NCBI RefSeq assembly: GCF_048403405.1
Contig: NZ_CP183129.1
Reading direction: 5' to 3' (one strand)
Origin: Escherichia coli
Lineage (GTDB): Bacteria > Pseudomonadota > Gammaproteobacteria > Enterobacterales > Enterobacteriaceae
DNA: 64,000 nucleotides
The notes under the pieces were generated by a model, which had not been told where the DNA came from, made no database searches, and saw only the letters and a list, made by a program, of their open reading frames with translations. The translations under genes and the position numbers were made by a program. Of the stretch, positions 1 to 64,000 are shown piece after piece; positions within the stretch are counted from its first letter, which is position 1, and every line of letters starts with the position of its first letter.

Positions 1-1
1 C

Positions 2-214
2 GCGATTATTAAACGTTTACCGGGGGCAGCGGAAGCGACTTTGCCGTTGCAATCAAGTGGAGGGGCAGGTGAACGCTGGTGGTTTCTGAATGGCGAACCG
101 CTAACTGAACGCGGGCGCAACGTGACCCTGCATTTGACGGACAAAGGCGATTATCAATTGCTGGTGATGGATGAGGTGGGGCAAATAGCAGCAGTGAAAT
201 TTGTCATGCAATAG
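2..214 (+). CDS. pbpC: penicillin-binding protein 1C, 3' end (partial, continues upstream of window)
   Basis: Open frame from window edge ending at TAG 212-214 (...VGQIAAVKFVMQ*); position upstream of ndk matches E. coli gene order. Confidence 0.55.
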   Translation, partial: AIIKRLPGAAEATLPLQSSGGAGERWWFLNGEPLTERGRNVTLHLTDKGDYQLLVMDEVGQIAAVKFVMQ

Positions 215-362
215 TCTGTTTTGTCCCTGATTGTTGCTTAAACTAGGTTTATTTTAAAAAAATGTTACCTTCATCAATAGTCAACGGCCCTGTTGCTCAT
301 TATAATCCGCGCCATCTCGTACGCTGGTACAGACAACAACAGAACAATTTACAGAGGTAAAA

Positions 363-794
363 ATGGCTATTGAACGTACTTTTTCCATCATCAAACCGAA
401 CGCGGTAGCAAAAAACGTCATAGGTAATATCTTTGCGCGCTTTGAAGCTGCAGGGTTCAAAATTGTCGGCACCAAAATGCTGCACCTGACCGTTGAACAG
501 GCTCGTGGCTTTTATGCTGAACACGATGGAAAACCGTTCTTTGATGGTCTGGTTGAATTCATGACCTCTGGCCCGATCGTGGTTTCCGTGCTGGAGGGTG
601 AAAACGCCGTTCAGCGTCACCGCGATCTGCTGGGCGCGACCAATCCGGCAAACGCACTGGCCGGTACTCTGCGTGCTGATTACGCTGACAGCCTGACCGA
701 AAATGGTACCCACGGTTCTGATTCCGTCGAATCTGCCGCTCGCGAAATCGCTTATTTCTTCGGCGAAGGCGAAGTGTGCTCGCGCACCCGTTAA
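363..794 (+). CDS. ndk: nucleoside diphosphate kinase
   Basis: 143-aa [18 protein letters not shown]...; matches the E. coli Ndk sequence as I recall it. Confidence 0.95.
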
Positions 795-854
795 TAATTT
801 CGTAAATGCCGCGTGCAAACGTGGCATCCGTGCGCCAGAATTTGTACAATGCAG

Positions 855-897
855 CGCCCCCGGACGAGCAGCCGCTCACCGGGGCGTTTCTTTTTTC
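855..897 (+). terminator. putative rho-independent terminator downstream of ndk
   Basis: GC-rich inverted repeat cgcccccgg...ccggggcg followed by tttcttttttc. Confidence 0.5.
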
Positions 898-943
898 AAC
901 CCTCCAGGGGCCATAACGTGTAATAACGAGGCCGGAATAGCAT

Positions 944-2098
944 ATGTCTGAACAATTAGTCACACCTGAAAACGTCACCACGAAAGATGGAAAAATCAAC
1001 CTGCTGGATCTCAACCGTCAGCAGATGCGGGAGTTTTTTAAAGATTTAGGTGAAAAACCCTTCCGCGCCGATCAGGTGATGAAGTGGATGTATCACTATT
1101 GCTGCGACAACTTTGATGAGATGACCGACATCAACAAAGTGTTGCGCGGCAAACTGAAAGAGGTGGCGGAGATCCGCGCACCGGAAGTGGTTGAAGAACA
1201 GCGTTCATCTGACGGCACCATTAAATGGGCAATTGCCGTTGGCGATCAGCGCGTCGAAACGGTGTATATCCCGGAAGACGACCGTGCCACGCTCTGCGTC
1301 TCTTCGCAGGTGGGGTGTGCGCTGGAGTGTAAATTCTGTTCCACCGCCCAGCAGGGCTTTAACCGCAACCTGCGGGTATCGGAAATTATCGGCCAGGTGT
1401 GGCGTGCAGCGAAAATCGTCGGCGCAGCAAAAGTCACCGGTCAGCGTCCAATCACTAACGTAGTGATGATGGGCATGGGCGAGCCGCTGCTCAACCTGAA
1501 CAATGTCGTTCCGGCGATGGAAATCATGCTTGATGATTTCGGTTTTGGCCTGTCTAAACGTCGCGTGACGCTTTCCACTTCCGGTGTAGTTCCGGCGCTG
1601 GATAAACTGGGCGATATGATCGACGTTGCACTGGCAATTTCCCTGCACGCGCCGAACGACGAAATTCGTGACGAAATTGTGCCGATCAACAAAAAGTACA
1701 ATATCGAAACGTTCCTTGCTGCGGTACGCCGTTATCTGGAGAAATCCAACGCCAATCAGGGCCGAGTCACTATTGAATACGTGATGCTTGACCACGTTAA
1801 CGACGGCACTGAACACGCGCACCAACTGGCGGAGCTACTGAAAGATACGCCGTGTAAGATCAACCTGATCCCGTGGAACCCGTTCCCTGGCGCGCCGTAT
1901 GGACGCAGTTCGAACAGCCGTATCGACCGTTTCTCAAAAGTGCTGATGAGCTACGGTTTCACCACTATTGTGCGTAAAACTCGTGGTGATGATATCGATG
2001 CTGCCTGTGGTCAGTTGGCGGGCGATGTTATCGACCGTACGAAACGTACCCTGCGTAAACGGATGCAGGGTGAAGCCATCGATATTAAAGCGGTCTGA
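944..2098 (+). CDS. rlmN: 23S rRNA/tRNA adenine C2-methyltransferase RlmN (radical SAM)
   Basis: 384-aa ORF with radical-SAM Cys motif (CALECKFC); conserved position after ndk. Confidence 0.95.
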
Positions 2099-2103
2099 TA
2101 GCC

Positions 2104-2147
2104 ATTACGCCACGGTTACTTTATGTACCGTGGCGTAATCTTTTATG
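2104..2147 (+). terminator. rho-independent terminator after rlmN
   Basis: 13-bp perfect inverted repeat attacgccacggt/accgtggcgtaat followed by cttttatg. Confidence 0.6.
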
Positions 2148-2382
2148 AATGAAGTATTAAGTTGCAATTGTCTGGTCAATATTAACGGTGCGTTTTTGCT
2201 GACTTTAAGGCAGTATGTAACGATGCAACAGTAAGTTAGCCTTAGTGAATGTGGGCTTTGTCACGAGCACACAGACGGTCTTATACTGTATGATAACGGT
2301 TAACTTAACGGATGTTTCGCGGTGTGGGTGAGCATGATGGTTCACCGGCATCTCAATTCTCATTTAAACGTACCTGCAGCGA

Positions 2383-3396
2383 ATGAATACTGAAGCCACG
2401 CACGACCAAAATGAAGCACTTACTACCGGCGCTCGCCTGCGTAATGCTCGCGAACAACTAGGACTTAGTCAGCAGGCCGTTGCCGAGCGACTTTGCCTGA
2501 AGGTTTCCACGGTACGCGACATTGAAGAAGATAAGGCACCCGCCGATCTTGCTTCAACATTCCTGCGCGGATATATCCGCTCTTATGCGCGTCTGGTACA
2601 TATTCCAGAAGAAGAACTGCTGCCAGGGCTGGAAAAGCAGGCTCCACTTCGGGCTGCAAAAGTTGCGCCGATGCAGAGTTTTTCCCTCGGTAAACGCCGC
2701 AAAAAACGCGACGGCTGGCTGATGACCTTCACCTGGCTGGTGTTGTTTGTGGTTATCGGCCTGAGCGGTGCCTGGTGGTGGCAAGACCACAAAGCTCAGC
2801 AGGAAGAGATCACCACTATGGCCGATCAATCTTCGGCGGAATTGAGCAGTAATAGCGAGCAGGGGCAGAGTGTTCCGTTAAATACGTCGACAACTACAGA
2901 CCCGGCTACAACGTCCACGCCGCCAGCGTCTGTGGATACTACCGCAACCAACACGCAAACACCTGCCGTAACTGCGCCAGCACCAGCTGTTGATCCGCAA
3001 CAGAATGCGGTTGTTTCGCCTTCGCAGGCAAATGTTGATACCGCCGCGACCCCGGCACCAACGGCAACAACAACGCCAGATGGTGCTGCGCCGTTGCCAA
3101 CCGATCAGGCTGGCGTGACCACGCCGGCGGCTGATCCGAATGCGCTGGTGATGAACTTTACTGCCGATTGCTGGCTGGAGGTCACTGATGCTACCGGTAA
3201 AAAACTGTTTAGCGGGATGCAGCGTAAAGACGGTAATTTGAATTTAACCGGCCAGGCACCGTATAAACTGAAAATTGGTGCGCCAGCCGCAGTACAGATC
3301 CAGTATCAAGGGAAACCTGTCGATCTGAGTCGTTTTATCAGAACTAACCAGGTTGCGCGTCTGACCCTCAATGCCGAACAATCACCGGCGCAGTAA
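2383..3396 (+). CDS. rodZ: cytoskeleton protein RodZ
   Basis: 337-aa ORF; N-terminal HTH, TM segment, Pro/Thr-rich linker; matches E. coli RodZ N-terminus. Confidence 0.9.
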
Positions 3397-3422
3397 CAGA
3401 CGGGTAACGCGGGAGATTTTTC

Positions 3423-4541
3423 ATGCATAACCAGGCTCCAATTCAACGTAGAAAATCAACACGTATTTACGTTGGGAATGTGCCGATTGGCGATGGTGCT
3501 CCCATCGCCGTACAGTCCATGACCAATACGCGTACGACAGACGTCGAAGCAACGGTCAATCAAATCAAGGCGTTGGAACGTGTTGGCGCTGATATCGTCC
3601 GTGTCTCAGTACCGACGATGGACGCGGCAGAAGCGTTCAAACTCATCAAACAGCAGGTTAACGTGCCGCTGGTGGCTGACATCCACTTCGACTATCGCAT
3701 TGCGCTGAAAGTAGCGGAATACGGCGTCGATTGTCTGCGTATTAACCCTGGCAATATCGGTAATGAAGAGCGTATTCGCATGGTGGTTGACTGTGCGCGC
3801 GATAAAAACATTCCGATCCGTATTGGCGTTAACGCCGGATCGCTGGAAAAAGATCTGCAAGAAAAGTATGGCGAACCGACGCCGCAGGCGTTGCTGGAAT
3901 CCGCCATGCGTCATGTTGATCATCTCGATCGCTTGAACTTCGATCAGTTCAAAGTCAGCGTGAAAGCGTCAGACGTCTTCCTCGCTGTTGAGTCTTATCG
4001 TTTGCTGGCAAAACAGATCGATCAGCCGCTGCATCTGGGTATCACAGAAGCCGGTGGTGCGCGCAGCGGGGCGGTTAAATCCGCCATTGGTTTAGGTCTG
4101 CTGCTGTCTGAAGGCATTGGCGACACGCTGCGCGTATCGCTGGCGGCCGATCCGGTTGAAGAGATCAAAGTCGGTTTCGATATTTTGAAATCGCTACGTA
4201 TCCGTTCGCGCGGGATCAACTTCATTGCCTGCCCGACCTGTTCGCGTCAGGAGTTTGATGTTATCGGTACGGTTAACGCGTTGGAGCAACGCCTGGAAGA
4301 TATCATCACTCCAATGGACGTTTCGATTATCGGCTGCGTGGTGAATGGCCCAGGTGAGGCGCTGGTTTCTACACTCGGCGTCACCGGCGGTAACAAGAAA
4401 AGCGGCCTCTATGAAGATGGCGTGCGCAAAGACCGTCTGGACAACAACGATATGATCGACCAGTTGGAAGCACGCATTCGTGCGAAAGCCAGTCAGCTGG
4501 ACGAAGCGCGTCGAATTGACGTTCAGCAGGTTGAAAAATAA
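3423..4541 (+). CDS. ispG: 4-hydroxy-3-methylbut-2-en-1-yl diphosphate synthase (IspG/GcpE)
   Basis: 372-aa [26 protein letters not shown]...; C-terminal CPTCSR Fe-S motif. Confidence 0.95.
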
Positions 4542-4651
4542 TAACGTGATGGGAAGCGCCTCGCTTCCCGTGTATGATTGACCCCGCATGGCTCCCGAAA
4601 CATTGAGGGAAGCATTGAGGGTTCATTTTTATATTCAGAAAGAGAATAAAC

Positions 4652-5926
4652 GTGGCAAAAAACATTCAAGCCATTCGCGGCATGAACGATTACCTGCCTG
4701 GCGAAACGGCCATCTGGCAGCGCATTGAAGGCACACTGAAAAACGTGCTCGGCAGCTACGGTTACAGTGAAATCCGCTTGCCGATTGTAGAGCAGACCCC
4801 GCTATTCAAACGTGCGATTGGTGAAGTCACCGACGTGGTTGAAAAAGAGATGTACACCTTTGAGGATCGCAATGGCGACAGCCTGACTCTGCGCCCTGAA
4901 GGGACGGCGGGCTGTGTACGCGCCGGCATCGAGCATGGTCTTCTGTACAATCAGGAACAGCGTCTGTGGTATATCGGGCCGATGTTCCGTCACGAGCGTC
5001 CGCAGAAAGGGCGTTATCGTCAGTTCCATCAGTTGGGCTGCGAAGTTTTCGGTCTGCAAGGCCCGGATATCGACGCTGAACTGATTATGCTCACCGCCCG
5101 CTGGTGGCGCGCGCTGGGTATCTCCGAGCACGTAACTCTTGAGCTGAACTCTATCGGTTCGCTGGAAGCACGAGCCAATTACCGCGATGCGCTGGTGGCA
5201 TTCCTTGAGCAGCATAAAGAAAAGCTGGACGAAGACTGCAAACGCCGCATGTACACTAACCCGCTGCGCGTGCTGGATTCAAAAAATCCGGAAGTGCAGG
5301 CGCTTCTCAACGACGCTCCGGCATTAGGCGATTATCTGGACGAGGAATCTCGTGAGCATTTTGCCGGTCTGTGCAAACTGCTGGAGAGCGCGGGGATCGC
5401 TTACACCGTAAACCAGCGTCTGGTGCGTGGTCTGGATTACTATAACCGTACCGTTTTCGAGTGGGTGACTAACAGTCTCGGCTCCCAGGGCACCGTGTGT
5501 GCAGGCGGTCGTTATGACGGTCTGGTGGAACAACTGGGCGGTCGTGCAACACCGGCTGTCGGTTTTGCGATGGGCCTCGAACGTCTTGTATTGTTAGTAC
5601 AGGCCGTTAATCCGGAATTTAAGGCCGATCCTGTTGTCGATATATACCTGGTGGCTTCAGGTGCTGATACACAATCTGCGGCTATGGCATTAGCTGAGCG
5701 TCTGCGTGATGAATTACCGGGCGTGAAATTGATGACCAACCACGGCGGCGGCAACTTTAAGAAACAGTTTGCCCGTGCTGATAAATGGGGGGCCCGCGTT
5801 GCTGTGGTGCTGGGTGAGTCTGAAGTGGCTAACGGCACAGCAGTAGTGAAGGATTTGCGCTCTGGTGAGCAAACGGCAGTTGCGCAGGATAGCGTAGCCG
5901 CGCATTTGCGCACGTTACTGGGTTAA
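4652..5926 (+). CDS. hisS: histidine--tRNA ligase
   Basis: 424-aa ORF, GTG start, [18 protein letters not shown]...; class II aaRS motifs. Confidence 0.95.
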
Positions 5927-5943
5927 GGAAGGAGAAGGACAGC

Positions 5944-6564
5944 GTGGAAATTTACGAGAACGAAAACGACCAGGTTGAAGCGGTTAAACGCTTTTTTGCT
6001 GAAAATGGCAAAGCCTTGGCTGTTGGGGTGATTTTGGGCGTTGGTGCACTGATTGGCTGGCGCTACTGGAACAGCCATCAGGTTGATTCTGCACGCTCCG
6101 CTTCTCTTGCCTATCAAAATGCGGTTACCGCAGTGAGCGAAGGCAAACCGGATAGCATTCCGGCGGCGGAAAAATTTGCTGCTGAAAATAAAAATACTTA
6201 TGGTGCGCTGGCTTCTTTGGAACTTGCGCAGCAATTTGTTGACAAAAATGAACTAGAGAAAGCTGCCGCCCAGTTACAACAGGGGCTGGCAGACACGAGC
6301 GATGAAAATCTCAAAGCCGTGATAAATCTGCGTCTTGCTCGCGTTCAGGTACAGCTCAAGCAGGCTGATGCCGCGCTGAAAACCCTTGATACCATCAAAG
6401 GTGAAGGGTGGGCTGCCATTGTTGCCGACCTGCGTGGTGAAGCATTGCTGAGCAAAGGTGATAAGCAAGGTGCGCGTAGTGCATGGGAAGCAGGCGTGAA
6501 AAGCGATGTTACTCCGGCACTGAGCGAAATGATGCAGATGAAAATTAATAATTTGTCCATCTGA
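5944..6564 (+). CDS. yfgM: ancillary SecYEG translocon subunit YfgM
   Basis: 206-aa ORF, GTG start, N-terminal TM helix; conserved position between hisS and bamB. Confidence 0.85.
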   Translation: MEIYENENDQVEAVKRFFAENGKALAVGVILGVGALIGWRYWNSHQVDSARSASLAYQNAVTAVSEGKPDSIPAAEKFAAENKNTYGALASLELAQQFVDKNELEKAAAQLQQGLADTSDENLKAVINLRLARVQVQLKQADAALKTLDTIKGEGWAAIVADLRGEALLSKGDKQGARSAWEAGVKSDVTPALSEMMQMKINNLSI

Positions 6565-6574
6565 GAGGGACCCG

Positions 6575-7753
6575 ATGCAATTGCGTAAATTACTGCTGCC
6601 AGGACTGCTTTCCGTTACCCTTTTAAGCGGCTGTTCGCTGTTTAACAGCGAAGAAGATGTGGTAAAGATGTCCCCATTGCCAACCGTTGAAAACCAGTTT
6701 ACGCCGACCACGGCGTGGAGCACTTCCGTTGGTAGCGGCATTGGCAACTTCTATTCCAATCTTCATCCGGCACTGGCGGACAACGTTGTCTATGCAGCGG
6801 ACCGCGCTGGTTTAGTAAAAGCGCTGAATGCGGATGATGGCAAAGAAATCTGGTCTGTCAGCCTGGCCGAGAAAGATGGCTGGTTCTCTAAAGAGCCTGC
6901 ATTACTTTCTGGCGGTGTGACCGTGTCTGGTGGGCATGTCTACATTGGCAGCGAAAAGGCGCAGGTTTACGCGCTGAATACCAGCGATGGTACTGTGGCA
7001 TGGCAAACTAAAGTCGCGGGTGAAGCACTTTCGCGTCCGGTGGTCAGCGACGGTCTGGTGTTAATCCACACCAGTAACGGTCAGTTACAAGCGCTGAACG
7101 AAGCTGACGGCGCTGTCAAATGGACAGTTAACCTCGATATGCCTTCGCTCTCTTTGCGTGGCGAGTCTGCGCCGGCAACGGCTTTTGGTGCGGCCGTCGT
7201 GGGTGGCGATAATGGTCGCGTCAGCGCAGTGCTGATGGAACAGGGCCAGATGATTTGGCAGCAGCGTATTTCCCAGGCGACCGGTTCAACCGAAATTGAC
7301 CGTCTGAGCGATGTTGACACGACTCCCGTCGTTGTTAACGGCGTTGTTTTCGCGCTGGCCTATAATGGTAACCTGACGGCGCTTGATCTGCGCAGCGGTC
7401 AGATTATGTGGAAACGCGAACTGGGTTCGGTGAATGATTTCATCGTCGACGGCAACCGCATCTATCTGGTCGATCAAAATGACCGGGTGATGGCGTTGAC
7501 CATTGATGGCGGCGTTACGCTGTGGACACAAAGCGATCTGCTGCATCGCCTGCTGACTTCTCCGGTGCTGTATAATGGCAACCTGGTGGTAGGTGACAGC
7601 GAAGGTTATCTGCACTGGATTAACGTCGAAGATGGTCGTTTCGTTGCCCAGCAAAAAGTTGATAGTTCCGGTTTCCAGACTGAACCGGTTGCCGCTGACG
7701 GCAAACTGCTGATCCAGGCAAAAGACGGAACTGTGTACTCTATTACACGTTAA
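6575..7753 (+). CDS. bamB: outer membrane protein assembly factor BamB (lipoprotein)
   Basis: 392-aa ORF with lipoprotein signal (LLSGCSLF) and repeated beta-propeller-like segments. Confidence 0.9.
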   Translation: MQLRKLLLPGLLSVTLLSGCSLFNSEEDVVKMSPLPTVENQFTPTTAWSTSVGSGIGNFYSNLHPALADNVVYAADRAGLVKALNADDGKEIWSVSLAEKDGWFSKEPALLSGGVTVSGGHVYIGSEKAQVYALNTSDGTVAWQTKVAGEALSRPVVSDGLVLIHTSNGQLQALNEADGAVKWTVNLDMPSLSLRGESAPATAFGAAVVGGDNGRVSAVLMEQGQMIWQQRISQATGSTEIDRLSDVDTTPVVVNGVVFALAYNGNLTALDLRSGQIMWKRELGSVNDFIVDGNRIYLVDQNDRVMALTIDGGVTLWTQSDLLHRLLTSPVLYNGNLVVGDSEGYLHWINVEDGRFVAQQKVDSSGFQTEPVAADGKLLIQAKDGTVYSITR

Positions 7754-7775
7754 TCGTCTCTGTCGTTCACTTTGA

Positions 7776-7811
7776 AAACGGCTCCTGGACAGGGGCCGTT
7801 TTCCTGTTTTT
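7776..7811 (+). terminator. rho-independent terminator after bamB
   Basis: Near-perfect 12-bp stem aaacggctcctg/caggggccgttt followed by tcctgttttt. Confidence 0.6.
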
Positions 7812-7870
7812 AACAACGACACGAATATAGCGTGCGTTGTCTGATGATTTATAAAAATGAGGCTTTAAAC

Positions 7871-9343
7871 ATGGTACCTGTGGTCGCGCTTGTCGGGCGC
7901 CCTAACGTAGGAAAATCCACGTTATTTAACCGTCTAACTCGCACCCGAGATGCGCTGGTTGCGGATTTCCCGGGTCTGACTCGTGACCGTAAGTACGGTC
8001 GTGCAGAAATTGAAGGCCGTGAGTTTATCTGCATTGATACCGGCGGGATTGATGGCACAGAAGACGGTGTAGAAACTCGCATGGCGGAACAGTCGCTGCT
8101 GGCGATTGAAGAAGCGGACGTCGTACTGTTTATGGTGGATGCGCGCGCGGGCCTGATGCCGGCGGATGAAGCGATTGCTAAACATCTGCGCTCCCGTGAA
8201 AAACCGACCTTCCTGGTGGCAAACAAAACTGACGGTCTGGATCCCGATCAGGCAGTGGTTGATTTCTACTCGCTTGGTTTAGGGGAAATCTACCCGATCG
8301 CCGCGTCTCACGGTCGTGGCGTATTAAGTCTGCTGGAGCACGTGCTGCTGCCGTGGATGGAAGATCTCGCACCGCAAGAAGAAGTCGACGAAGACGCCGA
8401 ATACTGGGCGCAATTTGAAGCAGAAGAAAACGGCGAAGAAGAAGAGGAAGATGACTTCGACCCGCAAAGTCTGCCAATCAAACTGGCGATTGTGGGGCGT
8501 CCGAACGTAGGTAAGTCTACACTCACTAACCGTATTCTTGGTGAAGAGCGCGTTGTTGTTTACGACATGCCTGGCACGACGCGTGACAGCATCTACATTC
8601 CAATGGAGCGCGATGGACGTGAGTATGTACTCATTGACACCGCTGGCGTACGTAAACGCGGCAAAATCACCGATGCTGTAGAGAAATTCTCGGTAATCAA
8701 AACGTTGCAGGCCATTGAAGATGCCAACGTGGTGATGTTGGTGATTGACGCCCGCGAAGGTATTTCCGATCAGGATCTCTCGCTGCTGGGCTTTATTCTC
8801 AATAGTGGGCGCTCACTTGTCATTGTGGTGAATAAGTGGGATGGCCTGAGCCAGGATGTGAAAGAGCAGGTGAAAGAAACGCTGGACTTCCGTCTGGGCT
8901 TTATCGATTTTGCTCGTGTGCACTTTATCTCTGCCTTGCACGGCAGTGGTGTTGGTAACTTGTTTGAATCAGTGCGTGAAGCGTATGACAGCTCCACCCG
9001 TCGTGTGGGGACCTCTATGCTGACGCGCATCATGACGATGGCTGTTGAAGATCACCAACCGCCGCTGGTACGCGGTCGTCGTGTGAAGCTGAAATATGCC
9101 CACGCCGGTGGTTATAACCCGCCGATTGTGGTGATTCATGGTAACCAGGTGAAAGACCTGCCTGATTCCTACAAGCGTTACCTGATGAACTACTTCCGCA
9201 AATCGCTGGACGTAATGGGATCGCCGATTCGTATTCAGTTCAAAGAAGGGGAAAACCCGTATGCGAACAAGCGTAATACCCTGACGCCAACCCAGATGCG
9301 CAAGCGTAAGCGCCTGATGAAGCATATCAAGAAAAGTAAGTAA
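7871..9343 (+). CDS. der: ribosome-associated GTPase Der (EngA)
   Basis: Two tandem GTPase domains (GRPNVGKST twice); start chosen at ATG 7871 ([16 protein letters not shown]), the six-frame ORF extends to 7832. Confidence 0.9.
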
Positions 9344-9405
9344 TCACTTATCTGGTTTCCCTTTCCACACGGAGAGGGAAACCGAATAACACGCGAGGAG
9401 TATTT

Positions 9406-9621
9406 ATGGCACTCAACTGTCCAACCTGCAAAACCCCTCTCGAACGCAATGGCGAGACTGCCCACTGTGCAACTTGCGACAAAGACTTTACCGTCCAGGC
9501 ACTTTGCCCTGAGTGTCATCAGCCGTTACAAGTGTTAAAAGCTTGTGGTGCTGTGGACTATTTTTGCCAACATGGGCACGGTTTAATATCTAAAAAACGC
9601 GTTGAATTTGTTATTGCTTAA
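9406..9621 (+). CDS. yfgJ: zinc-ribbon protein YfgJ
   Basis: 71-aa ORF with two CxxC pairs (CPTCK...CATCDK, CPECHQ); conserved position after der. Confidence 0.8.
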   Translation: MALNCPTCKTPLERNGETAHCATCDKDFTVQALCPECHQPLQVLKACGAVDYFCQHGHGLISKKRVEFVIA

Positions 9622-9830
9622 TATCATGTGAATATATTGTTTTATCATTTATATTTAATATGTGAATGGTAAAACAATCTGTTATTAGTGGAATAACTAA
9701 TGTAATTGAGTGAAATCACTAATTTAAATAATTAAGAATATATTTATTCTTTATGACATGCCTTTCTGAATAATCAGGGATACAATATTAAAGCTTATTT
9801 TTGACTGTATCATTGTCACAGGGAAAGTGC
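9622..9830 (+). promoter_or_regulatory. strongly AT-rich intergenic/promoter region upstream of sinH-like gene
   Basis: About 200 bp of roughly 75-80% A+T immediately after core gene yfgJ; typical of horizontally acquired, H-NS-type silenced promoters. Confidence 0.4.
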
Positions 9831-12008
9831 ATGCTGCGATGGAAACGCTGTATTATTCTAACATTTATCTCTGGTGCTGCTTTCGCGGCACCAGAGATAA
9901 ATGTTAAGCAAAACGAATCGTTACCTGATTTAGGTAGCCAGGCAGCACAGCAGGATGAACAAACCAACAAGGGTAAATCGCTGAAAGAGCGCGGAGCCGA
10001 TTACGTCATCAACTCCGCCACGCAAGGGTTTGAAAACTTGACCCCTGAGGCGCTGGAATCTCAGGCCAGAAGCTATCTGCAAAGTCAAATCACCTCAACC
10101 GCACAATCTTATATTGAAGACACACTCTCTCCCTACGGTAAGGTCCGTTCGAACCTCTCCATTGGCCAGGGCGGCGATCTGGATGGCAGTTCCATCGATT
10201 ATTTTGTTCCCTGGTACGATAATCAAACCACTGTTTATTTCAGTCAATTTTCTGCGCAGCGAAAAGAAGATCGTACAATCGGGAATATTGGTCTTGGGGT
10301 AAGACATAATTTTAATGAATGGTTATTGGGTGGAAATATATTTTATGATTATGATTTTACCCGAGGACATCGCCGTTTAGGTTTAGGCGGCGAAGCGTGG
10401 ACTGATTATTTAAAATTCTCTGGCAACTATTATCATCCGCTTTCTGACTGGAAAGACTCTGAAGATTTCGACTTTTATGAAGAACGCCCTGCGCGCGGCT
10501 GGGATATTCGTGCCGAAGCCTGGTTACCTTCTTATCCGCAACTGGGAGGCAAAGTTGTCTTCGAGCAATATTACGGCGATGAAGTCGCCCTTTTTGGTAC
10601 GGATAATTTGGAGAAAGATCCCTACGCGGTAACACTTGGACTGAATTATCAACCGGTGCCATTACTAACCGTTGGGGCGGACTATAAAGCGGGGACCGGA
10701 GATAACAGCGATGTCAGCATTAATGCCACTCTTAATTATCAGTTCGGCGTTCCGCTAAAAGATCAATTGGATAGCGATAAAGTGAAAGCGGCTCACTCGT
10801 TGATGGGCAGTCGTCATGATTTTGTTGAGCGTAATAACTTTATTGTTCTGGAATACAAAGAAAAAGATCCGCTTGATGTCACCCTGTGGTTAAAAGCGGA
10901 TGCCACCAACGAGCACCCTGAGTGCGTCATTAAGGACACTCCCGAAGCGGCCGTCGGGCTGGAAAAATGTAAATGGACCATTAACGCGCTTATCAACCAC
11001 CACTACAAAATTGTCGCTGCGTCATGGCAGGCGAAAAACAATGCTGCCCGCACGCTGGTTATGCCGGTTATCAAAGAGAATACCCTGACAGAGGGTAACA
11101 ATAACCACTGGAACCTGGTGCTGCCCGCCTGGCAGTACAGCTCTGACAAAGCCGAACAAGAAAAACTCAATACCTGGCGAGTACGTCTGGCACTGGAAGA
11201 TGAAAAGGGTAACCGACAGAACTCTGGCGTGGTGGAAATCACCGTTCAGCAGGACCGTAAAATAGAGTTGATTGTTAATAACATCGCGAACGTGCCGGAA
11301 GAGAACAACCACAGCCACGAAGCCAGCGCTCAGGCAGATGGCGTTGATGGTGTGGTGATGGATCTCGATGTAACCGACAGCTTTGGCGATAACACCGACC
11401 GCAATGGCGATGCGCTGCCGGAAGATAACCTCACGCCGCAGCTTTACGACGCGCAGGACAAACGAGTGACGTTAACCAACAAGCCTTGCTCGACCGACAA
11501 CCCCTGCGTTTTTATCGCTAAACAAGATAAAGAAAAGGGCACTGTCACCCTCTCCAGTACCTTACCCGGCACCTATCGCTGGAAAGCAAAAGCTGCGCCC
11601 TACGACGACAGTAACTATGTGGATGTCACTTTCCTCGGGGCAGAAATTGGTGGGCTAAATGCATTTATCTATCGTGTGGGGGCAGCTAAACCCAGCAACC
11701 TGATAGGTAAAGATAAAGAACCGCTGCCGCTCAACAACACTTATCGATTTGTTTTGTGGCGTGACAGCAATAAAGACGGTGTCTTCCAGCAGGTCGAAAA
11801 ACTGACTGACGAAGAGATGGCGCAGTACGACTACAAGTGGGAATTTACCGGCAAGAGCATCAATGGTGAAGTGGGTGCACAGGCGAACACTTCCAATGAG
11901 GACATTGTGATTCCGGCCACTAACCGCGAAGCAGCGCAAACCTATGGCGCACAAGCGGGAGATGGCTTGCAGGGATACGGTTTACGCGTGCTGTATACCA
12001 AAAAATAA
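9831..12008 (+). CDS. sinH: intimin/invasin-like inverse autotransporter adhesin (SinH-like)
   Basis: Signal peptide, N-terminal beta-barrel-like region rich in aromatic/Gly beta-strands, C-terminal passenger; start at ATG 9831 (track ORF starts at TTG 9801). Confidence 0.75.
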   Translation: MLRWKRCIILTFISGAAFAAPEINVKQNESLPDLGSQAAQQDEQTNKGKSLKERGADYVINSATQGFENLTPEALESQARSYLQSQITSTAQSYIEDTLSPYGKVRSNLSIGQGGDLDGSSIDYFVPWYDNQTTVYFSQFSAQRKEDRTIGNIGLGVRHNFNEWLLGGNIFYDYDFTRGHRRLGLGGEAWTDYLKFSGNYYHPLSDWKDSEDFDFYEERPARGWDIRAEAWLPSYPQLGGKVVFEQYYGDEVALFGTDNLEKDPYAVTLGLNYQPVPLLTVGADYKAGTGDNSDVSINATLNYQFGVPLKDQLDSDKVKAAHSLMGSRHDFVERNNFIVLEYKEKDPLDVTLWLKADATNEHPECVIKDTPEAAVGLEKCKWTINALINHHYKIVAASWQAKNNAARTLVMPVIKENTLTEGNNNHWNLVLPAWQYSSDKAEQEKLNTWRVRLALEDEKGNRQNSGVVEITVQQDRKIELIVNNIANVPEENNHSHEASAQADGVDGVVMDLDVTDSFGDNTDRNGDALPEDNLTPQLYDAQDKRVTLTNKPCSTDNPCVFIAKQDKEKGTVTLSSTLPGTYRWKAKAAPYDDSNYVDVTFLGAEIGGLNAFIYRVGAAKPSNLIGKDKEPLPLNNTYRFVLWRDSNKDGVFQQVEKLTDEEMAQYDYKWEFTGKSINGEVGAQANTSNEDIVIPATNREAAQTYGAQAGDGLQGYGLRVLYTKK

Positions 12009-12062
12009 GATTGGCGTAAGGCCAGTCGGCCAGTCGCTGAAGGTTCATTAAGGAGAGCATCA

Positions 12063-13040
12063 ATGAAGCAGGATAAAAGACGCGGTCTGACCCGGATCGC
12101 ATTGGCGCTGGCACTGGCAGGTTATTGTGTGGCACCTGTGGCGCTGGCGGAAGAAAGCGCCTGGGTCGACAGCGGCGAAACCAATATTTTCCAGGGAACC
12201 ATTCCGTGGCTCTATTCGGAAGGGGGAAGCGCTACGACAGATGCCGACCATGTAACGTTGACTTCAGATCTAAAAGGCGCTCGCCCGACAGGTAGTGAAA
12301 CGGACAAGCGTCTTTACTCGGGTGATAAATTAACCGTAAGTTGGGAAATTGGTGATACCGAAGGCGACGTGGATCTTGGGGGATTGGGCGATAACGCAAA
12401 GACTATCGATACTATCCGCTGGATGAGCTACAAGGACGCTCAGGGTAACGATCCAAAAGAGCTGGTAACGAAGGTGACCAGTTACACCCTTACCGATGCC
12501 GACCGTGGTCGTTATATCGGTATTGAAATTACGCCAACCACGCAGACCGGTACGCCAAACGTCGGGAATGCGCTGCATCTTTATGACATTTCCACTGCCA
12601 GCGGCGGCGGAAGCGACAGCGACAACGTTGCGCCAGGGCCGGTGGTTAACCAGAACCTGAAAGTCGCCATCTTTGTTGATGGTACCAGTATCAACCTTAT
12701 CAACGGCAGCACGCCAATCGAACTTGGCAAAACCTACGTGGCCAAACTGTACTCGGATGAGAACAAAAACGGCAAGTTTGATGCGGGTACCGATGCTGAC
12801 GTTACCGCCAATTATGACTTCCGTTGGGTACTTTCTGGCAGCAGCCAGCAGCTCGGCACCTCGGGTGGTATCGTTAACTCAAGCTTCGATAATAACAATC
12901 TGGTCATCCCTGCGACCAACGAAGACGCCAGAACCAACCTTAACGGCCCTGCGCGCGATGGTAAAGAAGCTCTTACCATCCCGACCAACGGCGACGGGGT
13001 ACAGGGGTACAAACTTCACATTATTTACAAACACAAATAA
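12063..13040 (+). CDS. sinI: SinI-like secreted protein
   Basis: 325-aa ORF with signal peptide and strong RBS aaggagag; N-terminus resembles RatA N-terminus, C-terminal ~100 aa resemble SinH C-terminus (VIPATN...DG.QGY motif). Confidence 0.7.
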   Translation: MKQDKRRGLTRIALALALAGYCVAPVALAEESAWVDSGETNIFQGTIPWLYSEGGSATTDADHVTLTSDLKGARPTGSETDKRLYSGDKLTVSWEIGDTEGDVDLGGLGDNAKTIDTIRWMSYKDAQGNDPKELVTKVTSYTLTDADRGRYIGIEITPTTQTGTPNVGNALHLYDISTASGGGSDSDNVAPGPVVNQNLKVAIFVDGTSINLINGSTPIELGKTYVAKLYSDENKNGKFDAGTDADVTANYDFRWVLSGSSQQLGTSGGIVNSSFDNNNLVIPATNEDARTNLNGPARDGKEALTIPTNGDGVQGYKLHIIYKHK

Positions 13041-13051
13041 CGCGTACTCAG

Positions 13052-13116
13052 CAGCATTCCCGCAAGGGAATGCTGTTTCCGCATATTTTGCTTAATCCCG
13101 GATTAAGCAAAATATG
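13052..13116 (+). promoter_or_regulatory. hairpin plus 35-bp perfect palindrome between sinI and ratA
   Basis: cagcattccc-gcaa-gggaatgctg hairpin, then catattttgcttaatc-ccg-gattaagcaaaatatg perfect inverted repeat. Confidence 0.4.
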
Positions 13117-13160
13117 TTGATGCGACAAGCGTCCGTTTAACAACCGGTGGAGTTTCTGTC

Positions 13161-16100
13161 ATGTCCCTGACCCTGAATAAAATCCTTGTGTTATGCGCAT
13201 TGCTGATAAGCGCAATGCTGCCTGGGTGGTCATGGGCAGAATCTGCATGGCAAGACTCTTCAGATACGGTCGGCGAATTTAACGGTACCGTGCCCACCGC
13301 CGACAGTGCCAGCATACCCGTCTACCAGGGCAGTGTCTTTCTGGATCCTGCAAAGACGCATGAGGTAGCGTTTACCGCTAAACCGAGTGAATTCAGCGCG
13401 GATATTAGCGTCTCTAAATTGCTCGTCACCAATCCGCAAGACAGAGAAGGCGATATCATTTCCACCCCACGTTGGGAAAACCAAACGCCACCGACAGTAT
13501 CTTTAGTTTGGGCGGATGCCGCGACGCCGGACACCTTACTGGACCCACAGCCAGTCGCAGATCGCTCGTTTTGCGCTCAGGGACTTGCCGGGCGTTCGCT
13601 GGTCGCCTGGGCGCAGCCTGATCCCCAACAGACCATGCCGCTGTTATATTTACTCACCTCGACGGGCTATCCCTATGAAAGTGTTCTGACGCTCGCCGAT
13701 CAGAAAGTGACGCTGAAGATTGCGCCCGCGCAGGGTGACCTTATTTCCGTCAGCGCCGCGGGCTATGACGAATCCTCCGGTGCGGCGAAAACGACGGTTG
13801 GCGGCAGTATCACGTTAACGGTCACCACCAAAGATTGCGTCGGTAATGTTGTGGGGAATATTCCTTTTGTTATCAAACGCAAAGATGCTGAAAACCGCCA
13901 GGGTGTGGTGAACAATACTGCGCCGGTAAAACTGGGCACGACCGAATTAACCACCACCGCGACGGAATATCGTGGTACTACCGATGCGAATGGTGTTGCC
14001 ACGGTTACGGTCACCCAGGCCAACGGCCCTGGTGTAAAAACGCCGTTGGTCGCGAGCCTTGCGGGTATTGCTCAGGCCAGTGAAACGGCAGTGATCTTTA
14101 CCGTCCTCACCAGCCCGGATGTCCCGCAGGCTACAATGTGGGGTCATATGCCCGATACGCTGAAGGCCCGTGATTACACTTTTAGTCGACCAAAACTGGC
14201 GGCGGAAGTCGATAATGAAGACGGTACGGTTAACGATCACAATGAAACCTGGTCCACCTTTACCTGGAGCGGCGCGGATAAACATTGCGACATTTTGCCC
14301 GGAATGCGTCAGTTCGGTGCGCTGGCGACGGTGGTGCCAACGTCAGTGCAGGATGTGGCTGGTTGGCCGATGCAGGGTAATTTCTACTGGTCATCACTGG
14401 CGGGGATGAGTGGCCAGCACCATGCGGCGGATGTTTCGAACCGCAGCGAAGCGCAAAAACCGGACGATACGACGTTTATTGTGAGCTGTGTCGATAAAGA
14501 AGCGCCCGATGTTGAACCGAAGCTGGTACTGACGCCGGGCAGTTATGATTCGACGATAAAAGCGATGAAAGTAAAGGTGGGGGAAGAGGCTTCTTTACGC
14601 CTGACGATTACCGATAGCAAGAACAACGATCAGCCGCTGGCGTACTACTACTTTTCGCTGCATCTGGATGACGGCGTTAACCGTAAGAATCAAACTGACA
14701 CCGCGTGGCAGGCGAATCCGGTACAAATAGCGGGCGGCAGTAATGTCCATCAGGTTGACGCGCATACCTATGAAGGGATCACTGATGCTAACGGAGAGGC
14801 CTCTCTGACGCTGACCCAGCCAGGCGGTGTGGGGGTGAAAACTCACATCACCGCGAGAATGCGCAGCGATTTTACCGCCTCGGATGAGAAAGACGTTATT
14901 TTTACGGTGATCACCAGCCCTGATTCCGACAAAGCGCGGATGTGGGGACATATGTTGGGCATTATTGAAGCGAATAATATCTTTAAACGCCCACGGCTGG
15001 CGGATGAAACCGACAACGAACTGGGAGCAGTGCGGGAAAATAACGAAGACTGGGCGCTGTTTGATCAGAATAGCAGTATGCAGGCTGAGTGTGGTTTAGG
15101 TCATATTCCGAGCCAAAGCTCATTGCACAGTTTGTTTGCCGCACATCCAGCCAATGTCATCGGCACCGAATATGGCTGGCCAACGTTGCAAAAAGCGTAT
15201 CTTAGTGCGGTGGAAGAGACGTCGCACGCGTCGGTGAACCTGGCCACGGGCAACATCGACACCTATTCCGGCTTTAAGCAAAACTACCTTTCTTGTTCGG
15301 GCAATGAGATGGTCGCCCAGATTGCTGCGACCACCGATCATGATGTTTCCACAAGCAGCAGAGCGCAGGCTAAAGTGGGTGAAACGATTACCATGACGGT
15401 ACGCACCTTTAATGCCTTGAATAATGCGCCCGTGCCGTATACCGCGTTCACCATCACTAAAGATATGGGGAAAAATCGTCAGGGGCAGAGCACGGGTTTC
15501 GATGATCCAACCCGCGGCGCAATCGAGATGAATGGCACGCTCTACGGAACATCGCAACCGTCTTTAGTCTATGCAGGTACTACGGATGCGCAGGGTTTTG
15601 CTACTGTGGAAATTAAGCAACCGCAAGGTGTGGGCTTAGCGACGCCGCTGAATATTGCGCCTGTAAACTCCTATATTCCCAATACTGTTAATTACAATGT
15701 GATTTTCACTACGCTCACCAGTCCGGATGCGGTTGGCGCGCAGATGTGGGGGCATATGGATGAGACGATTACCGTCGATGCATTAACCTTTGCCCGACCC
15801 CGGCTGGCTGCGGAAGTGTCCAGCCCGGACGGCACATTAACGGAAAATAACGAAGTGTGGTCGCGCGTTAGCCAGGCCAACACTTCCAGCACCAGTAAAG
15901 GTGGCTGTGGTGCCAATATGCTCCCACGCCGTTCCCAGCTTAACGCGCTCTATGATGCTAACAGCGGTAACGCCGTTCAAACGGTACACGGTTGGCCAAC
16001 GCAGCGTCAGCCCTACTGGAGCAGTTCGCCCGCGGATCAGGTGCCGCATTACTACACCATAGCCCTCAACGATGGCGCGCGGACCGTTGGCGGTAGCACG

Positions 16101-19100
16101 GCGGTTTATGTCAGTTGCCTGACGACGGCTAACAATCCTGCCAGCAGCATTACGCTGGAAGTGGTGGACCCGGCGCAGTGGAACGCGGCAGCAAATGCGG
16201 CGAAGCTGAAAAAAGGCGAAACGCTACAGGTGAAGGTGACGGTAAAAGATGCTCAGGGCAATCCATTGGGTGATATGCCTTTTACGCTGAAGCGTGGCGA
16301 TGGTTATACCCGATCAAACGAAAAACACATTGCCGGTAGCGGTGATGCGCTGGTTGCGCCGGTTGTGATCAATAGTGGCCTGGCGGATGAAACTTCGCTC
16401 AATGATACCGCCGCAGCATACAGCGCGATGACCGGTAGCGATGGCACTAAAATTCTCACTATTACCCGCCCGGATACCCATGGCACAAAAACGTCGCTGA
16501 CCGCCGCGCTCTATTCAGACACAACGAAAAAAGCGACCCTCGATACCATTTTTACCGTTGTCACCAGCCCAGACAGCAATAAAGCGAAAATGTGGGGGCA
16601 TATGCCGGAAACGGTGACGGCTGCGGATGGAACGGTCTTTAAACGCCCATTATTGTTGAAAGAGTTATCCAGTACGTCGGGTCGAACAGCGATTGCAGAA
16701 GATAATGAGGACTGGGCGCAATTTACCCAAACTCAGGCGACAAGCACATCCTCTAATGGTTGTGGTAGTGAATATGTTCCCTCTCAGGCCGGGCTGGAGT
16801 CATTGTATGAAGCCAACCGCGGCAATGCGATGAAAACGGTTCAGGGCTGGCCCGTCGCCTCAAGTTACCTTACCAGCACGACAGGCAGCAGTAGTCTGGA
16901 ACAGCGTGACTTAAAGGCCGTCAATCTCAGTTCAGGCACCAGTTCGATAATTCCATCGGCCACAAAAGAACTGCTTACCTGCCAGACGACGCCGATCGTC
17001 AAGGCTAGCCAAATCGTTCTTGAGGCTGCGGACCCCACAAAATTTGACAGTACGAATAATGTTGTCAAAGCGAAAAAAGGGGAAGAAGTCGTGGTTCGCG
17101 TGACCACTAAAGATTCGCAGGGTAACCCGGTGGGAAATACCGCGTTTACGCTTAAACGTAACCTTAGCGTCAATCGGGCAAATGCGTCTACAACGGTGAC
17201 AGCAGGCGCGCTCATCGTGACGGATGCCTGGGGTAACACGCAGAGTAATTTTTCCTCAACAACAGCACTGATTTATGGCGTTACCGGCGCAGATGGTACG
17301 ACAACACTTGCACTGAAACAGGACAATACCACGGGTTTAAAAACCGAACTGACCGCCATGCTGGATACAGATAATAACGTAAAATCAATGCTTCCGGTGG
17401 TCTTTACGGTGATAACCAGCCCCGATACCCCTAAAGCAAAATTCTGGGGGCATATGGCCGAAACGATGACCGGTGCTGGCGGGCTTATTTATAAAAGACC
17501 GTTATTGCAAGATGAGCTTTCCGTTACAACCAGTCGAAGCTCTTTTCAGGAAGATGGAGAGAGCTGGTCACTGTTCTCGCCGGACCAGTCGAACAACACA
17601 TCTGTAAATGGTTGCGGTGCAGGATATGTCCCGGTTGAAAGTGAGCTGGAGTCACTGTATGCCGATGAAGGTTACGTGCCAATACATGACGTTACGGGAT
17701 GGCCTGTATCACGCGCCTATATCTCCAGTACGGTTGTTGCCTATTACACTCAAACATTTAATTTTAAAGCGGTTTCGTTAAAAACGGGTGATGGAACGGA
17801 GGTCATGTCAAGCAGTATAGGACTGCTAAGTTGTCGGGCTACCCCAGTGGCGGTGACCAGCCACATTATTGTTGAAGCGAACGATGCGACACAATTTGTC
17901 AAAGTTGACGAAACCCTCAGCGCACTAAAACGGAAAAAAGGTGACGACGCGGTGATTCGCGTGGTGACAAAAGATGCGCAGGGAAATGTCGTACCAAATG
18001 TTCCGTTTATTCTCAAACGTGAAGGATCGACAAATCGCCAGAATGTACAGTTGTCGAACAGAACTATCACTGTAATCAACGCTGCGGGAACGTCGGCAAG
18101 AGTGGATACTCCATCAATCTCCCTTTATGCGGTGACAGGTGCAGACGGGACAGCCACGTTTACGGTAAAGCAGGATGATTCTATAGGCCTGGTAACCAAT
18201 GTGTACGCTCAGGCCTATCAGTCGAGCCTGGAATCCAACAAATTACCCGTGATGTTTACCGTGATAACCAGCCCGGATACCCCCCTGGCAAGTTACTGGG
18301 GGCATATGGCGGAAACGTTCACTACGCGTTCTGGTACTGCCTTCAAACGCCCCTTACTCTCTGCTGAAAGATCGTCGGGCCAGTCGTTTATAGAAGACAA
18401 TGAAGAGTGGGCCGTGTTGAGATCGGCAACAAAGGGGGATATCGATAAAAGCGGGTGCGATGTACATTATCAACCACTGTTAAGCGAACTACAGGCATTG
18501 TACGACGAACACCCAAGTCGTGCGATAAAGACCGATCTGGGTATTCCGGTAAATAGCTACTGGTGGGCTTACGACATGGTGGCATATGCGGGTAACTGGT
18601 ACGATCAATATATTTATCTGTTAAATGGATCAAGTGGAAGAGCGTCTTCAACCACCTCGGCATTAATGCTGTGCCTGGTAAACCCTCATCCAGAGGCGGC
18701 TTCTATTGAAATGACCTCAACGGCGGAGGATGCAACGAAAACGGCCAGCAATGATGGCAGGCCCAGCGCAACAGCGAAGAAGGGAGAGGTTATCCCGATG
18801 ACTGTTACGGTGCGAGATAGCGCAGGCAATCCACTGCCAGGTGCCAGCTTTAACCTTAAACGAGGAACTGCGCTGAACCGCGCTAAAGCTGCGTACGATG
18901 CCTCTGCAGATGATCTTACCATCATACCTGTGGAACCTACTGGGGTAACGTCAATCTTGTATGGGGATGGGACGCAGGCTCTTCTGAAGACAGGGAGCGA
19001 TGGTAAAGCTACGTTTGAGGTCAGCCAGAATAGCAGTTATGGGCTGTCAACGCCGCTCAGCGCAGAACTCATGCGCGATACCTCGAAAAGCGTCACGCTG

Positions 19101-21203
19101 GATGTCATTTTCACGGTGATAACCAGCCCGGATTCGCCAAAAGCGAAATACTGGGGCCATATGCCGGAAACGTTTACCAGTTCGGCAGGCGTGACCTTCA
19201 AGCGCCCATTACTGGCAGCGGAAGCGACTACGGGGAGCTCGGTAAACGGTAATAATGAGACATGGTCATATATATATAGTACTCAAAAAGCGACGGCAGA
19301 TTGTTCGCTGGAATATCAACCGCGCCTCAGCGAATTGCAGGGGTTATATGACGATCACCCAAACGGGGCGTTAACGAAAGATCTGGGGTTGCCGATAGCG
19401 TCAGGAAACTGGTGGATTTATGAATTGCTTAACTCCAATGGTAGCTCCTGGTATTACCAGGTCTTTAACCTAAGTACGGGACGAGCATCATCCGCACTCT
19501 CTCCGGTTGCTCTAATGCTCTGCCTGGCACAGCCTCACTCTAAGCCGTCAAGCGTTACCCTGACTTCAATAGCATTTGATGAGACGAGAACCGCAAGTAA
19601 CGGCGGTACACCTTCGGCATCGGCGAAAAAGGGCGAGACAATCCCGTTAGTCGTGACAGTAAAAGACCAAAATGGCAACCTGCTGAGTGGCGAGAGCGTG
19701 ACGCTTCAGCGGGCACAGGCGAAAAGTCGTTCAGGAATTAGGCCCTCATCGTCGGCAGATGATCTTATTGTAGATGTCATCACACCGACAGCGGTCAGCA
19801 TTCCCTTTACTCAGGATACGGCAAAATGGCTTGGCTTTACCGGCAGTGATGGCACAGTGACGTTCAATGTTACGCAAAACGCCACCACCGGCCTGGCAAC
19901 GCCGTTTACGGTCTCGCTTGCACAAGATCCGCAGATCACGTCAAACCTGGACCTGATATTTACCGTGGTCACCAGCCCTGACTCCCTGGATGCCAACTAC
20001 TGGGGCCATATGCCAGAAACGGTGACAGCGGCAAATGGAACCGTCTTTGAACGACCGAAATTGTGGAAGGAACTGCCATCGACCTCCGGGGTAAATAAAA
20101 CCAATAACAATAATGAGGACTGGCCCTATTTTTCGTCAACCACTAAAGCAAATTCCAGCCTCAGCCCTTGTGAGGAAGCCCGGCAACCGTTGCTCAGCGA
20201 TATGAAGTCACTGTATCAACGTTATCCCAATAACACCCTTACGACGGAAACTGGCTGGTCAGTTTATTATTACTGGTGGGCGCAGGATAAGACTACAGAT
20301 GGTAAAAATCAGTCGCTCAATATGAAAGATGGCACAACGACATTGAATGGTAATGCCGCTTATCAGGCGTGTCTGGTGTCTGCGCGCGCGACGGTTTCCA
20401 GCGTCACACTGACCTCAACAGCGTTTGATGCTGACAGCCAGGCGGCGAAAGTGAAAAAAGGCGAAGCCATGCCCGTTACCGTGACGGTGAAAGACAGCGC
20501 CGGGAATACGGTACCGAATGTGGAATTTACTTTGAAACGTGGCGATGCATCGCCGCGTAACGCTGGGGCGACGTTGTATGGTGATGTGGTGGCGATGGAC
20601 GATCTCATCGTTCAGCCGTTATCTGGTTCGGCTGTTACGCTGAGTGAAAGCGGTAATACCATTAGTGGCATGACAGGCGCGGATGGGACGGCAAGTTTTA
20701 CGCTCCGCCAGGATAATACCCCTGGTTATAAAACGCCACTGACGGTTACTCTGGCTAATTACGCTTCCGCGACAGACACGCTGGACGCTATTTTTACGGT
20801 ACCAACCAGCCCGAATGTTTCCTCGGCGCACTTTTGGGGACATATGGCAGACACTGTAGTGGTGAATGGTAAATCGCTACATCGACCGTTGTTAACGACA
20901 GAATTGCCGTCCGGGGCTAATCCCGTATCCTCACCGATTATTAACTACGAAAACTGGGCTTCTGCACATATCATTGATGCCAGTAAATGGGATATTGCAA
21001 GGCAGTGTGGCAGCATAGAAAATGCACCGACATACAATGAATTAGAGTTGTTGCACACTGTTTTTAATTCACTGGGATGGCCGTCTTCACCAAGTTTTCC
21101 TTATTTGTCCTCTCAACAGTGTGGGATGGACGAAGGCACTGGAGCACAGGATTGTAGTATCACGCTAATGAATAAACCGGGTCTGGTGACCTGCTTCCAG
21201 TAA
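13161..21203 (+). CDS. ratA: giant repeat-containing surface protein (RatA-like)
   Basis: 2680-aa uninterrupted ORF with signal peptide and about 9 tandem ~283-aa repeats each carrying FTV(I/V)TSPD...WGHM. Confidence 0.8.
14050..20900 (+). repeat. tandem ~850-bp coding repeats inside ratA-like gene
   Basis: TSPD...WGHM motif recurs at approx. 14.10, 14.91, 15.72, 16.56, 17.41, 18.26, 19.12, 19.97, 20.80 kb. Confidence 0.75.
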
Positions 21204-21235
21204 CCAGCATGGCGCATCTGGCGTGGCCTGGGAGC

Positions 21236-21262
21236 CAGTGCCGGATGCGATGCTGGCGCATC
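21236..21262. repeat. REP-like palindromic element between convergent ratA and xseA
   Basis: gccggatgcgatgctggcgcatcttatgg resembles the enterobacterial REP consensus (GCCGGATGCG...CTTATC). Confidence 0.3.
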
Positions 21263-22669
<1,407 letters not shown>

Positions 22670-22728
22670 TTATTCAGTCGATAGTAACCCGCCCTCCGGG
22701 GATAGCAAGCATTTTTTGCAAAAAGGGG

Positions 22729-22757
22729 TAGATGCAATCGGTTACGCTCTGTATAAT
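22729..22757 (+). promoter_or_regulatory. putative guaB promoter (-10 TATAAT at 22752-22757)
   Basis: Perfect TATAAT hexamer about 45 bp upstream of guaB ATG in the xseA-guaB divergent region. Confidence 0.4.
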
Positions 22758-22800
22758 GCCGCGGCAATATTTATTAACCACTCTGGTCGAGATATTGCCC

Positions 22801-24267
22801 ATGCTACGTATCGCTAAAGAAGCTCTGACGTTTGACGACGTTCTCCTCGTTCCTGCTCATTCTACCGTTCTGCCGAATACTGCTGACCTCAGCACCCAGC
22901 TGACGAAAACTATTCGTCTGAATATCCCTATGCTTTCCGCAGCAATGGATACCGTAACGGAAGCGCGCCTGGCTATTGCTCTGGCTCAGGAAGGCGGTAT
23001 CGGCTTTATCCACAAAAATATGTCCATTGAACGCCAGGCGGAAGAAGTTCGCCGTGTGAAAAAACACGAATCTGGCGTGGTGACTGACCCGCAGACTGTT
23101 CTGCCAACCACGACGCTGCGCGAAGTGAAAGAACTGACCGAGCGTAACGGCTTTGCGGGCTACCCGGTCGTTACCGAAGAAAACGAACTGGTGGGTATTA
23201 TCACCGGTCGTGACGTACGTTTTGTTACCGACCTGAGCCAGCCGGTTAGCGTTTACATGACGCCGAAAGAACGTCTGGTCACCGTGCGTGAAGGTGAAGC
23301 CCGTGAAGTTGTGCTGGCAAAAATGCACGAAAAACGCGTTGAAAAAGCGCTGGTGGTTGATGACGAATTCCACCTGATCGGCATGATCACCGTGAAAGAT
23401 TTCCAGAAAGCAGAACGTAAACCGAACGCCTGTAAAGACGAGCAAGGCCGTCTGCGTGTTGGTGCAGCGGTTGGCGCGGGTGCGGGTAACGAAGAGCGTG
23501 TTGACGCGCTGGTTGCCGCAGGCGTTGACGTTCTGCTGATCGACTCCTCTCACGGTCACTCTGAAGGCGTTCTGCAGCGTATCCGTGAAACTCGTGCTAA
23601 ATATCCGGATCTGCAAATCATCGGCGGCAACGTGGCAACAGCTGCGGGGGCACGCGCTCTGGCAGAAGCTGGTTGCAGCGCGGTTAAAGTCGGCATTGGC
23701 CCTGGCTCTATCTGTACGACTCGTATCGTGACTGGCGTAGGTGTTCCGCAGATCACCGCCGTTGCTGACGCCGTAGAAGCCCTGGAAGGCACCGGTATTC
23801 CGGTTATCGCTGACGGTGGTATCCGTTTCTCAGGCGATATCGCCAAAGCTATCGCCGCAGGTGCAAGCGCGGTAATGGTGGGTTCCATGCTGGCGGGTAC
23901 TGAAGAATCTCCGGGTGAAATCGAACTCTACCAGGGCCGTTCTTACAAATCTTACCGTGGGATGGGCTCTCTGGGTGCGATGTCCAAAGGTTCTTCTGAC
24001 CGTTACTTCCAGAGCGACAACGCTGCCGACAAACTGGTGCCGGAAGGTATCGAAGGTCGCGTGGCCTATAAAGGTCGCCTGAAAGAGATCATTCACCAGC
24101 AGATGGGCGGCCTGCGCTCCTGTATGGGCCTGACCGGCTGTGGTACTATCGACGAACTGCGTACTAAAGCGGAGTTTGTACGTATCAGCGGTGCGGGCAT
24201 TCAGGAAAGCCACGTTCACGACGTGACCATTACTAAAGAGTCCCCGAACTACCGTCTGGGCTCCTGA
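22801..24267 (+). CDS. guaB: IMP dehydrogenase
   Basis: 488 aa from ATG 22801 ([21 protein letters not shown]...); CBS pair and catalytic Cys loop ([11 protein letters not shown]); track ORF extends upstream to 22732. Confidence 0.95.
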
Positions 24268-24335
24268 TTCTCTTCGCCCGACTTCATGTCGGGCGATTTA
24301 TATTATCTGTTTCACTTGCCTCGGAATAAGCGTCA

Positions 24336-25913
24336 ATGACGGAAAACATTCATAAGCATCGCATCCTCATTCTGGACTTCGGTTCTCAGTACACTCAACT
24401 GGTTGCGCGCCGCGTGCGTGAACTGGGTGTTTACTGCGTACTGTGGGCGTGGGATGTGACAGAAGCACAAATTCGTGACTTCAACCCAAGCGGCATTATT
24501 CTTTCCGGCGGCCCGGAAAGCACCACCGAAGAAAACAGCCCGCGTGCGCCGCAGTATGTCTTTGAAGCAGGCGTACCGGTATTCGGCGTTTGCTATGGCA
24601 TGCAGACCATGGCAATGCAGTTGGGCGGTCACGTTGAAGCCTCTAACGAACGTGAATTTGGCTACGCGCAGGTTGAAGTCGTAAACGACAGCGCACTGGT
24701 TCGCGGTATCGAAGATGCGCTGACTGCAGACGGTAAACCGCTGCTCGATGTCTGGATGAGCCACGGCGATAAAGTTACCGCTATCCCGTCCGACTTCGTC
24801 ACCGTAGCCAGCACCGAAAGCTGCCCGTTTGCCATTATGGCCAACGAAGAAAAACGCTTCTACGGCGTACAGTTCCACCCGGAAGTGACTCACACCCGCC
24901 AGGGTATGCGCATGCTGGAGCGCTTTGTGCGTGATATCTGCCAGTGTGAAGCCCTGTGGACGCCGGCGAAAATTATCGACGACGCTGTAGCTCGCATCCG
25001 CGAGCAGGTGGGCGACGATAAAGTCATCCTCGGCCTTTCTGGTGGCGTGGATTCCTCCGTAACCGCAATGCTGCTGCACCGCGCTATCGGTAAAAACCTG
25101 ACTTGCGTATTCGTCGACAACGGCCTGCTGCGTCTCAACGAAGCAGAGCAGGTTCTGGATATGTTTGGCGATCACTTTGGTCTCAATATTGTTCACGTTC
25201 CGGCAGAAGATCGCTTCCTGTCAGCGCTGGCTGGCGAAAACGATCCGGAAGCAAAACGTAAAATCATCGGGCGCGTTTTCGTTGAAGTATTCGATGAAGA
25301 AGCGCTGAAACTGGAAGACGTGAAGTGGCTGGCGCAGGGTACTATCTACCCTGACGTTATCGAATCTGCGGCGTCTGCAACCGGTAAAGCACACGTCATC
25401 AAATCTCACCACAACGTGGGCGGCCTGCCGAAAGAGATGAAGATGGGCCTGGTTGAACCGCTGAAAGAGCTGTTCAAAGACGAAGTGCGTAAGATTGGTC
25501 TGGAGCTGGGCCTGCCGTACGACATGCTGTACCGTCATCCGTTCCCGGGACCAGGCCTTGGCGTTCGTGTTCTGGGTGAAGTGAAGAAAGAGTACTGTGA
25601 CCTGCTGCGCCGCGCTGACGCCATCTTCATTGAAGAACTGCGTAAAGCGGGCCTGTACGACAAAGTCAGCCAGGCGTTCACCGTCTTCCTGCCAGTACGT
25701 TCCGTTGGCGTAATGGGCGATGGTCGTAAGTATGACTGGGTTGTCTCTCTGCGTGCTGTCGAAACCATCGACTTTATGACCGCACACTGGGCGCATCTGC
25801 CGTACGATTTCCTCGGTCGCGTTTCCAACCGCATTATCAATGAAGTGAACGGTATTTCCCGCGTGGTGTATGACATCAGCGGCAAGCCGCCAGCTACCAT
25901 TGAGTGGGAATGA
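24336..25913 (+). CDS. guaA: GMP synthase (glutamine-hydrolysing)
   Basis: 525-aa ORF; N-terminal glutamine amidotransferase (GVCYGMQ), ATP-PPase SGGVDSSV motif. Confidence 0.95.
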
Positions 25914-25960
25914 TTAACAGCTAACTCATAGCAAATCATTCCTATTCAGATGCCAACTCA

Positions 25961-25992
25961 ACCCTCTGTTTTTGCAGAGGGTTTTTGTTTTT
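25961..25992 (+). terminator. rho-independent terminator of guaBA
   Basis: ccctctg-loop-cagaggg hairpin followed by tttttgttttt. Confidence 0.8.
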
Positions 25993-26105
25993 ATGTATTC
26001 ATTTCTATTCACTCTACACCATATTTTTCGGCGGTACAGGTGACGGTATTACCTTAAAGGTATACTCTCATACCGTCATGAAAATGGTTTCTATACGGGT
26101 GAATT

Positions 26106-27356
26106 GTGCTTACCGATACAAAATTAAAAAACCTCAAGCCGCAGGACAAACTGTACAAGGTCTCCGATCGTGACGGGCTGTATGTAGCTGTGCTTACGTC
26201 AGGCACGGTCTCGTTTCGCTATGACTACCGTATCAACGGTCGCCGCGAAACACTGGTAATCGGGCAGTATGGGCGTGACGGTATCAGCCTGGCAGAAGCG
26301 CGAGAAGAACTGATTGCTGCAAAGAAGCTGCTTAAAGCAGGCCAGTCACCGGCTGCGGCTAAACGTGACGGTATCAAAAAGATTCGTGGTGCCGAGACGT
26401 TTGCGGTACATACCGACAGTTATATGAAACATGTCATCCTGGCTGACAGTACCCGCGCAATGAAGCAGGCGGTGATCGACCGTGACATACTTCCGGTTCT
26501 TGGCAACAAAATGATGACTGAAATTACCACATCGATGGTTCGTGATTTGTGTGACCGGATTGTCGAACGCGGTGGTCGGGCAACAGCAGTGCAGGCCAGG
26601 GAGATCATCAGCAGCGTATACCGTCACGCCAATGACCGTGGTCATGGTTTGTTTAATCCTGCGGCTGACATTAAACCTTCGTCTATCGCCATATTTAAAC
26701 CACGAGAGCGAACACTGACGCCAGAAGAAATTGGCCTGTTCTTCCGCACGCTGGATGCCATTGGTGCTATGGGCACTATGAAAATGGCTTTAAAGCTGGT
26801 GCTTATCACTATGGTTCGTAAAGGCGAATTCACCAATGCAACGTGGGACGAAATAGATTTTAAAAAATGGACATGGACAATTCCTTCAGACCGCATGAAG
26901 GGAAGCCGGGCGCATGTTATTTACCTGCCTAAACAGGCACAGGATATATTGGTCGGGTTGCAGATGTGCGCTGGTGGAAGTGAATATCTGGTTCCTGGTC
27001 GTTACAACTTCCGGAAGCCATTATCTAATGCCGCGCTGAACTCTCTGATCGACAGAACGGTGAAAATAATAAATGAAGATGGTGAGCATATTCAGGACTT
27101 CACCGTACATGATATGCGCCGTACAGCCAGTACGTTGTTGCATGAGGCTGGTTATCCTTCAGACTGGATTGAAAAGGCTCTGGCACATGAGCAGAAAGGT
27201 GTGCGCGCCGTATATAACAAAGCGGAATACGCCAGACAGCGCGCCTACATGTTGCAGCAGTGGGCCGATATGATTGATTCCTGGATTGACGGGGAGCATA
27301 CGGATCTGATTCCGTTCTCCCCGTCGAAGTTTGAGAAGTGGATGGCGGGAGAATAA
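26106..27356 (+). CDS. int: tyrosine integrase (P4-like family), prophage left end
   Basis: 416-aa ORF, GTG start; N-terminus MLTDTKLKNLKPQDKLYKVSDRDGLY typical of P4-type integrases; C-terminal catalytic region (HDMRRTASTLL...Y). Confidence 0.9.
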   Translation: MLTDTKLKNLKPQDKLYKVSDRDGLYVAVLTSGTVSFRYDYRINGRRETLVIGQYGRDGISLAEAREELIAAKKLLKAGQSPAAAKRDGIKKIRGAETFAVHTDSYMKHVILADSTRAMKQAVIDRDILPVLGNKMMTEITTSMVRDLCDRIVERGGRATAVQAREIISSVYRHANDRGHGLFNPAADIKPSSIAIFKPRERTLTPEEIGLFFRTLDAIGAMGTMKMALKLVLITMVRKGEFTNATWDEIDFKKWTWTIPSDRMKGSRAHVIYLPKQAQDILVGLQMCAGGSEYLVPGRYNFRKPLSNAALNSLIDRTVKIINEDGEHIQDFTVHDMRRTASTLLHEAGYPSDWIEKALAHEQKGVRAVYNKAEYARQRAYMLQQWADMIDSWIDGEHTDLIPFSPSKFEKWMAGE

Positions 27357-27359
27357 CGT

Positions 27360-27554
27360 TTAATAGTTCTGCTGATTTTCTTCCATCTCGGCTTCTGCTG
27401 CCAGTGATTCAATTTTGTCTGCGAATATTGCTGACAGCGTTGCAAATTCAGCATCAGTGACAGCGGGAATTGGAACAAACCTGATCCCGCTGTGTGCAAG
27501 CATGTTTGCAGTTTCAAGGCATTTCCTTAAATCTGCTGGTGATGCCCTGTTCAT
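27360..27554 (-). CDS. small hypothetical protein, translationally coupled to methyltransferase
   Basis: 64-aa ORF (MNRASPADLRK...) whose ATG overlaps the methyltransferase TGA (ATGA overlap). Confidence 0.4.
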   Translation of the reverse strand: MNRASPADLRKCLETANMLAHSGIRFVPIPAVTDAEFATLSAIFADKIESLAAEAEMEENQQNY

Positions 27555-28201
27555 GCTGCACGCTCCCGCCCCTGGTTGTCTGTTGGTGACAGCGGAGCAT
27601 TGCTGAATGCATTTGTTAATTCGGCAATATCCAACGCGTATCCAGGGTGTAGTTGCACTGCCGGGTCTTCGCACTGATTACCCCAAACATCGAAGCCATG
27701 AGACGTCTGGCGGGCGAACAGTTCAATGCGAGAAACATCGCCTAACAATTGCACAAGTTTTTCACGAACAATATCTGGTTTTCTTGAATGCTCAAGCCGC
27801 GGTGCGGTAAATGACTGAACGATCCCTGCATTAATGCGCGTAGGTAGTTTTCCCTTTACTGCAAACAGGCAATCTTCACTATTGGCGCGAGTCATGTGTC
27901 CCATACCCATAACCAGTTTATCTGGTTGTCGACTACCACATTTTATCCACGTGAAGCCCTTCATGGTCATCAGACGGAATCCCCAGACTTCAACAACTTT
28001 TAGTGCTTCGAGTGGTTGTGTTGGCACCCACCACATGGCCAACAGACAGTTTTCATCGGCCAAATCCCACACAGGAAGGCGGCAGATATCCAGCACACTC
28101 ATAACCGGGTATTTAAAACCGGCACCGCGATTACCATCTGCGGCTTTGTCCCGGTATACCCAGGGTGGATCTGCATAGATTAGTGTGTATTTCTTAGTCA
28201 T
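27551..28201 (-). CDS. DNA N6-adenine methyltransferase, MT-A70-like (orphan, no restriction partner seen)
   Basis: MTKKYTLIYADPPWVY... DPPW catalytic motif near N-terminus, ~215 aa; start at ATG 28201. Confidence 0.7.
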   Translation of the reverse strand: MTKKYTLIYADPPWVYRDKAADGNRGAGFKYPVMSVLDICRLPVWDLADENCLLAMWWVPTQPLEALKVVEVWGFRLMTMKGFTWIKCGSRQPDKLVMGMGHMTRANSEDCLFAVKGKLPTRINAGIVQSFTAPRLEHSRKPDIVREKLVQLLGDVSRIELFARQTSHGFDVWGNQCEDPAVQLHPGYALDIAELTNAFSNAPLSPTDNQGRERAA

Positions 28202-28493
28202 AAACCACCCCACAACATCCTATGCCGCTATAGTCGCCACGGCGAAGGCCGTTACCTTTTGTGATACATTGGTCCCTGCGAACCGCGATCCTTGCACGCT
28301 CAACATCACCAGAAGCAACATCCATACACTGAAGCCAAAGGTGGGCGGCAATGCGGAACTGCCCTTTTTTCTCTCTTTCAATCGCGCGTTTTTCGATCTC
28401 TATCGCCGCAGGAGTAACGGCAACAACCTTTGAAGGGCTGCGCATTGAAACCTTGTTCATGTGATATTTTTCAAGTCGGCTTAACTTTCTCAC
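28194..28493 (-). CDS. hypothetical small protein (possible regulator)
   Basis: 99-aa ORF; no confident family assignment; true start may be internal. Confidence 0.35.
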   Translation of the reverse strand: MRKLSRLEKYHMNKVSMRSPSKVVAVTPAAIEIEKRAIEREKKGQFRIAAHLWLQCMDVASGDVERARIAVRRDQCITKGNGLRRGDYSGIGCCGVVYD

Positions 28494-28602
28494 TTAATCC
28501 AACCCTCTCTGAAAATTAATGCCAGCAGATAAAGCCATGCTGAAACAGAGGCCAGGAATAAGTACCATCCTGACCATTTGCTCCAGTGCCTTAGCAGCAC
28601 AC

Positions 28603-28851
28603 TCATTCCGCGTTGCTCACGGGACGATATACACGTTGCTGAACAGGAGGTTTTTTACCCTGGAACTCTGCCGGGCTTGCTGCATGACGTTCATCAAGCC
28701 AACGCTCAACTTCATCACGGTTCCATGCGCAGCGTTTATCGGTGATATACCAGCGTTTAGGAAATTCCCCTGCGCGCTCCATACGGTCGATAGTGCTCCA
28801 TGACAGTGGAACCACCGCCAGGAGTTCCTTCTTACCTAATGCACCTTTCAT
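28603..28851 (-). CDS. AlpA-family phage transcriptional regulator / excisionase-like HTH protein
   Basis: 82-aa ORF with LSWSTIDRMERAGEFPKRW motif typical of AlpA/Xis-type HTH proteins. Confidence 0.65.
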   Translation of the reverse strand: MKGALGKKELLAVVPLSWSTIDRMERAGEFPKRWYITDKRCAWNRDEVERWLDERHAASPAEFQGKKPPVQQRVYRPVSNAE

Positions 28852-28900
28852 AAATACCTCTCTTGGTTGCAGTGCGGCGCGCGTGGCGCCGCGGTGGTGG

Positions 28901-29782
28901 TTACATAGATGTTTCGTTTAATTCTTCCCGACGAACGCTGTAAACGTCGGTGGCTTTTGCCAGCAGTTCGTCATCATCTGAAAGTTTTTGTGCAATGTAT
29001 TTGTAAGCCTTATCCAGTTCGGAGACAGTGCTGTAATTCATCGCTGCGCTGGTAAAGGCCATCAGCATTTCTTCTGGATCACGGCTATCCGCTTTACGCG
29101 TTTGCTCATCAGGCTTTTTCACTGGTTTAGCGTTGATCAGACTGTTCATTCCCGCAGCAGTAGTTGTTTGCGGAGTAATGTCTCGCTCAACGCGCGGTGC
29201 CGTTTCCTGTAATTCGTCAGGGGTGTAAACACCGAGAAGTACATCAGGAGCGTGCAGGCGAGCCCATCGTTTCGTGCAAAGATAGGCAAGTTGCTGGCGC
29301 GGATCCTGTTCCCACAATGGAGAGTTACGCACTCCGGCTTGCGCCATACTGATGGTAAGCTCACGGGGTTCTGCTTCTCCTTTAAGAACTGCTGACACAG
29401 TTACCGTCAGATTCGGTGATTTATCTGTTTTGCCGTTAACATTCGACCAGTCACCGCTCCAGCGATAATTCAGGCGTGTCGCTAGCAGGCTGGAAGAGGA
29501 TACGACCGCGTTTACCAACTGTGCTTCGTAGCCTAACGTTCCGTTTACCACATGCGTTTTCTGCGCCACGGCGAAAGGGTTCATTCCCCACTGTGCCGCC
29601 TGCATGGTCACCGCCAGGCAATCGGCAGGTTTGCCTTCAAGATGTTTCGGCACAGTCGCTTTGCTTTGTGACATCAACTCCGCGAAACGCACCAGTTGAT
29701 TCATGCCCTCGGGGCTGAAGATTGCCGCAGCAGTGCCTACAGTTGCGCCTGGTTGTGATGTGATTGCGATATCATTGCTCAT
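28901..29782 (-). CDS. RecT/Redbeta-type single-strand annealing protein (probable)
   Basis: 293-aa ORF directly downstream of and 4-bp overlapping an exonuclease gene; composition and size of RecT-like SSAPs. Confidence 0.6.
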   Translation of the reverse strand: MSNDIAITSQPGATVGTAAAIFSPEGMNQLVRFAELMSQSKATVPKHLEGKPADCLAVTMQAAQWGMNPFAVAQKTHVVNGTLGYEAQLVNAVVSSSSLLATRLNYRWSGDWSNVNGKTDKSPNLTVTVSAVLKGEAEPRELTISMAQAGVRNSPLWEQDPRQQLAYLCTKRWARLHAPDVLLGVYTPDELQETAPRVERDITPQTTTAAGMNSLINAKPVKKPDEQTRKADSRDPEEMLMAFTSAAMNYSTVSELDKAYKYIAQKLSDDDELLAKATDVYSVRREELNETSM

Positions 29783-30600
29783 ACGTACATATCCTGTTTA
29801 CGTGCCCAGTCAGGGCGTTTAATAATTTCCACTCCGCCCCATTCATCGTTGATGCGGCATTCGTGATAGGTATTCAGATCCCGGCGGAACAGAGCGTGCC
29901 CGGCATCGACATCTGGCGCATCCAGCTCGAACACGCGTACCGGATACCGACCACAATCAATGCTTTCGCTCACGGCAAGAAAGAAAAAACCATGCGGCTG
30001 ACCAGTAACCCTCATTGCGCCTTCGCGGTACATTGCGTCCTGCACGTGGTAGCGGAATTCCTCGATGTGGCGTGCAAAACGGTCCATATCTGCAACCTTT
30101 TTCACGTCGACGATCACGTTGTGCTCGTTCAGCCATTTGTCTGGACGAATTCGGCACAACTCACCCGTCTCTTCATCATTCCAGTACATTGATGCTTCGC
30201 AGTAACCAGGTGCTTCCAGCATCCAGCGTGCCGCCGGGTGAGCCATTGCGCTATCACGCATCAGCTCCAGTTTCCGCCACTGCTCGGCATCAAGTACCGT
30301 AATCCCCATATCCGCCACATCACGAAGAAATGCCTCTTCGTCAGCTTTACCTTGTTTCGTCCGACGATCGAATTTCGGTGAAACAATGAAGCGTTTGTCG
30401 AACTCTCCAGGCTCCAGAAGCAGACAGTGCAATGCGGTTCCCATATCCAGTGCAGACTTTTTCTCTTCGTCTTCTGGTGCTGCCTGAACCCATTTAAGAA
30501 GCGCCGGATTCTTGGCAACCATGTCTAGTTGCGACTTACTCACTCCGTCACCGGCGTGGTAGTCTTCGTTGCTGATGTCGAAATAAATTCCCGGTTTCAT
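29779..30600 (-). CDS. PD-(D/E)XK exonuclease (YqaJ/RecE-like)
   Basis: 273-aa ORF with D...E.K-type nuclease core (VIVDVKK); paired with the SSAP gene. Confidence 0.65.
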   Translation of the reverse strand: MKPGIYFDISNEDYHAGDGVSKSQLDMVAKNPALLKWVQAAPEDEEKKSALDMGTALHCLLLEPGEFDKRFIVSPKFDRRTKQGKADEEAFLRDVADMGITVLDAEQWRKLELMRDSAMAHPAARWMLEAPGYCEASMYWNDEETGELCRIRPDKWLNEHNVIVDVKKVADMDRFARHIEEFRYHVQDAMYREGAMRVTGQPHGFFFLAVSESIDCGRYPVRVFELDAPDVDAGHALFRRDLNTYHECRINDEWGGVEIIKRPDWARKQDMYV

Positions 30601-30896
30601 GCCGCGTCCCTCTGTCCATCAAGCTGATCCGCCAGATCCCAGCGGGCGATAATTGCCATTGCCTCTCGCCGGTAGGCATCCATCAGTTCTTCGAACTCAG
30701 GGCTGTCTTTAGCAGCCTCCAGTACTTCCTGACGAACGCCTTTGCCTGTTACAACGTCGAAAGTTGAGGACAGTTGATGAAGTCGGATGCTCTCAATCAG
30801 TTCAACTTGTCGGTCATATAGCTGTTCTGACAGGCGGTAGTCCTTGTCGAATGCCAGCATGATTTTTTGAAGATTTTTCTGCTGATTAACGTTCAT
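30597..30896 (-). CDS. hypothetical early-left protein
   Basis: ORF overlapping the exonuclease start; start likely ATG 30896 (MNVNQQ...). Confidence 0.45.
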   Translation of the reverse strand: MNVNQQKNLQKIMLAFDKDYRLSEQLYDRQVELIESIRLHQLSSTFDVVTGKGVRQEVLEAAKDSPEFEELMDAYRREAMAIIARWDLADQLDGQRDAA

Positions 30897-31070
30897 TATC
30901 AGCCCTCCCATATCTCGTTATCGTTGGCCACATCGCGAGCTTCTTTGCTGACGAAAGCCCACTTAATGCCTTCCTGTAAGGTGCGGAACTTCCAGCTCAT
31001 GAATCCGCATGCAGTAACGCAGTACCAACCGTTGATGATTTTCCACTGCATAACTTGTTACCTCGGTCTG

Positions 31071-31147
31071 TTACCGTTGAGGTAATGATTATGCGTATCT
31101 GGTTTGATGTCAATAGATATGAGTTAAAAAAATTACCCAACAGGTAA
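31071..31147. promoter_or_regulatory. OL-like operator pair: two perfect TTACC-N5-GGTAA palindromes
   Basis: TTACCGTTGAGGTAA at 31071-31085 and TTACCCAACAGGTAA at 31133-31147, between the repressor terminator and the leftward early genes. Confidence 0.55.
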
Positions 31148-31155
31148 TCTAACAG

Positions 31156-31184
31156 GCAATAAAAAAGCCGCCATGAGGCGGCTT
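31156..31184 (-). terminator. rho-independent terminator downstream of repressor gene
   Basis: aagccgcc-atga-ggcggctt hairpin with a run of A on + strand (U-tract on - strand). Confidence 0.65.
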
Positions 31185-31204
31185 ACTTGCTGAAAACTAT
31201 AGTT

Positions 31205-31789
31205 TTATTGTTTGTTTTTTTCGTTCTGGTTGATGACAAATTCAATGTAACTTTCGATCTTTGCTTTCTCGGTTTCGGGTAACAATGCGTAGCGCGAGCG
31301 GTCATAGTTGATAGTCGCAGGGTCGTGCGGGTGAATCAGTAATTCATAGCCATGACGCCCGAATGCGGATGCAACATTCTCCAGGGTGGAAATGGAAACG
31401 CTGACCTCATTGTTTAACAGGCGGCTGATTGTCACCTGGGCGACGCCGGATGCGCGGTGTAGTTTTCCCTGCGTTGAAAGGTCGCGGCTTTCGCTCATCC
31501 AGCGTTCCAGGTTGTGAGCAGCCAGCTGACCTATATCACTCGGGCCGACAGGCTGAAAACCTTCCTGAGAAAGCGAGCGATCGATATCAAGCCAGTTACG
31601 GGGTTTATTGGCGGCAGCTTCAATTTTTCGCGCAACCTGGTCGCCGATAACCTTCTTGCCAAGAGCCCAGCGGTTTACCAGATTTGCCTGAGTTCCAAGT
31701 TTTTCTGCCATCCGCGTCTGAACACCATTGAATTCACGGTCGATCAAGTCGTTGAGATTTTGCCTGCGGACGTCCTGGATACTTTTCAT
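31205..31789 (-). CDS. prophage repressor candidate, tandem HTH (XRE-type), no LexA-like peptidase domain
   Basis: 194-aa ORF divergent from cro-like gene; two HTH-like segments (TRMAEKLGTQANLVNRWALGKK and ASGVAQVTISRLLNNE); no Ser-Lys autocleavage domain recognisable. Confidence 0.65.
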   Translation of the reverse strand: MKSIQDVRRQNLNDLIDREFNGVQTRMAEKLGTQANLVNRWALGKKVIGDQVARKIEAAANKPRNWLDIDRSLSQEGFQPVGPSDIGQLAAHNLERWMSESRDLSTQGKLHRASGVAQVTISRLLNNEVSVSISTLENVASAFGRHGYELLIHPHDPATINYDRSRYALLPETEKAKIESYIEFVINQNEKNKQ

Positions 31790-31844
31790 TTTCTGGAAAA
31801 TCGCCTCATATATGAATCAGTAGATGATTCAATTTAAAGCAATA

Positions 31845-31908
31845 TTACCCAACAGGTAAATGCACCTCATAGGTAACTATCCTTGATTTTTGTTACCTTA
31901 TGGGTGAA
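31845..31908. promoter_or_regulatory. OR-like operator cluster: one perfect and two imperfect TTACC-N5-GGTAA sites
   Basis: TTACCCAACAGGTAA 31845-31859 (identical 15-mer to OL site), gCACCTCATAGGTAA 31862-31876, TTACCTTATGGGTgA 31894-31908, between repressor and cro-like starts. Confidence 0.55.
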
Positions 31909-31943
31909 TATTTATTATCTGAAATAAATATCAGGCAATAGCT

Positions 31944-32174
31944 ATGAGCGATAACGGACATTTCGATTTCAAAAAGCACTGGCTTGCACTTACTCCGGAC
32001 GAGCGTGAAGCCTTCGCACAGGAAGCCGGAACGACGAGTCACTATATCCAGACTCACTTAACAGGTAAGCGCAAAATGCCAGGTAAGGTATTGATGGATG
32101 GGCTTTTTAAAGCCTGTAAAACAAGACAATGGCTGCGCTCAAAAGCAGAACTGGCATACTTCTTCTACTCATGA
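31944..32174 (+). CDS. Cro-like DNA-binding protein
   Basis: 76-aa ORF divergent from repressor across the operator cluster. Confidence 0.6.
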   Translation: MSDNGHFDFKKHWLALTPDEREAFAQEAGTTSHYIQTHLTGKRKMPGKVLMDGLFKACKTRQWLRSKAELAYFFYS

Positions 32175-32196
32175 TATCCAGCTACAACCCTCTGTA

Positions 32197-32220
32197 GACC
32201 GCCACCCGGCGGTCTTTTCA
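32197..32220 (+). terminator. rho-independent terminator after cro-like gene (tR1-like position)
   Basis: gaccgcc-accc-ggcggtc followed by ttttca; imperfect operator gTACCTCAAAGGTAA follows at 32230-32244. Confidence 0.6.
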
Positions 32221-32340
32221 TATCTATTCGTACCTCAAAGGTAATAAAAAACCAAATCTGGTTGATCAAATTTTCCAATTGTGCAAAAATAGCCAATATC
32301 AATAACAAAAAGGTGCGGAAAAATTGAAGATAGTAACCAG

Positions 32341-32536
32341 AATGGAGGCCGCAAAAGCCGGGTTAAATCGCTATTTCACAGGAAAGCGGTGCCGTCACGG
32401 CCATCTCTCTGAAAGGTATGTTCTGAACGGAACATGTGTTGAATGTGCAATGAATAGCGCCAACCGCCATCGTAATGAATTTGCTTGTGCACTAAAGAGT
32501 GCAAGAGGGGAAACCTATGGCAAGCAGCTGGATTAA
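32341..32536 (+). CDS. small zinc-binding protein in cII-like position
   Basis: About 65 aa from ATG 32341 with CRHGH...CVEC cysteines; between cro-like and O-like genes. Confidence 0.4.
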
Positions 32537-33347
32537 GGTTGAAGTTATCACTCCTGATAAACCTGAAATTTTTCAGATAGCAGAAATTCTGGGTATTGAT
32601 CCAGATGCTGTTCTTGGAAAGCTGGTTCGTATATGGGCATGGGCTGACCAGCAAACAATAGACGGTAACGCTGGCAGCGTTACAAAAGGAGTACTTGATA
32701 GACTCGCTTTTATTACAGGATTTGCTGACGCCCTCATTAGCGTCGGATGGCTTGCTTATCATGACGGCAAACTAATTCTTCCAAACTTTGAGCGACACAA
32801 TGGAGAATCATCGAAAAAACGTGCACTTACGAATAGAAGAGTGGCAGAGCATCGAAAACGAGTAACGCAAAAAGTAACGCCAACAGCGTTACAAAAGGAG
32901 TTACCAGAGGAAGAGGAAGAGGAAGATATATATAAAACCCCACACATAGCGCACGTGCGCGAGAGTGCTCCGACCAGTGAGTCGAGTGGTACGCCGTTGC
33001 AGGCAGCAGAACCTGCATCCCTGGATGGCCTGAGTGAACCCATCGGGAAATTTCCGATGACCGATGGCTGGCATCCGTCGCCGGATTTTCGACGGCGTGC
33101 TGCGCTGTGGGGAACGGCCCTGCCGGAACCGGAATTTACACCTGCTGAACTTGCTGCATTCCGGGATTACTGGATGGCTGAGGGCAAAGTGTTCACGCAG
33201 GTTCAGTGGGAACAAAAATTCGCCAGGCACGTAAATCATATCAGGGGAAAATCAAAAAACGCCGGGAAAAGCGATGAGCTTGACTGGAATAACACTGACT
33301 GGATAGAAGGGGTGTGGGATGAAATCAACTCCAGAACTTCTCAATGA
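32517..33347 (+). CDS. replication initiation protein (lambda O-like position)
   Basis: 276 aa from ATG 32517; acidic linker EEEEEEDIY; immediately upstream of and overlapping a clear lambda P homolog. Confidence 0.55.
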
Positions 33348-34095
33348 GTACGATCGCTTACGTGAGCATGGTGTTGCTGTGCATGAAGAGCGGCGTGACA
33401 GCAATGGCAAAAAGGAGCAGGTCGCTAGAATTTTCAATGAACTATTTGTCCAGTTACAGGCTGCATTTCCCGCAAGCGTTTCGACCATAAGGGAGCAGAA
33501 CAAACTTAATGAATTCCGTAAGCAATGGATGCTTGCGTTTCTGGAGAATGGGATCACAACAATGGAACAGGTTAACGCTGGTATGCGCCACGCCCGCGCC
33601 AGTGAGTCTCCGTTCTGGCCGTCGCCAGGGCAATTTATCAAGTGGTGTAAAGACAGCAAGATGGTTCTTGGCGTCACCATTGACGATGTGATGGCGGAGT
33701 TTCACCGGTACAGCAAGGAAAAAAGTTTATATCCTGGTGGTCCCGAAAGATTCCCGTGGCGGCATCCGGTTATGTACTGGGTCGTATGTGATACCCGCCG
33801 TGCAATGTATCAGCGCCAGCTTAGCGAGATTGAAGTTGAGAAACACGCGCGCAGGCTGCTCGATGATTGGGCGAAAAAGGTGGCTTCCGGGCAGCAGATA
33901 CCCGATCCGGTGATCAGCATACAGGCAAAGCCAGAACCCATGAGTACGCCTCCGGACACAGGGAGAGACGTTTACCACCCGCCAGGGCGAAGTTTCGGGT
34001 GCATGCCTAACGCCGCCACCCTTGGGGGAATAACACCGGCTCAGTGGCTGATGGAGGAATACAGGCGGGGAAAGGCGGCAGGATTTATCAAGTAA
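33319..34095 (+). CDS. replication protein P-like helicase loader
   Basis: Long collinear similarity to lambda P as recalled ([14 protein letters not shown]...[37 protein letters not shown]). Confidence 0.85.
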
Positions 34096-34132
34096 TACCA
34101 GCGCGATAGCGCATTTTTTTACGCCTTGATAA

Positions 34133-34209
34133 TTACCTGCAGGGTAACAAAATATTCTAAACTCTATTGATTTCGTGTCTTATGTGGTTTTTAATTACCT
34201 CAGAGGTAA
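34133..34209. promoter_or_regulatory. two perfect TTACC-N5-GGTAA palindromes upstream of the 34213 gene
   Basis: TTACCTGCAGGGTAA 34133-34147 and TTACCTCAGAGGTAA 34195-34209; the second overlaps the RBS; ATGTGGTT motif at 34181-34188. Confidence 0.5.
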
Positions 34210-34212
34210 ATC

Positions 34213-34557
34213 ATGAGAAAACAGATACAGGCTCTTGGTCGACTCAAAACAGGCCAGATGAACAAAACAGAATCTGCGTATTGCCAGCACCTTGAGCTGC
34301 GTAAACGTGCAGGGGAAATCGCCTGGTATCGATTCGAGGGTATCAAGCTGCGGTTAGCTGACAACACGTTCTATACGCCCGATTTTGCTGTGATGCTCGC
34401 CACCGGCGAGATGGAACTGCACGAAGTGAAAGGTTTCTGGACCGACGACGCTAGGGTGAAAACCAAAGTCGCCGCAGATCAGTATCCGTTCCGAATCATC
34501 GGGGTAACGGTTAAACCAAAGAAAGCAGGTGGTGGCTGGAACATCGAAGAGTTCTGA
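34213..34557 (+). CDS. hypothetical phage protein (DUF1064-like, possible small nuclease)
   Basis: 114-aa ORF; resemblance to a conserved lambdoid small-protein family recalled from memory, unverified. Confidence 0.5.
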   Translation: MRKQIQALGRLKTGQMNKTESAYCQHLELRKRAGEIAWYRFEGIKLRLADNTFYTPDFAVMLATGEMELHEVKGFWTDDARVKTKVAADQYPFRIIGVTVKPKKAGGGWNIEEF

Positions 34558-34609
34558 ATCGACGATCTTTTTAGTTATCAATGTAATCAATAAGTTATGT
34601 GGATAAGCG

Positions 34610-35239
34610 ATGGTAAAGATGGAAAGTAATATCAAAGGGTTAGTTGCCGCCGGGCATGAGATGGCTTCGGAACTGAAAGCTGAATGTGGTGCCGTTGATA
34701 TGCGTAGTGTGGCAAAGCTGCTCAGCGATTTGGCAACGCAACTGGAAGTGCAACTGGTGCGTGCTAATGCGCTGGCCGAAGACCAACAGAGAGCGATTGA
34801 GTCAATTAAGCAGGCTGATTCGGCTGTTAAGTTGGCACACAAGAAGTTTTCGGAGCTGGCAGCGGAGAATGCGGCACTGAAGGCTGCGCACCCTCAACCA
34901 TTCGGACCTGAGATGATGAAGGCTCTTGATGCGTATGAGAAGTATCAGGATGAAGTGCCGGAGACTGGGATGCTCAATGCATTTTTCATCTTGCGCGACA
35001 GTATCCGTGTTGACACCCCAGCCACCGATGCTTTCCTGGCTGAAGTGCGGGCGCAGGGCGTGGATGCTGCTATAGAAGCTGCAAAAAATCTGGTGGCCCA
35101 AGAATATGAGTATAAGGATTTCAAAGCGGCGCAGAGTGATTGCTGTATGCACCCTGGTTCAGATCTGGTAGGGAAGGTTGAAATGACTGAGTGGTTAGTT
35201 GACTTTGCTGCCCAGCTTCGCAAAGGAGGCAACCAGTGA
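34610..35239 (+). CDS. hypothetical phage protein
   Basis: 209-aa ORF, coiled-coil-like Ala/Glu-rich N-terminus. Confidence 0.5.
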   Translation: MVKMESNIKGLVAAGHEMASELKAECGAVDMRSVAKLLSDLATQLEVQLVRANALAEDQQRAIESIKQADSAVKLAHKKFSELAAENAALKAAHPQPFGPEMMKALDAYEKYQDEVPETGMLNAFFILRDSIRVDTPATDAFLAEVRAQGVDAAIEAAKNLVAQEYEYKDFKAAQSDCCMHPGSDLVGKVEMTEWLVDFAAQLRKGGNQ

Positions 35240-35763
35240 GCAAGATTGACTATCAGGCACTGCGTGAAAAGGCAGAGAAAGCAACGTGTGGTGTGTGGTC
35301 GCTCGAATATGGAGAGGGACGATTTGATGGTGATGATGCGCTAATTCATCGTGAAGTTGCTGGATATATTCCCATTTGCAGAATTGAAGGAGCGCATCCT
35401 GAAAGCGGTTTCGATGAAGATTTCCAAACTGAACAGCAGGCCAATGCTGAATTCATCGCCGCAGCCAATCCGGCTACTGTGCTGGCGCTTCTGGATGAAC
35501 GGGAAAGAAACCAGCAATACATCAAACGCCGCGACCAGGAGAACGAGGATATTGCGCTAACGGTAGGGAAGCTGCGCGTTGAGCTGGAAGCCGCAGAGAA
35601 GCGCATAGCAGAACTGGAAGCGCGGGAAATACTGCTCCCTGAACGTAGCAGCATGCTTCATCGAACAGATTTTCACGATGATTACCAAACGGTAATGGCA
35701 TACAAAGTTTCTGAAGTCATCGATGCAATCCGCGCTACTGGCATTCGCATCAAAGGAGAGTGA
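35236..35763 (+). CDS. Ea22-like family protein
   Basis: 175-aa ORF beginning MSKIDYQALREKAEKATCG, as in Ea22-like proteins of E. coli prophages (memory-based). Confidence 0.55.
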   Translation: MSKIDYQALREKAEKATCGVWSLEYGEGRFDGDDALIHREVAGYIPICRIEGAHPESGFDEDFQTEQQANAEFIAAANPATVLALLDERERNQQYIKRRDQENEDIALTVGKLRVELEAAEKRIAELEAREILLPERSSMLHRTDFHDDYQTVMAYKVSEVIDAIRATGIRIKGE

Positions 35764-35765
35764 CG

Positions 35766-36121
35766 TGGAAATAAATCCAGAAGATGAGTTAAGCAATATC
35801 GTTTTATTTCCGGTAAAAGAGGATGACCCACGTAATCAGGTTAATTTTCTTTATGAGCCATCGGAAAGACCATACTGCCATCACGCTTCTGTCCGGGTTG
35901 ACGAAAAAGAGCGTCAGGTCCGCTGTAAAATCTGCGGTGCAGTTGTGGAGCCGTTTGACTGGATGCTCTCTGTGGCGAAAAGAGAAACCAGACTGGCAGA
36001 TGATGTAAGGCTATTGCGCCAGGAGGAACAGGAAAGGCGGAAAAATATAGAAAAGTTAATTCAGATTGAGCGTAACGCGAAAGCGCGGATACGCAGGGCG
36101 ACAAAATCCAGAACTGAATAA
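35766..36121 (+). CDS. hypothetical zinc-ribbon protein
   Basis: ORF with CHH...CKICG motif; GTG start assumed. Confidence 0.4.
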
Positions 36122-36216
36122 TTAAATTTAGCACTGTTAAAAATTTTATCCTTAACCGGAGGGATTTCTGCACCCTCAGAACATCAGGAGGCCGCCCGAA
36201 AGGGCGGTAATGAAAA

Positions 36217-36981
36217 ATGACTGAATTAACAAAAGAGCAATTAATCGAAGAAGCCAAATTAAAAATAGCGATTGCGAAATGCCACACGAATTCAGGGATG
36301 GCACGGGTAGAGGGTGAGTTATTCAAAATTGCACTGGCATCGCTGGAAGCAGATCCAGTTGCTTATATTTTCAAACATCCGGCCGGGAAATTATTCTGGG
36401 CTTTGACGGATGAAAGCAATAAAGAGCAATCGGACGTTATTCCTGTTTATGCCGCCCCTCCAGTGCCAGTAGTACCTGAAGAAAAACCAATGCCTAACCC
36501 TCTTAAAATGTACGCGGTCGATGCTGTTGCCGCTATTGCAGAGGTGAGAGGCTGGAACGCCTGCCGCGCCGCCATGCTTCAGGCCGAACCTGTAAGTAAT
36601 AGTGATGAGTTACCGCTGGACTATCTGCAAGGACACAAAGACGGCCTGGAGTGGGCTGCACAATTGGCAGAAGCCAATCATCCGCAAACAGGTGACTGGT
36701 TGTACGACGACCCAATCGATCTTGCCAGGGCGATTCGCAAAGGTCCTGATATGCCTACTGTTCAGGCTGGCAACTATCCGGTAACTCCGGATGGTTGGAT
36801 AAGCTGTAGTGAGCGAATGCCCGCTCAAGATGATTGGATTTTAATTTATTCAAAGCACGGCGAGTATATGGCAGGACAGGTACAAGGGGAATACGTGGAG
36901 TTGAGCGACGGCACTTTATCGTGGTTAGGGAACGCCTTGTACTGGATGCCTCTACCGGAACCGCCGCAGGAGGTTAATTGA
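36217..36981 (+). CDS. hypothetical phage protein with DUF551-like C-terminus
   Basis: 254-aa ORF; C-terminal W...LYWMPLPEPP signature seen in DUF551 prophage proteins (memory-based). Confidence 0.55.
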   Translation: MTELTKEQLIEEAKLKIAIAKCHTNSGMARVEGELFKIALASLEADPVAYIFKHPAGKLFWALTDESNKEQSDVIPVYAAPPVPVVPEEKPMPNPLKMYAVDAVAAIAEVRGWNACRAAMLQAEPVSNSDELPLDYLQGHKDGLEWAAQLAEANHPQTGDWLYDDPIDLARAIRKGPDMPTVQAGNYPVTPDGWISCSERMPAQDDWILIYSKHGEYMAGQVQGEYVELSDGTLSWLGNALYWMPLPEPPQEVN

Positions 36982-37265
36982 TGGTCTCCTTCGCGAAATA
37001 TACGATTATTGACTGGATAGCATTCATTCAGGTTTTGCTCATCTGGTTTTATATGGCTTACAGGAGTGGACAGTGGATTGTCAGTGTAGCCTGTAGCAAT
37101 GGATGGCGTTGGTGGAACCGAAAGAATAAAAAAGCGCTGGCCTTGGCTTCGTTTTACGAAGCATTCAATCTTAACAGTCTTCAGCCTGGTTCTGTCGTTG
37201 TAGTCACCACTCAAAGCGGCATGACGATACAAATTCACAAGCCAAAGGAGGAAGGTCGTGGCTAA
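36981..37265 (+). CDS. small membrane protein
   Basis: Hydrophobic segment IIDWIAFIQVLLIWFYMAY; about 94 aa. Confidence 0.4.
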   Translation: MVSFAKYTIIDWIAFIQVLLIWFYMAYRSGQWIVSVACSNGWRWWNRKNKKALALASFYEAFNLNSLQPGSVVVVTTQSGMTIQIHKPKEEGRG

Positions 37266-37539
37266 CCTGCAACTTGCCGTTAAAGGTGAATACTTCGATG
37301 CCATGATTCGCGGGGAGAAAACGGAAGAGTATCGCCTGTGTAATGACTACTGGAATAAGCGAATTATGTTCCGCGAGTATGACCGCCTGATTATCACAAA
37401 GGGATATCAGAAGCGCGACGATTCCAGCCGCAGAATTGACGTCCCGTATGACGGATATGAAATCAAGACAATCACACATCCGCACTTCGGCGATAAACCG
37501 GTAAAGGTGTTCGCTATAAAGGTGAATATTGATGGCTAA
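37258..37539 (+). CDS. ASCH-domain-like protein
   Basis: 93-aa ORF MANLQLAVKGEYFDAMIRGEKTEEYR typical ASCH N-terminus (memory-based). Confidence 0.55.
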   Translation: MANLQLAVKGEYFDAMIRGEKTEEYRLCNDYWNKRIMFREYDRLIITKGYQKRDDSSRRIDVPYDGYEIKTITHPHFGDKPVKVFAIKVNIDG

Positions 37540-37870
37540 ATCAGCAGCAGAGCGCAAAGCCGCGCAGCGCGCTCGGCAGTCCGCCGCCGGTGAGCGCAAA
37601 ATTGAACTGGTGCTGGATAAGCAGGAGCAGGAAATGCTGGCGCGGAACTGCGCCGCCCGGCGCCCTGGTCACGATCCCTATGAAATGGCCGAGTACATCG
37701 CGCTGCTGATCCGCCAGGATGATGCACGTGTGCGCGGGCGTATAAAATCGATCAGTAGAAAACGTTGCGGTAAGTGCGGCGAGAGAGTTCCAGTTAATTC
37801 ATGTCCGTGTAATGGTGACTCGCAATGCTGGGTGACTAAAGGCTGGCATGAAACGAAATTAATAGTGTGA
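37529..37870 (+). CDS. hypothetical protein with C-terminal Cys cluster
   Basis: 113-aa ORF; CGKCGERVPVNSCPCNGDSQC; stop codon lies inside the TGTGACATGTCACG palindrome. Confidence 0.45.
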   Translation: MMAKSAAERKAAQRARQSAAGERKIELVLDKQEQEMLARNCAARRPGHDPYEMAEYIALLIRQDDARVRGRIKSISRKRCGKCGERVPVNSCPCNGDSQCWVTKGWHETKLIV

Positions 37871-37920
37871 CATGTCACGAGTAGATTATGCATGATGAAT
37901 TTGATGGGTTTTGAATACTG

Positions 37921-37946
37921 CCGCCAACTATGGCGGCTTTATTTTG
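37921..37946 (+). terminator. rho-independent terminator before terminase operon
   Basis: ccgcca-acta-tggcgg followed by ctttatttt. Confidence 0.6.
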
Positions 37947-37956
37947 CATGGTACTA

Positions 37957-37971
37957 TTACCACAACGGTAA
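37957..37971. promoter_or_regulatory. perfect TTACC-N5-GGTAA palindrome upstream of terS
   Basis: TTACCACAACGGTAA 18 bp upstream of the terS ATG. Confidence 0.5.
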
Positions 37972-37988
37972 CTATTACCACGGTGGTT

Positions 37989-38585
37989 ATGATGCCTGCT
38001 GAACCTAAAACCTATAAACGCAAATCAACGCAATTTAAGCCGCTCACAGCAATGCAGGAGGCTTATTGCCAGTCATACATCAAAACGCCTGAAAACCAGA
38101 CTCAGGCAGCGATTAACGCAGGATTCTCCCCAAATACAGCGGCAGTTAAAGCCAGTGTCATGATGCGCGATGAACGCATTCAAAAACGGATTGCCGAGTT
38201 GATGGAGGAGCGCAACAAACGAATGCGCGTCAGTGCTGATTACGTTCTCATGCGCCTGGTGGAGATCGACCAGATGGACGTGATCGATATCCTCAACGAC
38301 GATGGGAGCCTTAAACCAATCCGCGAGTGGCCGAAAATCTGGCGCACTACGCTTAGTGGCTTTGATCTGTCATCGACCATCATGAACATGAACGAGGATT
38401 CGATAGAGACAATCCTCAAAAAAATTAAATGGCCTGACAAGGTGAAGAACCTCGAACTGATTGGTAAGCACGTCGACGTCAACGCATTCAAAGAACGCCT
38501 GGATGTTAATGTGAATGTGACAATTGCTGATCGCATAGCGGCAGCCAGGAAGCGACTCAAAGAACGTCAGGATGGTAATCAGTGA
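37989..38585 (+). CDS. terminase small subunit
   Basis: About 198 aa immediately upstream of and overlapping terminase large subunit; basic N-terminus, HTH-like segment. Confidence 0.7.
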   Translation: MMPAEPKTYKRKSTQFKPLTAMQEAYCQSYIKTPENQTQAAINAGFSPNTAAVKASVMMRDERIQKRIAELMEERNKRMRVSADYVLMRLVEIDQMDVIDILNDDGSLKPIREWPKIWRTTLSGFDLSSTIMNMNEDSIETILKKIKWPDKVKNLELIGKHVDVNAFKERLDVNVNVTIADRIAAARKRLKERQDGNQ

Positions 38586-40057
38586 CAGATACAGCGTTAT
38601 CTCCTGAAGAGCAGTTGATCGAGGATATTGCAGGGTTTACTCACGATCCGCTTGGTTATGCCCTCTATGCGTTCCCGTGGGGGGAAGAGGGTACTGAACT
38701 GGCACATGCTACCGGCCCACGTCAGTGGCAGGCTGATGCGTTCCGAGAGATACGTGATCACCTGCAGAATCCAGAGACGCGCTATCAGCCGCTTATGCTG
38801 GCACGCGCTTCTGGTCACGGTATTGGTAAATCCGCATTCATCTCAATGCTGATCAACTGGGGCATGTCCACTTGCGAGGATTGTAAGGTCGTGGTGACCG
38901 CCAACACCGACAACCAGCTACGAACGAAGACCTGGCCGGAAATTATCAAGTGGTCAAACCTTGCTATCACGAAAGACTGGTTTACCTGTACCGCTACCGC
39001 GATGTACAGCAATGACCCTGGGCACGACAAGCGGTGGCGCGCTGACGCAATCCCCTGGTCTGAGCACAACACTGAGGCGTTCGCGGGACTACACAACGAG
39101 CGCAAACGCATCATCGTGGTGTTTGATGAAGCGTCGAACATTGCGGATCTGGTGTGGGAAGTTGCCGAGGGTGCGCTTACGGACGAAGACACCGAAATCA
39201 TCTGGGTGGCGTTCGGGAACCCGACGCGTAACACCGGGCGTTTCCGTGAGTGTTTCCGCAAGTACAAACACCGCTGGAAGTGTGCGCAGATTGACAGCCG
39301 GACGGTGGAAGGCACCAACAAACAGCAGTTGCAGAAATGGGTTGATGACTACGGGGAAGACAGCGACTTCGTTAAAATCCGTGTGCGCGGCATATTCCCT
39401 GATGCATCTGAATTGCAGTTTATTCCTACCGGTCTTACTGACGAGGCAATGAAACGGGTGGTAACTGCTGCGCAGGTGGCACATGCTCCGGTGATAATCG
39501 GCGTTGACCCTGCATACTCCGGTGTTGATGACGCGGTGATATACCTGCGGCAGGGGCTGCACAGTAAGGTGCTGTGGACCGGCAACAAGACCATTGACGA
39601 TCTGATTATGGCAAAGCGTATCGCTGACTTTGAAGACCAGTATCAGGCTGACGCGGTGTTCATCGACTTCGGTTACGGAACCGGTTTGAAGTCAATCGGT
39701 GACGGCTGGGGTCGTACATGGCAACTTGTTCCGTTCGGCGGTGCGTCCACTGACCCGCAGATGCTTAACAAGCGTGGGGAGATGTTCAACTCATGTAAGA
39801 CATGGCTGAGGCTGGGCGGCATGCTGGATGACCAGGAAACAGCAGACGACCTGTCGGCGGCAGAGTACAAAGTTCGTGTGGACGGTAAAATCGTTATCGA
39901 ACCGAAGGAAGATATCAAAGAGCGTCTTGGGCGTTCGCCGGGTAAAGGCGATGCGCTACTGCTGACGTTTGCTTTCCCTGTGTCGAAGCGTCTGCGAATT
40001 CCTGGGCAGCAGAACCAGCAAGGCAAGGCCATCACAGATTATGACCCGTATGCTTAA
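38582..40057 (+). CDS. terminase large subunit
   Basis: 491-aa ORF with Walker A-like GHGIGKS and ATPase/nuclease two-domain size. Confidence 0.85.
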   Translation: MTDTALSPEEQLIEDIAGFTHDPLGYALYAFPWGEEGTELAHATGPRQWQADAFREIRDHLQNPETRYQPLMLARASGHGIGKSAFISMLINWGMSTCEDCKVVVTANTDNQLRTKTWPEIIKWSNLAITKDWFTCTATAMYSNDPGHDKRWRADAIPWSEHNTEAFAGLHNERKRIIVVFDEASNIADLVWEVAEGALTDEDTEIIWVAFGNPTRNTGRFRECFRKYKHRWKCAQIDSRTVEGTNKQQLQKWVDDYGEDSDFVKIRVRGIFPDASELQFIPTGLTDEAMKRVVTAAQVAHAPVIIGVDPAYSGVDDAVIYLRQGLHSKVLWTGNKTIDDLIMAKRIADFEDQYQADAVFIDFGYGTGLKSIGDGWGRTWQLVPFGGASTDPQMLNKRGEMFNSCKTWLRLGGMLDDQETADDLSAAEYKVRVDGKIVIEPKEDIKERLGRSPGKGDALLLTFAFPVSKRLRIPGQQNQQGKAITDYDPYA

Positions 40058-40108
40058 TCCGCTGGTGGGGATAATGTCGTTGATATCCTCTGATGAGGAT
40101 AAAACAAA

Positions 40109-40133
40109 GCCAGCTCATCGGCTGGCTGTTTGT
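40109..40133. terminator. bidirectional terminator between terL (+) and gp49-like gene (-)
   Basis: agccagc-tcatc-ggctggct hairpin with T-rich flanks on both strands. Confidence 0.5.
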
Positions 40134-40147
40134 GACATGTCACGGTG

Positions 40148-40504
40148 TTATTGCTCGCTTAGCTTCTGCTTCAGCAAGTAACCTTCGAGCATCCAGATTT
40201 TGTTTACAGCATTCTGCCGGGCAATCTTCCGACCAATTTCTGCATCAAAGTTTTCCGGGCTTGCACAGGCGCTCTCTCCGGTGACGGTGAAGCCATTCTT
40301 CAGCACCAGTACGCAGAAAGTAAGGAGGTCTGTAGATTTATGCGCTGTCCACGCATCGCCAATGCCCATATTGGCGGCACGAATACCGTCATAAGCAGTA
40401 AAGAAATGCTCTTCAAGAATGATGCTTTCGATATATTGGGGCGTAACTCGCGGTGCCGTTTTGCCTTTCTCAACGATTTCTTTTTCGATTTGCTGGTCGT
40501 TCAT
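40148..40504 (-). CDS. Gp49-like phage protein
   Basis: 118-aa ORF; resembles the N15 gp49-like family as recalled. Confidence 0.5.
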   Translation of the reverse strand: MNDQQIEKEIVEKGKTAPRVTPQYIESIILEEHFFTAYDGIRAANMGIGDAWTAHKSTDLLTFCVLVLKNGFTVTGESACASPENFDAEIGRKIARQNAVNKIWMLEGYLLKQKLSEQ

Positions 40505-40702
40505 AATCTCACCTTAAAAAAATGCCCGGCGAACCGGGAGAACTGGAAGCAATGAGTTATGCCTTCCGTGGCTGTACGGGTTTACAGCATGAAGTCATCG
40601 CAATGGCGTCCTGCTGTAAAAAGGGCGGTGATAGTCCTTCAAGGGAAACCATCACCGCCAAGCCCCTGGAACTTCTGGCATCACGGTCCTTAGGCGTGAT
40701 TC

Positions 40703-40779
40703 TGGCGTGGCATGCAGGATTCGAACCTGCGACCAACCGCTTAGAAGGCGGTTGCTCTGTCCAACTGAGCTAATGCCAC
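40703..40779 (-). tRNA. tRNA-Arg (anticodon UCU), phage-encoded, CCA end encoded
   Basis: Reverse complement GTGGCATTAGCTCAGTTGGACAGAGCAACCGCCTTCTAAGCGGTTGGTCGCAGGTTCGAATCCTGCATGCCACGCCA folds as cloverleaf; anticodon loop CTTCTAA; T-arm GGTTCGAATCC; close to E. coli argU. Confidence 0.85.
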
Positions 40780-41101
40780 AACGCTGAGAGCACTTAGCCT
40801 GTTAAGGCGCCACACTTTGTCGCGGCTCCATAAATGCTCTCATCGTTGCACCCTCGTCTCTTCCGAGGCGTCACACCGAATCGCCGGGATGGTGAATCCC
40901 CGTGCGCGGAATAAAACCGCTCGACTTGCACATTCCGGCTACCTGGTTCGTTTGCCCGAGCAAGTGAGGGTGCCCCTTAAACGTATCCAGACCGCTATCG
41001 ACGCATGTGCCATACACCGTACTGCTCAAAATAAAAGCTCACCCCACCTGTTCAATTTAACGACAAGCCAGTCAGGTTAATAACCGGAATGAACTCTTTA
41101 C

Positions 41102-41116
41102 TTACCTGAAGGGTAA
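41102..41116. promoter_or_regulatory. perfect TTACC-N5-GGTAA palindrome upstream of head gene cluster
   Basis: TTACCTGAAGGGTAA; ATGTGGTT motif at 41160-41167. Confidence 0.5.
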
Positions 41117-41205
41117 TAATTGTGCGTTAAATGTCAACCACCTACGATAAATAAATCATATGTGGTTAAATTGGTAATAATTTAATTGCGTACGGAGTCA
41201 TTGAT

Positions 41206-41412
41206 ATGTGCATGGGTAGCTCACCATCAGTGCCTGCAACACCAGAAGTTCAGGCAGCACCACAGGAGCAGGATGCCGCCGTTGTTGATGCCCGCGACGA
41301 AGAAACACGTCGCCGTCGCGCTGCTGCTGGTCGTAGTTCTACGCTGCTTACCGGTTCTCAGGGCGACACATCAACCGCTAATACCAGCGGTAAAACGCTG
41401 CTTGGTCAGTAA
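41206..41412 (+). CDS. small virion-associated protein candidate (T7 gp6.7-like size and composition)
   Basis: 68-aa ORF beginning MC, Ala/Thr/Ser-rich, directly upstream of portal; analogy only. Confidence 0.35.
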   Translation: MCMGSSPSVPATPEVQAAPQEQDAAVVDARDEETRRRRAAAGRSSTLLTGSQGDTSTANTSGKTLLGQ

Positions 41413-41426
41413 CCGGAGTCATTGAA

Positions 41427-43106
41427 ATGGCGGAAACAACTAAAGAGCGATTGAACAAACAGTTCGCACAACTTGAAAGCGAGCGTCAGTCGTTCGAGCC
41501 GCACTGGCGCGAGTTGAGTGATTACATCAACCCGCGTGGTTCCCGCTTTCTGACTTCTGAGGTCAACCGTAACGATCGACGCAATACACGCATTATTGAT
41601 TCGACCGGGACTATGGCGGCGCGCACTCTCGCCAGCGGCATGATGTCAGGCATCACAAGCCCCGCGCGTCCGTGGTTTCGCCTGGCTACGCCTGATCCTG
41701 AAATGATGGATTATGGCCCTGTTAAGTTGTGGCTTGAGGCGGTGCAGAACCGCATGAACGATATGTTCAATAAGTCGAATCTCTATCAGTCGCTGCCGCA
41801 GTTATACGGAAGCCTCGGCACATACAGCACTGGTGCAATGGCAGTGCTGGAGGATGACGAGGACATTATTCGCACAATGCCATTCCCGATAGGCAGTTAC
41901 TACCTAGCTAACTCACCTCGTGGCAGTGTGGACACCTGTTTTCGCAAGTTCTCTATGACTGTTCGTCAGCTTGTTCAGGAGTTCGGGCTAAATAACGTCA
42001 GCGAATCCGTAAAAAGCATGTGGGAAAGCGGAACCTACGAGAAGTGGATTGAAGTGATGCATTCGGTTTACCCGAACATTGACCGCGATACATCGAAGCT
42101 GGATAGCAAGAACAAGCCATTCAAATCGGTTTATTACGAGGTTGGTGGCGATAACGACAAGTTGTTGCGTGAGTCCGGATTCGATGAGTTTCCAATTATG
42201 GCTCCGCGCTGGGAAGTTAACGGCGAAGATGTTTATGGATCATCATGCCCGGGTATGCTGGCGCTTGGACCTGTTAAGGCATTGCAGCTTCTCCAGAAGC
42301 GCAAGTCGCAGATCATCGACAAAGTGACAAACCCTCCGATGGTTGCCCCTACCACTCTCAGAACACAGAGTGTTTCGTTACTTCCTGGTGGCGTCACATA
42401 CGTAGATCAACTGACTGGACAGGAAGGATTAAGGCCTGTTTATCAGGTTAACCCTAACACTGCGGATTTAATCAGCGACATCCAAGATACGCGGCAGACC
42501 ATCAACAGCGCCTACTTTGTCGATCTGTTCATGATGTTGCAGAACATCAATACCCGCTCGATGCCTGTTGAAGCGGTGATCGAAATGAAAGAAGAAAAAC
42601 TTCTGATGTTGGGGCCGGTTCTGGAGCGTCTGAACGACGAATGTCTTAATCCTCTCATTGACCGCGCTTTCTCGATGATGGTGCGTAAAAACATGCTGCC
42701 GCCACCGCCTGACGCGATGGAAGGCATGCCCCTGAAGGTCGAATACATTTCCGTCATGGCTCAGGCGCAGAAGTCTATCGGCCTGTCCAGTCTGGCGTCC
42801 ACGGTTAACTTCATTGGTCAACTTGCGCAAGCGAAACCAGAAGCTCTCGACAAACTCAATGTTGATCAGGCGATCGATGCATTCGCTGATATGTCCGGAG
42901 TGTCTCCAACCGTCATTGTTCCGCAGGAACAGGTTGAGCAGGCTCGCCAGCAACGGGCACAGCAGCAACAGCAGCAACAAATGATGGCGATGGGAATGGA
43001 GGCGGCACAGGGCGCCAAGACGCTAAGCGAAGCTAAAACTTCGGATCCGAGTGTTTTGTCAGCTATGGCGAATGCAGTTAGTGGTCAGGGTGGGCAATCA
43101 CAATGA
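41427..43106 (+). CDS. portal (head-to-tail connector) protein, podovirus type
   Basis: 559-aa ORF; Gln-rich C-terminal tail (QQRAQQQQQQQMMAMGMEAAQG) as in T7-type portal proteins; position after terminase. Confidence 0.8.
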   Translation: MAETTKERLNKQFAQLESERQSFEPHWRELSDYINPRGSRFLTSEVNRNDRRNTRIIDSTGTMAARTLASGMMSGITSPARPWFRLATPDPEMMDYGPVKLWLEAVQNRMNDMFNKSNLYQSLPQLYGSLGTYSTGAMAVLEDDEDIIRTMPFPIGSYYLANSPRGSVDTCFRKFSMTVRQLVQEFGLNNVSESVKSMWESGTYEKWIEVMHSVYPNIDRDTSKLDSKNKPFKSVYYEVGGDNDKLLRESGFDEFPIMAPRWEVNGEDVYGSSCPGMLALGPVKALQLLQKRKSQIIDKVTNPPMVAPTTLRTQSVSLLPGGVTYVDQLTGQEGLRPVYQVNPNTADLISDIQDTRQTINSAYFVDLFMMLQNINTRSMPVEAVIEMKEEKLLMLGPVLERLNDECLNPLIDRAFSMMVRKNMLPPPPDAMEGMPLKVEYISVMAQAQKSIGLSSLASTVNFIGQLAQAKPEALDKLNVDQAIDAFADMSGVSPTVIVPQEQVEQARQQRAQQQQQQQMMAMGMEAAQGAKTLSEAKTSDPSVLSAMANAVSGQGGQSQ

Positions 43107-43399
43107 CAGATTACGAAGATGATCAACTGAAAGAAGAAAACGCCCGTAAGCAACGTGACATGGCACAGCGTGAAATTGATGACATTCGCTTTGTCATGAG
43201 CAGTGAACAGGGGCGTCGCGTTGTCTGGTCGGTGCTGGAGAAAGGCCGTGTGTTTTCCGCTATCTCACCGATGGACGCTATGGCAATGGCATTTAATGAG
43301 GGGCAACGCAATCTGGCGCTGGAACTGTTTCAGCGCGTTATGGCGCATTGCCCTGAACAGTATTTGAAGATGGCCAAAGAGGCCAGTGAACAGGAGTGA
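43103..43399 (+). CDS. hypothetical head-module protein
   Basis: 98-aa ORF, ATGA overlap with portal stop. Confidence 0.45.
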   Translation: MTDYEDDQLKEENARKQRDMAQREIDDIRFVMSSEQGRRVVWSVLEKGRVFSAISPMDAMAMAFNEGQRNLALELFQRVMAHCPEQYLKMAKEASEQE

Positions 43400-43401
43400 T
43401 C

Positions 43402-44097
43402 ATGAATTTATTTGAGCGTTTGCTGTATCGCCGTCTTTGCAATGAGCAACCAGTCGATGGTGGAGCAGCTCCGGCTGCGTCAGAACCGTCAGCGCCTGCA
43501 GGTGATAACCCTGCTCCAGTTGGTGATCCATCACAACCGGAAGGTGATAAGCCACAACCTGTTGCTGATGGCGATAAACCTGCTGATGACAAAAAGCCTG
43601 AAAACGATAAGCAGGATGAAAAAAAGGACGGCGATAAACCAGAGGGTGCGCCTGAGAAGTACGAGTTTCAGGCTGCCGAAGGCGTAGAGCTGGATACAGA
43701 AGCGTTGAAGGAATTCGAGCCGGTGGCGCGAGAACTAAACCTGACCAACGAGCAAGCGCAAAAGCTGGTTGATGCTTATCCGAAGATTCTGGCAGGTGTT
43801 CAGCAGCGCCAGGCAGAAGCCTGGCAGAAAACAACCGAGCAGTGGGCTGCGGATGTAAAAGCTGACAAAGAAATCGGTGGCGACAAGTTGATTTCTAACC
43901 TTAGCGCCGCACAGCGTGCGCTTGACCAGTTCGGGACACCTGAACTCAAAGAATATCTGAACACCACCGGGCTGGGTAATCACCCTGATCTGGTCAAAAC
44001 GTTCGTGAAAATCGGAAAGGCGATGTCTGAAGATGGCATGGTCACCGGTGGTAATGAAGGCCAGCGTAGTGCGGCCGAAGTGCTCTATGGCAAATAA
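43402..44097 (+). CDS. scaffolding protein candidate
   Basis: Acidic, Pro/Asp/Lys-rich low-complexity N-terminal half, helical C-terminal half; between portal and capsid genes. Confidence 0.55.
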   Translation: MNLFERLLYRRLCNEQPVDGGAAPAASEPSAPAGDNPAPVGDPSQPEGDKPQPVADGDKPADDKKPENDKQDEKKDGDKPEGAPEKYEFQAAEGVELDTEALKEFEPVARELNLTNEQAQKLVDAYPKILAGVQQRQAEAWQKTTEQWAADVKADKEIGGDKLISNLSAAQRALDQFGTPELKEYLNTTGLGNHPDLVKTFVKIGKAMSEDGMVTGGNEGQRSAAEVLYGK

Positions 44098-44105
44098 GAG
44101 AGGAA

Positions 44106-45098
44106 ATGACAATGGCTGTTAAAGGCTTAACTGCGCTAACGCTGGCTGACTGGGGTAAGCGCGTCGATCCAAACGGGAAAGTCGATAAGATTATCGAGCT
44201 TCTCGGTCAAACTAACCCGATCCTTCAGGATATGCCTTTTGTCGAAGGGAACCTTCCTACCGGACACCGAACCACCATTCGTTCTGGTTTACCTTCAGCT
44301 ACCTGGCGTTTGCTGAACTATGGTGTACAGCCAAGCAAATCAACCACAGTGCAGGTCACCGATTCCGTTGGCATGCTGGAAACCTATGCTGAAGTCGATA
44401 AGTCACTGGCTGATCTGAACGGTAATACCGCCGAATTCCGCCTGTCTGAAGACCGCGCATTTATTGAAGCGATGAATCAGCAGATGGCGCAGACACTGTT
44501 TTATGGTGATTCCAGCGTTAACCCTCAGCAGTTTATGGGACTGTCCTCCCGCTATTCCAGCCTGTCTGCGGGTAATGCTCAGAACATCATTGATGCTGGT
44601 GGCACGGGTACAGATAACACCTCAATCTGGTTAGTGGTGTGGGGCGAAAACACCGTGCATGGCATCTTCCCGAAAGGGCAGAAGGCTGGCATCCAGATGG
44701 AAGATAAAGGCCAGGTGACACTGGAAGATGCGAATGGCGGCAAGTACGAAGGCTACCGTACCCATTACAAATGGGACAACGGACTTGCTCTGCGTGACTG
44801 GCGTTATGTTGTTCGCATTGCAAACATCTATGTCAGCAATCTTTCAGAACCTTCCTCTGCCGCAAATATTGCGAAGTTGATGGTTAAAGCACTGCATCGC
44901 ATTCCAAATCGTGGCATGGGTCGCCCGGTGTTCTACATGAACCGCACTGTAGGCCAGGCTCTTGATCTGCAATCTCTGGAGAAAACATCTCTGGCGATCA
45001 GCGTAAAAGAGACAGAAGGCGAGTGGTGGACTTCATTCCGTGGTGTACCAATCCGTGAAACTGATGCGCTTCTGGAAACAGAAGCCCGCGTGGTGTAA
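44106..45098 (+). CDS. major capsid protein
   Basis: 330-aa ORF in canonical position after scaffold; size as in podovirus MCPs; followed by strong terminator. Confidence 0.75.
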   Translation: MTMAVKGLTALTLADWGKRVDPNGKVDKIIELLGQTNPILQDMPFVEGNLPTGHRTTIRSGLPSATWRLLNYGVQPSKSTTVQVTDSVGMLETYAEVDKSLADLNGNTAEFRLSEDRAFIEAMNQQMAQTLFYGDSSVNPQQFMGLSSRYSSLSAGNAQNIIDAGGTGTDNTSIWLVVWGENTVHGIFPKGQKAGIQMEDKGQVTLEDANGGKYEGYRTHYKWDNGLALRDWRYVVRIANIYVSNLSEPSSAANIAKLMVKALHRIPNRGMGRPVFYMNRTVGQALDLQSLEKTSLAISVKETEGEWWTSFRGVPIRETDALLETEARVV

Positions 45099-45149
45099 CG
45101 CCTGTTATTAACCTGTGGGTCGTAACAGACCCACTAATGGAGAAAGAAG

Positions 45150-45587
45150 ATGATCACCGACAAACTGTTGATGTTCTCCGAAGCTCAGGCGGTTACGAAT
45201 ACCGCGGCTTCTACTGACGTAATCGATCTCGGTCCAATTGACGGAAAACGTCGTGATATCGGCGTGGGTTACTCGCTTGAGTTTTGGGCGCTGGTTAACA
45301 CAGCCGCCGCGGCAAGCGGTGATGCAACTGTAAACATCCAGTTGCAGACGAGTGAGAATAACAGCTCTTGGACCACTATTTATGATAGTGGTGCGTTGGC
45401 AAAGGCCACCCTGACAGCAGGTAAGCGAGTTGTTTCTGCAAAGGTGCCAGCCGGTGTTCTGCGATATCTGCGTGTTAACTACTCCGTCGCAACTGGCCCA
45501 CTAACGGCTGGCGAATTCACTGCGGGTATCAGTCTTGATGTTGATGCCAATACGCCGTATCCGATCCGCTCAAAAGTAACTGGTTAA
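45150..45587 (+). CDS. hypothetical capsid-associated protein (possible decoration protein)
   Basis: 145-aa ORF immediately after the capsid gene. Confidence 0.4.
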   Translation: MITDKLLMFSEAQAVTNTAASTDVIDLGPIDGKRRDIGVGYSLEFWALVNTAAAASGDATVNIQLQTSENNSSWTTIYDSGALAKATLTAGKRVVSAKVPAGVLRYLRVNYSVATGPLTAGEFTAGISLDVDANTPYPIRSKVTG

Positions 45588-45588
45588 G

Positions 45589-45933
45589 GTGATATCGATG
45601 TCAGGTGAGAAACCAAGATACCGCGTTCTGCGCCTCTCTCATATCCATAACACTCTGTGGCCTGAGGGGGCAGAAATCGAATACGAAGGTGAGCCTGGTA
45701 GCGCACTGGAACCTGTTAACGATGCAGCCAGACAGGCAAAAGCAAATGTAGCAGGAAAGGTGTCTATGGCAGCAACCAGCACCAAAATCATCAACGATGT
45801 GTCAGATGATGGTGAACTGGATAAGCTCCGTGAAGAGTACGAATTGCTCTTTAACGAGAAGCCACACCATAACGCTAAAGCCGAAACGCTCCGCGAGAAG
45901 ATCGCAGATAAGCGTAAAGAACTGGGCGTGTAA
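45589..45933 (+). CDS. hypothetical head-module protein
   Basis: 114-aa ORF. Confidence 0.4.
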   Translation: MISMSGEKPRYRVLRLSHIHNTLWPEGAEIEYEGEPGSALEPVNDAARQAKANVAGKVSMAATSTKIINDVSDDGELDKLREEYELLFNEKPHHNAKAETLREKIADKRKELGV

Positions 45934-45949
45934 GCCTCGCGAATCCGAC

Positions 45950-45972
45950 AAGGGGCTTCGGCCCCTTTATTG
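45950..45972 (+). terminator. rho-independent terminator after capsid genes
   Basis: aggggc-ttcg-gcccct followed by ttatt. Confidence 0.7.
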
Positions 45973-45977
45973 CAGGA

Positions 45978-46307
45978 GTGTATATGGAACTCGTAAACCT
46001 CAAAACCGGCACTGACAGCTACCAGGATGAGAGCGGAGAAGCCAGAACTCGTGATGAATACCCGTGGGGGCTGTGCATCACTCTTAATAACGACACATTG
46101 AATAAGCTGAAGGCGCAACCTCAGGGCGTCGGAACAGAAGTGATGATAACTGCAAAGGCTGTTATTCGAGGCCTGTCTGCCAGAGAAACTGACGATGGTG
46201 TTAATCGCAGCGCCGATCTGCAGATCACTGATATGGCGATCGCTCCTGTTTCCGGGGATGTAGAAAAATCAGCGGCTGAAACTCTGTACGGCAATGGGGG
46301 TGAGTAA
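45978..46307 (+). CDS. hypothetical virion protein
   Basis: 109-aa ORF preceding tail-tube genes. Confidence 0.4.
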   Translation: MYMELVNLKTGTDSYQDESGEARTRDEYPWGLCITLNNDTLNKLKAQPQGVGTEVMITAKAVIRGLSARETDDGVNRSADLQITDMAIAPVSGDVEKSAAETLYGNGGE

Positions 46308-46912
46308 TGGCCTCTGTAGTAGAGATCTGCAATCGTGCGCTGTCCAATATTGGCAATAGCCGCAGCATTAACAGCCTGACGGAAGCCAGCAAGGAAGCGG
46401 GGGAATGTTCGCTGCACTTTGAGGCCTGCCGTGATGCTGTGCTTTCTGATTTTGACTGGAACTTTGCTACCAAACGCGTGGCGCTTGCAGATACGAGCAA
46501 TCCACCGCCTGACTGGGAATATGCGTATCAGTACCCGTCCGATTGTCTGCGCATTACTGAAATTATGCTTCCTGGTGTACGCAATCCAACAGCAGCAATG
46601 CGTGTTCAGTACGAAGTTGGTGCAGACACCAACGGAACAGGAAAATTGATCTACACAGACCAGCCGCAGGCATGGCTCAAGTATGTCTCTCGCGTTACAG
46701 ATGTGAACATGTTTGATGCCATTTTTATGGAGGCGTTGGCTTGGCGTCTTGCGGCAGCTATTAACATGGCGCTGACTGGGAATGCAGACCTCGGTACGTT
46801 TGCCCTCAATATGTACAATCGCGTGATTCTTAGTGCTGGCTCGCATAGCCAGAATGAATCACAGGAACCACAGCCACCGGTTGACGAGTTTACCATTGCG
46901 AGGTTGTCCTGA
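46307..46912 (+). CDS. tail tubular protein A-like (gp11-like)
   Basis: 201-aa ORF, size and position as T7 gp11; overlapping start/stop with neighbours. Confidence 0.5.
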   Translation: MASVVEICNRALSNIGNSRSINSLTEASKEAGECSLHFEACRDAVLSDFDWNFATKRVALADTSNPPPDWEYAYQYPSDCLRITEIMLPGVRNPTAAMRVQYEVGADTNGTGKLIYTDQPQAWLKYVSRVTDVNMFDAIFMEALAWRLAAAINMALTGNADLGTFALNMYNRVILSAGSHSQNESQEPQPPVDEFTIARLS

Positions 46913-49383
46913 TGGCTATCAGTTGGATCCAGCCCAGCTTTGCCGGTGGTGAGATTGGACCGTCGTTGTACGGTCGTATCGACATGGCGAAGTACCAGGT
47001 GGCATTGCGCAAGTGCGATAACTTTATCGTGCGGCAGTATGGCGGCGTTGAGAATCGACCTGGTACGCGTTTTATCGGTGCCGCCAAATACCCAAATCGG
47101 AAATGCCGCCTGATCCCGTTCCAGTTCTCGACGGTTCAGACCTATGCTCTGGAGTTCGGGCACCAGTACATGCGCGTTATCAAAGATGGTGCGTTGGTGC
47201 TGAACAGCAGCAATGTTATTTATGAAATTGCCACGCCATATACTGAAGCCGATCTGTTCCGAATTAAATTCACGCAAAGCGCCGACGTGCTTACGCTGGT
47301 TCACCCGGCATACCCGCCGAAAGAGTTGCGCCGCTACGCGCATGACAACTGGCAACTGGTTGATGTGGTAACGAAGAACGGGCCATTTGAAGATATCAAT
47401 ATTGACGAGTCAGTGACGGTTTATGCCAGCGCCAGCACCGGGGCAATTACGTTAACGGCAAGCGCCTCTATTTTTGGCGCGGAGCAGGTAGGCAAATTGT
47501 TCTATCTGGAACAGCCTGCAGTGGATTCAGTGCCGGTATGGGAAACCAGTAAGAGTACGTCGATTGGCGATATTCGCCGTGCAGGCAGTAACTACTATCG
47601 CGCCGTTACAGCAGGCAAAACAGGCACTTTGCGCCCTTCGCATACAGAAGGCACATCATGGGATGGCTGGGGCGGATCCGGTGATGATGATACTGGCATT
47701 GAGTGGGAGTATCTGCACAGTGGGTTTGGCATTGCCCGTATCACTGCTGTAAACGGCACTACTGCAACTGCCGAGGTGATTTCCTATATCCCTTCGCAGG
47801 TCGTTGGCGAGGATAATGCCAGCTATAAATGGGCTAAATATGCCTGGAACAGTGTTAATGGTTATCCTGGCACTGTTGTTTATTATCAACAACGTCTTTA
47901 CTTCGCCGCATCGACTGCGTTCCCTCAGACTATCTGGACCAGCCGTACCGGGGATTATAAGGATTTTGGCAAAAGCAATCCTACGCAGGATAACGACAGA
48001 ATTATCTACACCTATGCCGGGCGTCAGGTTAATGAGATCCGCCACCTGATTGATGTTGGTTCGCTGGTGGCGCTGACTTCCGGAGGTGAGTACGTCATCA
48101 CCGGCGACCAGAACAAAGTGTTAACCCCATCATCATTTGCATTCAGCTCTCAGGGGTCAAATGGCTCAAGCAACGTCCCACCAATTGCTGTGGCGAATAT
48201 TGCTCTGTTCGTCCAGGAGAAAGGCAGTGTTGTCCGTGATCTGGCCTACTCATTCGATGTTGACGGCTATCAGGGGAACGACCTTACTATCCTTGCCAAT
48301 CATCTTTTTCAGAAGCACAGCATTGTTGACTGGTGCTTCTCGATTGTCCCTTACTCCAGCGCATTCTGCATTCGTGATGACGGTAAATTATTGGTAATGA
48401 CCTATCTGCGTGATCAGCAGGTTTTCGCATGGGCACCACAATCCAGTACCGGAAAATATGAAAGCACATGCAGTATCAGCGAAGGCAATGAAGATGCGGT
48501 GTATTTCGTCGTTAACCGAACCGTTAACGGGCAAACAGTGAGATACATCGAGAGACTGTCCAGCCGTTTATTTACCAGCGATGAAGATGCTTTCTTTGTT
48601 GATTCTGGCCTTAGCTATGATGGAAGAAATACGTCTGACAGAACGATGATCATCACTGGTGGTTCTGGCGAATGGGATTACCGCGCGGAATATACAATCA
48701 GTGTTTCTGGTGGTGCGTACTTCACCAGTAGTGATGTCGGCGCGCAACTACAGTTCCCTTATACCGGAACGGATCCTGATACTGGCGATGAAGTGTCAAA
48801 AGAATTACGTTGCGACATTATTTCTGTAACCAGCAATACCGCTGTAGTGGTTCGTCCTAACAGGAACGTCCCGCCATCCCTCAGGAATGTGGCCACCACG
48901 AACTGGCAGATGGCGCGCCGGGCATTTGGCGGCTTGTCTCATCTTGAAGGTCAGACCGTAAACATTCTCTCTGATGCGAACGTGGAACCACAGAAAGTGG
49001 TTTCCGGAGGTGCCGTCACGCTGGAATCTCCGGGGGCTGTAGTGCACATCGGCCTGCCAATAACTGCTGAATTCGAAACACTGGATATCAACATTAACGG
49101 ACAGGAAACGCTGCTGGACAAAAAACAGGTGATCCCCTCCGTTACTCTGGTTGTGAATGCCAGTCGCGGCATCTGGGCGACTACGCCCGGCGGTAAATGG
49201 TACGAATATCCACAGCGTGAATTCGAGTTCTACGATGATCCTGTTGATGATGCTACCGGAAAAGTAGAAGTGAAACTGGACAGTAACTGGGGCAAAAACG
49301 GACGTGTAAAAATCCGTCAGCTTGATCCGTTGCCGCTGTCTGTTCTTGCCGTTATTCCTCGCCTTACTGTTGGGGGATTCTGA
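46912..49383 (+). CDS. tail tubular protein B-like (gp12-like)
   Basis: 823-aa ORF following the gp11-like gene, size as T7 gp12. Confidence 0.55.
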   Translation: MAISWIQPSFAGGEIGPSLYGRIDMAKYQVALRKCDNFIVRQYGGVENRPGTRFIGAAKYPNRKCRLIPFQFSTVQTYALEFGHQYMRVIKDGALVLNSSNVIYEIATPYTEADLFRIKFTQSADVLTLVHPAYPPKELRRYAHDNWQLVDVVTKNGPFEDINIDESVTVYASASTGAITLTASASIFGAEQVGKLFYLEQPAVDSVPVWETSKSTSIGDIRRAGSNYYRAVTAGKTGTLRPSHTEGTSWDGWGGSGDDDTGIEWEYLHSGFGIARITAVNGTTATAEVISYIPSQVVGEDNASYKWAKYAWNSVNGYPGTVVYYQQRLYFAASTAFPQTIWTSRTGDYKDFGKSNPTQDNDRIIYTYAGRQVNEIRHLIDVGSLVALTSGGEYVITGDQNKVLTPSSFAFSSQGSNGSSNVPPIAVANIALFVQEKGSVVRDLAYSFDVDGYQGNDLTILANHLFQKHSIVDWCFSIVPYSSAFCIRDDGKLLVMTYLRDQQVFAWAPQSSTGKYESTCSISEGNEDAVYFVVNRTVNGQTVRYIERLSSRLFTSDEDAFFVDSGLSYDGRNTSDRTMIITGGSGEWDYRAEYTISVSGGAYFTSSDVGAQLQFPYTGTDPDTGDEVSKELRCDIISVTSNTAVVVRPNRNVPPSLRNVATTNWQMARRAFGGLSHLEGQTVNILSDANVEPQKVVSGGAVTLESPGAVVHIGLPITAEFETLDININGQETLLDKKQVIPSVTLVVNASRGIWATTPGGKWYEYPQREFEFYDDPVDDATGKVEVKLDSNWGKNGRVKIRQLDPLPLSVLAVIPRLTVGGF

Positions 49384-49847
49384 TGATCGACGTTCAAATT
49401 ATTCCCGCTACCGAAGAGCATCTTCAGATGATTTTGCCGGATGTTCGTCAGGCTGATATTGACGAACTGTATGCGGTATCGCTGATGACTACCGAAGATG
49501 CGCTGCGTGTTGGTCTGCGTACTGCGACTATGGCCTGGTCAGGATTTGCGAACGGAGAACTGGTAACCATGTTTGGCGTATCTCCGGCGTCAATGATCGG
49601 TGGCAATGGTACGCCCTGGCTGGTAGGAACCAGCCGTATTGAAAAATATCAGAAGACATTTCTTCGCCACTGCCGCCCTGTATTGCAGCAGATGCTGGCA
49701 GTTTATCCGCGCCTGGAAAACTACGTCGACGAGCGAAACCATGTTGCCAAAGCATGGCTGCACTGGCTTGGATTCAGGCTTGAAGAAGCCGCGCCTTATG
49801 GTGCTCTTGGTCTTAATTTCCACAGATTTCACATGGAGAGAAAATAA
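49383..49847 (+). CDS. hypothetical virion protein (gp13-like position)
   Basis: 154-aa ORF. Confidence 0.4.
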   Translation: MIDVQIIPATEEHLQMILPDVRQADIDELYAVSLMTTEDALRVGLRTATMAWSGFANGELVTMFGVSPASMIGGNGTPWLVGTSRIEKYQKTFLRHCRPVLQQMLAVYPRLENYVDERNHVAKAWLHWLGFRLEEAAPYGALGLNFHRFHMERK

Positions 49848-50422
49848 TGTGCGATCCGGTTATTGCTGGTGGCGCAATGCTCGCCATGAGTGGCATTCAG
49901 GCATACACCCAGTACCAACAGGGAAAGTATGCCTCGAAGGTTGCAGAAGCGAACGCAGATATAGCCACAGCTCAGGCAAATGATGCAATAAACAGAGGTA
50001 ACGCTGAAGCTGAGCAACGACGCAGAGAGACCCGACAGCGGCTTGGTACACAGGCGGCGACAATGGGGGCTACCGGCGCTGATTTATCTACAGGTAACGC
50101 GCTGGATATATTTGGCGACACTGCCCAGTTTGGCGCTCTTGATTCGCTGACGACGGTGAATAACGCGCAACGCGAGGCTTACGGTTATCAGGTTCAGGCT
50201 GCCAACTATAAAGCAGAAGCCAGTTCAGCCCGTAAACAGGGGAATGTAGGAGCAGCAACAACATTGCTCACTGCGCCTCTGAAGGCATACGGTGCGTACC
50301 AGATGTTTGGTGGGACGTGGAGTCCGTTCTCTAAAGGAAGTACATCTAGTGGTGGGACGCCAATGTTATCTAACTCAGGTTTTATGAATTCTGACTCCCG
50401 ATTCAAAATAGGAGGTTACTGA
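49847..50422 (+). CDS. internal virion protein (gp14-like)
   Basis: 191-aa ORF starting MC, Ala/Gln-rich, size and composition like T7 gp14. Confidence 0.5.
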   Translation: MCDPVIAGGAMLAMSGIQAYTQYQQGKYASKVAEANADIATAQANDAINRGNAEAEQRRRETRQRLGTQAATMGATGADLSTGNALDIFGDTAQFGALDSLTTVNNAQREAYGYQVQAANYKAEASSARKQGNVGAATTLLTAPLKAYGAYQMFGGTWSPFSKGSTSSGGTPMLSNSGFMNSDSRFKIGGY

Positions 50423-53169
50423 TGCCTGTTGTTCCTACTACATCCGGACGTCAGGTGCAAAGTCGTGGTGTGCAAACCGGTGGTTTTCAGATCTTCGATG
50501 TTCCTCAAGCAGATCAGGTGCTGGCGAATGTCGCAGATCAGTATGCGGTGGCATATGGTGAAGCCAGGCAGAAAGCGAATGTTGCTATGGCCCAGGAGGC
50601 GTTACTGCAATTTAACCAATTTGCAGATGACCAGATTAACAACCCTGAAAGTGGGCTGATTTCTAAACAGGGTAAAAACGCTCTTGGTCAGAGTGACGCT
50701 GTTATGAAAAATATGCAGGAAAGGGCTCAGGCATTATTAGGCTCAATTCCTGAAAGTGAGGAAAGGAATAAATTATCCTTTCAACTCCAGCAGTCTATGC
50801 AGTCTTATTACAATCAGGCACGTCGATATGAAGTTGGGCAGTTTCAGCAATTCCAAGATCAAACGTATTTGTCAGGAAATGCATTGGCTGTCACTCAGTC
50901 TGCGGGGCTATATAGCGATAACCAAGCATTTGTCGATTTAGCCAAGCAGCGATTTGAATCTATTGATCAATACGCTGATGCGCATGGGCTTCCTGATGAG
51001 TGGCGTGTTCAGCAGAAAACTCAGCTCAAGGAACAAATGGGGCAGCAAGCATGGATAGGAAATATCGCTCAAAAATACAACGAGTTTCTTCAGGTTAATG
51101 GAGAGCCAGGGGATCTTGATGGTGTGAGTCGTGCAATATCACATGGTAATTCATTGGATGCTCGTGGTTTACGTAATAATAACCCTGGTAATATTGAAGC
51201 GAGCAAATCTAACCCGTGGGAAGGTCAGATCGGTAGCGATGGACGTTTTGCAACGTTTGCTACCCCTGAGCATGGAATCCGCGCGTTGGGTAAAAATATG
51301 TTGTCTTACCAGCGTCAAGGCTATGACACCGTTAGCGAGATTGTTAATCGCTATGCTCCGGCTAGTGATGGTAATAATACTGATGCTTATATTAGGGCAT
51401 TGTGTGGTGAGCTTGGTGTTGGGGAGAATGATCAGCTTGATATCTCTAACCCAAAGACACTAGCTGCTTTATGTGCTGGGATTATTAAACACGAAAATGG
51501 CAGTATGCCTTATAGCACCGAACAGCTTGAAACTGGTATCTCGGCAGCCCTTGGTCTAACTAACCTTGATTCACCTAAGCGTTATACAGGCAATGCGGCA
51601 TTTGATGCTATGAGCCCTCAAATGCAAATACAGGCATTGAGGCAGGCTAATGAGCTGAGAAATCAGTACCGCCAGCAGTATGCGGACCAGCTTAGCACCG
51701 TAGTTAAAGATGCATATTCAGCCCTTGATGAAGGATTGAAACCTGAGAAGTTACCTTCTGAGGACGATTTTATCCGGGCCAATGGTCCGCGCATTGGCGC
51801 TATGAAGTGGAAGGATATGCAGGCGCAGATACAATATGGAGGTGTCATTGGTGCCGCTAAAGACCTCACTCCAGAAGGACGACAAGACATTCTTGAACGT
51901 TTACGTCCACAGGATCCAAACGCTCCTGGATTTGCAGCTAACCAGCAACGCTGGGAGAAAATGCAGGCCAAATTTAAAGAGATGGATAGGGAGTGGGAGA
52001 TTCAGCAGGGAAGAAACAGGTTCGTGTCTTCAATGCAAAATAACTTCCCGCTGGACCCGAACGACAAAAACAATCAGGCAGCGGTAGACCGTTATTTCGC
52101 GCAGGATATCGCGCCTTCGTTTTCCATATCTGATCCGCAGAGCATCAATACACTGGTCACCGTCACAACTAAAAGCGGCATGATACCAACTCAGGTTAAA
52201 ACAATGCTTAACAGTGGAGCAACATCAAGAGATCCTGCGCTGGTTGTCCCGATGGCAAAATTCTACGGTCAGTTATTCGATAATAATCCGGCGGCAGCGG
52301 CAACACTTGATAAAAGTACGATGGCATTTTACGGCAAGGTTTACGATTATTCCCGCGCTGGCGTGCCGGAGGATAAGGCTGTTGATATGGCTTACAGCCA
52401 GGTGTTCCAACAGGATGACCGAATGAAACAGATGCTTTCCACTGCCATGCGAGACAAAAAATATGTCGCGGCGAGGGCAACTGCTGCACAAAATAACGCC
52501 AGCAGTCTGACTTCCTTTGGTTCGTGGTCTCCGGATATTACCGATCCAGGAAAATCAAATGCGGCCTATCAGCGAGATTACCAGACAATTTACGATGCTA
52601 ACTTTGTACAGACAGGTGGCGATGCAGAACAGGCTGAGAAAATGACCAATGCCATGATCAGAACCACCTGGGGAGTTTCTACGGTTAATGGCAAAGCAGA
52701 GGTTATGAAGTATGCACCTGAGGCATTGTACGGAGTAAATAATGGTGCTGGTAACTGGATACAGGGGCAGTGGGAGCAGGAAAAACGCGAGCTTAAATCA
52801 AAATCCTTTGGCGGTCCTCGCAGTGATACGGACTTAATACTTGTTTCTGATGGCCTTACGGCAAGGGATAGGAGTTATGCTGTTATGGTTTTACAGCCTG
52901 ACGCAAACGGAGCGATAGAACCGAGAAATTATATTGGAGAAAATGGTCTCCCTGTTCGTTTCAAGCCGGATCAGCTGACATCTCCAATGTACAGGCAAAC
53001 CATTAAGTTCCAGCAACAGCGTGTTGATGAGGCTAGAGTGCGGAGAGAAGGCAATCCGCTGCCGCAGTTCAGCAATAAAGATGGATATACTCCTCCAGAT
53101 CTGACCAAACCATTCGGTTATGGTTCAGCCAATTACCTTCCGAGCAATATATACGCAGGGGGCAAATAA
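50422..53169 (+). CDS. internal virion/ejection protein (gp15-like)
   Basis: 915-aa ORF in the core-protein position; contains a conserved-looking segment GLRNNNPGNIEASKSNPWEGQ...GIRALGKNM. Confidence 0.5.
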   Translation: MPVVPTTSGRQVQSRGVQTGGFQIFDVPQADQVLANVADQYAVAYGEARQKANVAMAQEALLQFNQFADDQINNPESGLISKQGKNALGQSDAVMKNMQERAQALLGSIPESEERNKLSFQLQQSMQSYYNQARRYEVGQFQQFQDQTYLSGNALAVTQSAGLYSDNQAFVDLAKQRFESIDQYADAHGLPDEWRVQQKTQLKEQMGQQAWIGNIAQKYNEFLQVNGEPGDLDGVSRAISHGNSLDARGLRNNNPGNIEASKSNPWEGQIGSDGRFATFATPEHGIRALGKNMLSYQRQGYDTVSEIVNRYAPASDGNNTDAYIRALCGELGVGENDQLDISNPKTLAALCAGIIKHENGSMPYSTEQLETGISAALGLTNLDSPKRYTGNAAFDAMSPQMQIQALRQANELRNQYRQQYADQLSTVVKDAYSALDEGLKPEKLPSEDDFIRANGPRIGAMKWKDMQAQIQYGGVIGAAKDLTPEGRQDILERLRPQDPNAPGFAANQQRWEKMQAKFKEMDREWEIQQGRNRFVSSMQNNFPLDPNDKNNQAAVDRYFAQDIAPSFSISDPQSINTLVTVTTKSGMIPTQVKTMLNSGATSRDPALVVPMAKFYGQLFDNNPAAAATLDKSTMAFYGKVYDYSRAGVPEDKAVDMAYSQVFQQDDRMKQMLSTAMRDKKYVAARATAAQNNASSLTSFGSWSPDITDPGKSNAAYQRDYQTIYDANFVQTGGDAEQAEKMTNAMIRTTWGVSTVNGKAEVMKYAPEALYGVNNGAGNWIQGQWEQEKRELKSKSFGGPRSDTDLILVSDGLTARDRSYAVMVLQPDANGAIEPRNYIGENGLPVRFKPDQLTSPMYRQTIKFQQQRVDEARVRREGNPLPQFSNKDGYTPPDLTKPFGYGSANYLPSNIYAGGK

Positions 53170-56100
53170 TGCCGATATATGAACAGGATCCTAAAGAGTT
53201 GCTTGGCGAGGATATTCAGCAAATAGCAGCACCTGATGACAGTAATTTCTATATGGAAACACCTTCTTTGCTTTCTGCTGTGAACCCATTTACCAGTGAT
53301 CAACGCGTTCAAAGGTCTAGACAAGCAGCATTTCGTATAGATAACACGCTGGGTAGCTTTATTGCCAGTGCTCCTTTCAGTCAGTTTGACAGGGTTGAAG
53401 GATATAACCCATTTGATAACGATGCAGCAGATATTAAAGGCTATGAAGATTTTGCAGATTCGTTTATCAACTCCGGTTCGCATGAAGAAACAATGGCAAT
53501 TAAACATCGAATCGATCAGCAGAGAGCTGACATGGAATACAATTCAGGCTTGGGATTTGCTGGTACAGTCTCTTCTGTAGCAATGAGATTAGCAGATCCA
53601 TTCAATGCGATTTCTATGTTTATTCCGTTCGGCGCTGTCGTTCGTGGCGGTCGTATTGCAGAAACAGCCGGACGTTTTGCTTTAGCCAATGCTGCTGGCA
53701 GTGTTGCTTCAGAGGCCGCATTGCAGGCCACTCAGGAAGCTCGCTCACCGATGGAGAGCGTATCGAACGTTGTTGTTGATGCTCTCGTTGGTGGGATCCT
53801 TGGTGCTGGTGCACAGCTACTTGCTGGACCTAGCGCGCGCGAGGCAGTGGTTAACTCAGTAGGTAATCATTTGCGAGGTATGGATTCTCCTCAAAGCATT
53901 GGTGCAGCTCAGGTTTTCAATACCACACTCGATCAGGAACAGCTTGCTGGACTTGGACTTGCTAACAAAACGTTGAGTGTCACTCCTGCTGGCCGCTTGG
54001 CGCAATCACCATCTCTTGTTTCCCGTCAGATTAACCAGCAGCTTGCCGAAAATAACTATTTCTTCGCCAAAAATGATGAGGGGTTGGCTACGTTTACGGC
54101 AGTCGAGACTAAGATTAAGCAATACGACGCCATGCTTTATAAGCAGATGGAAGCTACTCGTGATGCTTACCAGCAGTACAGCAAATCTGTCAGCGCCCGC
54201 GGCGTGAAGAGGATGAACTTTATTGATTTCAATGAAGCTGTTGGCATGGCTATGCGCCGTGGTGATCAGAGTGATATTCCTGAGGTTTCACAAGCAGCCG
54301 CCAGAATCCGCCCCATTTTTGAGACCACAAAAGCCCGTATGCAGGAATTGGGGATCCTTCCTGAGGATATCGATGTCGTGACGACGAAGAGTTATCTTCC
54401 CCGCATTTATAAGTTCGATAAGATACTTTCCGACCGCACTGAATTCAGAGGGCGAATTGCCAACTGGATACAAGGGATTAGTGCCAAAGGTGCTGACAAA
54501 GCAGGTCAGCGAATTGAAAAGATAAATTCATTGCTAAAAACTGCAGAGGAATCAGCACCGCGCGCTGATGCTCTCGCTAGTGAAATCGCTGAAGCGGAGA
54601 AATGGTCTGGTAAAAAAATTCTACTCATGGAAGAACTGGATAAACGAAATAAGCTTATATCTCAGGAGACTGACACACAGGCGCGTCTTACAAGAATAGA
54701 AAAAGAGTTGGCCGAGACTTCATCAGAAAAACTTCAGGCAAGAATGATGAAAGAAAGCTCTGACCTTAAAACACGCCTTGATGATATAGCGCAGGCAAAG
54801 AGTGAGCTTCCTGTCTATCAGCGCCATATGGAGTTGCTGGATAATCCACGGAAATATCGTTCTGAGCTTCGCCGACTGCAAAAACGGGCAAATTCAACCA
54901 CAAGGCTGAATGCAAGCCGCGAGCGAGCACTGAAGCAGATGGAGCCTCTATCCCGAGAGGAAGCAGAGGACGCTGCTGACGAGATCGTGAATAAAATAAT
55001 AGGCGCACCTTCCGGGCTTGTACCAGCCGATATTATCCCAGAGAGACTCGTTGGTCGGGCTGGTTTCACTAAAAGCCGAACGCTGCTTATTCCTGATGAG
55101 CGTATAGAAGATTTTCTTGAATCAGATGTTAACTACATCATGGAAAGTTATCTCCGGCAGGTGGCACCAGAAATTGAGCTGACTGCGCAGTTTGGCCGTA
55201 AAGATATGGGGGAGCAAATCCGTCAGGTTAGTGAGGAATATACCCGGCTAATAAAAGAGGCTAAAACACCTAAACGACGTGCAGCTCTTGAGAAGCAACG
55301 GGAGGCTGATATTAGGGATATTACGGCTATGCGTGACCGACTGCTTGGTACTTACGGCGCACCTCAAGATCCACGCAGTTTCTTTGTTCGTGCCGGGCGA
55401 GTTGCTAGGAATATTAACTTCCTCCGTTTGCTTGGTGGAATGACCGTCTCCGCTGCAACTGATCTGATGCGACCGATGATGCAGCATGGCCTGAGAAAAT
55501 CTCTCGGACCAATGGTAAGCATGCTTAAAAATATGGACTCAGTGAAAATTGCAACCAGGGATTTGCGAGAAATGGCAGTTGGGCTTGATTATGTCCTGTC
55601 TACGCGCACAAAGGCTATAGCGGATCTTACTGACCCCTATAGCCGGAGAAGCGCCGCTGAGCGAGGTCTGAACTGGATGACGCAGAAATTCGGTAACTGG
55701 ACGCTGATGAATCAGTGGAACAGCGCACTTAAATCATGGTCTGGGATGATAGTGCAGTCGAGGATACTTGACGCGGCTCGCCAAGTTTCTGCTGGTGGCA
55801 CGCTCTCCAAAAGTGAAATGCGGAAGATGGCACAGGTCGGCATCAATGAAGATGTTCTGCGCCGAATCGGGGAGCAATTCGGGAAGCACGGAGAGGATAT
55901 GGACGGGCTGTTAACCGGGCATAGTCATCTGTGGGATGACCGTTTCGCTAGAGAGATTTTCCAGTCTGCAGTGCTGAAAGATGTAGACTCAGTGATTGTA
56001 ACGCCTGGCGTAGGTGATACACCGCTGTTTTTTAGTAAAGAAGGCTGGAAGATGATCACGCAGTTCAAAACGTTTATCTTCGCACAGCATAACAGGGTGC

Positions 56101-56558
56101 TAGTATCTGGTATCCAGCAGGGCGATGCTGCATTCTATCTTGGTGCGCTTGGCACGATTGCGCTTGGCTCAATGGTCTATATGATGAAACAGAAGTTAAG
56201 CGGTCGCGATATCGACTACAGCTGGAATAACCTTGTGAAAGAGGGGATCGACCGGGGCGGAATGCTTGGCTGGCTCTCTGAGCCGCTGAATACCGTTGAG
56301 AACATAAGCGGCGGTAGGTTTGGTCTTGGCGCGATGTTTGGTGCGCCTCCGGTATCAAGGTTTCAGAGTCGTAATGCTATTGGTGCTTTACTTGGTCCTA
56401 CCTTTGATCTTGGCGGTGATGCCGCGACGGTTGCAAATGGTGTACTTAACGGAGAATTTGACAGCCAGCAAACCCACGCTGTCCGTAAAATGCTACCTTT
56501 TCAGAATCTGTGGGCGATATCACCATTACTAAATAAAGTTGAAGAGCAGATGAAATAG
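53169..56558 (+). CDS. internal virion/ejection protein (gp16-like)
   Basis: 1129-aa ORF, largest core protein, precedes tailspike region. Confidence 0.5.
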   Translation: MPIYEQDPKELLGEDIQQIAAPDDSNFYMETPSLLSAVNPFTSDQRVQRSRQAAFRIDNTLGSFIASAPFSQFDRVEGYNPFDNDAADIKGYEDFADSFINSGSHEETMAIKHRIDQQRADMEYNSGLGFAGTVSSVAMRLADPFNAISMFIPFGAVVRGGRIAETAGRFALANAAGSVASEAALQATQEARSPMESVSNVVVDALVGGILGAGAQLLAGPSAREAVVNSVGNHLRGMDSPQSIGAAQVFNTTLDQEQLAGLGLANKTLSVTPAGRLAQSPSLVSRQINQQLAENNYFFAKNDEGLATFTAVETKIKQYDAMLYKQMEATRDAYQQYSKSVSARGVKRMNFIDFNEAVGMAMRRGDQSDIPEVSQAAARIRPIFETTKARMQELGILPEDIDVVTTKSYLPRIYKFDKILSDRTEFRGRIANWIQGISAKGADKAGQRIEKINSLLKTAEESAPRADALASEIAEAEKWSGKKILLMEELDKRNKLISQETDTQARLTRIEKELAETSSEKLQARMMKESSDLKTRLDDIAQAKSELPVYQRHMELLDNPRKYRSELRRLQKRANSTTRLNASRERALKQMEPLSREEAEDAADEIVNKIIGAPSGLVPADIIPERLVGRAGFTKSRTLLIPDERIEDFLESDVNYIMESYLRQVAPEIELTAQFGRKDMGEQIRQVSEEYTRLIKEAKTPKRRAALEKQREADIRDITAMRDRLLGTYGAPQDPRSFFVRAGRVARNINFLRLLGGMTVSAATDLMRPMMQHGLRKSLGPMVSMLKNMDSVKIATRDLREMAVGLDYVLSTRTKAIADLTDPYSRRSAAERGLNWMTQKFGNWTLMNQWNSALKSWSGMIVQSRILDAARQVSAGGTLSKSEMRKMAQVGINEDVLRRIGEQFGKHGEDMDGLLTGHSHLWDDRFAREIFQSAVLKDVDSVIVTPGVGDTPLFFSKEGWKMITQFKTFIFAQHNRVLVSGIQQGDAAFYLGALGTIALGSMVYMMKQKLSGRDIDYSWNNLVKEGIDRGGMLGWLSEPLNTVENISGGRFGLGAMFGAPPVSRFQSRNAIGALLGPTFDLGGDAATVANGVLNGEFDSQQTHAVRKMLPFQNLWAISPLLNKVEEQMK

Positions 56559-56559
56559 G

Positions 56560-57411
56560 ATGAAAAAAATAAATTTGTTTTTTGGCATAGTGCTTTCAAT
56601 AGTCTCTGTAAATCCTACAGCTGCCAGTTCATTGCAATGCAATAAGGATAACTTTGATGCATGCAAAACGTGCGAACAATTATCAAAGGCTATCGACTTA
56701 AAAGAACCTAATCGTGGCGATTACTATAGAGGGGCTTTATGGAATGGGCTTTACGCCTCTTATGTAATTAATTGCCCTGTGGTTGCAGAGAAGTTACTGA
56801 GCCATGGTGCTATACCATCATATGGCGGATATATGGGGTCTATGGGGGCGGTTCTGACAGGAAAATGGCCTCATAACAATGAATCAATAAATCTTTCATG
56901 GGCAGATTTGCTTATAAAACATGGATTTGATGTTAATAGGCATACGGGGAATTATAAATCAGCTACTGAAGTATGGGCTATAGATAAAAAACAGATTGAA
57001 TATAAGTCAGTTTTTGACAAGTTAATTCAATCCAGCGAAGTAAAACCACTCGATCCTTCAAGAAATTTAGAATGGTGTGCGTCTGAAGGGTATCGCTCAG
57101 TTGTCGTTTATTCCCTTAACTCATGTATAGAAAATGCTATAAAACGTTTGGATGACGGTGTTTCTTCAGCGTCTGATATTTCATCAGCAGCCGTAAATTC
57201 CTGTACTAGCGATGTAGAAAATTTCAATAAGCATTTGGCATGCAAAGCAGCTGTTAAAGAAAACTCTGATAAAGAGAGAAGCAACGTTTACCAGTTATTA
57301 ACCAGTGATAGTCAAATGAATAAAAATGTTATTGATATGCTGAAGGAAAGAAATATTGAAACGGTTCTTGAATTTAGAGCTGAAAATCGATCAGCGAAAA
57401 CTGCACAGTGA
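56560..57411 (+). CDS. secreted moron protein, low GC, possible ankyrin-like repeats
   Basis: 283-aa ORF with signal peptide MKKINLFFGIVLSIVSVNPTAAS; markedly AT-rich relative to flanking late genes; weak ankyrin-like segments (VAEKLLSHGA, ADLLIKHGFDVN). Confidence 0.55.
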   Translation: MKKINLFFGIVLSIVSVNPTAASSLQCNKDNFDACKTCEQLSKAIDLKEPNRGDYYRGALWNGLYASYVINCPVVAEKLLSHGAIPSYGGYMGSMGAVLTGKWPHNNESINLSWADLLIKHGFDVNRHTGNYKSATEVWAIDKKQIEYKSVFDKLIQSSEVKPLDPSRNLEWCASEGYRSVVVYSLNSCIENAIKRLDDGVSSASDISSAAVNSCTSDVENFNKHLACKAAVKENSDKERSNVYQLLTSDSQMNKNVIDMLKERNIETVLEFRAENRSAKTAQ

Positions 57412-57418
57412 TCAAACA

Positions 57419-57442
57419 GGCCGCTTTCGCGGCCTTGTTTTT
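57419..57442. terminator. terminator hairpin (ggccgctttcgcggcc + T-run), copy 1
   Basis: ggccgctttcgcggcc followed by ttgttttt; identical hairpin recurs at 60670. Confidence 0.7.
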
Positions 57443-57601
57443 AACGAATGCCACCGCCGCCAGGGCGGGAATCCGCAGAACGCCCACCGCAGCGGGAGCC
57501 GTCAGCGGCAGTATCGCTGTCGTGCTGACAACGACCGGCAAAGGCCTGAGTTGAAGCTACCAGAGACAACAAAACGAACAGTGCAGCAAATGCTTTTTTC
57601 A
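57441..57601 (-). CDS. small secreted peptide (hypothetical)
   Basis: 53-aa ORF MKKAFAALFVLLSLVASTQA... with signal peptide; short, weak RBS. Confidence 0.3.
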
Positions 57602-57673
57602 TTGTGAAATTTCCATCTATAAGCCACCTCAATGTGGCGTCAATGAGTGTAGCACTGACTTTTGTTTCGTCCA

Positions 57674-57697
57674 CAAAAAAGCCCGCAGCGCGGGCTT
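57674..57697 (-). terminator. rho-independent terminator after small membrane protein gene
   Basis: agcccgc-agc-gcgggct hairpin with A-run on + strand (U-tract on - strand). Confidence 0.6.
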
Positions 57698-57929
57698 ACT
57701 TTTCTTCAGGTTTGTTGTCTTCAGATTTCTTCTTGATGCTTGGTTTTTGTCTAAGACCGAAAATACCAGCCACTGCAACAACTGTACCGATCACTGTGCC
57801 AGCTAGAACTTCATGACCTGTTAAACCTAATAATGTTGCACAAGCTACTGTAAAAATAGTTGCACTCAGGCCAAACCACTGCCCACGTTTATCTCTATTA
57901 ATAGCCCCGTCAAGTGCCTTTTCCTCCAT
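57696..57929 (-). CDS. small two-TM membrane protein
   Basis: 77-aa ORF; hydrophobic segments WFGLSATIFTVACATLLGL and VIGTVVAVAGIFGL; Lys-rich C-terminus. Confidence 0.45.
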   Translation of the reverse strand: MEEKALDGAINRDKRGQWFGLSATIFTVACATLLGLTGHEVLAGTVIGTVVAVAGIFGLRQKPSIKKKSEDNKPEEK

Positions 57930-58169
57930 TTTCTGGCGGTGAGCAAACTCCTTCTCCGTCAGCTGGAAGATGCGTTCGGGGGCATCAGGTAAAATATCCT
58001 GATACCCGCGAAGCAGATAGGGGGAGGAAGCGGACCCTGAAACGCATGGTGAGCGACAACTATCTCCTGAATTTCAGGGCGATCAAGAACTCTTGTGAAG
58101 GCATCTGGGTGTTGAATGATCTCGTTACTTAGCCCTTCCTCAACTTCCTCGAACTCAGTTTCTTCGTTA

Positions 58170-58496
58170 TCACTTGGTTGCCCAATAGATTTTTGCATAT
58201 TTGTCGAAGGACATTCCTTTAGCTTCTGGTTTTCCTCTTGCATTTGAGTTTTTCCCTGTCACTATTGCCCATTTTCCGCCAGCAGGCGCTGCAATTTTTT
58301 TTCCGTTCTTTACTATATATTCAGCATAAACACGATTTTCTGACCGTCTGAGATCGTCTCCGACCATATTCATGTCTCTTGATATAACTTTGACGACAGA
58401 GTCTCGGTTTAAAGCCTTGGCATAGTTGGAGCCAGGAACGATACCCAAAGGGGTGCCAGACTCTATAGCCAGCTCCTTGACATATCTTCTGCTCAT
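58170..58496 (-). CDS. hypothetical protein (possible small DNA-binding protein)
   Basis: 108-aa ORF from ATG 58496 (MSRRYVKELAIESG...); a perfect TTACC-N5-GGTAA site lies 22 bp upstream. Confidence 0.4.
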   Translation of the reverse strand: MSRRYVKELAIESGTPLGIVPGSNYAKALNRDSVVKVISRDMNMVGDDLRRSENRVYAEYIVKNGKKIAAPAGGKWAIVTGKNSNARGKPEAKGMSFDKYAKIYWATK

Positions 58497-58517
58497 ATGA
58501 ACCTCAACCAATCGACT

Positions 58518-58532
58518 TTACCAATCGGGTAA
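58518..58532. promoter_or_regulatory. perfect TTACC-N5-GGTAA palindrome
   Basis: TTACCAATCGGGTAA upstream of the 58496 gene. Confidence 0.5.
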
Positions 58533-58617
58533 TTTTAAACATGAGTATAATGCTTTTAACTGCAACGAGTGTAAACAATTATTGATAATTGTAGGCACAT
58601 CCCTGTGCCGCCGCCCG

Positions 58618-59310
58618 TCAGAAGAACCCTGCTTTGTCGTTGATGTACTCCGCGTGCGTCTGGATATCACGCAGGCATTTGCTCACACCGACGATGTAGC
58701 AGAACATGGTGGTCAACTCCGCCGCCGCGCCCGATACGTCGTGCCCGTCTTCCTGTAACTGGTTTAGCAGATTCATCAGCAGTGAGTTCTCCGTCAGGCC
58801 GAGAACACCAGACGGCGAATGAATCAGGCTGCGGTAGCCGGGCTTCAGTGGGGCGCTGTAGGTTTTGTTCTCTACCTTCATTGCCTGCATCACTGCTGAT
58901 GCTGTGGCGTTGGCTACCTGGTCGGCAACCATCTTTATGCGTTCTTCCTGCGGGAGCGAGTTTTTAATGTAACTTCCGGTGCGGCGGATCTGAGGAAGAA
59001 CCTCACCTGTAACCCATTCAAGAAATCTGAATGCTCTCGTTCCCTCAGTCATTGCCTCTTTGCAACGCAGAATAAGGATGTAGAGACCTGATTCTGAAAC
59101 GATGGATAGTTCTTGTATTCCACCAGGGGTCTGTATTGAATACAGCCCCTTTTTGTTCCAGCCTTTTTTATCAAGTTTTCTCGCTTGTGTAACATCAATA
59201 TTCAAAGCATTGCACACATCTTTGGTGACAAACCAAGGTTCTCCGTCAATCATGAACATACGGATCTGGCAGGATGACTCAAAGGAAAAGATGGAAGGTT
59301 TGGTATTCAT
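58618..59310 (-). CDS. antirepressor, Bro-N domain plus C-terminal antirepressor domain
   Basis: N-terminus MNTKPSIFSFESSCQIRMFMIDGEPWFVTKDVCNALNI is a Bro-N/KilA-N-type signature; C-terminal domain has a paralog at 60693-60950. Confidence 0.7.
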   Translation of the reverse strand: MNTKPSIFSFESSCQIRMFMIDGEPWFVTKDVCNALNIDVTQARKLDKKGWNKKGLYSIQTPGGIQELSIVSESGLYILILRCKEAMTEGTRAFRFLEWVTGEVLPQIRRTGSYIKNSLPQEERIKMVADQVANATASAVMQAMKVENKTYSAPLKPGYRSLIHSPSGVLGLTENSLLMNLLNQLQEDGHDVSGAAAELTTMFCYIVGVSKCLRDIQTHAEYINDKAGFF

Positions 59311-59577
59311 AGCGATCACCTTTGTAGTTAGGTTAATCACCACCGCTGAGACCAATCAGATGGTGGTGAACTGTGCAGAGTTGGTCTTACCGGCTACAAA
59401 GGAACCCGGCGCACCTTTCGGTGCCCCCACACAGCCCACCATAGAATAGGTGCGCTTTACACATAAAAAAACCGCTTATGCGGCATATGTGCCTCTGTAG
59501 TAATCCGGGAGACCAATCCCGGCACTGGATTTTGCCAGTGCCCGATTACTATGGCACAAGAGGAGTGCAATGTAAAT

Positions 59578-59592
59578 TTACCGAAAAGGTAA
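59578..59592. promoter_or_regulatory. perfect TTACC-N5-GGTAA palindrome about 270 bp upstream of antirepressor
   Basis: TTACCGAAAAGGTAA. Confidence 0.5.
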
Positions 59593-59753
59593 TAATAAAT
59601 GCATAACTCACGTTATTTCAACCCTATATGGTTTGATTTATCCCATTTCAGAAAATACCTGCCTATTTTTTTGCCAGTATGCGTATACTTTCGATAGAAT
59701 GTTTACCCTAGAGGTAGTTGGGGGTGCCCGTGAACACGAAGAGAGCTACAGTA

Positions 59754-60173
59754 ATGCAGCATTTGAGGAAATCAGAAAAAAATAAAGACCATGAAATATT
59801 GAGTAAGGCCATTGTTCGGGCTTCCAATAATACTGTTATACCTCATGCTGAAGAGTCTGGACAGAAATTTCTTATTCGGTATTTCACTGAAAATAGTGCA
59901 GTTGAGGAGATTTTAAAACATCAGGGAGGGGAATTTAAATGTGGAAAACTGGCAGATTATGTTCGTCGTGAAACGTCTGAACAAGAAGTATATTATGCTG
60001 ATATTAATCATAAGTCAGGTGTGAAAATTGTAATAGGCTATTACACAACTCCCAAAAATGTTATGCATGAGGTCCCAAAGATGTCCGTCGAGAAATCTCA
60101 TGCAATCTCGCGCAGGATGTTTGCACGCACTGCCGAAGATATGGCTCAGGAGCTCTACGACGATGCTGAATAA
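59754..60173 (+). CDS. hypothetical protein, candidate partner of YafO-like toxin
   Basis: About 140 aa from ATG 59754; stop overlaps the start of the downstream gene (ATGCTGAATAA); low GC. Confidence 0.5.
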   Translation: MQHLRKSEKNKDHEILSKAIVRASNNTVIPHAEESGQKFLIRYFTENSAVEEILKHQGGEFKCGKLADYVRRETSEQEVYYADINHKSGVKIVIGYYTTPKNVMHEVPKMSVEKSHAISRRMFARTAEDMAQELYDDAE

Positions 60174-60668
60174 ATTCCAGGGGTTGGTTCACCCTGGAAT
60201 TTTTGGGAAGGACCCTGAGCTAATACCTATCAAAAACGCGTTCATAGATCACTGGCGCTACGGTCATCATAAGGATTTCGGAAAGGACACTCTGTTTCGG
60301 GATCCACCGAAAGAAATGCTGGAATATCACATACGCCACGTTCACGTAAACATCGGAAACTATACTGACAAGTTTGGTGAGAGCGGTACGGACAATGCTG
60401 GAAAAACTGGGCGTCTGGGAAGAAAGACAAGACCACTAACAAGCATAAAAAGATCCCAACCAGTGACGTGTATGTGATTTATCTGGTCACATCTGAACGC
60501 CATGCCTTCCTTCTGGATTATTGGGATGAACCAGCACATAAGACAGTAGAAATTGACGAGCAGAAGCAAAAATTAGTTGTCGAGTGTGACAGAATTTTGC
60601 GGCTGAAAAAGTTAGAATCCATGCCGCGCGATGCTAGTTTGTGGGACCCAGAATTTTACGACTGTTAA
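60163..60668 (+). pseudogene. YafO-like toxin gene interrupted by a frameshift (or sequencing error)
   Basis: N-terminal part in one frame (to 60477: ...FGKDTLFRDPPKEMLEYHIRHVHV) and C-terminal part in another (60381-60668: ...VYVIYLVTSERHAFLLDYWDEPAHK) both resemble E. coli YafO as I recall it; frames overlap 60381-60477. Confidence 0.45.
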
Positions 60669-60669
60669 T

Positions 60670-60694
60670 GGCCGCTTTCGCGGCCTTTAAATTT
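60670..60694. terminator. terminator hairpin (ggccgctttcgcggcc), copy 2
   Basis: Identical 16-bp hairpin to 57419-57434, followed by tttaaattt. Confidence 0.65.
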
Positions 60695-60950
60695 ACCGGG
60701 TTTGTTTTCGTAATTGTTCGGCACAATAGTCGAGATGTGTTTGCAGATCCCGCATAGACATCTGTGAGCTGGTGACGTAGTTAATCAGTGCAGTCAGTTC
60801 GGCAAGTGGGCCATCGACATTAAATCCATCCTTATCGAGATCCCGGAGTAATTTCATCAAGTGCGATCCCTCCACCAGTGACCTGACGCCTCCCGGCGTG
60901 TGAATCCTTTCGGTAAATCCGTCTTCCAGTGGATAGTGATACTGCTGCAT
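60693..60950 (-). CDS. free-standing antirepressor C-terminal-domain paralog
   Basis: About 85 aa from internal ATG (MQQYHYPLEDG...); shares L..LL..L..DG..V.G..AELT.....Y.......RD.QTH..Y pattern with the C-terminus of the 58618-59310 antirepressor. Confidence 0.5.
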   Translation of the reverse strand: MQQYHYPLEDGFTERIHTPGGVRSLVEGSHLMKLLRDLDKDGFNVDGPLAELTALINYVTSSQMSMRDLQTHLDYCAEQLRKQTR

Positions 60951-61026
60951 CTTATCTTCTCCATGCAATAACTGTATGTTTATACAGTAACAAATAATTT
61001 GTTTGCTATCCAGCACGTTTTGCAAA

Positions 61027-61041
61027 TTACCTGAAAGGTAA
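61027..61041. promoter_or_regulatory. perfect TTACC-N5-GGTAA palindrome between ant-C paralog and tailspike
   Basis: TTACCTGAAAGGTAA; ATGTGGTT motif at 61074-61081. Confidence 0.5.
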
Positions 61042-61145
61042 TATCTATTCGTATTTACAGCCTTTCTATCCATATGTGGTTTTTCAGGTAATAGAATAAC
61101 CAGATATGCGGCGCAACGGGTGCTGCGACTATCTGGAGATTTAAC

Positions 61146-63797
61146 ATGACGGTCTCAACCGAAGTTGACCACAACGAATACACTGGTAACGGAGCTACGA
61201 CATCATTTCCGTATACCTTCCGTATTTTCAAAAAATCCGACCTGGTTGTTCAGGTGTCTGACCTGAACGGGAACGTAACAGAATTGGTTCTGGATACTGA
61301 CTACACAGTAACCAATGCTGGAGGATATAATGGCGGTAATGTAATTCTGTCGAAGGCGTTGGCTAACGGTTATCATATTTCTATATCACGAGAGCTCCCG
61401 GTTACGCAGGATACTGATTTGCGTAATCAGGGTAAGTTCTTCGCTGAGGTACATGAAGACGCGTTCGATAAACTGACAATGCTTATTCAAAAGTGTTTTT
61501 CATGGATGAGGTTAGCACTTATAAAACCAAGCATTCTGGCTAACTATTATGATGCAAAAAATAATAAGATATCAAATCTAGCAAATGCCACTGACAGAAA
61601 CGATGCTGTCAATAAAGGTTATGTTGATGATCTTTTTACTGGAGGTGTAACGCCTACACCTAACAGCGTTAAAAACGATATTTTTACAAATCACCAAAGA
61701 AAGATTGTAGCTACGATGCCGCTTCTTTTTCCTGAATATGATGCGATTATGGCTGCTAACCCGTCAGCAACTTATATGTATCCTCAAGGATTCTGCGTTA
61801 GCGAAGATTTGATATACATCACTTATCCATTTGAGCCTAAACAGACGAATAATGTCGTCGCAGTATTTAACATATCTGGTATTTATCAAGGTTATTTCTA
61901 TGTTCAGGCTGGCGGCCCAGGCTTCGCTGCTGAAGGAATCGTGGTTACGTCAGACTATGGCCCCAAAAAAATGTTTGTTGGTCACACAAACGGAATACTG
62001 CGTGAATTTAATATGGAGGGGGCATTATACGGAAGCAATCTGCCTCTTGTACAAAACCATGATGTTGGATTATTCAACCAGTTCAGCTACAGAAGAGGTA
62101 TATGGCTCGTTGAGCAGAATGCGCCAGAAGTAGGACAGAAAATCACAAGAACTGTACTTGCAGTGTTCGACAGTGGTTTCAATCGCCTGTCAACTATAAC
62201 GCTGCCGTTACATGATGTTGGGTATGTAACTAAAAGCACCTCACCTTATGCGCCTTATTTCAACAAGCGTCAGGGTATTGCGGTAGGTGATAACTACTTT
62301 GTCTGCGGCTATGGCGGCTTCATAGCTGATGGGGCAGGAAGCGCAGGATATAACGAATATCAGGGCAGCAAAGTTTTTAACCCTGACGGTACAAAGCGAA
62401 CTGAATCAATGCTTCATCCTCAGGCCATGATGGATTTAATGAAAGCCGCAGGATTGAACGTCACTCGCATAGAAAATGAAGGCGTTTGTGTTTCTCAGGA
62501 TGGAAAATCCATTTATTCACTTTACATTCATCAGGAAAGAACTGGCTCTGAACCTTACAATTCAGGTTTGGTTATTTTCGAAGATTTCTCCACTGATAAA
62601 GATGCTATCGATTTTACACCTGCATCCAGGCTTTACCGCGGATTTGATATCGATCACGCGAGCATTGGGGTATATCCCCGTAGTGCGAAGGGGATTGTTA
62701 ACCCTGTAGATGGTACGTTGTTCACTAACATGACTGAAATTCTTCGCTATATGCAGGAGATGAGTCAGAAGGCATTTAATTTTTACACAGGGACTGTCAG
62801 CATTGCTGATATATCTGGCGTGGCAATCCCTTCCAGCACATATGTTGAAATACTGAATGCGAATAATCAGACTTTTATAGTCAACTATTATTCATCTGAT
62901 AGTGGTATTAGTTATTTGGTTGCAACTAATCCTTCTGGTGACTTTGTATTTGTGCGCCAGCGACCGGCACAGTGGGCATCTAACTTAACCATTCAGCAAA
63001 ACGCAGATCCTGATACAAACCAATTAAACCGCATCACTGCATCATCATATGCCGGTGCAACTACAAACTCTCAGAAAATATTGGTCCTTGACCAGCAGGC
63101 TACAGCTAGCGCAAATAGCTTGGTATTGGGCGGTAGTTCTTCTGTGTTTAGGTCTGCCACCACGGTGGATATTGCATGCAACAGCGACCCGACAGCATTG
63201 GGAGGAACCATACGCTGGCGGTTTTATGATACAGGTCTTCGCCCGTTTGCTGACAATACCTATAATTTTGGTCAGGCATCGTTTCGTATTAAAGACGCCT
63301 ACTTTGCAAATGCCCCAACCGTTTCATCAGATGCCACGCTGAAAACCAATCCCGAGGCAATATCAGATTTAAGTGAAATGCTTTCTTCTGATAGAGACAG
63401 CATTCTTGATGCCTGGGGCGATATTTCTGTTGTGGCGTATCGATGGCTCGACGCTATATCCATGAAGGGCGATGGTGCCAGATGGCATTTTGGCGTCATG
63501 GCTCAGCAGGTAAGGGATGTATTCTTGGCGCACGGAATTGATGGAACCAGATTTGGCCTTCTTTGCTATGACGAGTGGGATGATATTTTTGAGCCGGTAA
63601 TCGCGACTAAAGAGATTACCGATACGTCTGGTGAGTTGGTCACCGTCGAATATGACACCGGAGAACAGAGGCTGGTTAAAAAAGCGGGTAGTTCATGGGG
63701 TATACGGCCTGACCAGTGCGCTTGGCTTGAGGCTGCATATCAGCGCCGTCGATGCGATCGTATTGAAGAGCGACTCGAACTATTGGAATCAAAATAA
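61146..63797 (+). CDS. tailspike/tail fiber with N-terminal podovirus adaptor domain and C-terminal intramolecular chaperone (peptidase S74-like) domain
   Basis: 883-aa ORF; N-terminus resembles T7 gp17 N-terminal domain pattern; C-terminal ~130 aa resemble self-cleaving chaperone domains of endosialidase-type tailspikes. Confidence 0.8.
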   Translation: MTVSTEVDHNEYTGNGATTSFPYTFRIFKKSDLVVQVSDLNGNVTELVLDTDYTVTNAGGYNGGNVILSKALANGYHISISRELPVTQDTDLRNQGKFFAEVHEDAFDKLTMLIQKCFSWMRLALIKPSILANYYDAKNNKISNLANATDRNDAVNKGYVDDLFTGGVTPTPNSVKNDIFTNHQRKIVATMPLLFPEYDAIMAANPSATYMYPQGFCVSEDLIYITYPFEPKQTNNVVAVFNISGIYQGYFYVQAGGPGFAAEGIVVTSDYGPKKMFVGHTNGILREFNMEGALYGSNLPLVQNHDVGLFNQFSYRRGIWLVEQNAPEVGQKITRTVLAVFDSGFNRLSTITLPLHDVGYVTKSTSPYAPYFNKRQGIAVGDNYFVCGYGGFIADGAGSAGYNEYQGSKVFNPDGTKRTESMLHPQAMMDLMKAAGLNVTRIENEGVCVSQDGKSIYSLYIHQERTGSEPYNSGLVIFEDFSTDKDAIDFTPASRLYRGFDIDHASIGVYPRSAKGIVNPVDGTLFTNMTEILRYMQEMSQKAFNFYTGTVSIADISGVAIPSSTYVEILNANNQTFIVNYYSSDSGISYLVATNPSGDFVFVRQRPAQWASNLTIQQNADPDTNQLNRITASSYAGATTNSQKILVLDQQATASANSLVLGGSSSVFRSATTVDIACNSDPTALGGTIRWRFYDTGLRPFADNTYNFGQASFRIKDAYFANAPTVSSDATLKTNPEAISDLSEMLSSDRDSILDAWGDISVVAYRWLDAISMKGDGARWHFGVMAQQVRDVFLAHGIDGTRFGLLCYDEWDDIFEPVIATKEITDTSGELVTVEYDTGEQRLVKKAGSSWGIRPDQCAWLEAAYQRRRCDRIEERLELLESK

Positions 63798-63894
63798 GAC
63801 CAAATTTAGGTAATTATTATCCGTAAATGGTTTATTGTGTATGATGGACCTCATCTTCTAAGGGGGTTTTTATGCACAATAAACGGTGGTTACC

Positions 63895-64000
63895 ATGAAT
63901 GGCACGGTTACGGCGGATTCACTGAATCAAGGGTTAAGCTTGGGTGCGCTGGCCTCTGTCGTCTACGGCGTTCCGCCAGAGGTGGCTCTCGGTGCTCTGG
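63895..64000 (+). CDS. hypothetical protein, 5' end only (continues beyond window)
   Basis: ATG at 63895 opens a frame (MNGTVTADSLNQGLSLGALASVVYG...) running to the window edge. Confidence 0.3.
   Translation, partial: MNGTVTADSLNQGLSLGALASVVYGVPPEVALGAL

Follow-up and report, generated by a model that had tools for sequence, protein, structure and literature searches.

The intergenic region between sinI and the giant adhesin gene ratA of Escherichia coli very probably carries a functional RNA element on the sense strand. Two adjacent hairpins occupy 72 nt there, positions 13050-13121 on the plus strand of the window (the whole stretch of 64,000 nt of contig NZ_CP183129.1 that was analysed). 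On balance we favour reading them as a two-part, cis-acting RNA element within the sinH-sinI-ratA transcript, in which a leaky terminator is followed by a helix that forms only in read-through RNA, is read as a helix, and sets the output of RatA.

SinH is a fitness factor and a vaccine candidate of extraintestinal E. coli, and Salmonella colonises the gut with a contribution from the sinH-sinI-ratA (CS54-type) island. The gene order in this part of the window is der-yfgJ-sinH-sinI-ratA-xseA, in E. coli DNA that, over 401 nt around both repeats, matches strain 118UI and further extraintestinal isolates at 100% identity. The sinH gene (9831-12008, plus strand) encodes an intimin-like inverse autotransporter (NCBIfam equivalog NF033423, 1489 bits, and the RefSeq annotation of the identical locus) and is presumed to be the first gene of an operon. 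It is followed on the same strand by sinI (12063-13040, stop codon at 13038-13040), which encodes a SinI family autotransporter-associated protein (NCBIfam NF040711, 336.6 bits; RefSeq), and by the ratA-like adhesin gene (13161-21203), an intact reading frame for a RatA-like protein (PRK15316) of 2680 aa with BIg21/InvE_AD repeats. The Shine-Dalgarno sequence of this last gene, GGUGGAG (13146-13152, plus strand), stands 8 nt upstream of the ATG at 13161.

The gaps between the three genes are 54 and 120 nt. No consensus promoter was found between 12500 and 13160, and the spacer has no conserved promoter elements. A published comparison sets the sinH/sinI cluster beside the zirTSU operon, where an inverse autotransporter exports its partners (PMC6714894), and residues 69-210 of SinI give a weak match to the ZirU family. 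From the common strand, the short gaps, the lack of a conserved promoter between the genes, the likeness to zirTSU and the ZirU-family match, we infer that sinH, sinI and ratA are co-transcribed as a putative operon. A literature search on transcription of the sinI-ratA locus (transcripts, end mapping, an rnc mutant) found nothing. The genes around the island are der, yfgJ, xseA and guaBA, with no regulator gene among them.

The SinI and SinH models of NCBIfam hit each other reciprocally: residues 208-325 of SinI (12063-13037) match the C-terminus of SinH, and residues 629-732 of SinH (9801-12005) match the SinI model, so that the C-terminal domain of SinI is common to the SinH passenger. A tandem 8-nt repeat (GGGGTACA twice, 12996-13011) at the 3' end of sinI codes for the conserved C-terminal DGVQGY motif, which was itself the search pattern used in retrieving sinI loci. 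The RatA-like frame (13161-21203), intact in the window, differs at 80 of 8043 nt from the copy in strain 118UI (L001, 14262-22304), which has an internal stop at codon 905 and is a pseudogene according to RefSeq. A ChIP study places a binding site of the sigma-54 holoenzyme, TGGTACGGATCTTGCCAT, inside sinH (STM2517) of Salmonella LT2 (PMC3844500). This site is unrelated to the sinI-ratA spacer; it may bear on transcription within the island.

The first hairpin begins 10 nt past the sinI stop codon. The initial annotation had described a hairpin with a 10-bp stem at this place, and a repeat finder recovers it, with arms at 13052-13061 and 13066-13075 that are 100% complementary. The perfect, G+C-rich stem encloses a GCAA tetraloop (13062-13065), giving a stem-loop of the terminator type on the plus strand, and in RNA folding A-U and G.U pairs lengthen it to 12 bp (13050-13077). 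Its folding energy is -20.6 kcal/mol (z -6.8), and none of 200 shuffled sequences is equally stable. Selection on the pairing can be followed among 21 orthologues, in which 7 of the 10 pairs show compensatory changes and 98% of cells are paired. One orthologous locus (L016) keeps the stem without any U run, and another (L027) is without hairpin 1.

A short U-tract, UUU (13076-13078, plus strand), follows the stem, and two of its residues, U13077 and U13078, are shared with the base of the second hairpin. Most orthologues have 4-5 U at this position, against 3 in the window. A consensus terminator scan that requires at least 5 T in 8 makes no call at 13050-13080. Because the U-tract is too short for that scan, hairpin 1 is probably leaky if it terminates transcription at all, and we regard it as a probable leaky intrinsic terminator, judging from its sequence and fold. 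The initial annotation had proposed termination or attenuation of transcription into ratA; the stem, the tetraloop, the short U run and the compensatory changes support this indirectly, while the U-tract falls below the consensus of the scan. With 3 U only, and no terminator called at 13050-13080, hairpin 1 could instead be merely a stability hairpin.

Directly downstream, the initial annotation had reported a perfect inverted repeat with 16-bp arms around three nucleotides. The palindrome is real and 35 bp long (13082-13116): its two arms of 17 nt (13082-13098 and 13100-13116) are 100% complementary and stand 1 nt apart, so the 16-3-16 and 17+1+17 descriptions are of the same object. None of 100 shuffled versions of the window contains a match to the 35-mer. 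Folding, alignments, pair counts and a covariance model place it within a conserved element of 45 nt (hairpin 2; 13077-13121, plus strand). From bottom to top, the helix consists of UUC paired with GA(A), a mismatch of C13080 with U13118, a wobble pair G13081.U13117, and the perfect stem of 17 bp, which leaves an effective loop of 3 nt in the window. The flanking sequences UUCCGC and GUUGAA, when each orthologue is folded, prove to be the bottom of this helix and no separate motif. Hairpin 2 has a folding energy of -21.1 kcal/mol (z -7.8; 0 of 200 shuffles equally stable), and the 140-nt region around both hairpins has a folding z of -5.1. Two or three bottom pairs of hairpin 2 draw on the U residues at the end of the hairpin 1 tail, and for that reason the complete helix would be present only in read-through RNA.

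Orthologous loci of other species were retrieved through alignment of SinI. Thirty-one distinct sequences, from Escherichia, Salmonella, Citrobacter, Pseudocitrobacter and Superficieibacter, have the two-hairpin module after sinI; its carriers include S. enterica, S. bongori, several Citrobacter species, E. albertii, E. whittamii and other Escherichia clades, with SinI proteins 41-69% identical to that of the window. The layout throughout is a hairpin, a U run, CCGC, N4, TTTGCTTA, N8-9, TAAGCAAA, N4 and GTTGA. Within E. coli itself the island exists in several deeply divergent alleles (typified by the window, by IAI39/ST131 and by 23CRST031), whose spacers are 75-80% identical and keep both hairpins. 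The module is absent in Lelliottia and Buttiauxella, which have a different downstream gene, and in Leminorella. Citrobacter sp. R56 (L015, about 4365-4470) keeps the terminator hairpin, with TTTTT, and a ratA-like gene and has lost hairpin 2, which is therefore not indispensable.

When pairs are counted over 21 distinct sequences aligned with MAFFT, 94.7% of pair cells are occupied by standard pairs, against 38-47% when the partners are slid by 1-3 columns. Fifteen of 26 pairs have changed on both sides, and none of 500 shuffles attains these two values; in the helix of hairpin 2 alone, 8 of 21 pairs have done so. These changes are unevenly distributed. Four outer and three inner pairs of hairpin 2 covary freely, and the central eight are almost invariant. 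In the window the two halves of this core are UUUGCUUA (13087-13094, with a G-C step at 13090-13091) and UAAGCAAA (13104-13111), both on the plus strand. Among the 31 sequences, the six A/U pairs of the core are kept in all 31, the G-C pair in 30, and the C-G pair in 29. The exception at the G-C pair is E. albertii, in which both sides have changed to give A-U. Substitution by U.G, common in the outer stem, does not occur in the core.

The base of the helix is kept almost as strictly. The CxU mismatch is present in 28 of 31 sequences, and the other three, E. albertii and P. faecalis among them, have A-U there. The G.U wobble is present in 29 (A-U in the other two), and the next C pairs with G. 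The core follows the pattern W3-S2-W3 (UUU-GC-UUA), and the G.U/CxU element lies 10-11 bp below, about one helical turn; in the other direction, only 6-7 bp separate the G-C step from the loop. The helix comprises 21 stacked positions with a single 1x1 mismatch, and this length is constant in all 31 sequences. The loop is free in both sequence and size, at 2-5 nt in general and up to 20 nt in E. albertii.

Variation on a smaller scale can be seen in four genomes with the window-type allele that carry 1-3 differences, a sample too small to weigh: 13116 G>A disrupts the C-G pair at the outer end of the perfect stem, 13081 G>A turns the G.U wobble into A-U, and the remaining changes fall outside the stems.

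Some loci depart from the usual form of the module or its surroundings. In E. albertii (L019, 4418-4479), the loop of hairpin 2 has 20 nt as compared with 3 nt, and the core pair has gone from G-C to A-U through changes in both arms. E. coli 23CRST031 (L004, 3840-4010) and Escherichia sp. E1V33 (L010) carry an insertion of about 185 nt consisting of two inverted REP units (REP/BIME), located between an intact hairpin 1 without a U run and a degenerate duplicate of hairpin 1 of about 20 nt. A sister allele (L022) is without the insertion, which suggests that REP insertion took place with target duplication exactly at the terminator. The single-stranded tail from hairpin 2 to the ribosome binding site (13122-13145, plus strand) is variable according to folding of the orthologues. 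In the Citrobacter and Salmonella loci L012, L013, L018, L027 and L028 it is A-rich and apparently unstructured, with repeated ACAG(A) motifs directly upstream of an AGGUGGA Shine-Dalgarno sequence; the window allele differs in having a small local hairpin at 13119-13133. The distance from hairpin 2 to the ratA ATG ranges from 31 to 45 nt across orthologues, and a purine-rich Shine-Dalgarno sequence is kept, 25-35 nt past the hairpin.

A perfect palindrome may be a structure in RNA or a site on double-stranded DNA, and the initial annotation had offered both. Over the 31 distinct sequences, the cells of hairpin 2 that depart from Watson-Crick pairing, read on the plus strand, include 93 G.U and 3 A.C; since these cells are not phylogenetically independent, the comparison may also be made by distinct position-and-type events, which gives 12 to 3 (p = 0.035). 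A DNA palindrome would decay symmetrically, so the 93:3 asymmetry points to RNA. The plus strand also folds better, with a mean minimum free energy of -20.7 kcal/mol compared with -15.6 for the minus strand and an advantage in 28 of 31 sequences (Wilcoxon p = 3.5e-6). The covariance model (R1) scores hairpin 2 of the window at 62 bits on the plus strand and 42 on the minus strand, and over the true copies the ranges are 47-67 and 26-47 bits, a difference of roughly 20-30 bits. The G.U excess and the better folding of the plus strand argue for selection on the sense RNA and not on a double-stranded DNA operator. The suggestion of an RNA structure is thus upheld by the 93 to 3 count, by the fold in 28 of 31 sequences, and by the E. 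albertii helix, kept through changes on both sides.

That the palindrome should be a DNA operator, where a dimeric transcription factor represses or road-blocks transcription into ratA, is by comparison very unlikely. Like the sites of dimeric factors, the window has a perfect dyad, and the 8-bp half-sites TTTGCTTA and TAAGCAAA are conserved between genera. The spacing between these half-sites is not fixed, however, but takes values of 8, 9, 11 and 26 nt, and departures from the dyad are G.T far more often than A.C (the same 93 vs 3), although both would be equally damaging to a DNA palindrome. Variable positions in the outer and inner stem, which such a protein would not contact, covary, which is not required of a protein site, and the conserved flanks make sense as RNA pairs, with G.U included. 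No usable promoter lies within reach of the element, because the Shine-Dalgarno sequence comes 25-35 nt after it, and no linked regulator gene occurs among the neighbours. Taken with the changes in E. albertii, the variable spacing, the strand-asymmetric mismatches and the better folding of the plus strand speak against the dimeric-regulator site that had been suggested.

Other signals were considered for the same nucleotides and rejected. The GTTGA(A) sequence resembles a sigma-70 -35 element, but stands 31-45 nt from the ATG with the Shine-Dalgarno sequence between and has no conserved -10; instead of serving as a -35 box, GTTGAA pairs with UUCCGC at the base of the helix. TTGCT resembles the -12 element of a sigma-54 promoter, but the GG at -24 is absent on either strand (by eye). 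Resemblances to boxA, RAT, CsrA, IHF, RcsAB, LexA, CRP and attC were also considered, and none fits in sequence, register or loop requirement. A mini-ORF from ATG 13114 to TAA 13140 is not conserved in other alleles. Anti-Shine-Dalgarno pairing of UUCCGC with GUGGAG is possible in the window, but is not conserved and is missing from the minimum-energy folds.

The spacer occurs in 1705 of 5426 complete E. coli genomes (31%), always between sinI and a ratA-like gene. BLAST appears to find a second place in each genome, but this is a self-match of the palindrome to its opposite strand; a search for the palindrome elsewhere, which had been proposed as a check, gives one locus only in each of the 1705 genomes. 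Neither the window nor 280 kb of related loci hold an extra copy, and the Salmonella ratA-ratB spacer holds no similar element. There are no phage matches, and the only two "plasmid" matches are chromosomes of 4.9 Mb. Viral contigs containing the 16-nt core score at most 29 bits against the covariance model (true copies 47-67) and were discarded as chance-level matches. A metagenome scan returned 54 matches, 44 of them sinI-ratA loci; the other 10 are unrelated AT-rich sequences without flanks or stem, and are read as chance matches. A search of the window against Rfam 15 gives only chance matches to miRNA models (17 bits, where gathering scores are 49-95), and the Salmonella, Citrobacter-like and IAI39 loci give nothing but sroE, which lies elsewhere. 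(This sroE, RF00371, 117 bits, is at 2298-2389 of L028, between ispG and hisS, upstream of the Salmonella island.) Neither Rfam nor the literature that could be searched contains a description of the two-hairpin element. A compact, perfect palindrome in an island present in only 31% of E. coli genomes might suggest a functionless relic of a small mobile or repeated element (a MITE, REP-like or phage-derived), but this is essentially excluded by the single copy per genome (the second BLAST place being a self-match), by the lack of phage or true plasmid matches and the scores of no more than 29 bits for viral contigs, and by the syntenic position and conservation of the element across genera.

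In the mechanism that we propose, hairpin 1 and its short U run would cause part of the transcripts to end after sinI. Partial termination, for which a short U run is the design one would expect, would leave SinH, the outer-membrane platform, and its partner SinI in excess over RatA with its 2680 aa. Only in transcripts that read through would hairpin 2 form, as the U residues of the terminator tail, together with CCGC, pair with GUUGAA and close the helix of 21 positions. The closed helix would present the UUUGCUUA/UAAGCAAA core, the CxU mismatch with the G.U wobble next to it, a helical turn beneath the G-C step, and a free loop. A fixed helix length, fixed internal pairs and a free loop together suggest a factor that reads the helix itself. 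Such a double-strand-specific factor, for which we think RNase III, the obvious candidate in enterobacteria, the most likely, would act on hairpin 2; cleavage would free a stable sinH-sinI message capped by hairpin 1 and set the fate of the ratA mRNA, which would then bear a 5' monophosphate.

We propose only tentatively that hairpin 2 serves as a processing or stability site of the RNase III type, and would put this at rather less than an even chance. Double-stranded RNA of about 22 bp fits into RNase III; its sites are over-represented in the intergenic stretches of transcripts, and G-C/C-G is favoured at the two pairs that lie between the staggered cuts (PMC6212723). The loop is no determinant and a single set of proximal and distal boxes is enough (PMC1540722). 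Hairpin 2 conforms in size, with 21 positions against the 22 bp or so given in these sources (PMC6212723, PMC1540722), and in its indifference to the loop, which varies from 2 to 20 nt. A search of the literature for data on RNase III cleavage at sinI-ratA found none, and the published map was made in K-12. Against this enzyme are the invariant 8-bp sequence, which is no known requirement of it, and the distance of 6-7 bp from the G-C step to the loop, short for a symmetric site. The core is thus conserved beyond the needs of RNase III, which may indicate some other partner that is specific for the sequence.

The two remaining accounts both keep the element as RNA and differ as to what is recognized. 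Hairpin 2 could be an RNA operator, its core and CxU/G.U base bound by a sequence-specific protein or by a small RNA that invades one arm, with control falling on the translation of ratA or else on the processivity or stability of the transcript entering this 8-kb gene. It would account well for an invariant 8-bp core that never takes the U.G pairs frequent in the outer stem, for a CxU mismatch and a G.U wobble retained (28 and 29 of 31) beyond any need of RNase III or of an exonuclease barrier, and for the constrained spacing of 31-45 nt downstream; the core, mismatch and wobble are hallmarks of a specific contact. We nevertheless think it rather unlikely, though a serious rival, as the loop, the usual contact of hairpin-binding regulators, is free in sequence and size; no candidate regulator gene is found at the locus (der, yfgJ, xseA, guaBA); the 280 kb of related loci hold no second copy of the motif and Rfam no matching family; and the metagenome matches outside the sinI-ratA context are unrelated. 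A related suggestion, which we offer as possible but doubtful, is that hairpin 2 is the first member of a cis-regulatory RNA motif of enterobacteria that has not been described before, is read sequence-specifically, and gates RatA only in transcripts that get past the sinI terminator. One candidate for the factor would then be a dedicated RNA-binding protein, another RNase III in the role of a regulator that binds.

Both hairpins might, on the other hand, be structural only, their sequence unread, and form a barrier to 3'-5' exonucleases that stabilises the sinH-sinI message; a variant of the same account has the folded, untranslated spacer stopping Rho from loading before ratA. Two very stable hairpins (-20.6 and -21.1 kcal/mol) side by side in an untranslated gap of 120 nt would serve such a purpose, their stability is kept at about -20 kcal/mol while the outer pairs covary, and in one E. 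coli allele (L004/L010) a genuine REP/BIME pair has been inserted at the same spot. Structure alone leaves unexplained the invariant 8-bp core, as well as a mismatch and a wobble that persist across genera while the loop, outer stem and tail are scrambled, and we consider it improbable. The two-part element, with a leaky terminator and a helix read as such in read-through RNA, is the reading that we retain.

In kind, the element belongs with known intercistronic modules that combine a terminator with a processing hairpin. In the rpsO-pnp region of E. coli, the pnp leader has a hairpin that RNase III cleaves, and this comes after terminator t1. The sinI-ratA spacer has the same succession of upstream gene, read-through intrinsic terminator, long hairpin, ribosome binding site and downstream gene, and here too a helix is proposed to decide the fate of the downstream message. 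The differences are that pnp has a promoter of its own between terminator and hairpin, and that PNPase closes a feedback loop; at sinI-ratA there is no evident promoter or autoregulator, the two regions are unrelated in sequence, and cleavage is putative.

Retroregulation of lambda int by sib offers a second likeness, in that the helix is completed only when a terminator is read through, as we propose for hairpin 2. Like sib and the early RNase III processing signals of T7 of the R1.1 type (for R1.1, PMC1540722), hairpin 2 is an intercistronic helix of about two turns with an internal mismatch or loop, and a protective 3' hairpin would be left on the upstream product. Those signals are phage-borne and their cleavage is proven, whereas hairpin 2 is chromosomal and conserved between genera at a single locus, with a core that is far more constrained in sequence than known RNase III sites. 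REP/BIME elements, as in malE-malF, are likewise stable intercistronic hairpins, able to stop 3' exonucleases and to make the genes of one operon unequal in expression, but they exist in hundreds of dispersed copies with a family consensus, and the sinI-ratA element is present once and has no similarity to REP. The EAR element of the Bacillus eps operon and put of phage HK022 are conserved structured RNAs that also stand between early genes and a long distal part, in operons for surface structures. These have several helices and conserved loops and act on RNA polymerase; hairpin 2 consists of one plain helix whose loop is free, placed after and not before the only visible terminator.

A covariation-supported structured element that is missing from Rfam, and that has the unusual combination of an invariant sequence inside the helix with a free loop, makes hairpin 2 well suited to testing whether bacteria recognise double-stranded RNA by its sequence. 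For the biology of the island, a conserved RNA switch point ahead of the 8-kb ratA gene provides a concrete, mutable handle on the relative expression of sinH, sinI and ratA, and may explain how over-production of a surface protein of 2680 residues is avoided.

Follow-up and report, generated by a model that had tools for sequence, protein, structure and literature searches.

The window analysed here, a 64,000-nt stretch of the Escherichia coli contig NZ_CP183129.1, contains sinH, sinI and a large RatA-like gene in the same orientation (Table 1). The RatA-like reading frame is intact in the ORF list and its translation, and its RefSeq entry, WP_000059872.1, is named "adhesion domain-containing protein". 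The protein matched the NCBIfam RatA-like equivalog PRK15316 with 5382 bits against a cutoff of 3870, and its residues 1–2680 lay on profile positions 1–2683 of 2683. The sinH-sinI-ratA synteny was retained in every locus examined. In some genomes, ratA is disrupted by IS elements or frameshifts. The spacer between sinI and ratA is 120 nt long with two hairpins, and a promoter and terminator scan of 9300–13300 returned sites no more numerous than in shuffled sequence.

Table 1. Features of the sinH-sinI-ratA locus, with positions in the window
Feature	Position	Strand	Evidence or remark
sinH, intimin-like inverse autotransporter, putative translocator	9801..12008	+	Pfam IAT_beta E 1.8e-108, RefSeq; RefSeq start at window 9831
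sinI, barrel-less partner associated with the autotransporter	12063..13040	+	RefSeq; C-terminus 36% identical to SinH C-terminus, E 4e-13
RatA-like adhesin gene, 2680 aa, stop codon included	13161..21203	+	ORF list, PRK15316, WP_000059872.1
Predicted Sec signal peptide, aa 1-26, cut before ES	13161..13238	+	Sequence inference: basic n-region, hydrophobic core, SWA cleavage motif
Non-repeat N-terminal region, aa 27-213, starting ESAWxDSxxT..FxGTVP	13239..13799	+	No Pfam hit, unmatched by unit HMM
Repeat unit 1 (BIg21 + InvE_AD)	13800..14600	+	BIg21 E 1.3e-27, InvE_AD E 4.8e-29; unit HMM
Repeat unit 2	14601..15404	+	BIg21 8.8e-25, InvE_AD 2.4e-30
Repeat unit 3	15405..16250	+	BIg21 4.6e-21, InvE_AD 3.8e-35; weak Lcl_C match
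Repeat unit 4	16251..17102	+	Within modelled stretch aa 1004-1301
Repeat unit 5	17103..17954	+	Pfam domains
Repeat unit 6	17955..18809	+	Pfam domains
Repeat unit 7	18810..19658	+	Pfam domains
Repeat unit 8	19659..20492	+	Pfam domains
Repeat unit 9, shorter	20493..21200	+	BIg21 3.9e-19, InvE_AD 3.2e-17 (profile positions 1-106 of 136)
Junction motif copy 1 of 9, encoding IFTVxTSPDxxxAxxWGHM	14094..14150	+	57-nt repeat family
Deletion hot word ACGGTGATAACCAGCCC, motif copy 5	17406..17422	+	Crossover partner of 18261-18274 (one-unit loss) and 19113-19129 (two-unit loss)
Crossover word ACCAGCCC, motif copy 6	18267..18274	+	Partner 19971-19978 in copy 8; two-unit loss, variant L009
Crossover word TAATGCT, ALMLCL block of adhesion domain	18664..18670	+	Partner 19513-19519; one-unit loss, strain KE55
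Hypervariable cassette, units 5-8	17150..20400	+	200-nt identity profile vs KKo009-type allele

An earlier note on this DNA had described nine near-periodic repeats of ~283 aa, with a motif recurring about every 850 bp. Both statements were confirmed. A regular expression for F[TV]VxTSPD..WGHM found nine copies in the RatA-like reading frame, starting at aa 313, 581, 849, 1131, 1415, 1699, 1984, 2267 and 2545 (nt 14097 to 20793). Motif-to-motif distances were 268, 268, 282, 284, 284, 285, 283 and 278 aa, a range of 268–285 aa or 804–855 nt. The DNA repeat search recovered a 57-nt family of nine copies at 14094, 14898, 15702, 16548, 17400, 18252, 19107, 19956 and 20790. Periodic self-similarity, which had been set beforehand as the test of the claim, was present: the mean BLOSUM62 self-score of the protein peaked at -0.33 at a lag of 284 aa, well above the maxima of 200 shuffles, which averaged -0.627 (sd 0.017, largest -0.577).

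Pfam detected nine BIg21 (E 7e-211) and nine InvE_AD (E 3e-282) stretches. Every period holds one of each in alternation, with each domain at E <= 1e-16, as in the BIg21/InvE_AD (DUF823/DUF824) repeat adhesins. The earlier description needs two refinements: periods 1 and 2 measure 268 aa, not 283 aa, and the last unit is only 236 aa. Unit 9 is shorter because the protein stops within or just after its adhesion domain. Tandem Repeats Finder, which handles periods of up to 500 nt, returned trivial 8–10 nt repeats alone and no array with a period of ~850 nt over 12000–22500, and the direct-repeat families found in the gene by the DNA repeat search were only 60–77% identical. Therefore, the periodicity is visible mainly at the protein level. 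It probably reflects how a known candidate for a giant adhesin is built from domains, namely the RatA-like protein that the sinH-sinI-ratA (ila, CS54-like) cluster of E. coli encodes. RefSeq, Pfam and NCBIfam already list the gene, the family to which it belongs and the repeated domains, and the repeat array is ordinary and already known.

In each module, an Ig-like BIg21 domain is followed by InvE_AD, an adhesion domain resembling C-type lectins, and FTVxTSPD...WGHM is the conserved connector at their junction. The model of aa 1004–1301, which spans unit 4, showed the fold of the Ig and adhesion domains of InvE. In this model, the connector motif is the last Ig strand running into the adhesion domain, with strand 121–134 continuing to strand 143–145. 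The T, S, P, A, W, G, H and M of the junction motif were invariant across 34 diverse units, which had TSP, WGHM and two Cys in common. The tip of Yersinia pseudotuberculosis InvE (PDB 5n40) is built from the same domain pair. However, InvE belongs to the inverse autotransporters, has a barrel of its own and ends in a single adhesion domain, whereas the RatA-like protein lacks a barrel and carries nine such domains, each following an Ig domain. Pfam found no IAT_beta domain in the 2680 aa, which places the protein outside the inverse autotransporters (intimin/invasin, type Ve). Its N-terminus also lacks the TPS (haemagglutination activity) domain of TpsA proteins, and the first 213 aa gave no Pfam hit at E <= 0.01.

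Salmonella enterica RatA and RatB, encoded in the CS54 island and described as DUF823/DUF824 repeat adhesins, contain the same repeated BIg21 and InvE_AD module and have the same neighbours sinH, sinI and xseA. This relationship to CS54 has been stated previously (PMC3739510 and PMC12928451). The RatB and RatA profiles matched the first ~1450–1480 aa of the E. coli protein with 2273 and 2094 bits, below the equivalog cutoffs of 4079 (PRK15314) and 3700 (PRK15315), respectively. By these profile matches, the E. coli protein is a paralogue or relative and not an equivalog. The Salmonella RatA and RatB profiles are 1860 and 2435 aa long, compared to 2683 for the RatA-like profile, and would thus correspond to fewer units. 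Unlike the CS54 island, the E. coli cluster has no shdA or ratB.

The units shared 29–48% aa identity and 42–54% nt identity in pairwise comparisons. The nucleotide values were taken from a codon-threaded alignment; the ~70% from a global DNA alignment with free gaps is misleading. The longest exact DNA word common to units was 18 nt, so the near-identical DNA repeats of a contingency-type gene are absent. Across four allele families, unit i of one allele matched unit i of another, which indicates that the array is old and not homogenised, with no concerted evolution. Among 120 cluster representatives, no pair of units within a protein was more than 53% identical, and thus no recent expansion was seen. 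Judged from these alignments, the nine copies appear to be ancient paralogues, each position having its own orthologue in other alleles, and nothing indicates free recombination among them. For work on ExPEC adhesins or SinH-based vaccines, it may be of modest use that the modules are positionally conserved paralogues and not interchangeable repeats.

The copy number was compared across strains with a unit HMM; the strict motif regular expression under-counted diverged alleles. E. coli and E. albertii together supplied the 120 cluster representatives, of which 46 had nine units, about 49 eight, about 23 seven and one 11, and in this respect the earlier note was right that the repeat number may differ between strains. 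All diverged allele families, and E. albertii as well, have nine units. Almost every strain has nine copies; in a small number, in-register deletion has removed one or two of them. At least 11 representatives were nine-unit alleles minus exactly one or two periods in frame (272–287 or 568–569 aa). Their flanks were mostly 96–100% identical to the nine-unit allele, and three were more diverged downstream of the gap.

The frequency of losses was gauged by junction-specific queries of complete genomes, within a total of 1736 carrier genomes. For the three junctions queried, the fused form was found in 0/378, 1/378 and 2/560 complete genomes, and since these censuses cover three known junctions only, they give a lower bound for the total frequency of 8-unit alleles. 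Frequent copy-number change among close relatives, as in contingency-type genes, was therefore not observed at these junctions. It is very improbable that the 8- and 7-unit forms arose as artefacts of assembly, or that they are ancestral and the nine-unit form arose by insertion. Several variants are singletons from short-read Logan or ENA assemblies, which would suit an artefact, but three occur in complete chromosomes (KE55, FDAARGOS_1298 and BEN5202) and variant P0050 was recorded in 65 blocks of the sequence collection. The nine units of all diverged families and E. albertii also speak against these readings, as do the hybrid units of the variants, which are flanked by sequence nearly identical to a nine-unit allele.

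The earlier note had also considered the gene prone to recombinational expansion or contraction and to assembly errors. That the repeat number often expands and contracts between strains in a recombination-prone array and confuses assemblers is unlikely. Variants with 7, 8 and 11 units exist and their junctions are located in the motif, as such an array would predict, and the claim is partly supported in that contractions do occur. However, they are rare, no homogenisation between units and no recent duplication or expansion was seen, ordinary homologous recombination would need units far less diverged than these, and the 7-unit allele was exactly 6420 nt in 43 of 48 carrier genomes. Collapse during assembly is not expected from the identities given above, as assemblers with k >= 21 cannot join via words of <= 18 nt. 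The gene of the window was 100% identical over 8043 nt to the TUM14771 complete genome, and the full-length gene (8043–8052 nt) was present in 16/16 sampled genomes with the window-type or KKo009-type allele. Full length was likewise seen in every sampled genome that carried a nine-unit allele. Therefore, the count of nine is reliable here and the long-read confirmation advised earlier is unnecessary. The annotation is hardly changed.

Tandem repeats that are nearly identical in DNA and often change in number are known from the alpha C and Rib proteins of group B Streptococcus and from Bap-type adhesins. The RatA-like protein resembles them as a large, putative surface protein of tandem domain repeats whose number can be altered by in-register deletion. 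Nevertheless, it differs from them in the 42–54% identity of its repeats, in the rarity of changes and in that only losses were seen.

Five losses were mapped at the nucleotide level. Their junction words were 14, 17, 8, 7 and 13 nt long, and four of the five lay inside the motif. Variants L006 and L008, whose junctions involve the hot word of motif copy 5, had 0 mismatches to the window around the junction. These junctions are consistent with a mechanism in which purifying selection on the connector would preserve identical DNA words of 8–17 nt, in register and 0.85 or 1.7 kb apart. A rare deletion between such words would take out precisely one module or two and fuse the ends into a module that is hybrid yet intact, yielding occasional 8- and 7-unit alleles against the nine-unit norm. 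Judging by the junction lengths, the deletions were probably RecA-independent slippage or short-homology events. The survey took in intact proteins, and in-frame, in-register events are thus over-represented. Strain 14EC033 carries an 835-nt deletion that is out of frame, about 9–10 codons out of register and located at a 6-nt microhomology. On these grounds, unequal crossing-over was rejected for this strain, and its deletion is an illegitimate one that yielded a pseudogene. The natural 8- and 7-unit alleles from clean in-register connector deletions offer ready-made length variants for functional tests.

The 200-nt identity profile against the KKo009-type allele showed 60–79% nt identity in units 5–8 and 95–100% in the flanks. 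Between the alleles, the aa identity per unit was 68–71% inside this region, compared to 97–100% outside. Units 5–8 are thus a hypervariable cassette with sharp boundaries, probably swapped between alleles, and this pattern fits the expectation for a part of the protein that is exposed and under immune selection.

Immediately behind their signal peptides, mature SinI and the RatA-like protein have the short N-terminal motif W-x(5-8)-T-x(2-3)-[FI]-x-G-T-[VI]-P in common, and it co-varies between the two proteins at each locus. In BLASTP, the match between the RatA N-terminal region and SinI was limited to the initial ~45 aa (E 0.004), and the same region gave no match to SinH (E > 1). A two-partner hypothesis for Rat-like proteins has been published (PMC4943183, PMC6714894), and they were explicitly proposed as two-partner substrates of inverse autotransporters (Heinz et al. 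2016, PMC4943183). In the ZirT system, an inverse-autotransporter gene is likewise followed by barrel-less genes, zirS and zirU, whose products have signal peptides and Ig-type domains. At about tenfold the size of ZirS or ZirU, the RatA-like protein is a proposed substrate. By analogy with the dependence of ZirS/ZirU on ZirT, the protein would probably be exported by Sec and then presented on the surface or released with the aid of the co-encoded SinH. It could then serve as a long multivalent adhesin.

A more specific proposal, which we offer tentatively from the sequence comparisons, is that the common SinI/RatA N-terminal signal targets both proteins to the SinH barrel. The sinH-sinI-ratA cluster might then genuinely be a "type Ve two-partner" system that exports a multi-lectin fibre of 2680 aa, with selection tuning its length (7–11 modules) and its antigenic face (the unit 5–8 cassette).

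The RatA-like protein might instead be independent of SinH, being periplasmic, released otherwise or poorly expressed, with modules that serve, for example, glycan binding in the biofilm matrix and not host adhesion. We consider this possible but rather doubtful. It would agree with a protein that has no barrel, TPS domain or recognisable secretion domain, with the hairpins in the sinI-ratA spacer and the reported co-transcription of sinH with sinI only (PMC12525524), with biofilm formation mediated by the SinH orthologue IatB without the downstream gene (PMC6714894), and with the disrupted ratA copies. Independence from SinH is opposed by the retained synteny and by the N-terminal motif co-varying within the locus. 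Furthermore, deletion of ila genes was reported to attenuate UPEC, as stated in PMC12928451 with its reference 116 as the source.

The window sequence is E. coli chromosome, and its 8043-nt RatA-like ORF was 100% identical to the counterpart in strain TUM14771. In the complete genome of that strain, the genes run in the order der, a zinc-ribbon gene, sinH, sinI, the RatA-like gene, xseA, guaB and guaA. The 2680-aa product matched the NCBIfam equivalog PRK15316 'RatA-like protein' over its full length (5382 bits; cutoff 3870), and the cutoffs of the Salmonella RatA and RatB equivalogs were not reached in the NCBIfam profile search. Of 5426 complete E. coli genomes, 1736 carried a match to the gene, and every match was chromosomal. 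The genes sinH, sinI and ratA form the three-gene 'ila' cluster, which is related to the Salmonella CS54 island (PMC12928451, PMC3739510).

The nine periodic repeats with a recurring motif described in the earlier note were borne out. The motif F[TV]VxTSPD..WGHM occurred in nine copies from aa 313 to 2545, its 57-nt DNA block was recovered as a nine-copy family in the DNA repeat search, and Pfam detected nine BIg21 and nine InvE_AD domains as a single pair per period. The motif runs from the end of BIg21 through the start of InvE_AD. Self-similarity was clearly periodic, with a BLOSUM62 autocorrelation maximum at a lag of 284 aa, well beyond 200 shuffles. A regular period of about 283 aa holds for the array overall, but not for the first two periods (268 aa each) or for unit 9, which is shorter than the others; motif spacings were 268, 268, 282, 284, 284, 285, 283 and 278 aa. 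Residues 1-213 were not a repeat unit by Pfam and the unit HMM.

Residues 208-422 matched the solved structure 5n40 (Yersinia pseudotuberculosis InvE) in sequence with an E value of 1.6e-29. An AlphaFold2 model of unit 4, for which 34 diverse units were aligned, reached a pLDDT of 91.5 and a pTM of 0.83; positions invariant among the 34 units included TSP, WGHM, several charged and aromatic residues, and two cysteines. Each period therefore joins an Ig domain to an adhesion domain in an invasin-tip-like pair, with the motif as connector. The nine-repeat feature is a real, well-annotated domain array of a known adhesin family.

Units were 29-48% identical to one another in protein and 42-54% in codon-threaded DNA. 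In four allele families, the best match of each unit was the unit at the same position in the other allele, which argues that the array is old and that its units are not being homogenised. No unit pair within one protein exceeded 53% identity among 120 cluster representatives, so recent duplication left no sign. Efficient RecA-dependent exchange in E. coli requires about 25 bp or more of identity, which the units do not offer. The longest exact DNA word common to any two units was 18 nt (at 18261 and 19116); because identical stretches are this short, k-mer assemblers should not collapse the units. For the window, the suspected assembly error gives no cause for concern.

Homologues from E. coli and E. 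albertii in the non-redundant protein collection fell into discrete length classes. Counted by the unit HMM in the 120 representatives, nine units occurred in 46, including every very large cluster, eight in about 49, seven in about 23 and 11 in one. Repeat number thus differs between some strains, as the earlier note had thought possible, and this variation exceeds what unit divergence would suggest. The seven-unit allele of the O145:H28 lineage (48 complete genomes; exactly 6420 nt in 43) is old. The 11-unit protein (3264 aa; L011 3501-13295, from Logan ERR10767356) lies in sinH-sinI-ratA-xseA-guaB synteny. Its two extra units share no more than 53% identity with any other unit and are also old. 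The adjoining xseA has about 88% identity to that of E. coli, so the source may be another Escherichia lineage.

Eleven representatives were nine-unit alleles with an in-frame loss of exactly 272-287 or 568-569 aa that left a hybrid unit, in a protein-based view that favours in-frame events. Their flanks were mostly 96-100% identical to a nine-unit allele, and three were more diverged 3' of the gap. DNA of five of these variants was mapped at the junctions against the parent allele; four junctions lay inside the 57-nt motif, which makes up less than 7% of one period. In strain 14EC033 (L005 3001-8586), an out-of-frame deletion of 835 nt with 6-nt microhomology inactivated the gene, leaving a pseudogene; this case illustrates the bias of the protein-based view. 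The junction lengths suggest a putative RecA-independent deletion pathway. Selection on the inter-domain connector probably preserves short stretches of in-register DNA identity, across which rare short-homology deletions would cut out whole modules cleanly, and only such clean deletions would leave a functional protein.

The frequency of losses was determined with 400-nt queries across fused junctions, which give one full-length match in a deletion genome and two half matches in a parent genome. Fused junctions of the window-type allele were found in 0 of 378 and 1 of 378 complete genomes (strain KE55), and that of the KKo009-type allele in 2 of 560 (FDAARGOS_1298 and BEN5202). All sampled genomes that carry a nine-unit allele had the gene at full length. 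Therefore, the stable state is nine units, and contraction occurs only rarely. The proposed recombination-prone array was right in that unit number differs in some strains and breaks fall at the motif, but wrong in degree and mechanism. The instability concern is largely unfounded for the window, while rare in-register losses are present in the population.

Units 5-8 showed only 60-79% nucleotide identity to strain KKo009 (L004), with sharp bounds, compared to 95-100% from sinH to about 17100 and again between about 20400 and the stop codon. They form a hypervariable cassette, which looks like the outcome of allelic replacement or of diversifying selection acting on modules in the central and distal parts. 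The majority of mapped deletions were also located there. The neighbouring housekeeping gene xseA was only 83-95% identical between these two E. coli strains, although the sinH, sinI and ratA flanks were 95-100%, which hints at recombination breakpoints or imported DNA beyond the island.

Features of the window and junctions of five unit-loss variants
Feature	Window position	Loss (nt)	Identical junction word	Location
RatA-like ORF (+)	13161-21203
N-terminal motif, SinI aa 29-48	12147-12206
N-terminal motif, RatA-like aa 27-45	13239-13295
sinI-ratA spacer	13041-13160
Units 5-8	17150-20400
xseA	21263-22639
Loss variant L006		852	GTGATAACCAGCCC (14 nt)	in motif
Loss variant L007		849	TAATGCT (7 nt)	in another conserved block
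Loss variant L008		1707	ACGGTGATAACCAGCCC (17 nt)	in motif
Loss variant L009		1704	ACCAGCCC (8 nt)	in motif
Loss variant L010		852	CTGGGGGCATATG (13 nt, WGHM codons)	in motif
Integrase	26106-27356			prophage
Terminase large subunit	38582-40057			prophage
Head-tail adaptor family match	41427-43106			prophage
Major head protein	44106-45098			prophage
Tail protein	46912-49383			prophage
Large internal virion or transglycosylase-like proteins	50422-56558			prophage
Tailspike	61146-63797			prophage

The RatA-like protein has a signal-peptide-like N-terminus, and Pfam detected no beta-barrel or TPS domain in it; an inverse-autotransporter barrel was found in SinH, encoded two genes upstream. Taking ZirT and ZirS/ZirU as the analogous system, Heinz et al. 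proposed that such barrels have Rat-like proteins as substrates (PMC4943183), and Goh et al. raised the same possibility for IatB, the E. coli SinH orthologue (PMC6714894). The function of the RatA-like protein, with putative SinH-linked export, is inferred. The mature N-termini of SinI and the RatA-like protein had the motif W-x(5-8)-T-x(2-3)-[FI]-x-G-T-[VI]-P in common (window, L002 and L003) and co-varied per locus (ESAW/ESAW in the window, GQWQ/GQWQ in O145:H28). The motif may be a shared signal by which SinH recognises or exports both proteins; it is compatible with a common recognition step and is no proof of it. The sinI-ratA spacer contained two hairpins, GCATTCCC-GCAA-GGGAATGC and TTTTGCTTAATCC-CGG-ATTAAGCAAAA, and a consensus scan of 9300-13300 gave no terminator or promoter signals above chance.

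The RatA-like gene was inactivated in some further genomes (hits H93, H110, H34 and H213): IS3, IS1 and IS4-family insertions were seen, and H213 carried a large deletion that reaches sinH. sinH itself was frameshifted in O145:H28 strain 12E115. Just 3' of guaA, a prophage runs from 26106 to the window end (64000), and its gene set looks podovirus-like.

Follow-up and report, generated by a model that had tools for sequence, protein, structure and literature searches.

The element described here lies in a 64,000-nt stretch of Escherichia coli DNA (the window), in the 59-nt spacer between two convergent genes, a giant RatA-like adhesin ORF on the plus strand and xseA, encoding the large subunit of exonuclease VII, on the minus strand (Table 1). 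The ortholog of the adhesin ORF is named 'adhesion domain-containing protein' in RefSeq. On its 5′ side lie an IAT_beta inverse autotransporter and a 325-aa ORF, with der and yfgJ further upstream. The sinH-sinI-ratA ('ila') cluster has been described as occupying the genomic region from xseA to yfgJ and as being related to the Salmonella island CS54 (PMC12928451); the cluster in the window is the ila cluster. The labels ratA and xseA and the convergent order of the two genes, as given in a first-pass annotation of this DNA, are sound, in agreement with the Pfam domains, the strands of the ORFs and the match to the ila cluster.

The same annotation had flagged the string gccggatgcgatgctggcgcatcttatgg as a REP-like element at positions 21236-21262. 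The string is indeed present, as a 29-mer, but it lies at 21240-21268, shifted 4-6 nt to the right. The REP-derived part of it is situated in the spacer except for its last 4 nt (21263-21266), which overlap the xseA stop codon. With this stop codon falling inside the REP-derived stretch, the element is not strictly intergenic.

Table 1. Features at the convergent ends of the adhesin gene and xseA, in window coordinates
Feature	Position	Strand	Remarks
RatA-like giant adhesin ORF, 2680 aa	13161..21203	+	BIg21 and InvE_AD repeats (Pfam); stop TAA at 21201-21203
Left arm, CCAGCATGGCGCATCTGGC	21204..21222	+	Matches the 3′ half of a REP, GTAG orientation
Long imperfect hairpin, 22 pairs, 54 nt	21204..21257	both strands fold	Left arm plus REP head
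Linker, GTGGCCTGGGAGCCAGT, 17 nt	21223..21239		Between two REP heads; outer bases extend the stem, CTGGGA forms the loop
REP remnant, first 27 nt of a 36-nt REP	21240..21266	+ (iREP orientation; GTAG orientation on the xseA-sense strand)	Matches a REP of the K-12 lineage at 27/27 positions
xseA stop codon, TAA	21263..21265	-	From the GGATAAG segment of the REP
xseA, exonuclease VII large subunit, 458 aa	21263..22639	-	Pfam
9-nt deletion junction	21266..21267		CCGG(T/C)CTAC present in the CFT073 and O145 orthologs, absent from the window

Identity and truncation of the REP copy

The current RefSeq record of K-12 has no annotated REP features, and a small reference set was therefore built by pattern, with four canonical REPs pulled from 50 kb of K-12. 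Each of the four was scanned over both strands of the window. For the Z1-type copy, GCCTGATGCGACGCTGGCGCGTCTTATCAGGCCTAC (25,582 windows), the top score of 39 fell on the site at 21240; the best unrelated site reached 22, for a mean of 11.1 and an sd of 2.2. The remnant is 24/27 identical to the K-12 Z1 REP GCCTGATGCGACGCTGGCGCGTCTTAT and 27/27 identical to the first 27 nt of the REP in the loiP-speB BIME of BW25113, GCCGGATGCGATGCTGGCGCATCTTATCCGGCCTAC; loiP and speB are also convergent genes in BW25113, with the BIME between them. The likeness to the REP consensus, which the first-pass annotation had left to be checked against a REP consensus library, is thus far beyond chance over the first 27 nt (39 vs. 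22; 27/27 to the BW25113 REP), and the match is to a genuine REP family.

The orthologous spacer of CFT073 contains a complete 36-nt REP, GCCGGATGCGATGCTGGCGCCTCTTATCCGGTCTAC. Matches to this 36-mer occur in 5425 of 5426 complete E. coli genomes, at a median of 17 places per genome (range 6-28). Its best non-orthologous copies are 94 % identical to it and lie in unannotated sequence, as do most of the matches. Taken by itself, the window provides weak evidence for a REP, and it is comparison with the orthologs and with the K-12 copies that makes the case. Neither the full consensus (3 mismatches) nor the tail CTTATCMGGCCTAC (2 mismatches) matched anywhere in the window, which thus holds no other canonical REP, and a search of Rfam returned sub-threshold matches only, among them naRNA4, a REP325-derived RNA, at 21245-21266 (16 bits, E = 3.2, below the gathering threshold of 59.5 bits). 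The 10-mer at the head of the REP, GCCGGATGCG, occurs at 2 sites in the window for 0.37 expected; the second site, at 31445 inside an ORF, is probably due to chance. The double occurrence of this 10-mer could be taken to mean that the whole REP likeness arose by chance in a GC-rich 3′ UTR, but the copy agrees with a genuine REP at 27/27 positions, and other lineages have the complete REP at the orthologous site; such an origin is vanishingly unlikely. Descent from a REP as an artefact of assembly is likewise implausible, given 528 and about 370 independent genomes with the corresponding alleles.

A second stretch inside xseA, GACGCTGGCGCGT (21426-21475, minus strand), shares 13 nt with the loop region of the Z1 REP and had the second-best scan score (28). 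It is coding sequence that is also conserved in K-12, and its resemblance to a REP was judged to be due to chance.

Alignment with CFT073 and O145 RM8995 shows that the window lacks CCGG(T/C)CTAC between CTTAT and GGATTAG; these 9 nt are also present in wlxctx60. They correspond to the 3′ foot arm of the REP and its CTAC tag (GTAG on the opposite strand). The last bases of the flagged string (GG, then ATTAG) are xseA codons rather than REP sequence, and they abut the REP because the 9-nt deletion joined them to it. In megablast searches, a query with the 9 nt restored found a median of 4 places per genome, vs. 1 for the actual window sequence, and with this restored query no genome did better than the window type at 95.5 %, i.e. 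the 9-nt gap. The deletion appears to be fixed in the window lineage.

E. coli REPs are imperfect palindromes of 30-40 nt with a conserved GTAG at the foot, and both the GTAG and a stem with a mismatch are needed for binding and cleavage by TnpA_REP (Ton-Hoang et al., PMC3333891). The window copy retains the sequence similarity, and the high copy number typical of these repeats is seen with its intact ortholog (the median of 17 places per genome given above). It has no GTAG/CTAC at its foot, and with 27 REP-derived nt left it is no longer a self-folding imperfect palindrome of 30-40 nt: the predicted energy of the REP's own hairpin is -7.1 kcal/mol in the window, vs. -13.9 kcal/mol for the CFT073 ortholog and -20.5 kcal/mol for the K-12 Z1 REP. 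Sequence comparison identifies the window copy as the descendant of a standard 36-nt REP whose loop is of the Z1 type and whose foot is GCCGGAT/ATCCGGC. From the published biochemistry, a copy lacking GTAG and one foot arm would be neither bound nor cut by TnpA_REP (RAYT) and would remain as an immobile relic; the loss of these two parts would make it a dead REP. The earlier annotation was consequently correct as to REP descent and as to the site between the convergent ratA-like gene and xseA, but not as to the integrity of the element, the terminal CCGG(C/T)CTAC being gone.

The alleles also differ in the stop codon of xseA. In CFT073, O145 RM8995 and wlxctx60, the REP's CTAC closes the xseA CDS as given in RefSeq, the stop being the TAG of GTAG, while in the window the CDS closes on the TTA of CTTAT. 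On the xseA sense strand, CFT073 reads AAT CCG TAG ACC GGA TAA G and the window AAT CCA TAA G. Deletion of GTAGACCGG (xseA sense strand) in the window lineage took the TAG stop with it, and the next in-frame TAA, located within the REP, took over. XseA of the window is still 458 aa long after the change from TAG to TAA, with the C-terminus ...NP, and this lack of effect on the protein explains why the deletion was tolerated. The swap provides a tidy example of tolerated REP decay at the end of a gene, with the xseA stop codon supplied by the repeat.

A predicted long hairpin in the spacer

The REP remnant does not stand alone. In the predicted fold its head pairs with a putative half-REP in inverse orientation (21204-21222), and the two together make up a hairpin of 54 nt. 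The left arm agrees with CCAGCAT--CGCATCCGGC at 16/17 positions, with a 2-nt insertion. Compared to the neighbouring REP type, its score of 22 is reached by 0.13 % of background windows; compared to independent K-12 Z1 REPs, the background fraction is about 0.02. With a 2-nt bulge and G-T pairs, the long hairpin escaped a search for inverted repeats; in a minimum free energy scan of all 31,972 overlapping 60-nt windows of the 64 kb, it ranked second (-36.9 kcal/mol, for a mean of -12.25 and an sd of 4.5). An 86-nt fold around the site gave -38.2 and -34.0 kcal/mol on the two strands, with z-scores of -2.6 and -3.1. The stem directly abuts the adhesin stop codon (0 nt) and is separated by 5 nt from that of xseA.

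The most stable 60-nt fold of the window (9849-9908, -37.1 kcal/mol) is a 22-nt inverted repeat of 95 % identity with a 4-nt loop (arms 9859-9880 and 9885-9906). It is located at the other end of the island, within the 5′ coding end of the SinH-like inverse autotransporter gene (signal-peptide codons ...ILTFISGAAFAAPEINV). The spacer between the 325-aa SinI-like ORF and the RatA-like ORF contains an inverted repeat whose 17-nt arms match perfectly around a loop of 1 nt (CATATTTTGCTTAATCC / GGATTAAGCAAAATATG, 13082-13116). Two further inverted repeats, one in the der-yfgJ spacer (9348-9389, 19 nt, 84 %) and an AT-rich one just past the yfgJ stop (9631-9683, 24 nt, 79 %), are likely to be terminator or regulatory hairpins.

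We propose, with a probability of about 0.85, that the spacer between the adhesin gene and xseA is occupied over its whole length by two REPs, a decayed BIME-like pair in which the flagged string forms the right-hand unit. The spacer is best read as the inner head-linker-head portion of such a pair, both outer halves having been lost; the similarity of the left unit to a REP lends modest support to this part of the reading. The absent 5′ half of the left unit would sit where the adhesin gene ends. The last codons of the adhesin gene were considered as a candidate for this missing half and rejected: they match it at about 65 % and are kept as coding sequence in a divergent allele. Inspection of the 17-nt linker by eye revealed no IHF-like WATCAA...TTR motif.

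Spacer alleles and the island junction

The spacer exists in several forms across E. coli. The window type, with the 9-nt deletion, is found in about 346-372 genomes, and the intact-REP type in 528 (CFT073 and 527 others). A third type, that of ST131 and ST648 (about 770 genomes), has an unrelated spacer of 53 nt (1442-1494 of locus L006 and 1444-1496 of locus L007). This spacer contains a small REP-like hairpin, GCCTGATACGCAACGGGCTATCAGG, followed by T7, an arrangement that is terminator-like on the adhesin strand; the 3′ arm of the hairpin holds the TGA stop codon of xseA. In wlxctx60 (2867-2985 of locus L003), the spacer is 119 nt long, with a Z2-type REP, GTAGGCCTGATAAGCGAAGCGCCATCAGGC, and a partial iREP. 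The latter has CCGGCCTAC as its end, on the xseA stop codon. The spacer also includes another palindrome rich in GC, GGCCGCCTACGGCGGCC.

A REP-less type occurs in about 38 genomes, including FDAARGOS_536 and PRO_A-1490. It has kept the left arm and the CTAC, with GGGAG joined to CTACGAA. The ends of the deletion in this allele (3105-3142 of locus L004, 585-622 of locus L008) can be drawn at C^T or at a CTA microhomology, and an extra A in the A-run of xseA results in a 456-aa XseA. The xseA tail of this type is at most 81 % identical to that of any sampled allele. We considered this allele as the footprint of excision by TnpA_REP and did not retain the idea: the C^T end points fit only under one assumed ancestor, and the allele is explained equally well by the CTA microhomology of 3 nt or by recombination with a different xseA allele. 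Excision, slippage and recombination would each be compatible with it.

Together, the alleles form a series (intact REP, REP minus GTAG and foot, REP-less with CTAC, decayed copy and expanded BIME). It is quite improbable that this natural series records processing or excision by TnpA_REP in vivo, or a tuning of exonuclease VII and of the adhesin in different lineages through a stop-proximal hairpin. If the hairpin does affect expression, the output of XseA or of the adhesin would differ between strains according to the allele.

In K-12, xseA and yfgJ overlap by 4 bp and there is no spacer, an arrangement common to 3668 of the 5426 genomes; the yfgJ-xseA intergenic sequence that the first-pass annotation put forward for comparison thus does not exist in K-12. 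The xseA genes of the window and K-12 are about 88-100 % identical over the first 1020 nt, 83 % identical at nt 1021-1200 (in the coding sense) and 68-53 % identical over the last 180 nt. The drop in identity occurs at least 180 nt inside the gene, which places the boundary between core and island-linked sequence within xseA and not at the REP. The earlier statement that the element lies exactly at the junction between island and core is thus borne out by gene order, but not by the sequence boundary, which is at least 180 nt inside xseA, the REP itself overlapping the xseA stop codon. Pattern searches of the window found no REP at the other, yfgJ, end of the island.

These data bear directly on the idea of an intact and active REP marking the junction of island insertion. 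In its favour, the head of the REP is perfectly conserved and sits at the last gene of the island. However, the CTAC/GTAG and the 3′ foot arm are deleted, the REP's own hairpin has merely -7.1 kcal/mol, the boundary of divergence from K-12 lies at least 180 nt inside xseA and the yfgJ end has no REP, making this account very improbable. The spacer behind xseA in strains with the sinH/sinI/ratA (ila) island would accordingly be annotated as REP/BIME debris rather than as the attachment site of the island.

Both genes that flank the island show diverged ends on the island side. Among eight sampled alleles, the last 200 nt of xseA (window 21263-21460; loci L001-L009) have pairwise identities of 61-86 %. 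The rest of xseA is also mosaic. Core genes do not usually have so polymorphic a 3′ end, and the polymorphism is linked to the state of the island. In YfgJ (yfgJ at window 9406-9621), the N-terminal half is strongly unlike that of K-12 and the C-terminal half nearly identical to it. The divergence of xseA and yfgJ indicates that both flanking genes carry diverged island-proximal ends.

Possible roles in RNA and relation to known systems

The classical role of REPs in mRNA is that of a barrier to 3′ exonucleases, by which messages are stabilized. Folding predicts that, in either transcript, the surviving REP head would pair with the inverted half-REP into a stem-loop with 22 pairs and an energy of about -34 to -37 kcal/mol. 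This stem-loop may block 3′-to-5′ exonucleases at the ends of both convergent messages and, being no more than 15 nt from both stop codons, may slow terminating ribosomes and damp translation. According to the summary in PMC12306157 of the work of Liang, Rudd and Deutscher (2015, Mol Cell 58:431), REPs downregulate translation when their distance to a stop codon is below 16 nt. The most likely situation is that of a relic BIME core that, as modelled by folding, would still provide both convergent mRNAs with a 3′ stem-loop. By analogy, this stem-loop may act in mRNA in the way that REP/BIME hairpins do, a proposal to which we give somewhat less than an even chance; the alternative is a neutral relic.

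A strong GC-rich hairpin directly after both stop codons could also be a bidirectional intrinsic terminator for the two convergent genes, and in the unrelated spacer of ST131/ST648, T7 follows a hairpin at the corresponding place. No T-run is found 3′ of the stem on either strand, however, and a scan for terminators gave no site at the hairpin, the one match that it returned (21284-21298, inside xseA) corresponding to 1 found for 1.0 expected by chance; we consider a terminator improbable. With neither a U-tract nor a terminator call at the hairpin, a barrier to exonucleases is the most plausible residual activity of the relic. The match at 21284-21298 (plus strand) consists of the terminator-like ACGCGGTTTACGCGT followed by TTTTGTTACG, antisense within the codons of xseA, and is not conserved in CFT073.

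A more specific proposal would be that the hairpin is a selected stop-proximal device that tunes the translation or mRNA decay of xseA and the adhesin gene, the REP being merely its raw material. The xseA stop codon lies inside a hairpin-forming REP-like element in all examined island-bearing alleles but one (those of CFT073, O145, wlxctx60, ST131/ST648 and the window). Covariation of the left arm with the REP head is seen in O145 (C-G to T-A), where the foot pairs of the REP itself are broken, and changes to the linker in the window lineage add 4 pairs to the stem. Among the four REP-bearing variants, 92 % of the cells are paired, with 2 compensatory pairs. This covariation of the long hairpin is not significant, however, 43 of 500 shuffles reaching it (5 distinct variants tested), and B2 variants carry uncompensated, unpaired substitutions in the left arm; on these two grounds, selection on the hairpin is not demonstrated. 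The REP's own stem showed no covariation among the 5 distinct variants. The device would also be absent from the 68 % of E. coli genomes that have no spacer at all and from the REP-less alleles of about 38 genomes. The latter fold weakly (-18.8 kcal/mol), which indicates that the hairpin is dispensable. Selection for such a device is, in our estimation, unlikely, though less so than a terminator.

Our preferred reading, a decayed BIME-like pair, can be compared with several known systems. The closest is the E. coli REP with a Z1 loop and a Y-type GCCGGAT foot, as in the loiP-speB iREP of K-12/BW25113, which the window copy matches throughout its first 27 nt, and with which it shares a setting in the spacer between convergent genes. 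Unlike the loiP-speB REP, it runs over the xseA stop codon and can no longer fold into a REP hairpin by itself, and unlike the CFT073 and O145 orthologs, which are complete 36-nt REPs with CTAC, it lacks the last 9 nt. The position of the stem, 0 nt and 5 nt after the two stop codons and so within the 15-nt rule as it is summarised in PMC12306157, recalls the stop-proximal REPs that stall ribosomes; the hairpin acting in the window would be the predicted stem of REP head and left arm, however, and not a canonical REP stem. With BIMEs (Bachellier; Ton-Hoang 2012, PMC3333891) the window would share two inverse REP-derived units whose heads face each other across a linker, here of 17 nt. It differs from them in lacking both outer halves, and with them GTAG as well as CTAC, and in having no tandem copies; the linker has no L, S, s, l or r motif or IHF site recognisable by eye, and the left unit is backed by 17 nt only. 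REPINs are REP doublets that form a hairpin (Bertels and Rainey). The two inverted REP-derived arms in one long hairpin would be REPIN-like, but the window has a single decayed copy, with no sign of a replicating unit. The significance of the element goes little beyond annotation: it belongs, as an ordinary decayed copy, to a family of repeats that has been described thoroughly, and it is a kind of feature that is already understood.

Follow-up and report, generated by a model that had tools for sequence, protein, structure and literature searches.

An epsilon15/phiV10-type prophage adjoining guaA in Escherichia coli

What kind of phage lies next to guaA in this E. coli strain (contig NZ_CP183129.1), and is it a new joining of a lambdoid early region to a podovirus-type virion module, as a sequence-only reading had framed it? 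Within the window (the whole stretch of 64,000 nucleotides analysed here), positions 25899-64000 very probably represent the left 38.1 kb of an epsilon15/phiV10 (Uetakevirus)-type prophage of an estimated 39.9 kb that was inserted at the 3' end of guaA by a P4-type tyrosine integrase and carries a Rep/operator control system and genes for a short-tailed virion. Rather than a novel lambdoid/podovirus hybrid, the prophage is one more member of the known epsilon15/phiV10 group, in which the whole layout is standard. It represents an ordinary and apparently intact example of a familiar kind of short-tailed temperate phage; since attR and the final ~1.9 kb lie beyond the window end, completeness is judged from one close relative.

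Relatives and the guaA junction

The gene order is collinear, gene by gene, with that of phiV10, epsilon15 and EC.W1-9: int, leftward recombination genes, rep, replication genes, accessory genes, terminase and an epsilon15-type virion. The nearest phages overall are HEMP4, TL-2011b, vB_EcoP_ZX5 and EC.W1-9 (97-98% nucleotide identity). The first three are 97-97.7% identical over 80-83% of the early half, and EC.W1-9 is 98.3% identical across 85% of the late half, of which phiV10 matches 49% at 96.4%. Similarity to the named genus members, measured in one direction at the nucleotide level, is modest (phiV10, 0.59; epsilon15, 0.33). The guaA-integrase junction occurs in 451 of 5426 complete E. 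coli genomes, and window positions 1-28192 align without gaps to NZ_OX030728.1 at 99.84% identity. All of the open reading frames (ORFs) listed by the sequence-only reading are present with the sizes and positions it gave, and its placing of a podovirus-type temperate phage at guaA is borne out by the collinear relatives and by Pfam, PHROGs and PDB matches of the structural proteins.

Host guaA (GMP synthase; 24336-25913, plus strand; annotated in NZ_OX030728.1 and in agreement with K-12 guaA) runs into the prophage. A three-way comparison of the window junction, the phiV10 attP flank and the empty K-12 site yielded one sole common stretch, the 17-bp attL core ATTGAGTGGGAATGATT (25899-25915, plus strand), within which the last five guaA codons and the stop codon fall. 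The attP of phiV10, epsilon15 and ZX5 is attgagtgggaatgatt (PMC9782041), and the core derived independently here equals the published attP/attB core (PMC9782041). These comparisons show that recombination occurs within the 17-bp core. Because the phage supplies the final guaA codons with their stop codon, together with a replacement terminator, guaA is left intact and its native terminator moves to attR. The substitute, a rho-independent terminator found by terminator scan at 25960-25983 (plus strand), had been taken for that of guaA; it is phage DNA, since the identical sequence lies right of the core in packaged phiV10 DNA. The native K-12 terminator differs from it and is found at attR in the strain 2/0 prophage. 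Integration of epsilon15/phiV10-like phages at guaA, as suggested by the sequence-only reading, is confirmed by both the published attP and our derivation. The predicted attL position, within 25914-26105, was about 15 bp off, since the core overlaps the last guaA codons. The attR site lies outside the window, as expected: the core is present once in the window, and in strain 2/0 the sequence 2 kb past an identical receptor-binding gene contains attR together with the native terminator and yfgI.

The integrase (416 aa; 26106-27356, plus strand; Pfam PF13356, PF00589 and PF22022) is a P4-type tyrosine recombinase with an arm-binding domain and is 99% identical to phiV10 Int. In the P' arm (26040-26079), two inverted copies of the arm-type decamer GTGACGGTAT (26040-26049 and 26070-26079) flank the palindrome TTACCTTAAAGGTAT (26049-26063). 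This palindrome, reported earlier as an imperfect operator copy, is real: it is TTACC-N5-GGTAA with one mismatch, and it is conserved in phiV10, epsilon15 and EC.W1-9. More arm-type sites lie inside int (26275, 26365 and 26618), with 12 matches to the site against 2.7 expected, and the epsilon15 record marks this decamer, at corresponding positions, as bound by the integrase.

Packaging and virion genes

The terminase small and large subunits (37989-40057, plus strand; Pfam PF03592, phrog_2) precede the structural genes. The small subunit probably starts at ATG 37989 within an ORF that opens at 37911, because its counterparts in EC.W1-9 and epsilon15 have 198-199 aa. A tRNA-Arg with anticodon TCT (40703-40779, minus strand; ARAGORN) has annotated counterparts in related phages and prophages. 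The head genes (41206-46307, plus strand; Pfam, PHROGs and PDB matches) comprise a 68-aa ORF, the portal, a Bbp19-like gene, a 233-aa protease, the major capsid protein, a Bbp16 cement protein, a 114-aa ORF and a gp10-type staple; Bbp16 cement, Gp10-like staple and T7_gp14 are also among the Pfam families of the late genes. The portal (559 aa; 41427-43106, plus strand) matches PF12236 and PDB 8CK0 (4e-180). The capsid protein (330 aa; 44106-45098, plus strand) belongs to PF20911 (epsilon15 GP7) and matches PDB 3J4U of BPP-1 (1.5e-127) and 3J40 of epsilon15 gp7 (3e-84).

The tail is represented by counterparts of T7 gp11 and gp12 (46307-49383; phrog_394, phrog_376 and phrog_9239): a 201-aa adaptor (46307-46912, plus strand; PDB 8CK1_E 'connector', 4e-26) and an 823-aa nozzle (46912-49383, plus strand; PDB 8CK1_A 'tail nozzle', 1.7e-214). 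Behind them lie four internal virion or ejection proteins of 154, 191, 915 and 1129 aa (49383-56558, plus strand; Pfam PF24072; phrog_308, phrog_1044 and phrog_342). By family match, the 191-aa protein (49847-50422, plus strand) is of the T7 gp14 family and the 915-aa protein (50422-53169, plus strand) is transglycosylase-type; the 1129-aa protein is an ORF at 53169-56558 (plus strand). The two largest are 100% identical in EC.W1-9. In phiV10 and epsilon15, by contrast, the 915-aa protein finds matches at only 44-45% identity over 55-57% of its length, and the 1129-aa protein has no match among the proteins of these two phages.

The receptor-binding tail protein (883 aa; 61146-63797, plus strand; Pfam PF13884) has an epsilon15-type N-terminal anchor, a central beta-propeller and a C-terminal S74 intramolecular chaperone, according to PDB matches, a structural model and a fold search. 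Residues 1-130 match the 8CK1/Dpo31 anchor, residues 665-883 match PDB 3GW6, and 882 of the 883 residues are identical in the strain 2/0 protein. The lysis cassette starts with a first holin (63895-64000, plus strand), which is cut by the window end and starts at the equivalent base in strain 2/0, where positions 63700-64000 are matched at 100% identity; there a second holin, a GH19 endolysin, a DUF2514 spanin and attR follow.

Homology thus shows the virion to be short-tailed. Its capsid is of the epsilon15/BPP-1 type, with a gp7-type fold and with staple and cement proteins; portal, adaptor and nozzle resemble those of T7; and there are internal ejection proteins and a single receptor-binding protein. 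The T7/epsilon15-like labels given from sequence hold for the portal, capsid, tail and ejection proteins by family matches; only the 233-aa 'scaffold' falls away, being of a protease family instead (phrog_458).

Immunity and operator-type sites

The prophage repressor Rep (194 aa; 31205-31789, minus strand; Pfam HTH_3) has two domains and lacks an S24 peptidase domain. It matches the SPC32H repressor (PDB 5D50_A; E 4e-42 over residues 1-190) and is 100% identical to phiV10 p40. A small antirepressor, Ant (85 aa; 60693-60950, minus strand), matches SPC32H Ant (PDB 5D50_E; E 1.4e-46), and a LexA box, CTGTATGTTTATACAG (60972-60987, minus strand), lies 22 bp upstream of ant and is kept at the equivalent place in phiV10, epsilon15, EC.W1-9 and two prophages. 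The immunity system is thus of the SPC32H type; the Rep/Ant mechanism is summarised in PMC9638917. Judging from homology and site positions, lysogeny would be held by a non-cleavable repressor that most likely binds TTACC-N5-GGTAA palindromes. On DNA damage, LexA would leave the consensus SOS box in front of ant, and Ant would then disassemble the repressor. Another Ant paralogue, fused to Bro-N, lies behind an operator-type site.

The TTACC-N5-GGTAA motif, most likely the Rep target, occurs 17 times in the window (1.06 expected). The prophage holds 15 of these sites, all in non-coding DNA, which makes up 7.4% of it. They fall in ten control regions, most of them just 5' of a gene or operon start: upstream of int, at the leftward and the rightward early promoters, after the 76-aa gene, and at the accessory early genes, terminase, the structural operon, two cargo promoter regions (58518 and 59578/59703) and the interval between ant and the receptor-binding protein gene. 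Several overlap sigma-70-like promoters, and the epsilon15 database record annotates the same motif as repressor-binding.

The leftward early region (31071-31147) has two sites 62 bp apart (31071-31085 and 31133-31147), conserved as a pair in phiV10, epsilon15 and EC.W1-9, with a sigma-70-like promoter (31113-31085, minus strand; TTGACA-17-AATCAT) and a terminator (31184-31165). Two sites lie between rep and the rightward early genes (31845-31859 and 31893-31907), the latter overlapped by a promoter-like site (31890-31918, plus strand), and a second 62-bp pair (34133-34147 and 34195-34209) with a promoter-like site (34126-34153) lies 5' of the accessory early genes. In front of the terminase genes, a terminator (37920-37937, plus strand) is followed by two sites (37957-37971 and 37975-37989). 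This position, the site before the structural operon (41102-41116; epsilon15 equivalent, 2931-2947) and the one between ant and the receptor-binding protein gene (61027-61041; epsilon15 equivalent, 19895-19911) all have epsilon15 equivalents annotated as repressor-binding. At the cargo sites (58518, 59578 and 59703), promoter-like sites abut the operators. Repressing numerous transcription units directly would take the place of N/Q antitermination as in lambda, and operator-type sites at so many control regions would account for the absent Q antiterminator. A point against this reading is that one operator motif would serve both the epsilon15 and the phiV10-type repressor, which share only 42% identity; such sharing is unusual in heteroimmune phages.

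Early and cargo genes, and alternative origins

The leftward early operon (27360-31051, minus strand; Pfam) encodes DUF1382, an MT-A70 adenine methyltransferase, PerC, an AlpA-type Xis candidate, RecT, a PD-(D/E)XK exonuclease and two small ORFs, and is collinear with phiV10 p32-p39. The rightward early genes (31944-34095, plus strand) are a 76-aa ORF in the cro position (99% identical to phiV10 p41, without a match in family searches), a 70-aa ORF, a 282-aa DnaT-domain initiator (Pfam PF17948) and a 258-aa helicase loader of the lambda P family (PF06992, 1.7e-55). The early half was said to have O/P-like replication: P is a clear lambda homologue, and the 'O-like' protein has a DnaT domain instead of a lambda O domain. 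The accessory early genes (34213-37870, plus strand; Pfam) include DUF1064, Ead/Ea22, DUF551, DUF4752 and others, and end directly 5' of the late genes with a 113-aa 'transcriptional regulator' (37529-37870, plus strand; phrog_536, 6e-54; no PDB or NCBIfam match). Pfam families in the early half thus include integrase, MT-A70, PerC, AlpA, RecT, PD-(D/E)XK exonuclease, HTH repressor, DnaT domain, lambda P, Ead/Ea22, DUF551 and DUF1064, among them the RecT/exonuclease and Ea22-type genes recognised before.

The cargo region (56560-60668) contains a gene for a 283-aa signal-peptide protein, small ORFs, a DUF2335 gene (57696-58243, minus strand), the Bro-N paralogue (58618-59313, minus strand), a 147-aa ORF and a gene named YafO-family toxin in relatives (60163-60668, plus strand). 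Compared with two relatives, the DUF2335 and YafO-named genes are broken by single-base deletions (frameshifts at 58019 and 60391), which could reflect decay or sequencing error.

A recent hybrid origin, by fusion of a lambdoid early region with a podovirus virion module, is very improbable. The P, RecT and exonuclease families are indeed common with lambdoid phages, and stretches within 34.7-37.6 kb (Ea22, DUF551, DUF4752 and ASCH-type genes) match Stx-converting, P22-like and HK/mEp phages at 90-96% nucleotide identity. However, such sharing is limited to short cassettes of the accessory segment, the most exchangeable part; immunity is of the SPC32H type; and no N or Q family was found among the early ORFs (Pfam) or PHROGs matches, so that 'lambdoid' applies only loosely. 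The collinear relatives already largely refute a recent join: with the same order in phiV10, epsilon15 and EC.W1-9, the juxtaposition of early region and virion module, correctly seen, is old and group-wide and not special to this locus. Still less credible is a T7-like (Autographiviridae-type) element turned temperate. The T7-type portal family PF12236, the T7_gp14 family, the adaptor and nozzle counterparts and a weak Phage_T7_tail match in the tail protein speak for it. Against it stand the epsilon15/BPP-1-type capsid with staple and cement proteins, the epsilon15 gene order, and ORFs above 800 aa that are all nozzle, ejection or receptor-binding proteins; as had been noted, scans of the ORFs yielded neither a phage RNA polymerase nor a Q-type antiterminator.

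A defective (cryptic) epsilon15-like prophage that no longer excises or forms particles is unlikely, though less so than these. The two broken genes would fit it, as would the position of attR and the lysis genes beyond the window, but the frameshifts are confined to cargo genes, all integration, replication, packaging and structural ORFs are full-length against isolated plaque-forming phages, and a relative with a complete lysis cassette and attR has identical sequence as far as the window end. Within the epsilon15/phiV10 group, the features particular to this lineage are the alternative ejection-protein pair, the beta-propeller receptor-binding protein and the two frameshifted cargo genes.

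Attachment site at guaA

The prophage lies at the 3' end of guaA (24336–25913; guaB at 22801–24267), and G+C content falls slightly past this gene. Nucleotides 1–28192 of the window align without gaps to NZ_OX030728.1 at 99.84% identity. In a three-way comparison, the window junction, the sequence upstream of int in phiV10 and the empty K-12 site share exactly ATTGAGTGGGAATGATT, the 17-bp att core; to its left the window is K-12 sequence and to its right it is phage. The core is present as a single copy at 25899–25915, 190 bp before int, and holds the final four guaA sense codons (I-E-W-E) and the stop codon. The prophage thus shows the Uetakevirus arrangement of integration at the guaA 3' end through this core, with a P4-type integrase beside attP. 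For ZX5, phiV10 and epsilon15, an attP/attB core of this sequence, likewise 190 bp ahead of int, has been published, and experiments on ZX5 demonstrated integration through it at the guaA 3' end (PMC9782041). TL-2011b reportedly inserts at guaA as well (PMC3293862).

An earlier sequence-only reading had put forward, as unverified, that epsilon15/phiV10-like phages integrate at guaA, and the published core is indeed the one derived here. Its placement of attL within 25914–26105 gives way to 25899–25915. The hairpin at 25960–25983, read there as the guaA terminator, also occurs in DNA packaged by phiV10 and so comes from the phage; its stem is that of the native guaA terminator, but loop and flanks differ. 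With the left boundary fixed exactly, phage-supplied sequence is seen to preserve both guaA and the function of its terminator. Beyond the hairpin, an integrase arm-type decamer, GTGACGGTAT, occurs at 26040, 26070 (inverted), 26275, 26365 and 26618, corresponding to sites labelled as integrase-binding in the epsilon15 record.

The right end was approached through E. coli strain 2/0, a lysogen of a close relative whose tail protein is identical at 882 of 883 residues and which matches the last 300 bases of the window at 100%. In that strain a second copy of the core lies 1998 bp past the tail-protein stop, followed by the native terminator and yfgI, and only two holins, a GH19 endolysin and a spanin separate the tail protein from attR. 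By extrapolation, attR should lie near 65795–65811, which would make the prophage about 39.9 kb long, and a tail tube or tape-measure gene is not expected beyond the window.

Between yfgJ and xseA, at about 9831–21203, the host flank also contains a sinH (intimin-like inverse autotransporter), sinI-family and 8-kb adhesin island, named by transfer from the 99.84% identical annotated genome. In K-12, yfgJ adjoins xseA. The G+C content dips to 0.44–0.46 at 9–11 kb.

Relationship to phiV10, epsilon15 and other phages

Among deposited phages (megablast), HEMP4, TL-2011b and vB_EcoP_ZX5 match the early half (25900–40000) at 97–97.7% over 80–83% of its length. The late half (40000–64000) is matched by EC.W1-9 (PP445227) at 98.3% over 85%, and by phiV10, O157 typing phages 9 and 10 and phiv142-3 at 96–97% over about half; epsilon15 is a more distant match. 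No deposited phage spans the whole element: one-directional similarity over the 38.1 kb in the window, the last ~1.9 kb lying outside it, is at best 0.81 (EC.W1-9), followed by 0.59 for phiV10 and 0.33 for epsilon15. The usual ICTV guide to the genus level is about 70% nucleotide similarity over the genome. Accepted Uetakevirus members, of which database records name two species (phiV10 and epsilon15), may differ among themselves by more when measured likewise. The EC.W1-9 record carries no classification.

Gene-by-gene tblastn found a phiV10 counterpart, in the same order, for 34 of the 51 ORFs, and the prophage is collinear genome-wide with the type members of Uetakevirus. The table has no rows for the staple, adaptor and nozzle, whose genes sit within the contiguous 98.3% match to EC.W1-9. 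In all compared phages the order runs from attP and int through a leftward block (DUF1382, MT-A70 methylase, PerC, AlpA-type protein, RecT and exonuclease) to the repressor and the rightward replication genes, then through an accessory block and a small regulator to TerS, TerL and the portal-to-ejection-protein genes, and ends with the cargo region and antirepressor, the tail protein and the lysis genes.

The likeness to phiV10 (Uetakevirus phiV10, NC_007804) extends to a 99% identical integrase, an identical repressor, the operator motif, the LexA box ahead of the antirepressor gene (ant), and TerS/TerL, portal, protease, capsid, cement and small ejection proteins that are 95–100% identical. 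By contrast, RecT is another allele (74%), the exonuclease is separate and not fused, and the replication initiator is 46% identical across 29% of the protein. Further differences from phiV10 lie in the cargo region and the receptor-binding domain. The late-region identity with EC.W1-9 includes the cargo region (99.6% over 4.7 kb); that phage differs in its receptor-binding domain (an 'eliminase' of 624 aa) and its accessory early genes. Epsilon15, a Salmonella phage (NC_004775), has the same layout, the same att core (PMC9782041), an 87% identical integrase and the same virion protein set, structurally characterised in that phage (for example gp7, PDB 3J40). However, its repressor and capsid are only 42% and 43% identical, it lacks a lambda P homologue, and its serotype-conversion genes are absent from the prophage.

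The element therefore adds one more member to a prophage type that is well documented, as are its site and its type of immunity switch; what is new is confined to this combination of alleles and an unusual receptor-binding module. Phage matches, collinearity and att core together uphold in essence the earlier interpretation of a short-tailed temperate phage at guaA. The joining of a lambdoid early region to a podovirus-type virion, which that interpretation called mosaic, is the standard architecture of the group, because the same gene order is found in all compared phages. Real mosaicism, as judged from the matches, is seated in the accessory block (~34.7–37.6 kb), where short cassettes are 90–96% identical to Stx-converting, P22-like (ST104) and HK/mEp phages. 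The guaA–integrase junction, scored by a match to 80% or more of a 7.5-kb probe, is present in 451 of 5426 complete E. coli genomes (~8%). The locus can thus be confidently annotated as an epsilon15/phiV10-type prophage with a defined attL, a repressor/antirepressor switch under predicted SOS control and a full virion module; its significance beyond the right annotation is small.

Virion, cargo and receptor-binding genes

All ORF sizes given by the sequence-only reading were reproduced (portal 559, capsid 330, then 201, 823, 191, 915 and 1129, and tail protein 883 aa), and the portal, capsid and nozzle match epsilon15/BPP-1/T7-type families. The module comprises the portal (PF12236; PDB 8CK0, 4e-180), the capsid (PF20911; BPP-1 3J4U, 1.5e-127; epsilon15 gp7 3J40, 3e-84), a Bbp19-like protein, a Bbp16 cement and a gp10-type staple (family matches), an adaptor and a nozzle (PDB 8CK1 chains E and A), an internal virion protein (phrog_308), a T7 gp14-family protein (PF24072) and two large ejection proteins (phrog_1044, phrog_342). 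An epsilon15-type head is thus combined with T7-like portal, adaptor, nozzle and ejection proteins (PF20911, PF21628, PF21190, PF12236, PF24072; PDB 3J40, 3J4U, 8CK0, 8CK1). These genes would fit a short-tailed particle, and the close relative ZX5 is reported as short-tailed and spontaneously induced (PMC9782041). The Bordetella phage BPP-1, whose capsid is the best solved match, has the head module alone in common with the prophage; its host and regulation differ, and its diversity-generating retroelement is not seen here. A 233-aa protein previously read as the scaffold belongs to a protease family (phrog_458). No ORF for a single-subunit RNA polymerase was found, which sets the element apart from the T7-like Autographiviridae; the large ORFs are all assigned to other functions, and no scanned ORF matches a Q family, in line with the earlier statement that both were absent.

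The 915- and 1129-aa ejection proteins (50422–56558) are identical to those of EC.W1-9 and replace a three-protein set of phiV10 and epsilon15 (837, 600 and 824 aa in phiV10). With tblastn, the 915-aa protein has only a partial match in these two phages (44–45% identity over 55–57% of its length) and the 1129-aa protein has none, and we flag the pair as an alternative ejection set of this lineage. A 'tape measure' PHROG match of the 915-aa protein covers residues 194–411 only, the same stretch as transglycosylase-labelled PHROG matches, and was not counted for a long tail.

The TerS ORF opens at 37911, but a terminator (37920–37937) and a pair of operator-type sites fall within its 5' part. 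Translation probably begins at the ATG at 37989, giving 198 aa as in EC.W1-9 and epsilon15, so that the 224-aa TerS of the phiV10 record would start too early. An 83-aa ORF (40522–40779), a hypothetical protein in phiV10, overlaps tRNA-Arg(TCT) on the opposite strand (40703–40779); NCBI annotation of a related prophage retains the tRNA and not the ORF.

All core ORFs have the full length of their homologues. Scored against both EC.W1-9 and E. coli FDAARGOS_497, single-base deletions frameshift two cargo genes: at 58019, where a run of six G is down to five in a DUF2335 membrane-protein gene (57696–58243, minus strand), and at 60391, in a gene (60163–60668, plus strand) called a YafO-family toxin by NCBI annotation of relatives, a name for which a Pfam search gave no support. 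Both genes are intact in EC.W1-9, and the deletions, confined to cargo genes, could be either true pseudogene lesions or homopolymer read errors. A defensive role for the cargo found no backing in PADLOC, which recognised the MT-A70 methyltransferase only. Directly after the ejection proteins lies a gene for a 283-aa protein (56560–57411) with an N-terminal signal-peptide-like sequence and a PHROG of unknown function; it has no Pfam, NCBIfam or PADLOC match and is 100% identical in EC.W1-9, and the strain 2/0 prophage has other genes at this place.

The 883-aa tail protein (61146–63797) begins with an epsilon15-type anchor of about 165 residues and ends in an S74 intramolecular chaperone (PF13884; 3GW6). 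Its middle part has 16 relatives in a large protein database, carried on P22-type, T7-type and TSP1-type anchors, and is about 68% identical at the nucleotide level to Kayfunavirus tail genes. An AlphaFold model of residues 160–730 (mean pLDDT 70, mostly above 80 over model residues 21–340) is a beta-propeller; among solved structures it comes closest to the receptor-binding proteins of Staphylococcus phages phi11, 80alpha and P68 (E ~1e-10; TM ~0.35, since the alignment covers only part). Because of this fold, the protein is probably not a beta-helix tailspike of the epsilon15/phiV10 kind. The model hints that the lineage exchanged the usual tailspike for a beta-propeller module of the phi11/P68 fold, and hence that another kind of receptor may be used; we flag this module as unusual. 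Between the tail-protein stop and the holin start only 97 bp remain (63798–63894), so the O-antigen-modifying genes (serotype-conversion or superinfection-immunity) that phiV10 (oac, an O-acetyltransferase gene) and epsilon15 carry at this position are missing.

Repressor, antirepressor and dispersed palindromes

Pfam domains in the early region comprise the integrase domains, MT-A70, PerC, AlpA, RecT, a PD-(D/E)XK exonuclease, an HTH repressor, a DnaT-domain initiator, a lambda P homologue (PF06992, 1.7e-55), DUF1064, Ead/Ea22, DUF551 and DUF4752. Among the replication genes, the P homologue proposed by the sequence-only reading stands, and the initiator carries a DnaT domain rather than that of lambda O. 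Similarly, Ead/Ea22 was recovered but no 'nin' family was, and no N or Q family was found among the early ORFs in Pfam, PHROGs or NCBIfam. Instead of N- or Q-type antitermination, the late operons have operator-type sites of their own.

The repressor (Rep; 31205–31789, minus strand) aligns over its full length to Rep of the epsilon15-like Salmonella phage SPC32H (PDB 5D50_A, 4e-42) and has no S24 peptidase/autocleavage domain in Pfam. An 85-aa ORF (60693–60950, minus strand) matches the SPC32H antirepressor, Ant (5D50_E, 1.4e-46), giving the SPC32H-type pair of a two-domain non-cleavable Rep and a small Ant. A predicted LexA box of SOS consensus, CTGTATGTTTATACAG, lies 22 bp upstream of ant, as a LexA box does in SPC32H, and is kept at the equivalent spot in five relatives (phiV10, epsilon15, EC.W1-9 and two other prophages); on sequence alone, ant would be under LexA control. 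According to the summary in PMC9638917, tetrameric Rep of SPC32H occupies palindromic DNA until tetrameric Ant breaks it down into dimers that bind weakly. SOS induction through LexA-controlled Ant is thus the best-supported model proposed for the prophage, judged from homology and site position.

A palindrome, TTACC-N5-GGTAA, has 17 copies in the window where 1.06 would be expected (one mismatch allowed), and all 15 copies in the prophage fall within its non-coding 7.4%. On the early side, one lies before int, two flank the leftward early promoter, two lie between rep and the rightward genes, one follows a 76-aa gene and two precede the accessory genes. On the late side, two precede TerS, one precedes the structural operon, three lie in the cargo region and one lies between ant and the tail-protein gene. 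Several are overlapped or abutted by sigma-70-like promoters. Two pairs are exactly 62 bp apart (31071/31133 and 34133/34195), a spacing kept in phiV10, epsilon15 and EC.W1-9 that may reflect looping by a tetrameric repressor.

The imperfect palindrome at 26049–26063, picked out earlier as a copy of the operator, might have been a chance match; conservation in three relatives and the enrichment of the motif speak against this, and the site belongs to the set. It is wedged between integrase arm-type sites, and may either regulate int or merely form part of the P' arm. The dispersed-operator idea is not new, because ATTACC-N5-GGTAAT already carries a repressor-binding label at equivalent positions in the RefSeq record of epsilon15. 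Direct repression of many transcription units would offer a simple reason for the missing Q. The sole candidate for a late regulator is a 113-aa protein encoded directly ahead of TerS (phrog_536), but a Q-like role for it finds no Pfam, NCBIfam or PDB match, only the PHROG label 'transcriptional regulator'. It is conceivable, though we think it rather unlikely, that one repressor directly gates many units (int, terminase, the structural operon and the receptor-binding gene) through some 15 dispersed palindromes, in the manner of P1 or mycobacteriophages, replacing antitermination in an enterobacterial podophage, with some sites forming conserved 62-bp pairs that would suit looping by a tetramer and one motif kept across repressors that are 42% identical. 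For work on the Rep/Ant switch, 15 candidate repressor sites and the predicted LexA box are now mapped.

Unlike SPC32H, the prophage has a second Ant-domain protein, a Bro-N fusion (58618–59313, minus strand) that resembles the small Ant in its last 74 residues (43% identity). Its gene is preceded by an operator-type site and, unlike that of the small Ant, has no LexA box. Further CTGT-N8-ACAG matches with GC-rich centres, at 45113–45128 in the capsid/cement gap and at 40572–40587 near the tRNA, are probably not LexA sites; they occur at equivalent places in phiV10 and EC.W1-9.

Follow-up and report, generated by a model that had tools for sequence, protein, structure and literature searches.

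The methylase gene near the integrase end of an Escherichia coli prophage raises two questions: which nucleic acid does the enzyme modify, and does the small open reading frame (ORF) that overlaps its stop codon serve it as a partner? Both ORFs lie between positions 27,360 and 28,201 of the 64,000-nucleotide stretch of contig NZ_CP183129.1 (assembly GCF_048403405.1) analyzed here, referred to as the window. An earlier note, made from the letters and translated ORFs, had described the enzyme as a probable orphan phage methylase and had suggested that the small ORF is a co-expressed partner.

Identification of the methylase and of its downstream neighbor

The methylase gene occupies 27551..28201 on the minus strand and encodes 216 aa from the ATG start chosen in RefSeq (WP_001525367.1); the GenBank annotation uses a GTG and gives 220 aa. 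The product matched the Pfam MT-A70 family (PF05063) over the entire profile (positions 1-172 of 172, E = 4.4e-22, 79.3 bits against a cut-off of 23.9) as well as PHROG 359, annotated as 'DNA methyltransferase' (E = 2e-119), and was classed by PADLOC as MTase_II. The NCBIfam search revealed no model matching either this protein or the product of the downstream ORF. The codons of the catalytic motif IV (GAT CCA CCC TGG), corresponding to DPPW at residues 11-14, were read directly at 28160..28171 on the minus strand. When 75 homologues of 38-99% identity were aligned, D11, P12 and W14 were invariant and P13 was kept in at least 90% of the sequences; all 19 invariant columns, that is, these three residues and 16 others, were present in the window methylase. 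The whole-profile match and the codons at 28171-28160 bear out the initial assignment of the enzyme as an MT-A70-type methyltransferase with a DPPW motif.

The AF2 model of the methylase (mean pLDDT 85.7, pTM 0.83) had a confident catalytic core comprising residues 1 to about 190, followed by a C-terminal tail of about 20-25 aa predicted with low confidence. The best Foldseek matches of this model among solved structures were the catalytic domain of METTL3 and Tetrahymena MTA1 (E of about 1e-13, TM-score of about 0.65-0.7). The phage enzyme shares the catalytic fold and DPPW chemistry with METTL3-METTL14 and Tetrahymena MTA1c, but these are obligate heteromers with accessory nucleic-acid-binding subunits and are only about 20-26% identical to it; no equivalent of the accessory subunits was conserved beside the phage methylase. 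That METTL3 and MTA1 work only in hetero-oligomers counts against a stand-alone enzyme with GATC as its target, as does the lack of an obvious target-recognition domain in the 216-aa protein.

The downstream ORF (27360..27554, minus strand; RefSeq WP_001077941.1) encodes 64 aa and matched the DUF1382 family (PF07131) over its full length (positions 1-60 of 60, E = 1.3e-30, 105.7 bits against a cut-off of 27), PHROG 292 and the PDB entry 8DSB (E = 6e-13). The latter is Orf63 of phage lambda, a small dimeric helix-strand-helix protein encoded in the exo-xis region, which forms a self-contained homodimer (PMC10869804). Deletion of orf63 made prophage induction later and weaker in lambda and Phi24B (PMC5575149, PMC10869804), the two phages for which this phenotype is known. 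The 64-aa protein shares with lambda Orf63 the full-length family match, approximately 49% identity, the helix-strand-helix arrangement and the location in the early-left accessory region. The gene order differs: in lambda, the gene is found in the interval from exo to xis (PMC10869804) and no neighboring methylase is annotated, whereas in the window it closes the operon and abuts a convergent integrase gene. The ORF had been listed as being of unknown function, which does not hold for a full-length DUF1382 member of the lambda Orf63 family, for which both a structure and a pro-induction phenotype have been published. On the strength of these matches, both the methylase and the 64-aa ORF are to be regarded as real genes, not chance ORFs. 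The 64-aa protein is called Orf63 below.

The two genes close the early-left operon of a phiV10/TL-2011b-like prophage

In the window, guaB and guaA are followed by a tyrosine integrase gene (26106..27356, plus strand; Pfam Arm-DNA-bind_3 and Phage_integrase), which opens the prophage and has guaA immediately upstream. The first 20 kb from the left, integrase end showed about 97% nucleotide identity to phages HEMP4, vB_EcoP_ZX5, TL-2011b and PAS61. Judged from its sequence, the prophage is a phiV10/TL-2011b-like element (epsilon15-type podovirus) inserted beside guaA. Phages of the TL-2011b/phiV10 group (Uetakevirus-type) carry the same gene order, running from int and DUF1382 through the methylase to RecT and the exonuclease, with no material difference; in TL-2011b, the DUF1382 protein is 100% identical and its gene adjoins one for a 'putative adenine methylase'. 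No characterization of the methylase in phages of this group was found in the literature consulted. In a locus with 99.2% identity, RefSeq annotates the corresponding three coding sequences, and their 4-nt and 8-nt overlaps are as in the window. Of 5426 complete E. coli genomes, 560 contained a 1.6-kb segment around the methylase, with uniform annotation throughout. The methylase-DUF1382 locus is therefore already known: annotated copies number in the hundreds among E. coli genomes, and sequenced phages have them too.

The methylase is the second-to-last and DUF1382 the last gene of a minus-strand operon. Counted from the promoter end, this operon comprises a 104-aa ORF, a PD-(D/E)XK recombination exonuclease of the RecE/exoVIII-like type (29779..30600; Pfam DUF3799, E = 4e-22; the homologue in phage Tyrion is annotated as exonuclease VIII), a RecT-family recombinase (28901..29782; PF03837, E = 1.2e-31), an AlpA-family/excisionase-like regulator of 82 aa (28603..28851; PF05930, PHROG 66), a small membrane protein of 38 aa (28490..28606; PHROG 17484, E = 4.7e-27; annotated in Tyrion and not in RefSeq), a PerC-family putative transcriptional activator of 99 aa (28194..28493; PF06069, E = 6e-7; PHROG 868, E = 6.5e-62), the methylase and DUF1382. 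The integrase gene is convergent with the operon, with 3 nt separating its stop codon from that of DUF1382. A candidate early-left promoter (TTGACA-17-AATCAT, 31085..31113, minus strand) was located just downstream of the repressor-gene terminator at 31184-31165; it comes from a consensus scan only, in which the number of promoter-like sites did not exceed the shuffled expectation. The promoter and terminator scan revealed no further element between this site and the end of the operon.

Six of the seven junctions in the operon are overlaps of 4 or 8 nt; in order, they are ATGA, ATGA, a 49-nt gap, ATGA, GTGA, ATGACTAA and ATGA. The PerC stop codon overlaps the methylase start by 8 nt (ATGACTAA). 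The methylase TGA (27553-27551) shares the ATGA at 27551..27554 on the minus strand with the ATG of the 64-aa ORF (27554-27552), and both the sequence and the RefSeq annotation confirm this previously described overlap. A Shine-Dalgarno-like GGGAG lies 8 nt 5' of the DUF1382 ATG. A programmed -1 frameshift fusing the methylase to Orf63 was considered and rejected, as the tail region contains no slippery heptamer. The Orf63 frame is open for 40 codons upstream, a stretch within chance.

The methylase has no restriction partner

In the window, the methylase is surrounded by the integrase, the PerC-family protein, the 38-aa membrane protein, the AlpA/Xis-like regulator, RecT and the RecE-like exonuclease, as assigned by Pfam and PHROG. 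None of the adjacent genes encodes a restriction endonuclease, and PADLOC matched the methylase alone. The PD-(D/E)XK exonuclease, which had no PADLOC match, partners RecT and is not a restriction enzyme. A selection of 39 ORFs from the prophage outside the left operon comprised only structural and replication families, with no nuclease or second methylase family. Neither the operon nor, going by these 39 ORFs, the remainder of the prophage in the window offered an endonuclease gene that could pair with the methylase in a type II restriction-modification system.

The surroundings of related methylases were surveyed at 80 loci, with one genome per species, and at five phage loci, with flanking genes called by a script that mis-ended the methylase ORF in 5 of the 85 loci analyzed. 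The neighbors in the 80 relatives were the usual genes of phage early and nin regions; endonuclease families were not among them. With no restriction partner, the methylase qualifies as an orphan; the view of the earlier note that it is a phage methylase lacking an adjacent restriction gene thus stands on the Pfam, PHROG and PADLOC results and on the 39-ORF survey.

Relatives of the methylase act on GATC

Several relatives point to the likely target of the enzyme. When p32 of Serratia phage BZS1 was expressed alone in a dam- host, plasmid DNA became MboI-resistant and DpnI-sensitive, which is the signature of GATC methylation (PMC7556043). BZS1 p32 is 75% identical to the methylase of HK639 (PMC7556043), and the HK639 enzyme showed 45% identity to the window methylase. 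The M.EfaBMDam enzyme of Tn1549 is cited as GATC-specific in the account of the Serratia phage (PMC7556043), and Enterococcus plasmid homologues were 41.6% identical to the window methylase. For M.EcoGV of Stx2 prophages, GATC was assigned from overexpression combined with SMRT sequencing (PMC6602927, PMC10810198), an approach that may include off-target activity, as cautioned in PMC10810198; M.EcoGV is described there as highly similar to the enzyme of Stx2a phage PA8. Judging by these alignments, the window methylase is related at approximately 41-79% identity to three stand-alone enzymes with GATC activity in vivo.

BZS1 p32 and M.EfaBMDam resemble the window methylase in Pfam family, in the beta-class order of motifs and in being small stand-alone enzymes of mobile elements with no restriction partner, but are only about 41-45% identical to it. 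In addition, the window methylase lacks an insertion of about 23 aa found in the HK639/RothD/BZS1 branch. Phage MT-A70 enzymes acting on GATC are located near the integrase (PMC7556043), as is the window methylase. The prophage itself showed neither depletion nor enrichment of GATC, with 138 sites observed against 147 expected, so that its composition supports neither side.

An enzyme without a recognition domain might also be a DNA adenine methyltransferase with a non-GATC or relaxed target, working as a broad anti-restriction device in the manner of M.EcoGII or Hia5. Phage orphan methylases of this sort exist (PMC3299994, PMC7544214; prophage OS31 in PMC7556043), and the window methylase and the GATC-assigned M.EcoGV type have different residues at 21% of positions. 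However, the known relaxed enzymes are members of other families: DPPY is the motif of Hia5 and Hin1523, whose published description makes no mention of MT-A70. Moreover, the three MT-A70-clade enzymes tested alone, at approximately 41-79% identity to the window methylase, all gave GATC (PMC7556043, PMC6602927). A relaxed or different DNA target is accordingly considered quite unlikely.

The 16S rRNA activity of Stx-phage relatives and its bearing on the window methylase

The closest studied relatives are the enzymes of Stx-converting phages. The window methylase is 79% identical to PA28 gp05 and the Stx2a-phage type, with the alignment ending at residue 201. M.EcoPA8orf6770P (gp5 of the Stx2a phage PA8) and M.EcoGV share with it this 79% identity over residues 1-201, the DPPW motif, the location within the early-left operon, close to its integrase end, and the DUF1382 gene that follows. 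They differ in the C-terminal tail and in the gene immediately upstream, which encodes PNB-2 (62 aa) in the Stx phages; in the window, a PerC-family gene occupies this place and PNB-2 is absent.

These differences matter for the substrate. When purified by itself, the Stx-phage enzyme was scarcely more active than background on DNA, even if the DNA carried unmethylated GATC. It co-purified with PNB-2, encoded by the adjacent upstream gene, and together the two preferred 16S rRNA and 30S subunits (PMC10810198). For close homologues of the window methylase, PNB-2 is the sole partner with experimental evidence (PMC10810198). An intact PA8 gp5 gene was also found by Gong et al. to raise spontaneous induction (PMC10810198). 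By analogy, the main substrate of the window enzyme might be RNA (16S rRNA), whose methylation would adjust translation and prophage induction; the enzyme would then act by itself or with another protein, for example the PerC-family one, in place of PNB-2. Its 79% identity to the Stx-phage enzyme family (PMC10810198), its lack of a recognition domain and the fact that its nearest solved folds, METTL3 (an RNA m6A enzyme) and MTA1, are both heteromeric argue in this direction, as does the upstream gene, which overlaps the methylase start by 8 nt in the same position as PNB-2.

Against an rRNA target, no PNB-2 homologue was present upstream or anywhere else in the window. The PerC-family protein gave no alignment with PNB-2, and the idea that it is a diverged PNB-2 was rejected for this reason; a relationship between PNB-2 and the winged-helix-turn-helix (wHTH) protein of Tyrion was rejected on the same grounds. 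A tblastn search of the window for homologues of PNB-2, PNB-1, the Tyrion wHTH protein and DUF1317 elsewhere found none. The last approximately 27 aa of the STEC-type enzyme, proposed to bind PNB-2, are replaced by an unrelated tail in the window methylase. Furthermore, PerC belongs to a transcription-activator family, and relatives have one or two genes between PerC and the methylase. The rRNA claim itself is based on a SAM-consumption assay in which the modified base was not identified (PMC10810198). An rRNA-directed role for the window methylase is therefore judged unlikely.

Since its relatives are active on GATC, and since PNB-2 is missing and the tail that would bind it is replaced, the favored reading is that of a stand-alone enzyme. 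By analogy with these relatives, the window methylase would be a phage orphan Dam-like (beta-class MT-A70) N6-adenine DNA methyltransferase with GATC as the most likely target; the probability of this reading is put at roughly 0.6.

Orf63 is probably co-expressed with the methylase and is a doubtful partner

The ATGA overlap had suggested that the small gene encodes a co-expressed partner. Neighboring genes overlapped the methylase by 1, 4, 8 or 11 nt at 44 of the 80 surveyed loci downstream and at 56 of 80 upstream. As overlaps are the rule both in the operon and across the family, the ATGA overlap is no mark of a dedicated partner. The downstream proteins fell into 46 sequence clusters among 67 in the 80-locus survey, and even 21 close relatives had 12 clusters of downstream gene. 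Pfam DUF1382 was found in only one of 71 downstream neighbors, and this single case was a near-identical copy of the window prophage; PA28 is absent from the 71 because the start of its DUF1382 was mis-called. Other neighbors of the methylase included NinG, NinB, Q, RusA, DnaB, PerC, DUF1317, ParB-HTH and similar proteins.

The downstream slot is filled by a wHTH-like 68-aa protein in phage Tyrion, by a 59-aa coiled-coil protein in SPN1S and in a Salmonella prophage at guaA, and by a 124-aa protein in an Enterobacter hormaechei prophage at guaA; in Tyrion, SPN1S and the Salmonella prophage, the methylase is present with no DUF1382 nearby. The tail of the window enzyme (...FSNAPLSPTDNQGRERAA, or near-identical) is common to the methylases of Tyrion and of the Salmonella and Enterobacter hormaechei prophages and is not found in SPN1S. 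Co-variation of the methylase tail with the neighbors was considered as well and rejected, as the identical tail stands with four different neighbor sets; the tail therefore does not track the neighbor. The occurrence of the same enzyme and tail amid quite different neighbors in Tyrion and in the Salmonella and Enterobacter hormaechei prophages was counted as support for a self-sufficient methylase.

DUF1382 in turn was present in 372 phage records. Those of lambda, 434 and BP-4795 show no annotated methylase next to it, and 0.6-1.2 kb separate it from the methylase in RothD and one Citrobacter prophage. Direct adjacency of the two genes outside the window-type prophage recurs only in Stx-converting phages.

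A linker-fused AF2 model of the methylase with two copies of Orf63 was also computed. Both parts folded, each Orf63 copy being predicted as helix-strand-helix with pLDDT 80-92, in agreement with the published description (PMC10869804). With a pTM of 0.54, down from 0.83 for the methylase alone, and a methylase tail still under pLDDT 50, the model gave no sign of Orf63 docking on the methylase, although this is a weak test, judged from pTM and pLDDT.

Orf63 acting as a co-translated functional partner of the methylase, for instance as a specificity or regulatory subunit, would be consistent with the ATGA overlap and its internal Shine-Dalgarno motif and with the recurrence of the methylase-then-DUF1382 order in Stx2a/Stx1 phages, where the methylase is 79% and DUF1382 49% identical. 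The methylase and Orf63 have also each been separately reported to raise prophage induction (PMC10810198, PMC5575149). Set against this are the single DUF1382 among 71 downstream neighbors with 46 downstream clusters, the distance between the genes in RothD and the Citrobacter prophage, the occurrence of DUF1382 with no annotated adjacent methylase in lambda, 434 and BP-4795 and of the methylase with no nearby DUF1382 in Tyrion, SPN1S and the Salmonella prophage, the self-contained homodimer formed by Orf63 (PMC10869804) and, as weak evidence, the drop in pTM to 0.54 with a disordered methylase tail in the fused model. Such a partnership is very improbable. Of the suggestion made in the earlier note, co-expression of the methylase and DUF1382 is likely; the dedicated partnership found no support, given the generic overlaps, the variable downstream genes and the presence of DUF1382 without a methylase.

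Two unrelated phage lineages have the two genes side by side with an overlap, and the methylase with an Orf63 homologue could conceivably form a two-gene pro-induction module, an idea to which hardly any probability is given. If it were true, the Orf63 dimer could modulate the methylase, or both proteins could hit one host target (DNA or the ribosome), tipping the balance between lysis and lysogeny.

Possible role of the methylase in the phage life cycle

The early-left operon to which the methylase and DUF1382 belong carries recombination and accessory genes. On the favored reading of a stand-alone Dam-like enzyme, the methylase would be made mainly after induction or infection. By analogy with other phage Dam-type enzymes, it may then keep the rapidly replicating phage DNA fully GATC-methylated. 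The phage would thereby be protected from methylation-sensitive restriction enzymes cutting at GATC, and also in hosts poor in Dam or lacking it. The downstream 64-aa ORF would be an accessory gene in its own right, belonging to the lambda Orf63 family, and the ATGA overlap may reflect only the close gene packing and the sequential translation that characterize this operon.

The host Dam already fully methylates GATC, and in a lysogen the prophage repressor probably silences the early-left operon. As GATC is masked by Dam and the operon is probably repressed, a comparison of the methylomes of the lysogen and a cured strain would probably reveal no new motif even with an active enzyme, so that for the window methylase such a comparison is likely to give a false negative.

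The locus itself is of little import, being commonly annotated and having closest relatives that have already been studied. The window methylase is nevertheless a natural PNB-2-less variant, 79% identical to the Stx-phage enzyme, and would make a convenient control in the dispute over whether enzymes of this family act on DNA (GATC) or on 16S rRNA.

Variable gene content around the methylase gene

Both slots beside the MT-A70 methylase gene were hypervariable in the epsilon15-like prophages integrated at guaA, as revealed by the comparison of four surveyed loci (L083, L084, L168 and L170) with positions 27360-28500 of the window. The upstream slot was empty in the window and was otherwise occupied by DUF1317, by a 75-aa wHTH protein in phage Tyrion, by a 331-aa DndB-like protein in phage SPN1S and by a 175-aa PD-(D/E)XK protein (PF11645) in the Enterobacter hormaechei prophage. 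The methylases of the nuclease-bearing (E. hormaechei) and DndB-bearing (SPN1S) variants might be non-orphan. In the downstream slot of the guaA-integrated prophages, DUF1382, a 59-aa coiled-coil, a 68-aa wHTH-like or a 124-aa protein was encoded.

Across the survey, the gene located most frequently directly downstream of MT-A70 methylases (10 of 67 loci) coded for a family of about 73-aa proteins, detected at L085:3148-3369, in L089, L119, L121 and L124 and in further loci, with no Pfam match found for this family.

The 142-aa protein encoded upstream of the RothD/HK639-type methylase (L085:2070-2498) was similar in its final ~23 residues to the C-terminus of PNB-2 (L002:3816-4004), the 62-aa partner of a Stx-phage methylase. 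This likeness (blastp against a tiny database, E=0.003), with LYIDE[MF]E..L as the common stretch, could represent a methylase-docking motif shared by both proteins, or may just reflect a conserved ribosome-binding-site sequence.

A predicted 297-aa protein (P0005, three database sequences) carried PerC and MT-A70 domains together; it is more likely the product of a frameshift or misassembly where the PerC and methylase genes overlap by 8 nt than a true fusion.

Other features of the locus and its surroundings

Between the AlpA-like and PerC genes, a 38-aa ORF (28490-28606, minus strand) overlapped each neighbour by 4 nt and matched PHROG 17484 'membrane protein' (E=5e-27). It is annotated in phage Tyrion and absent from the RefSeq annotation. 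The chromosomal portion of the window contained a 2680-aa ORF (13161-21203, plus strand) upstream of xseA and guaBA.

The PerC-methylase-DUF1382 locus was also present, with 98% protein identity, in NZ_CP079771.1 (match H98), a 41-kb E. coli 'plasmid' record, which probably represents the phage genome in its excised, circular form, with the assembly presenting it as a plasmid.

The integrase gene (plus strand) and the early-left operon (minus strand) were convergent, with stop codons 3 nt apart (27356-27360), and no terminator-like site was detected between them. Transcripts reading through from either side would be antisense to the other, so that int expression could be coupled to the activity of the operon.
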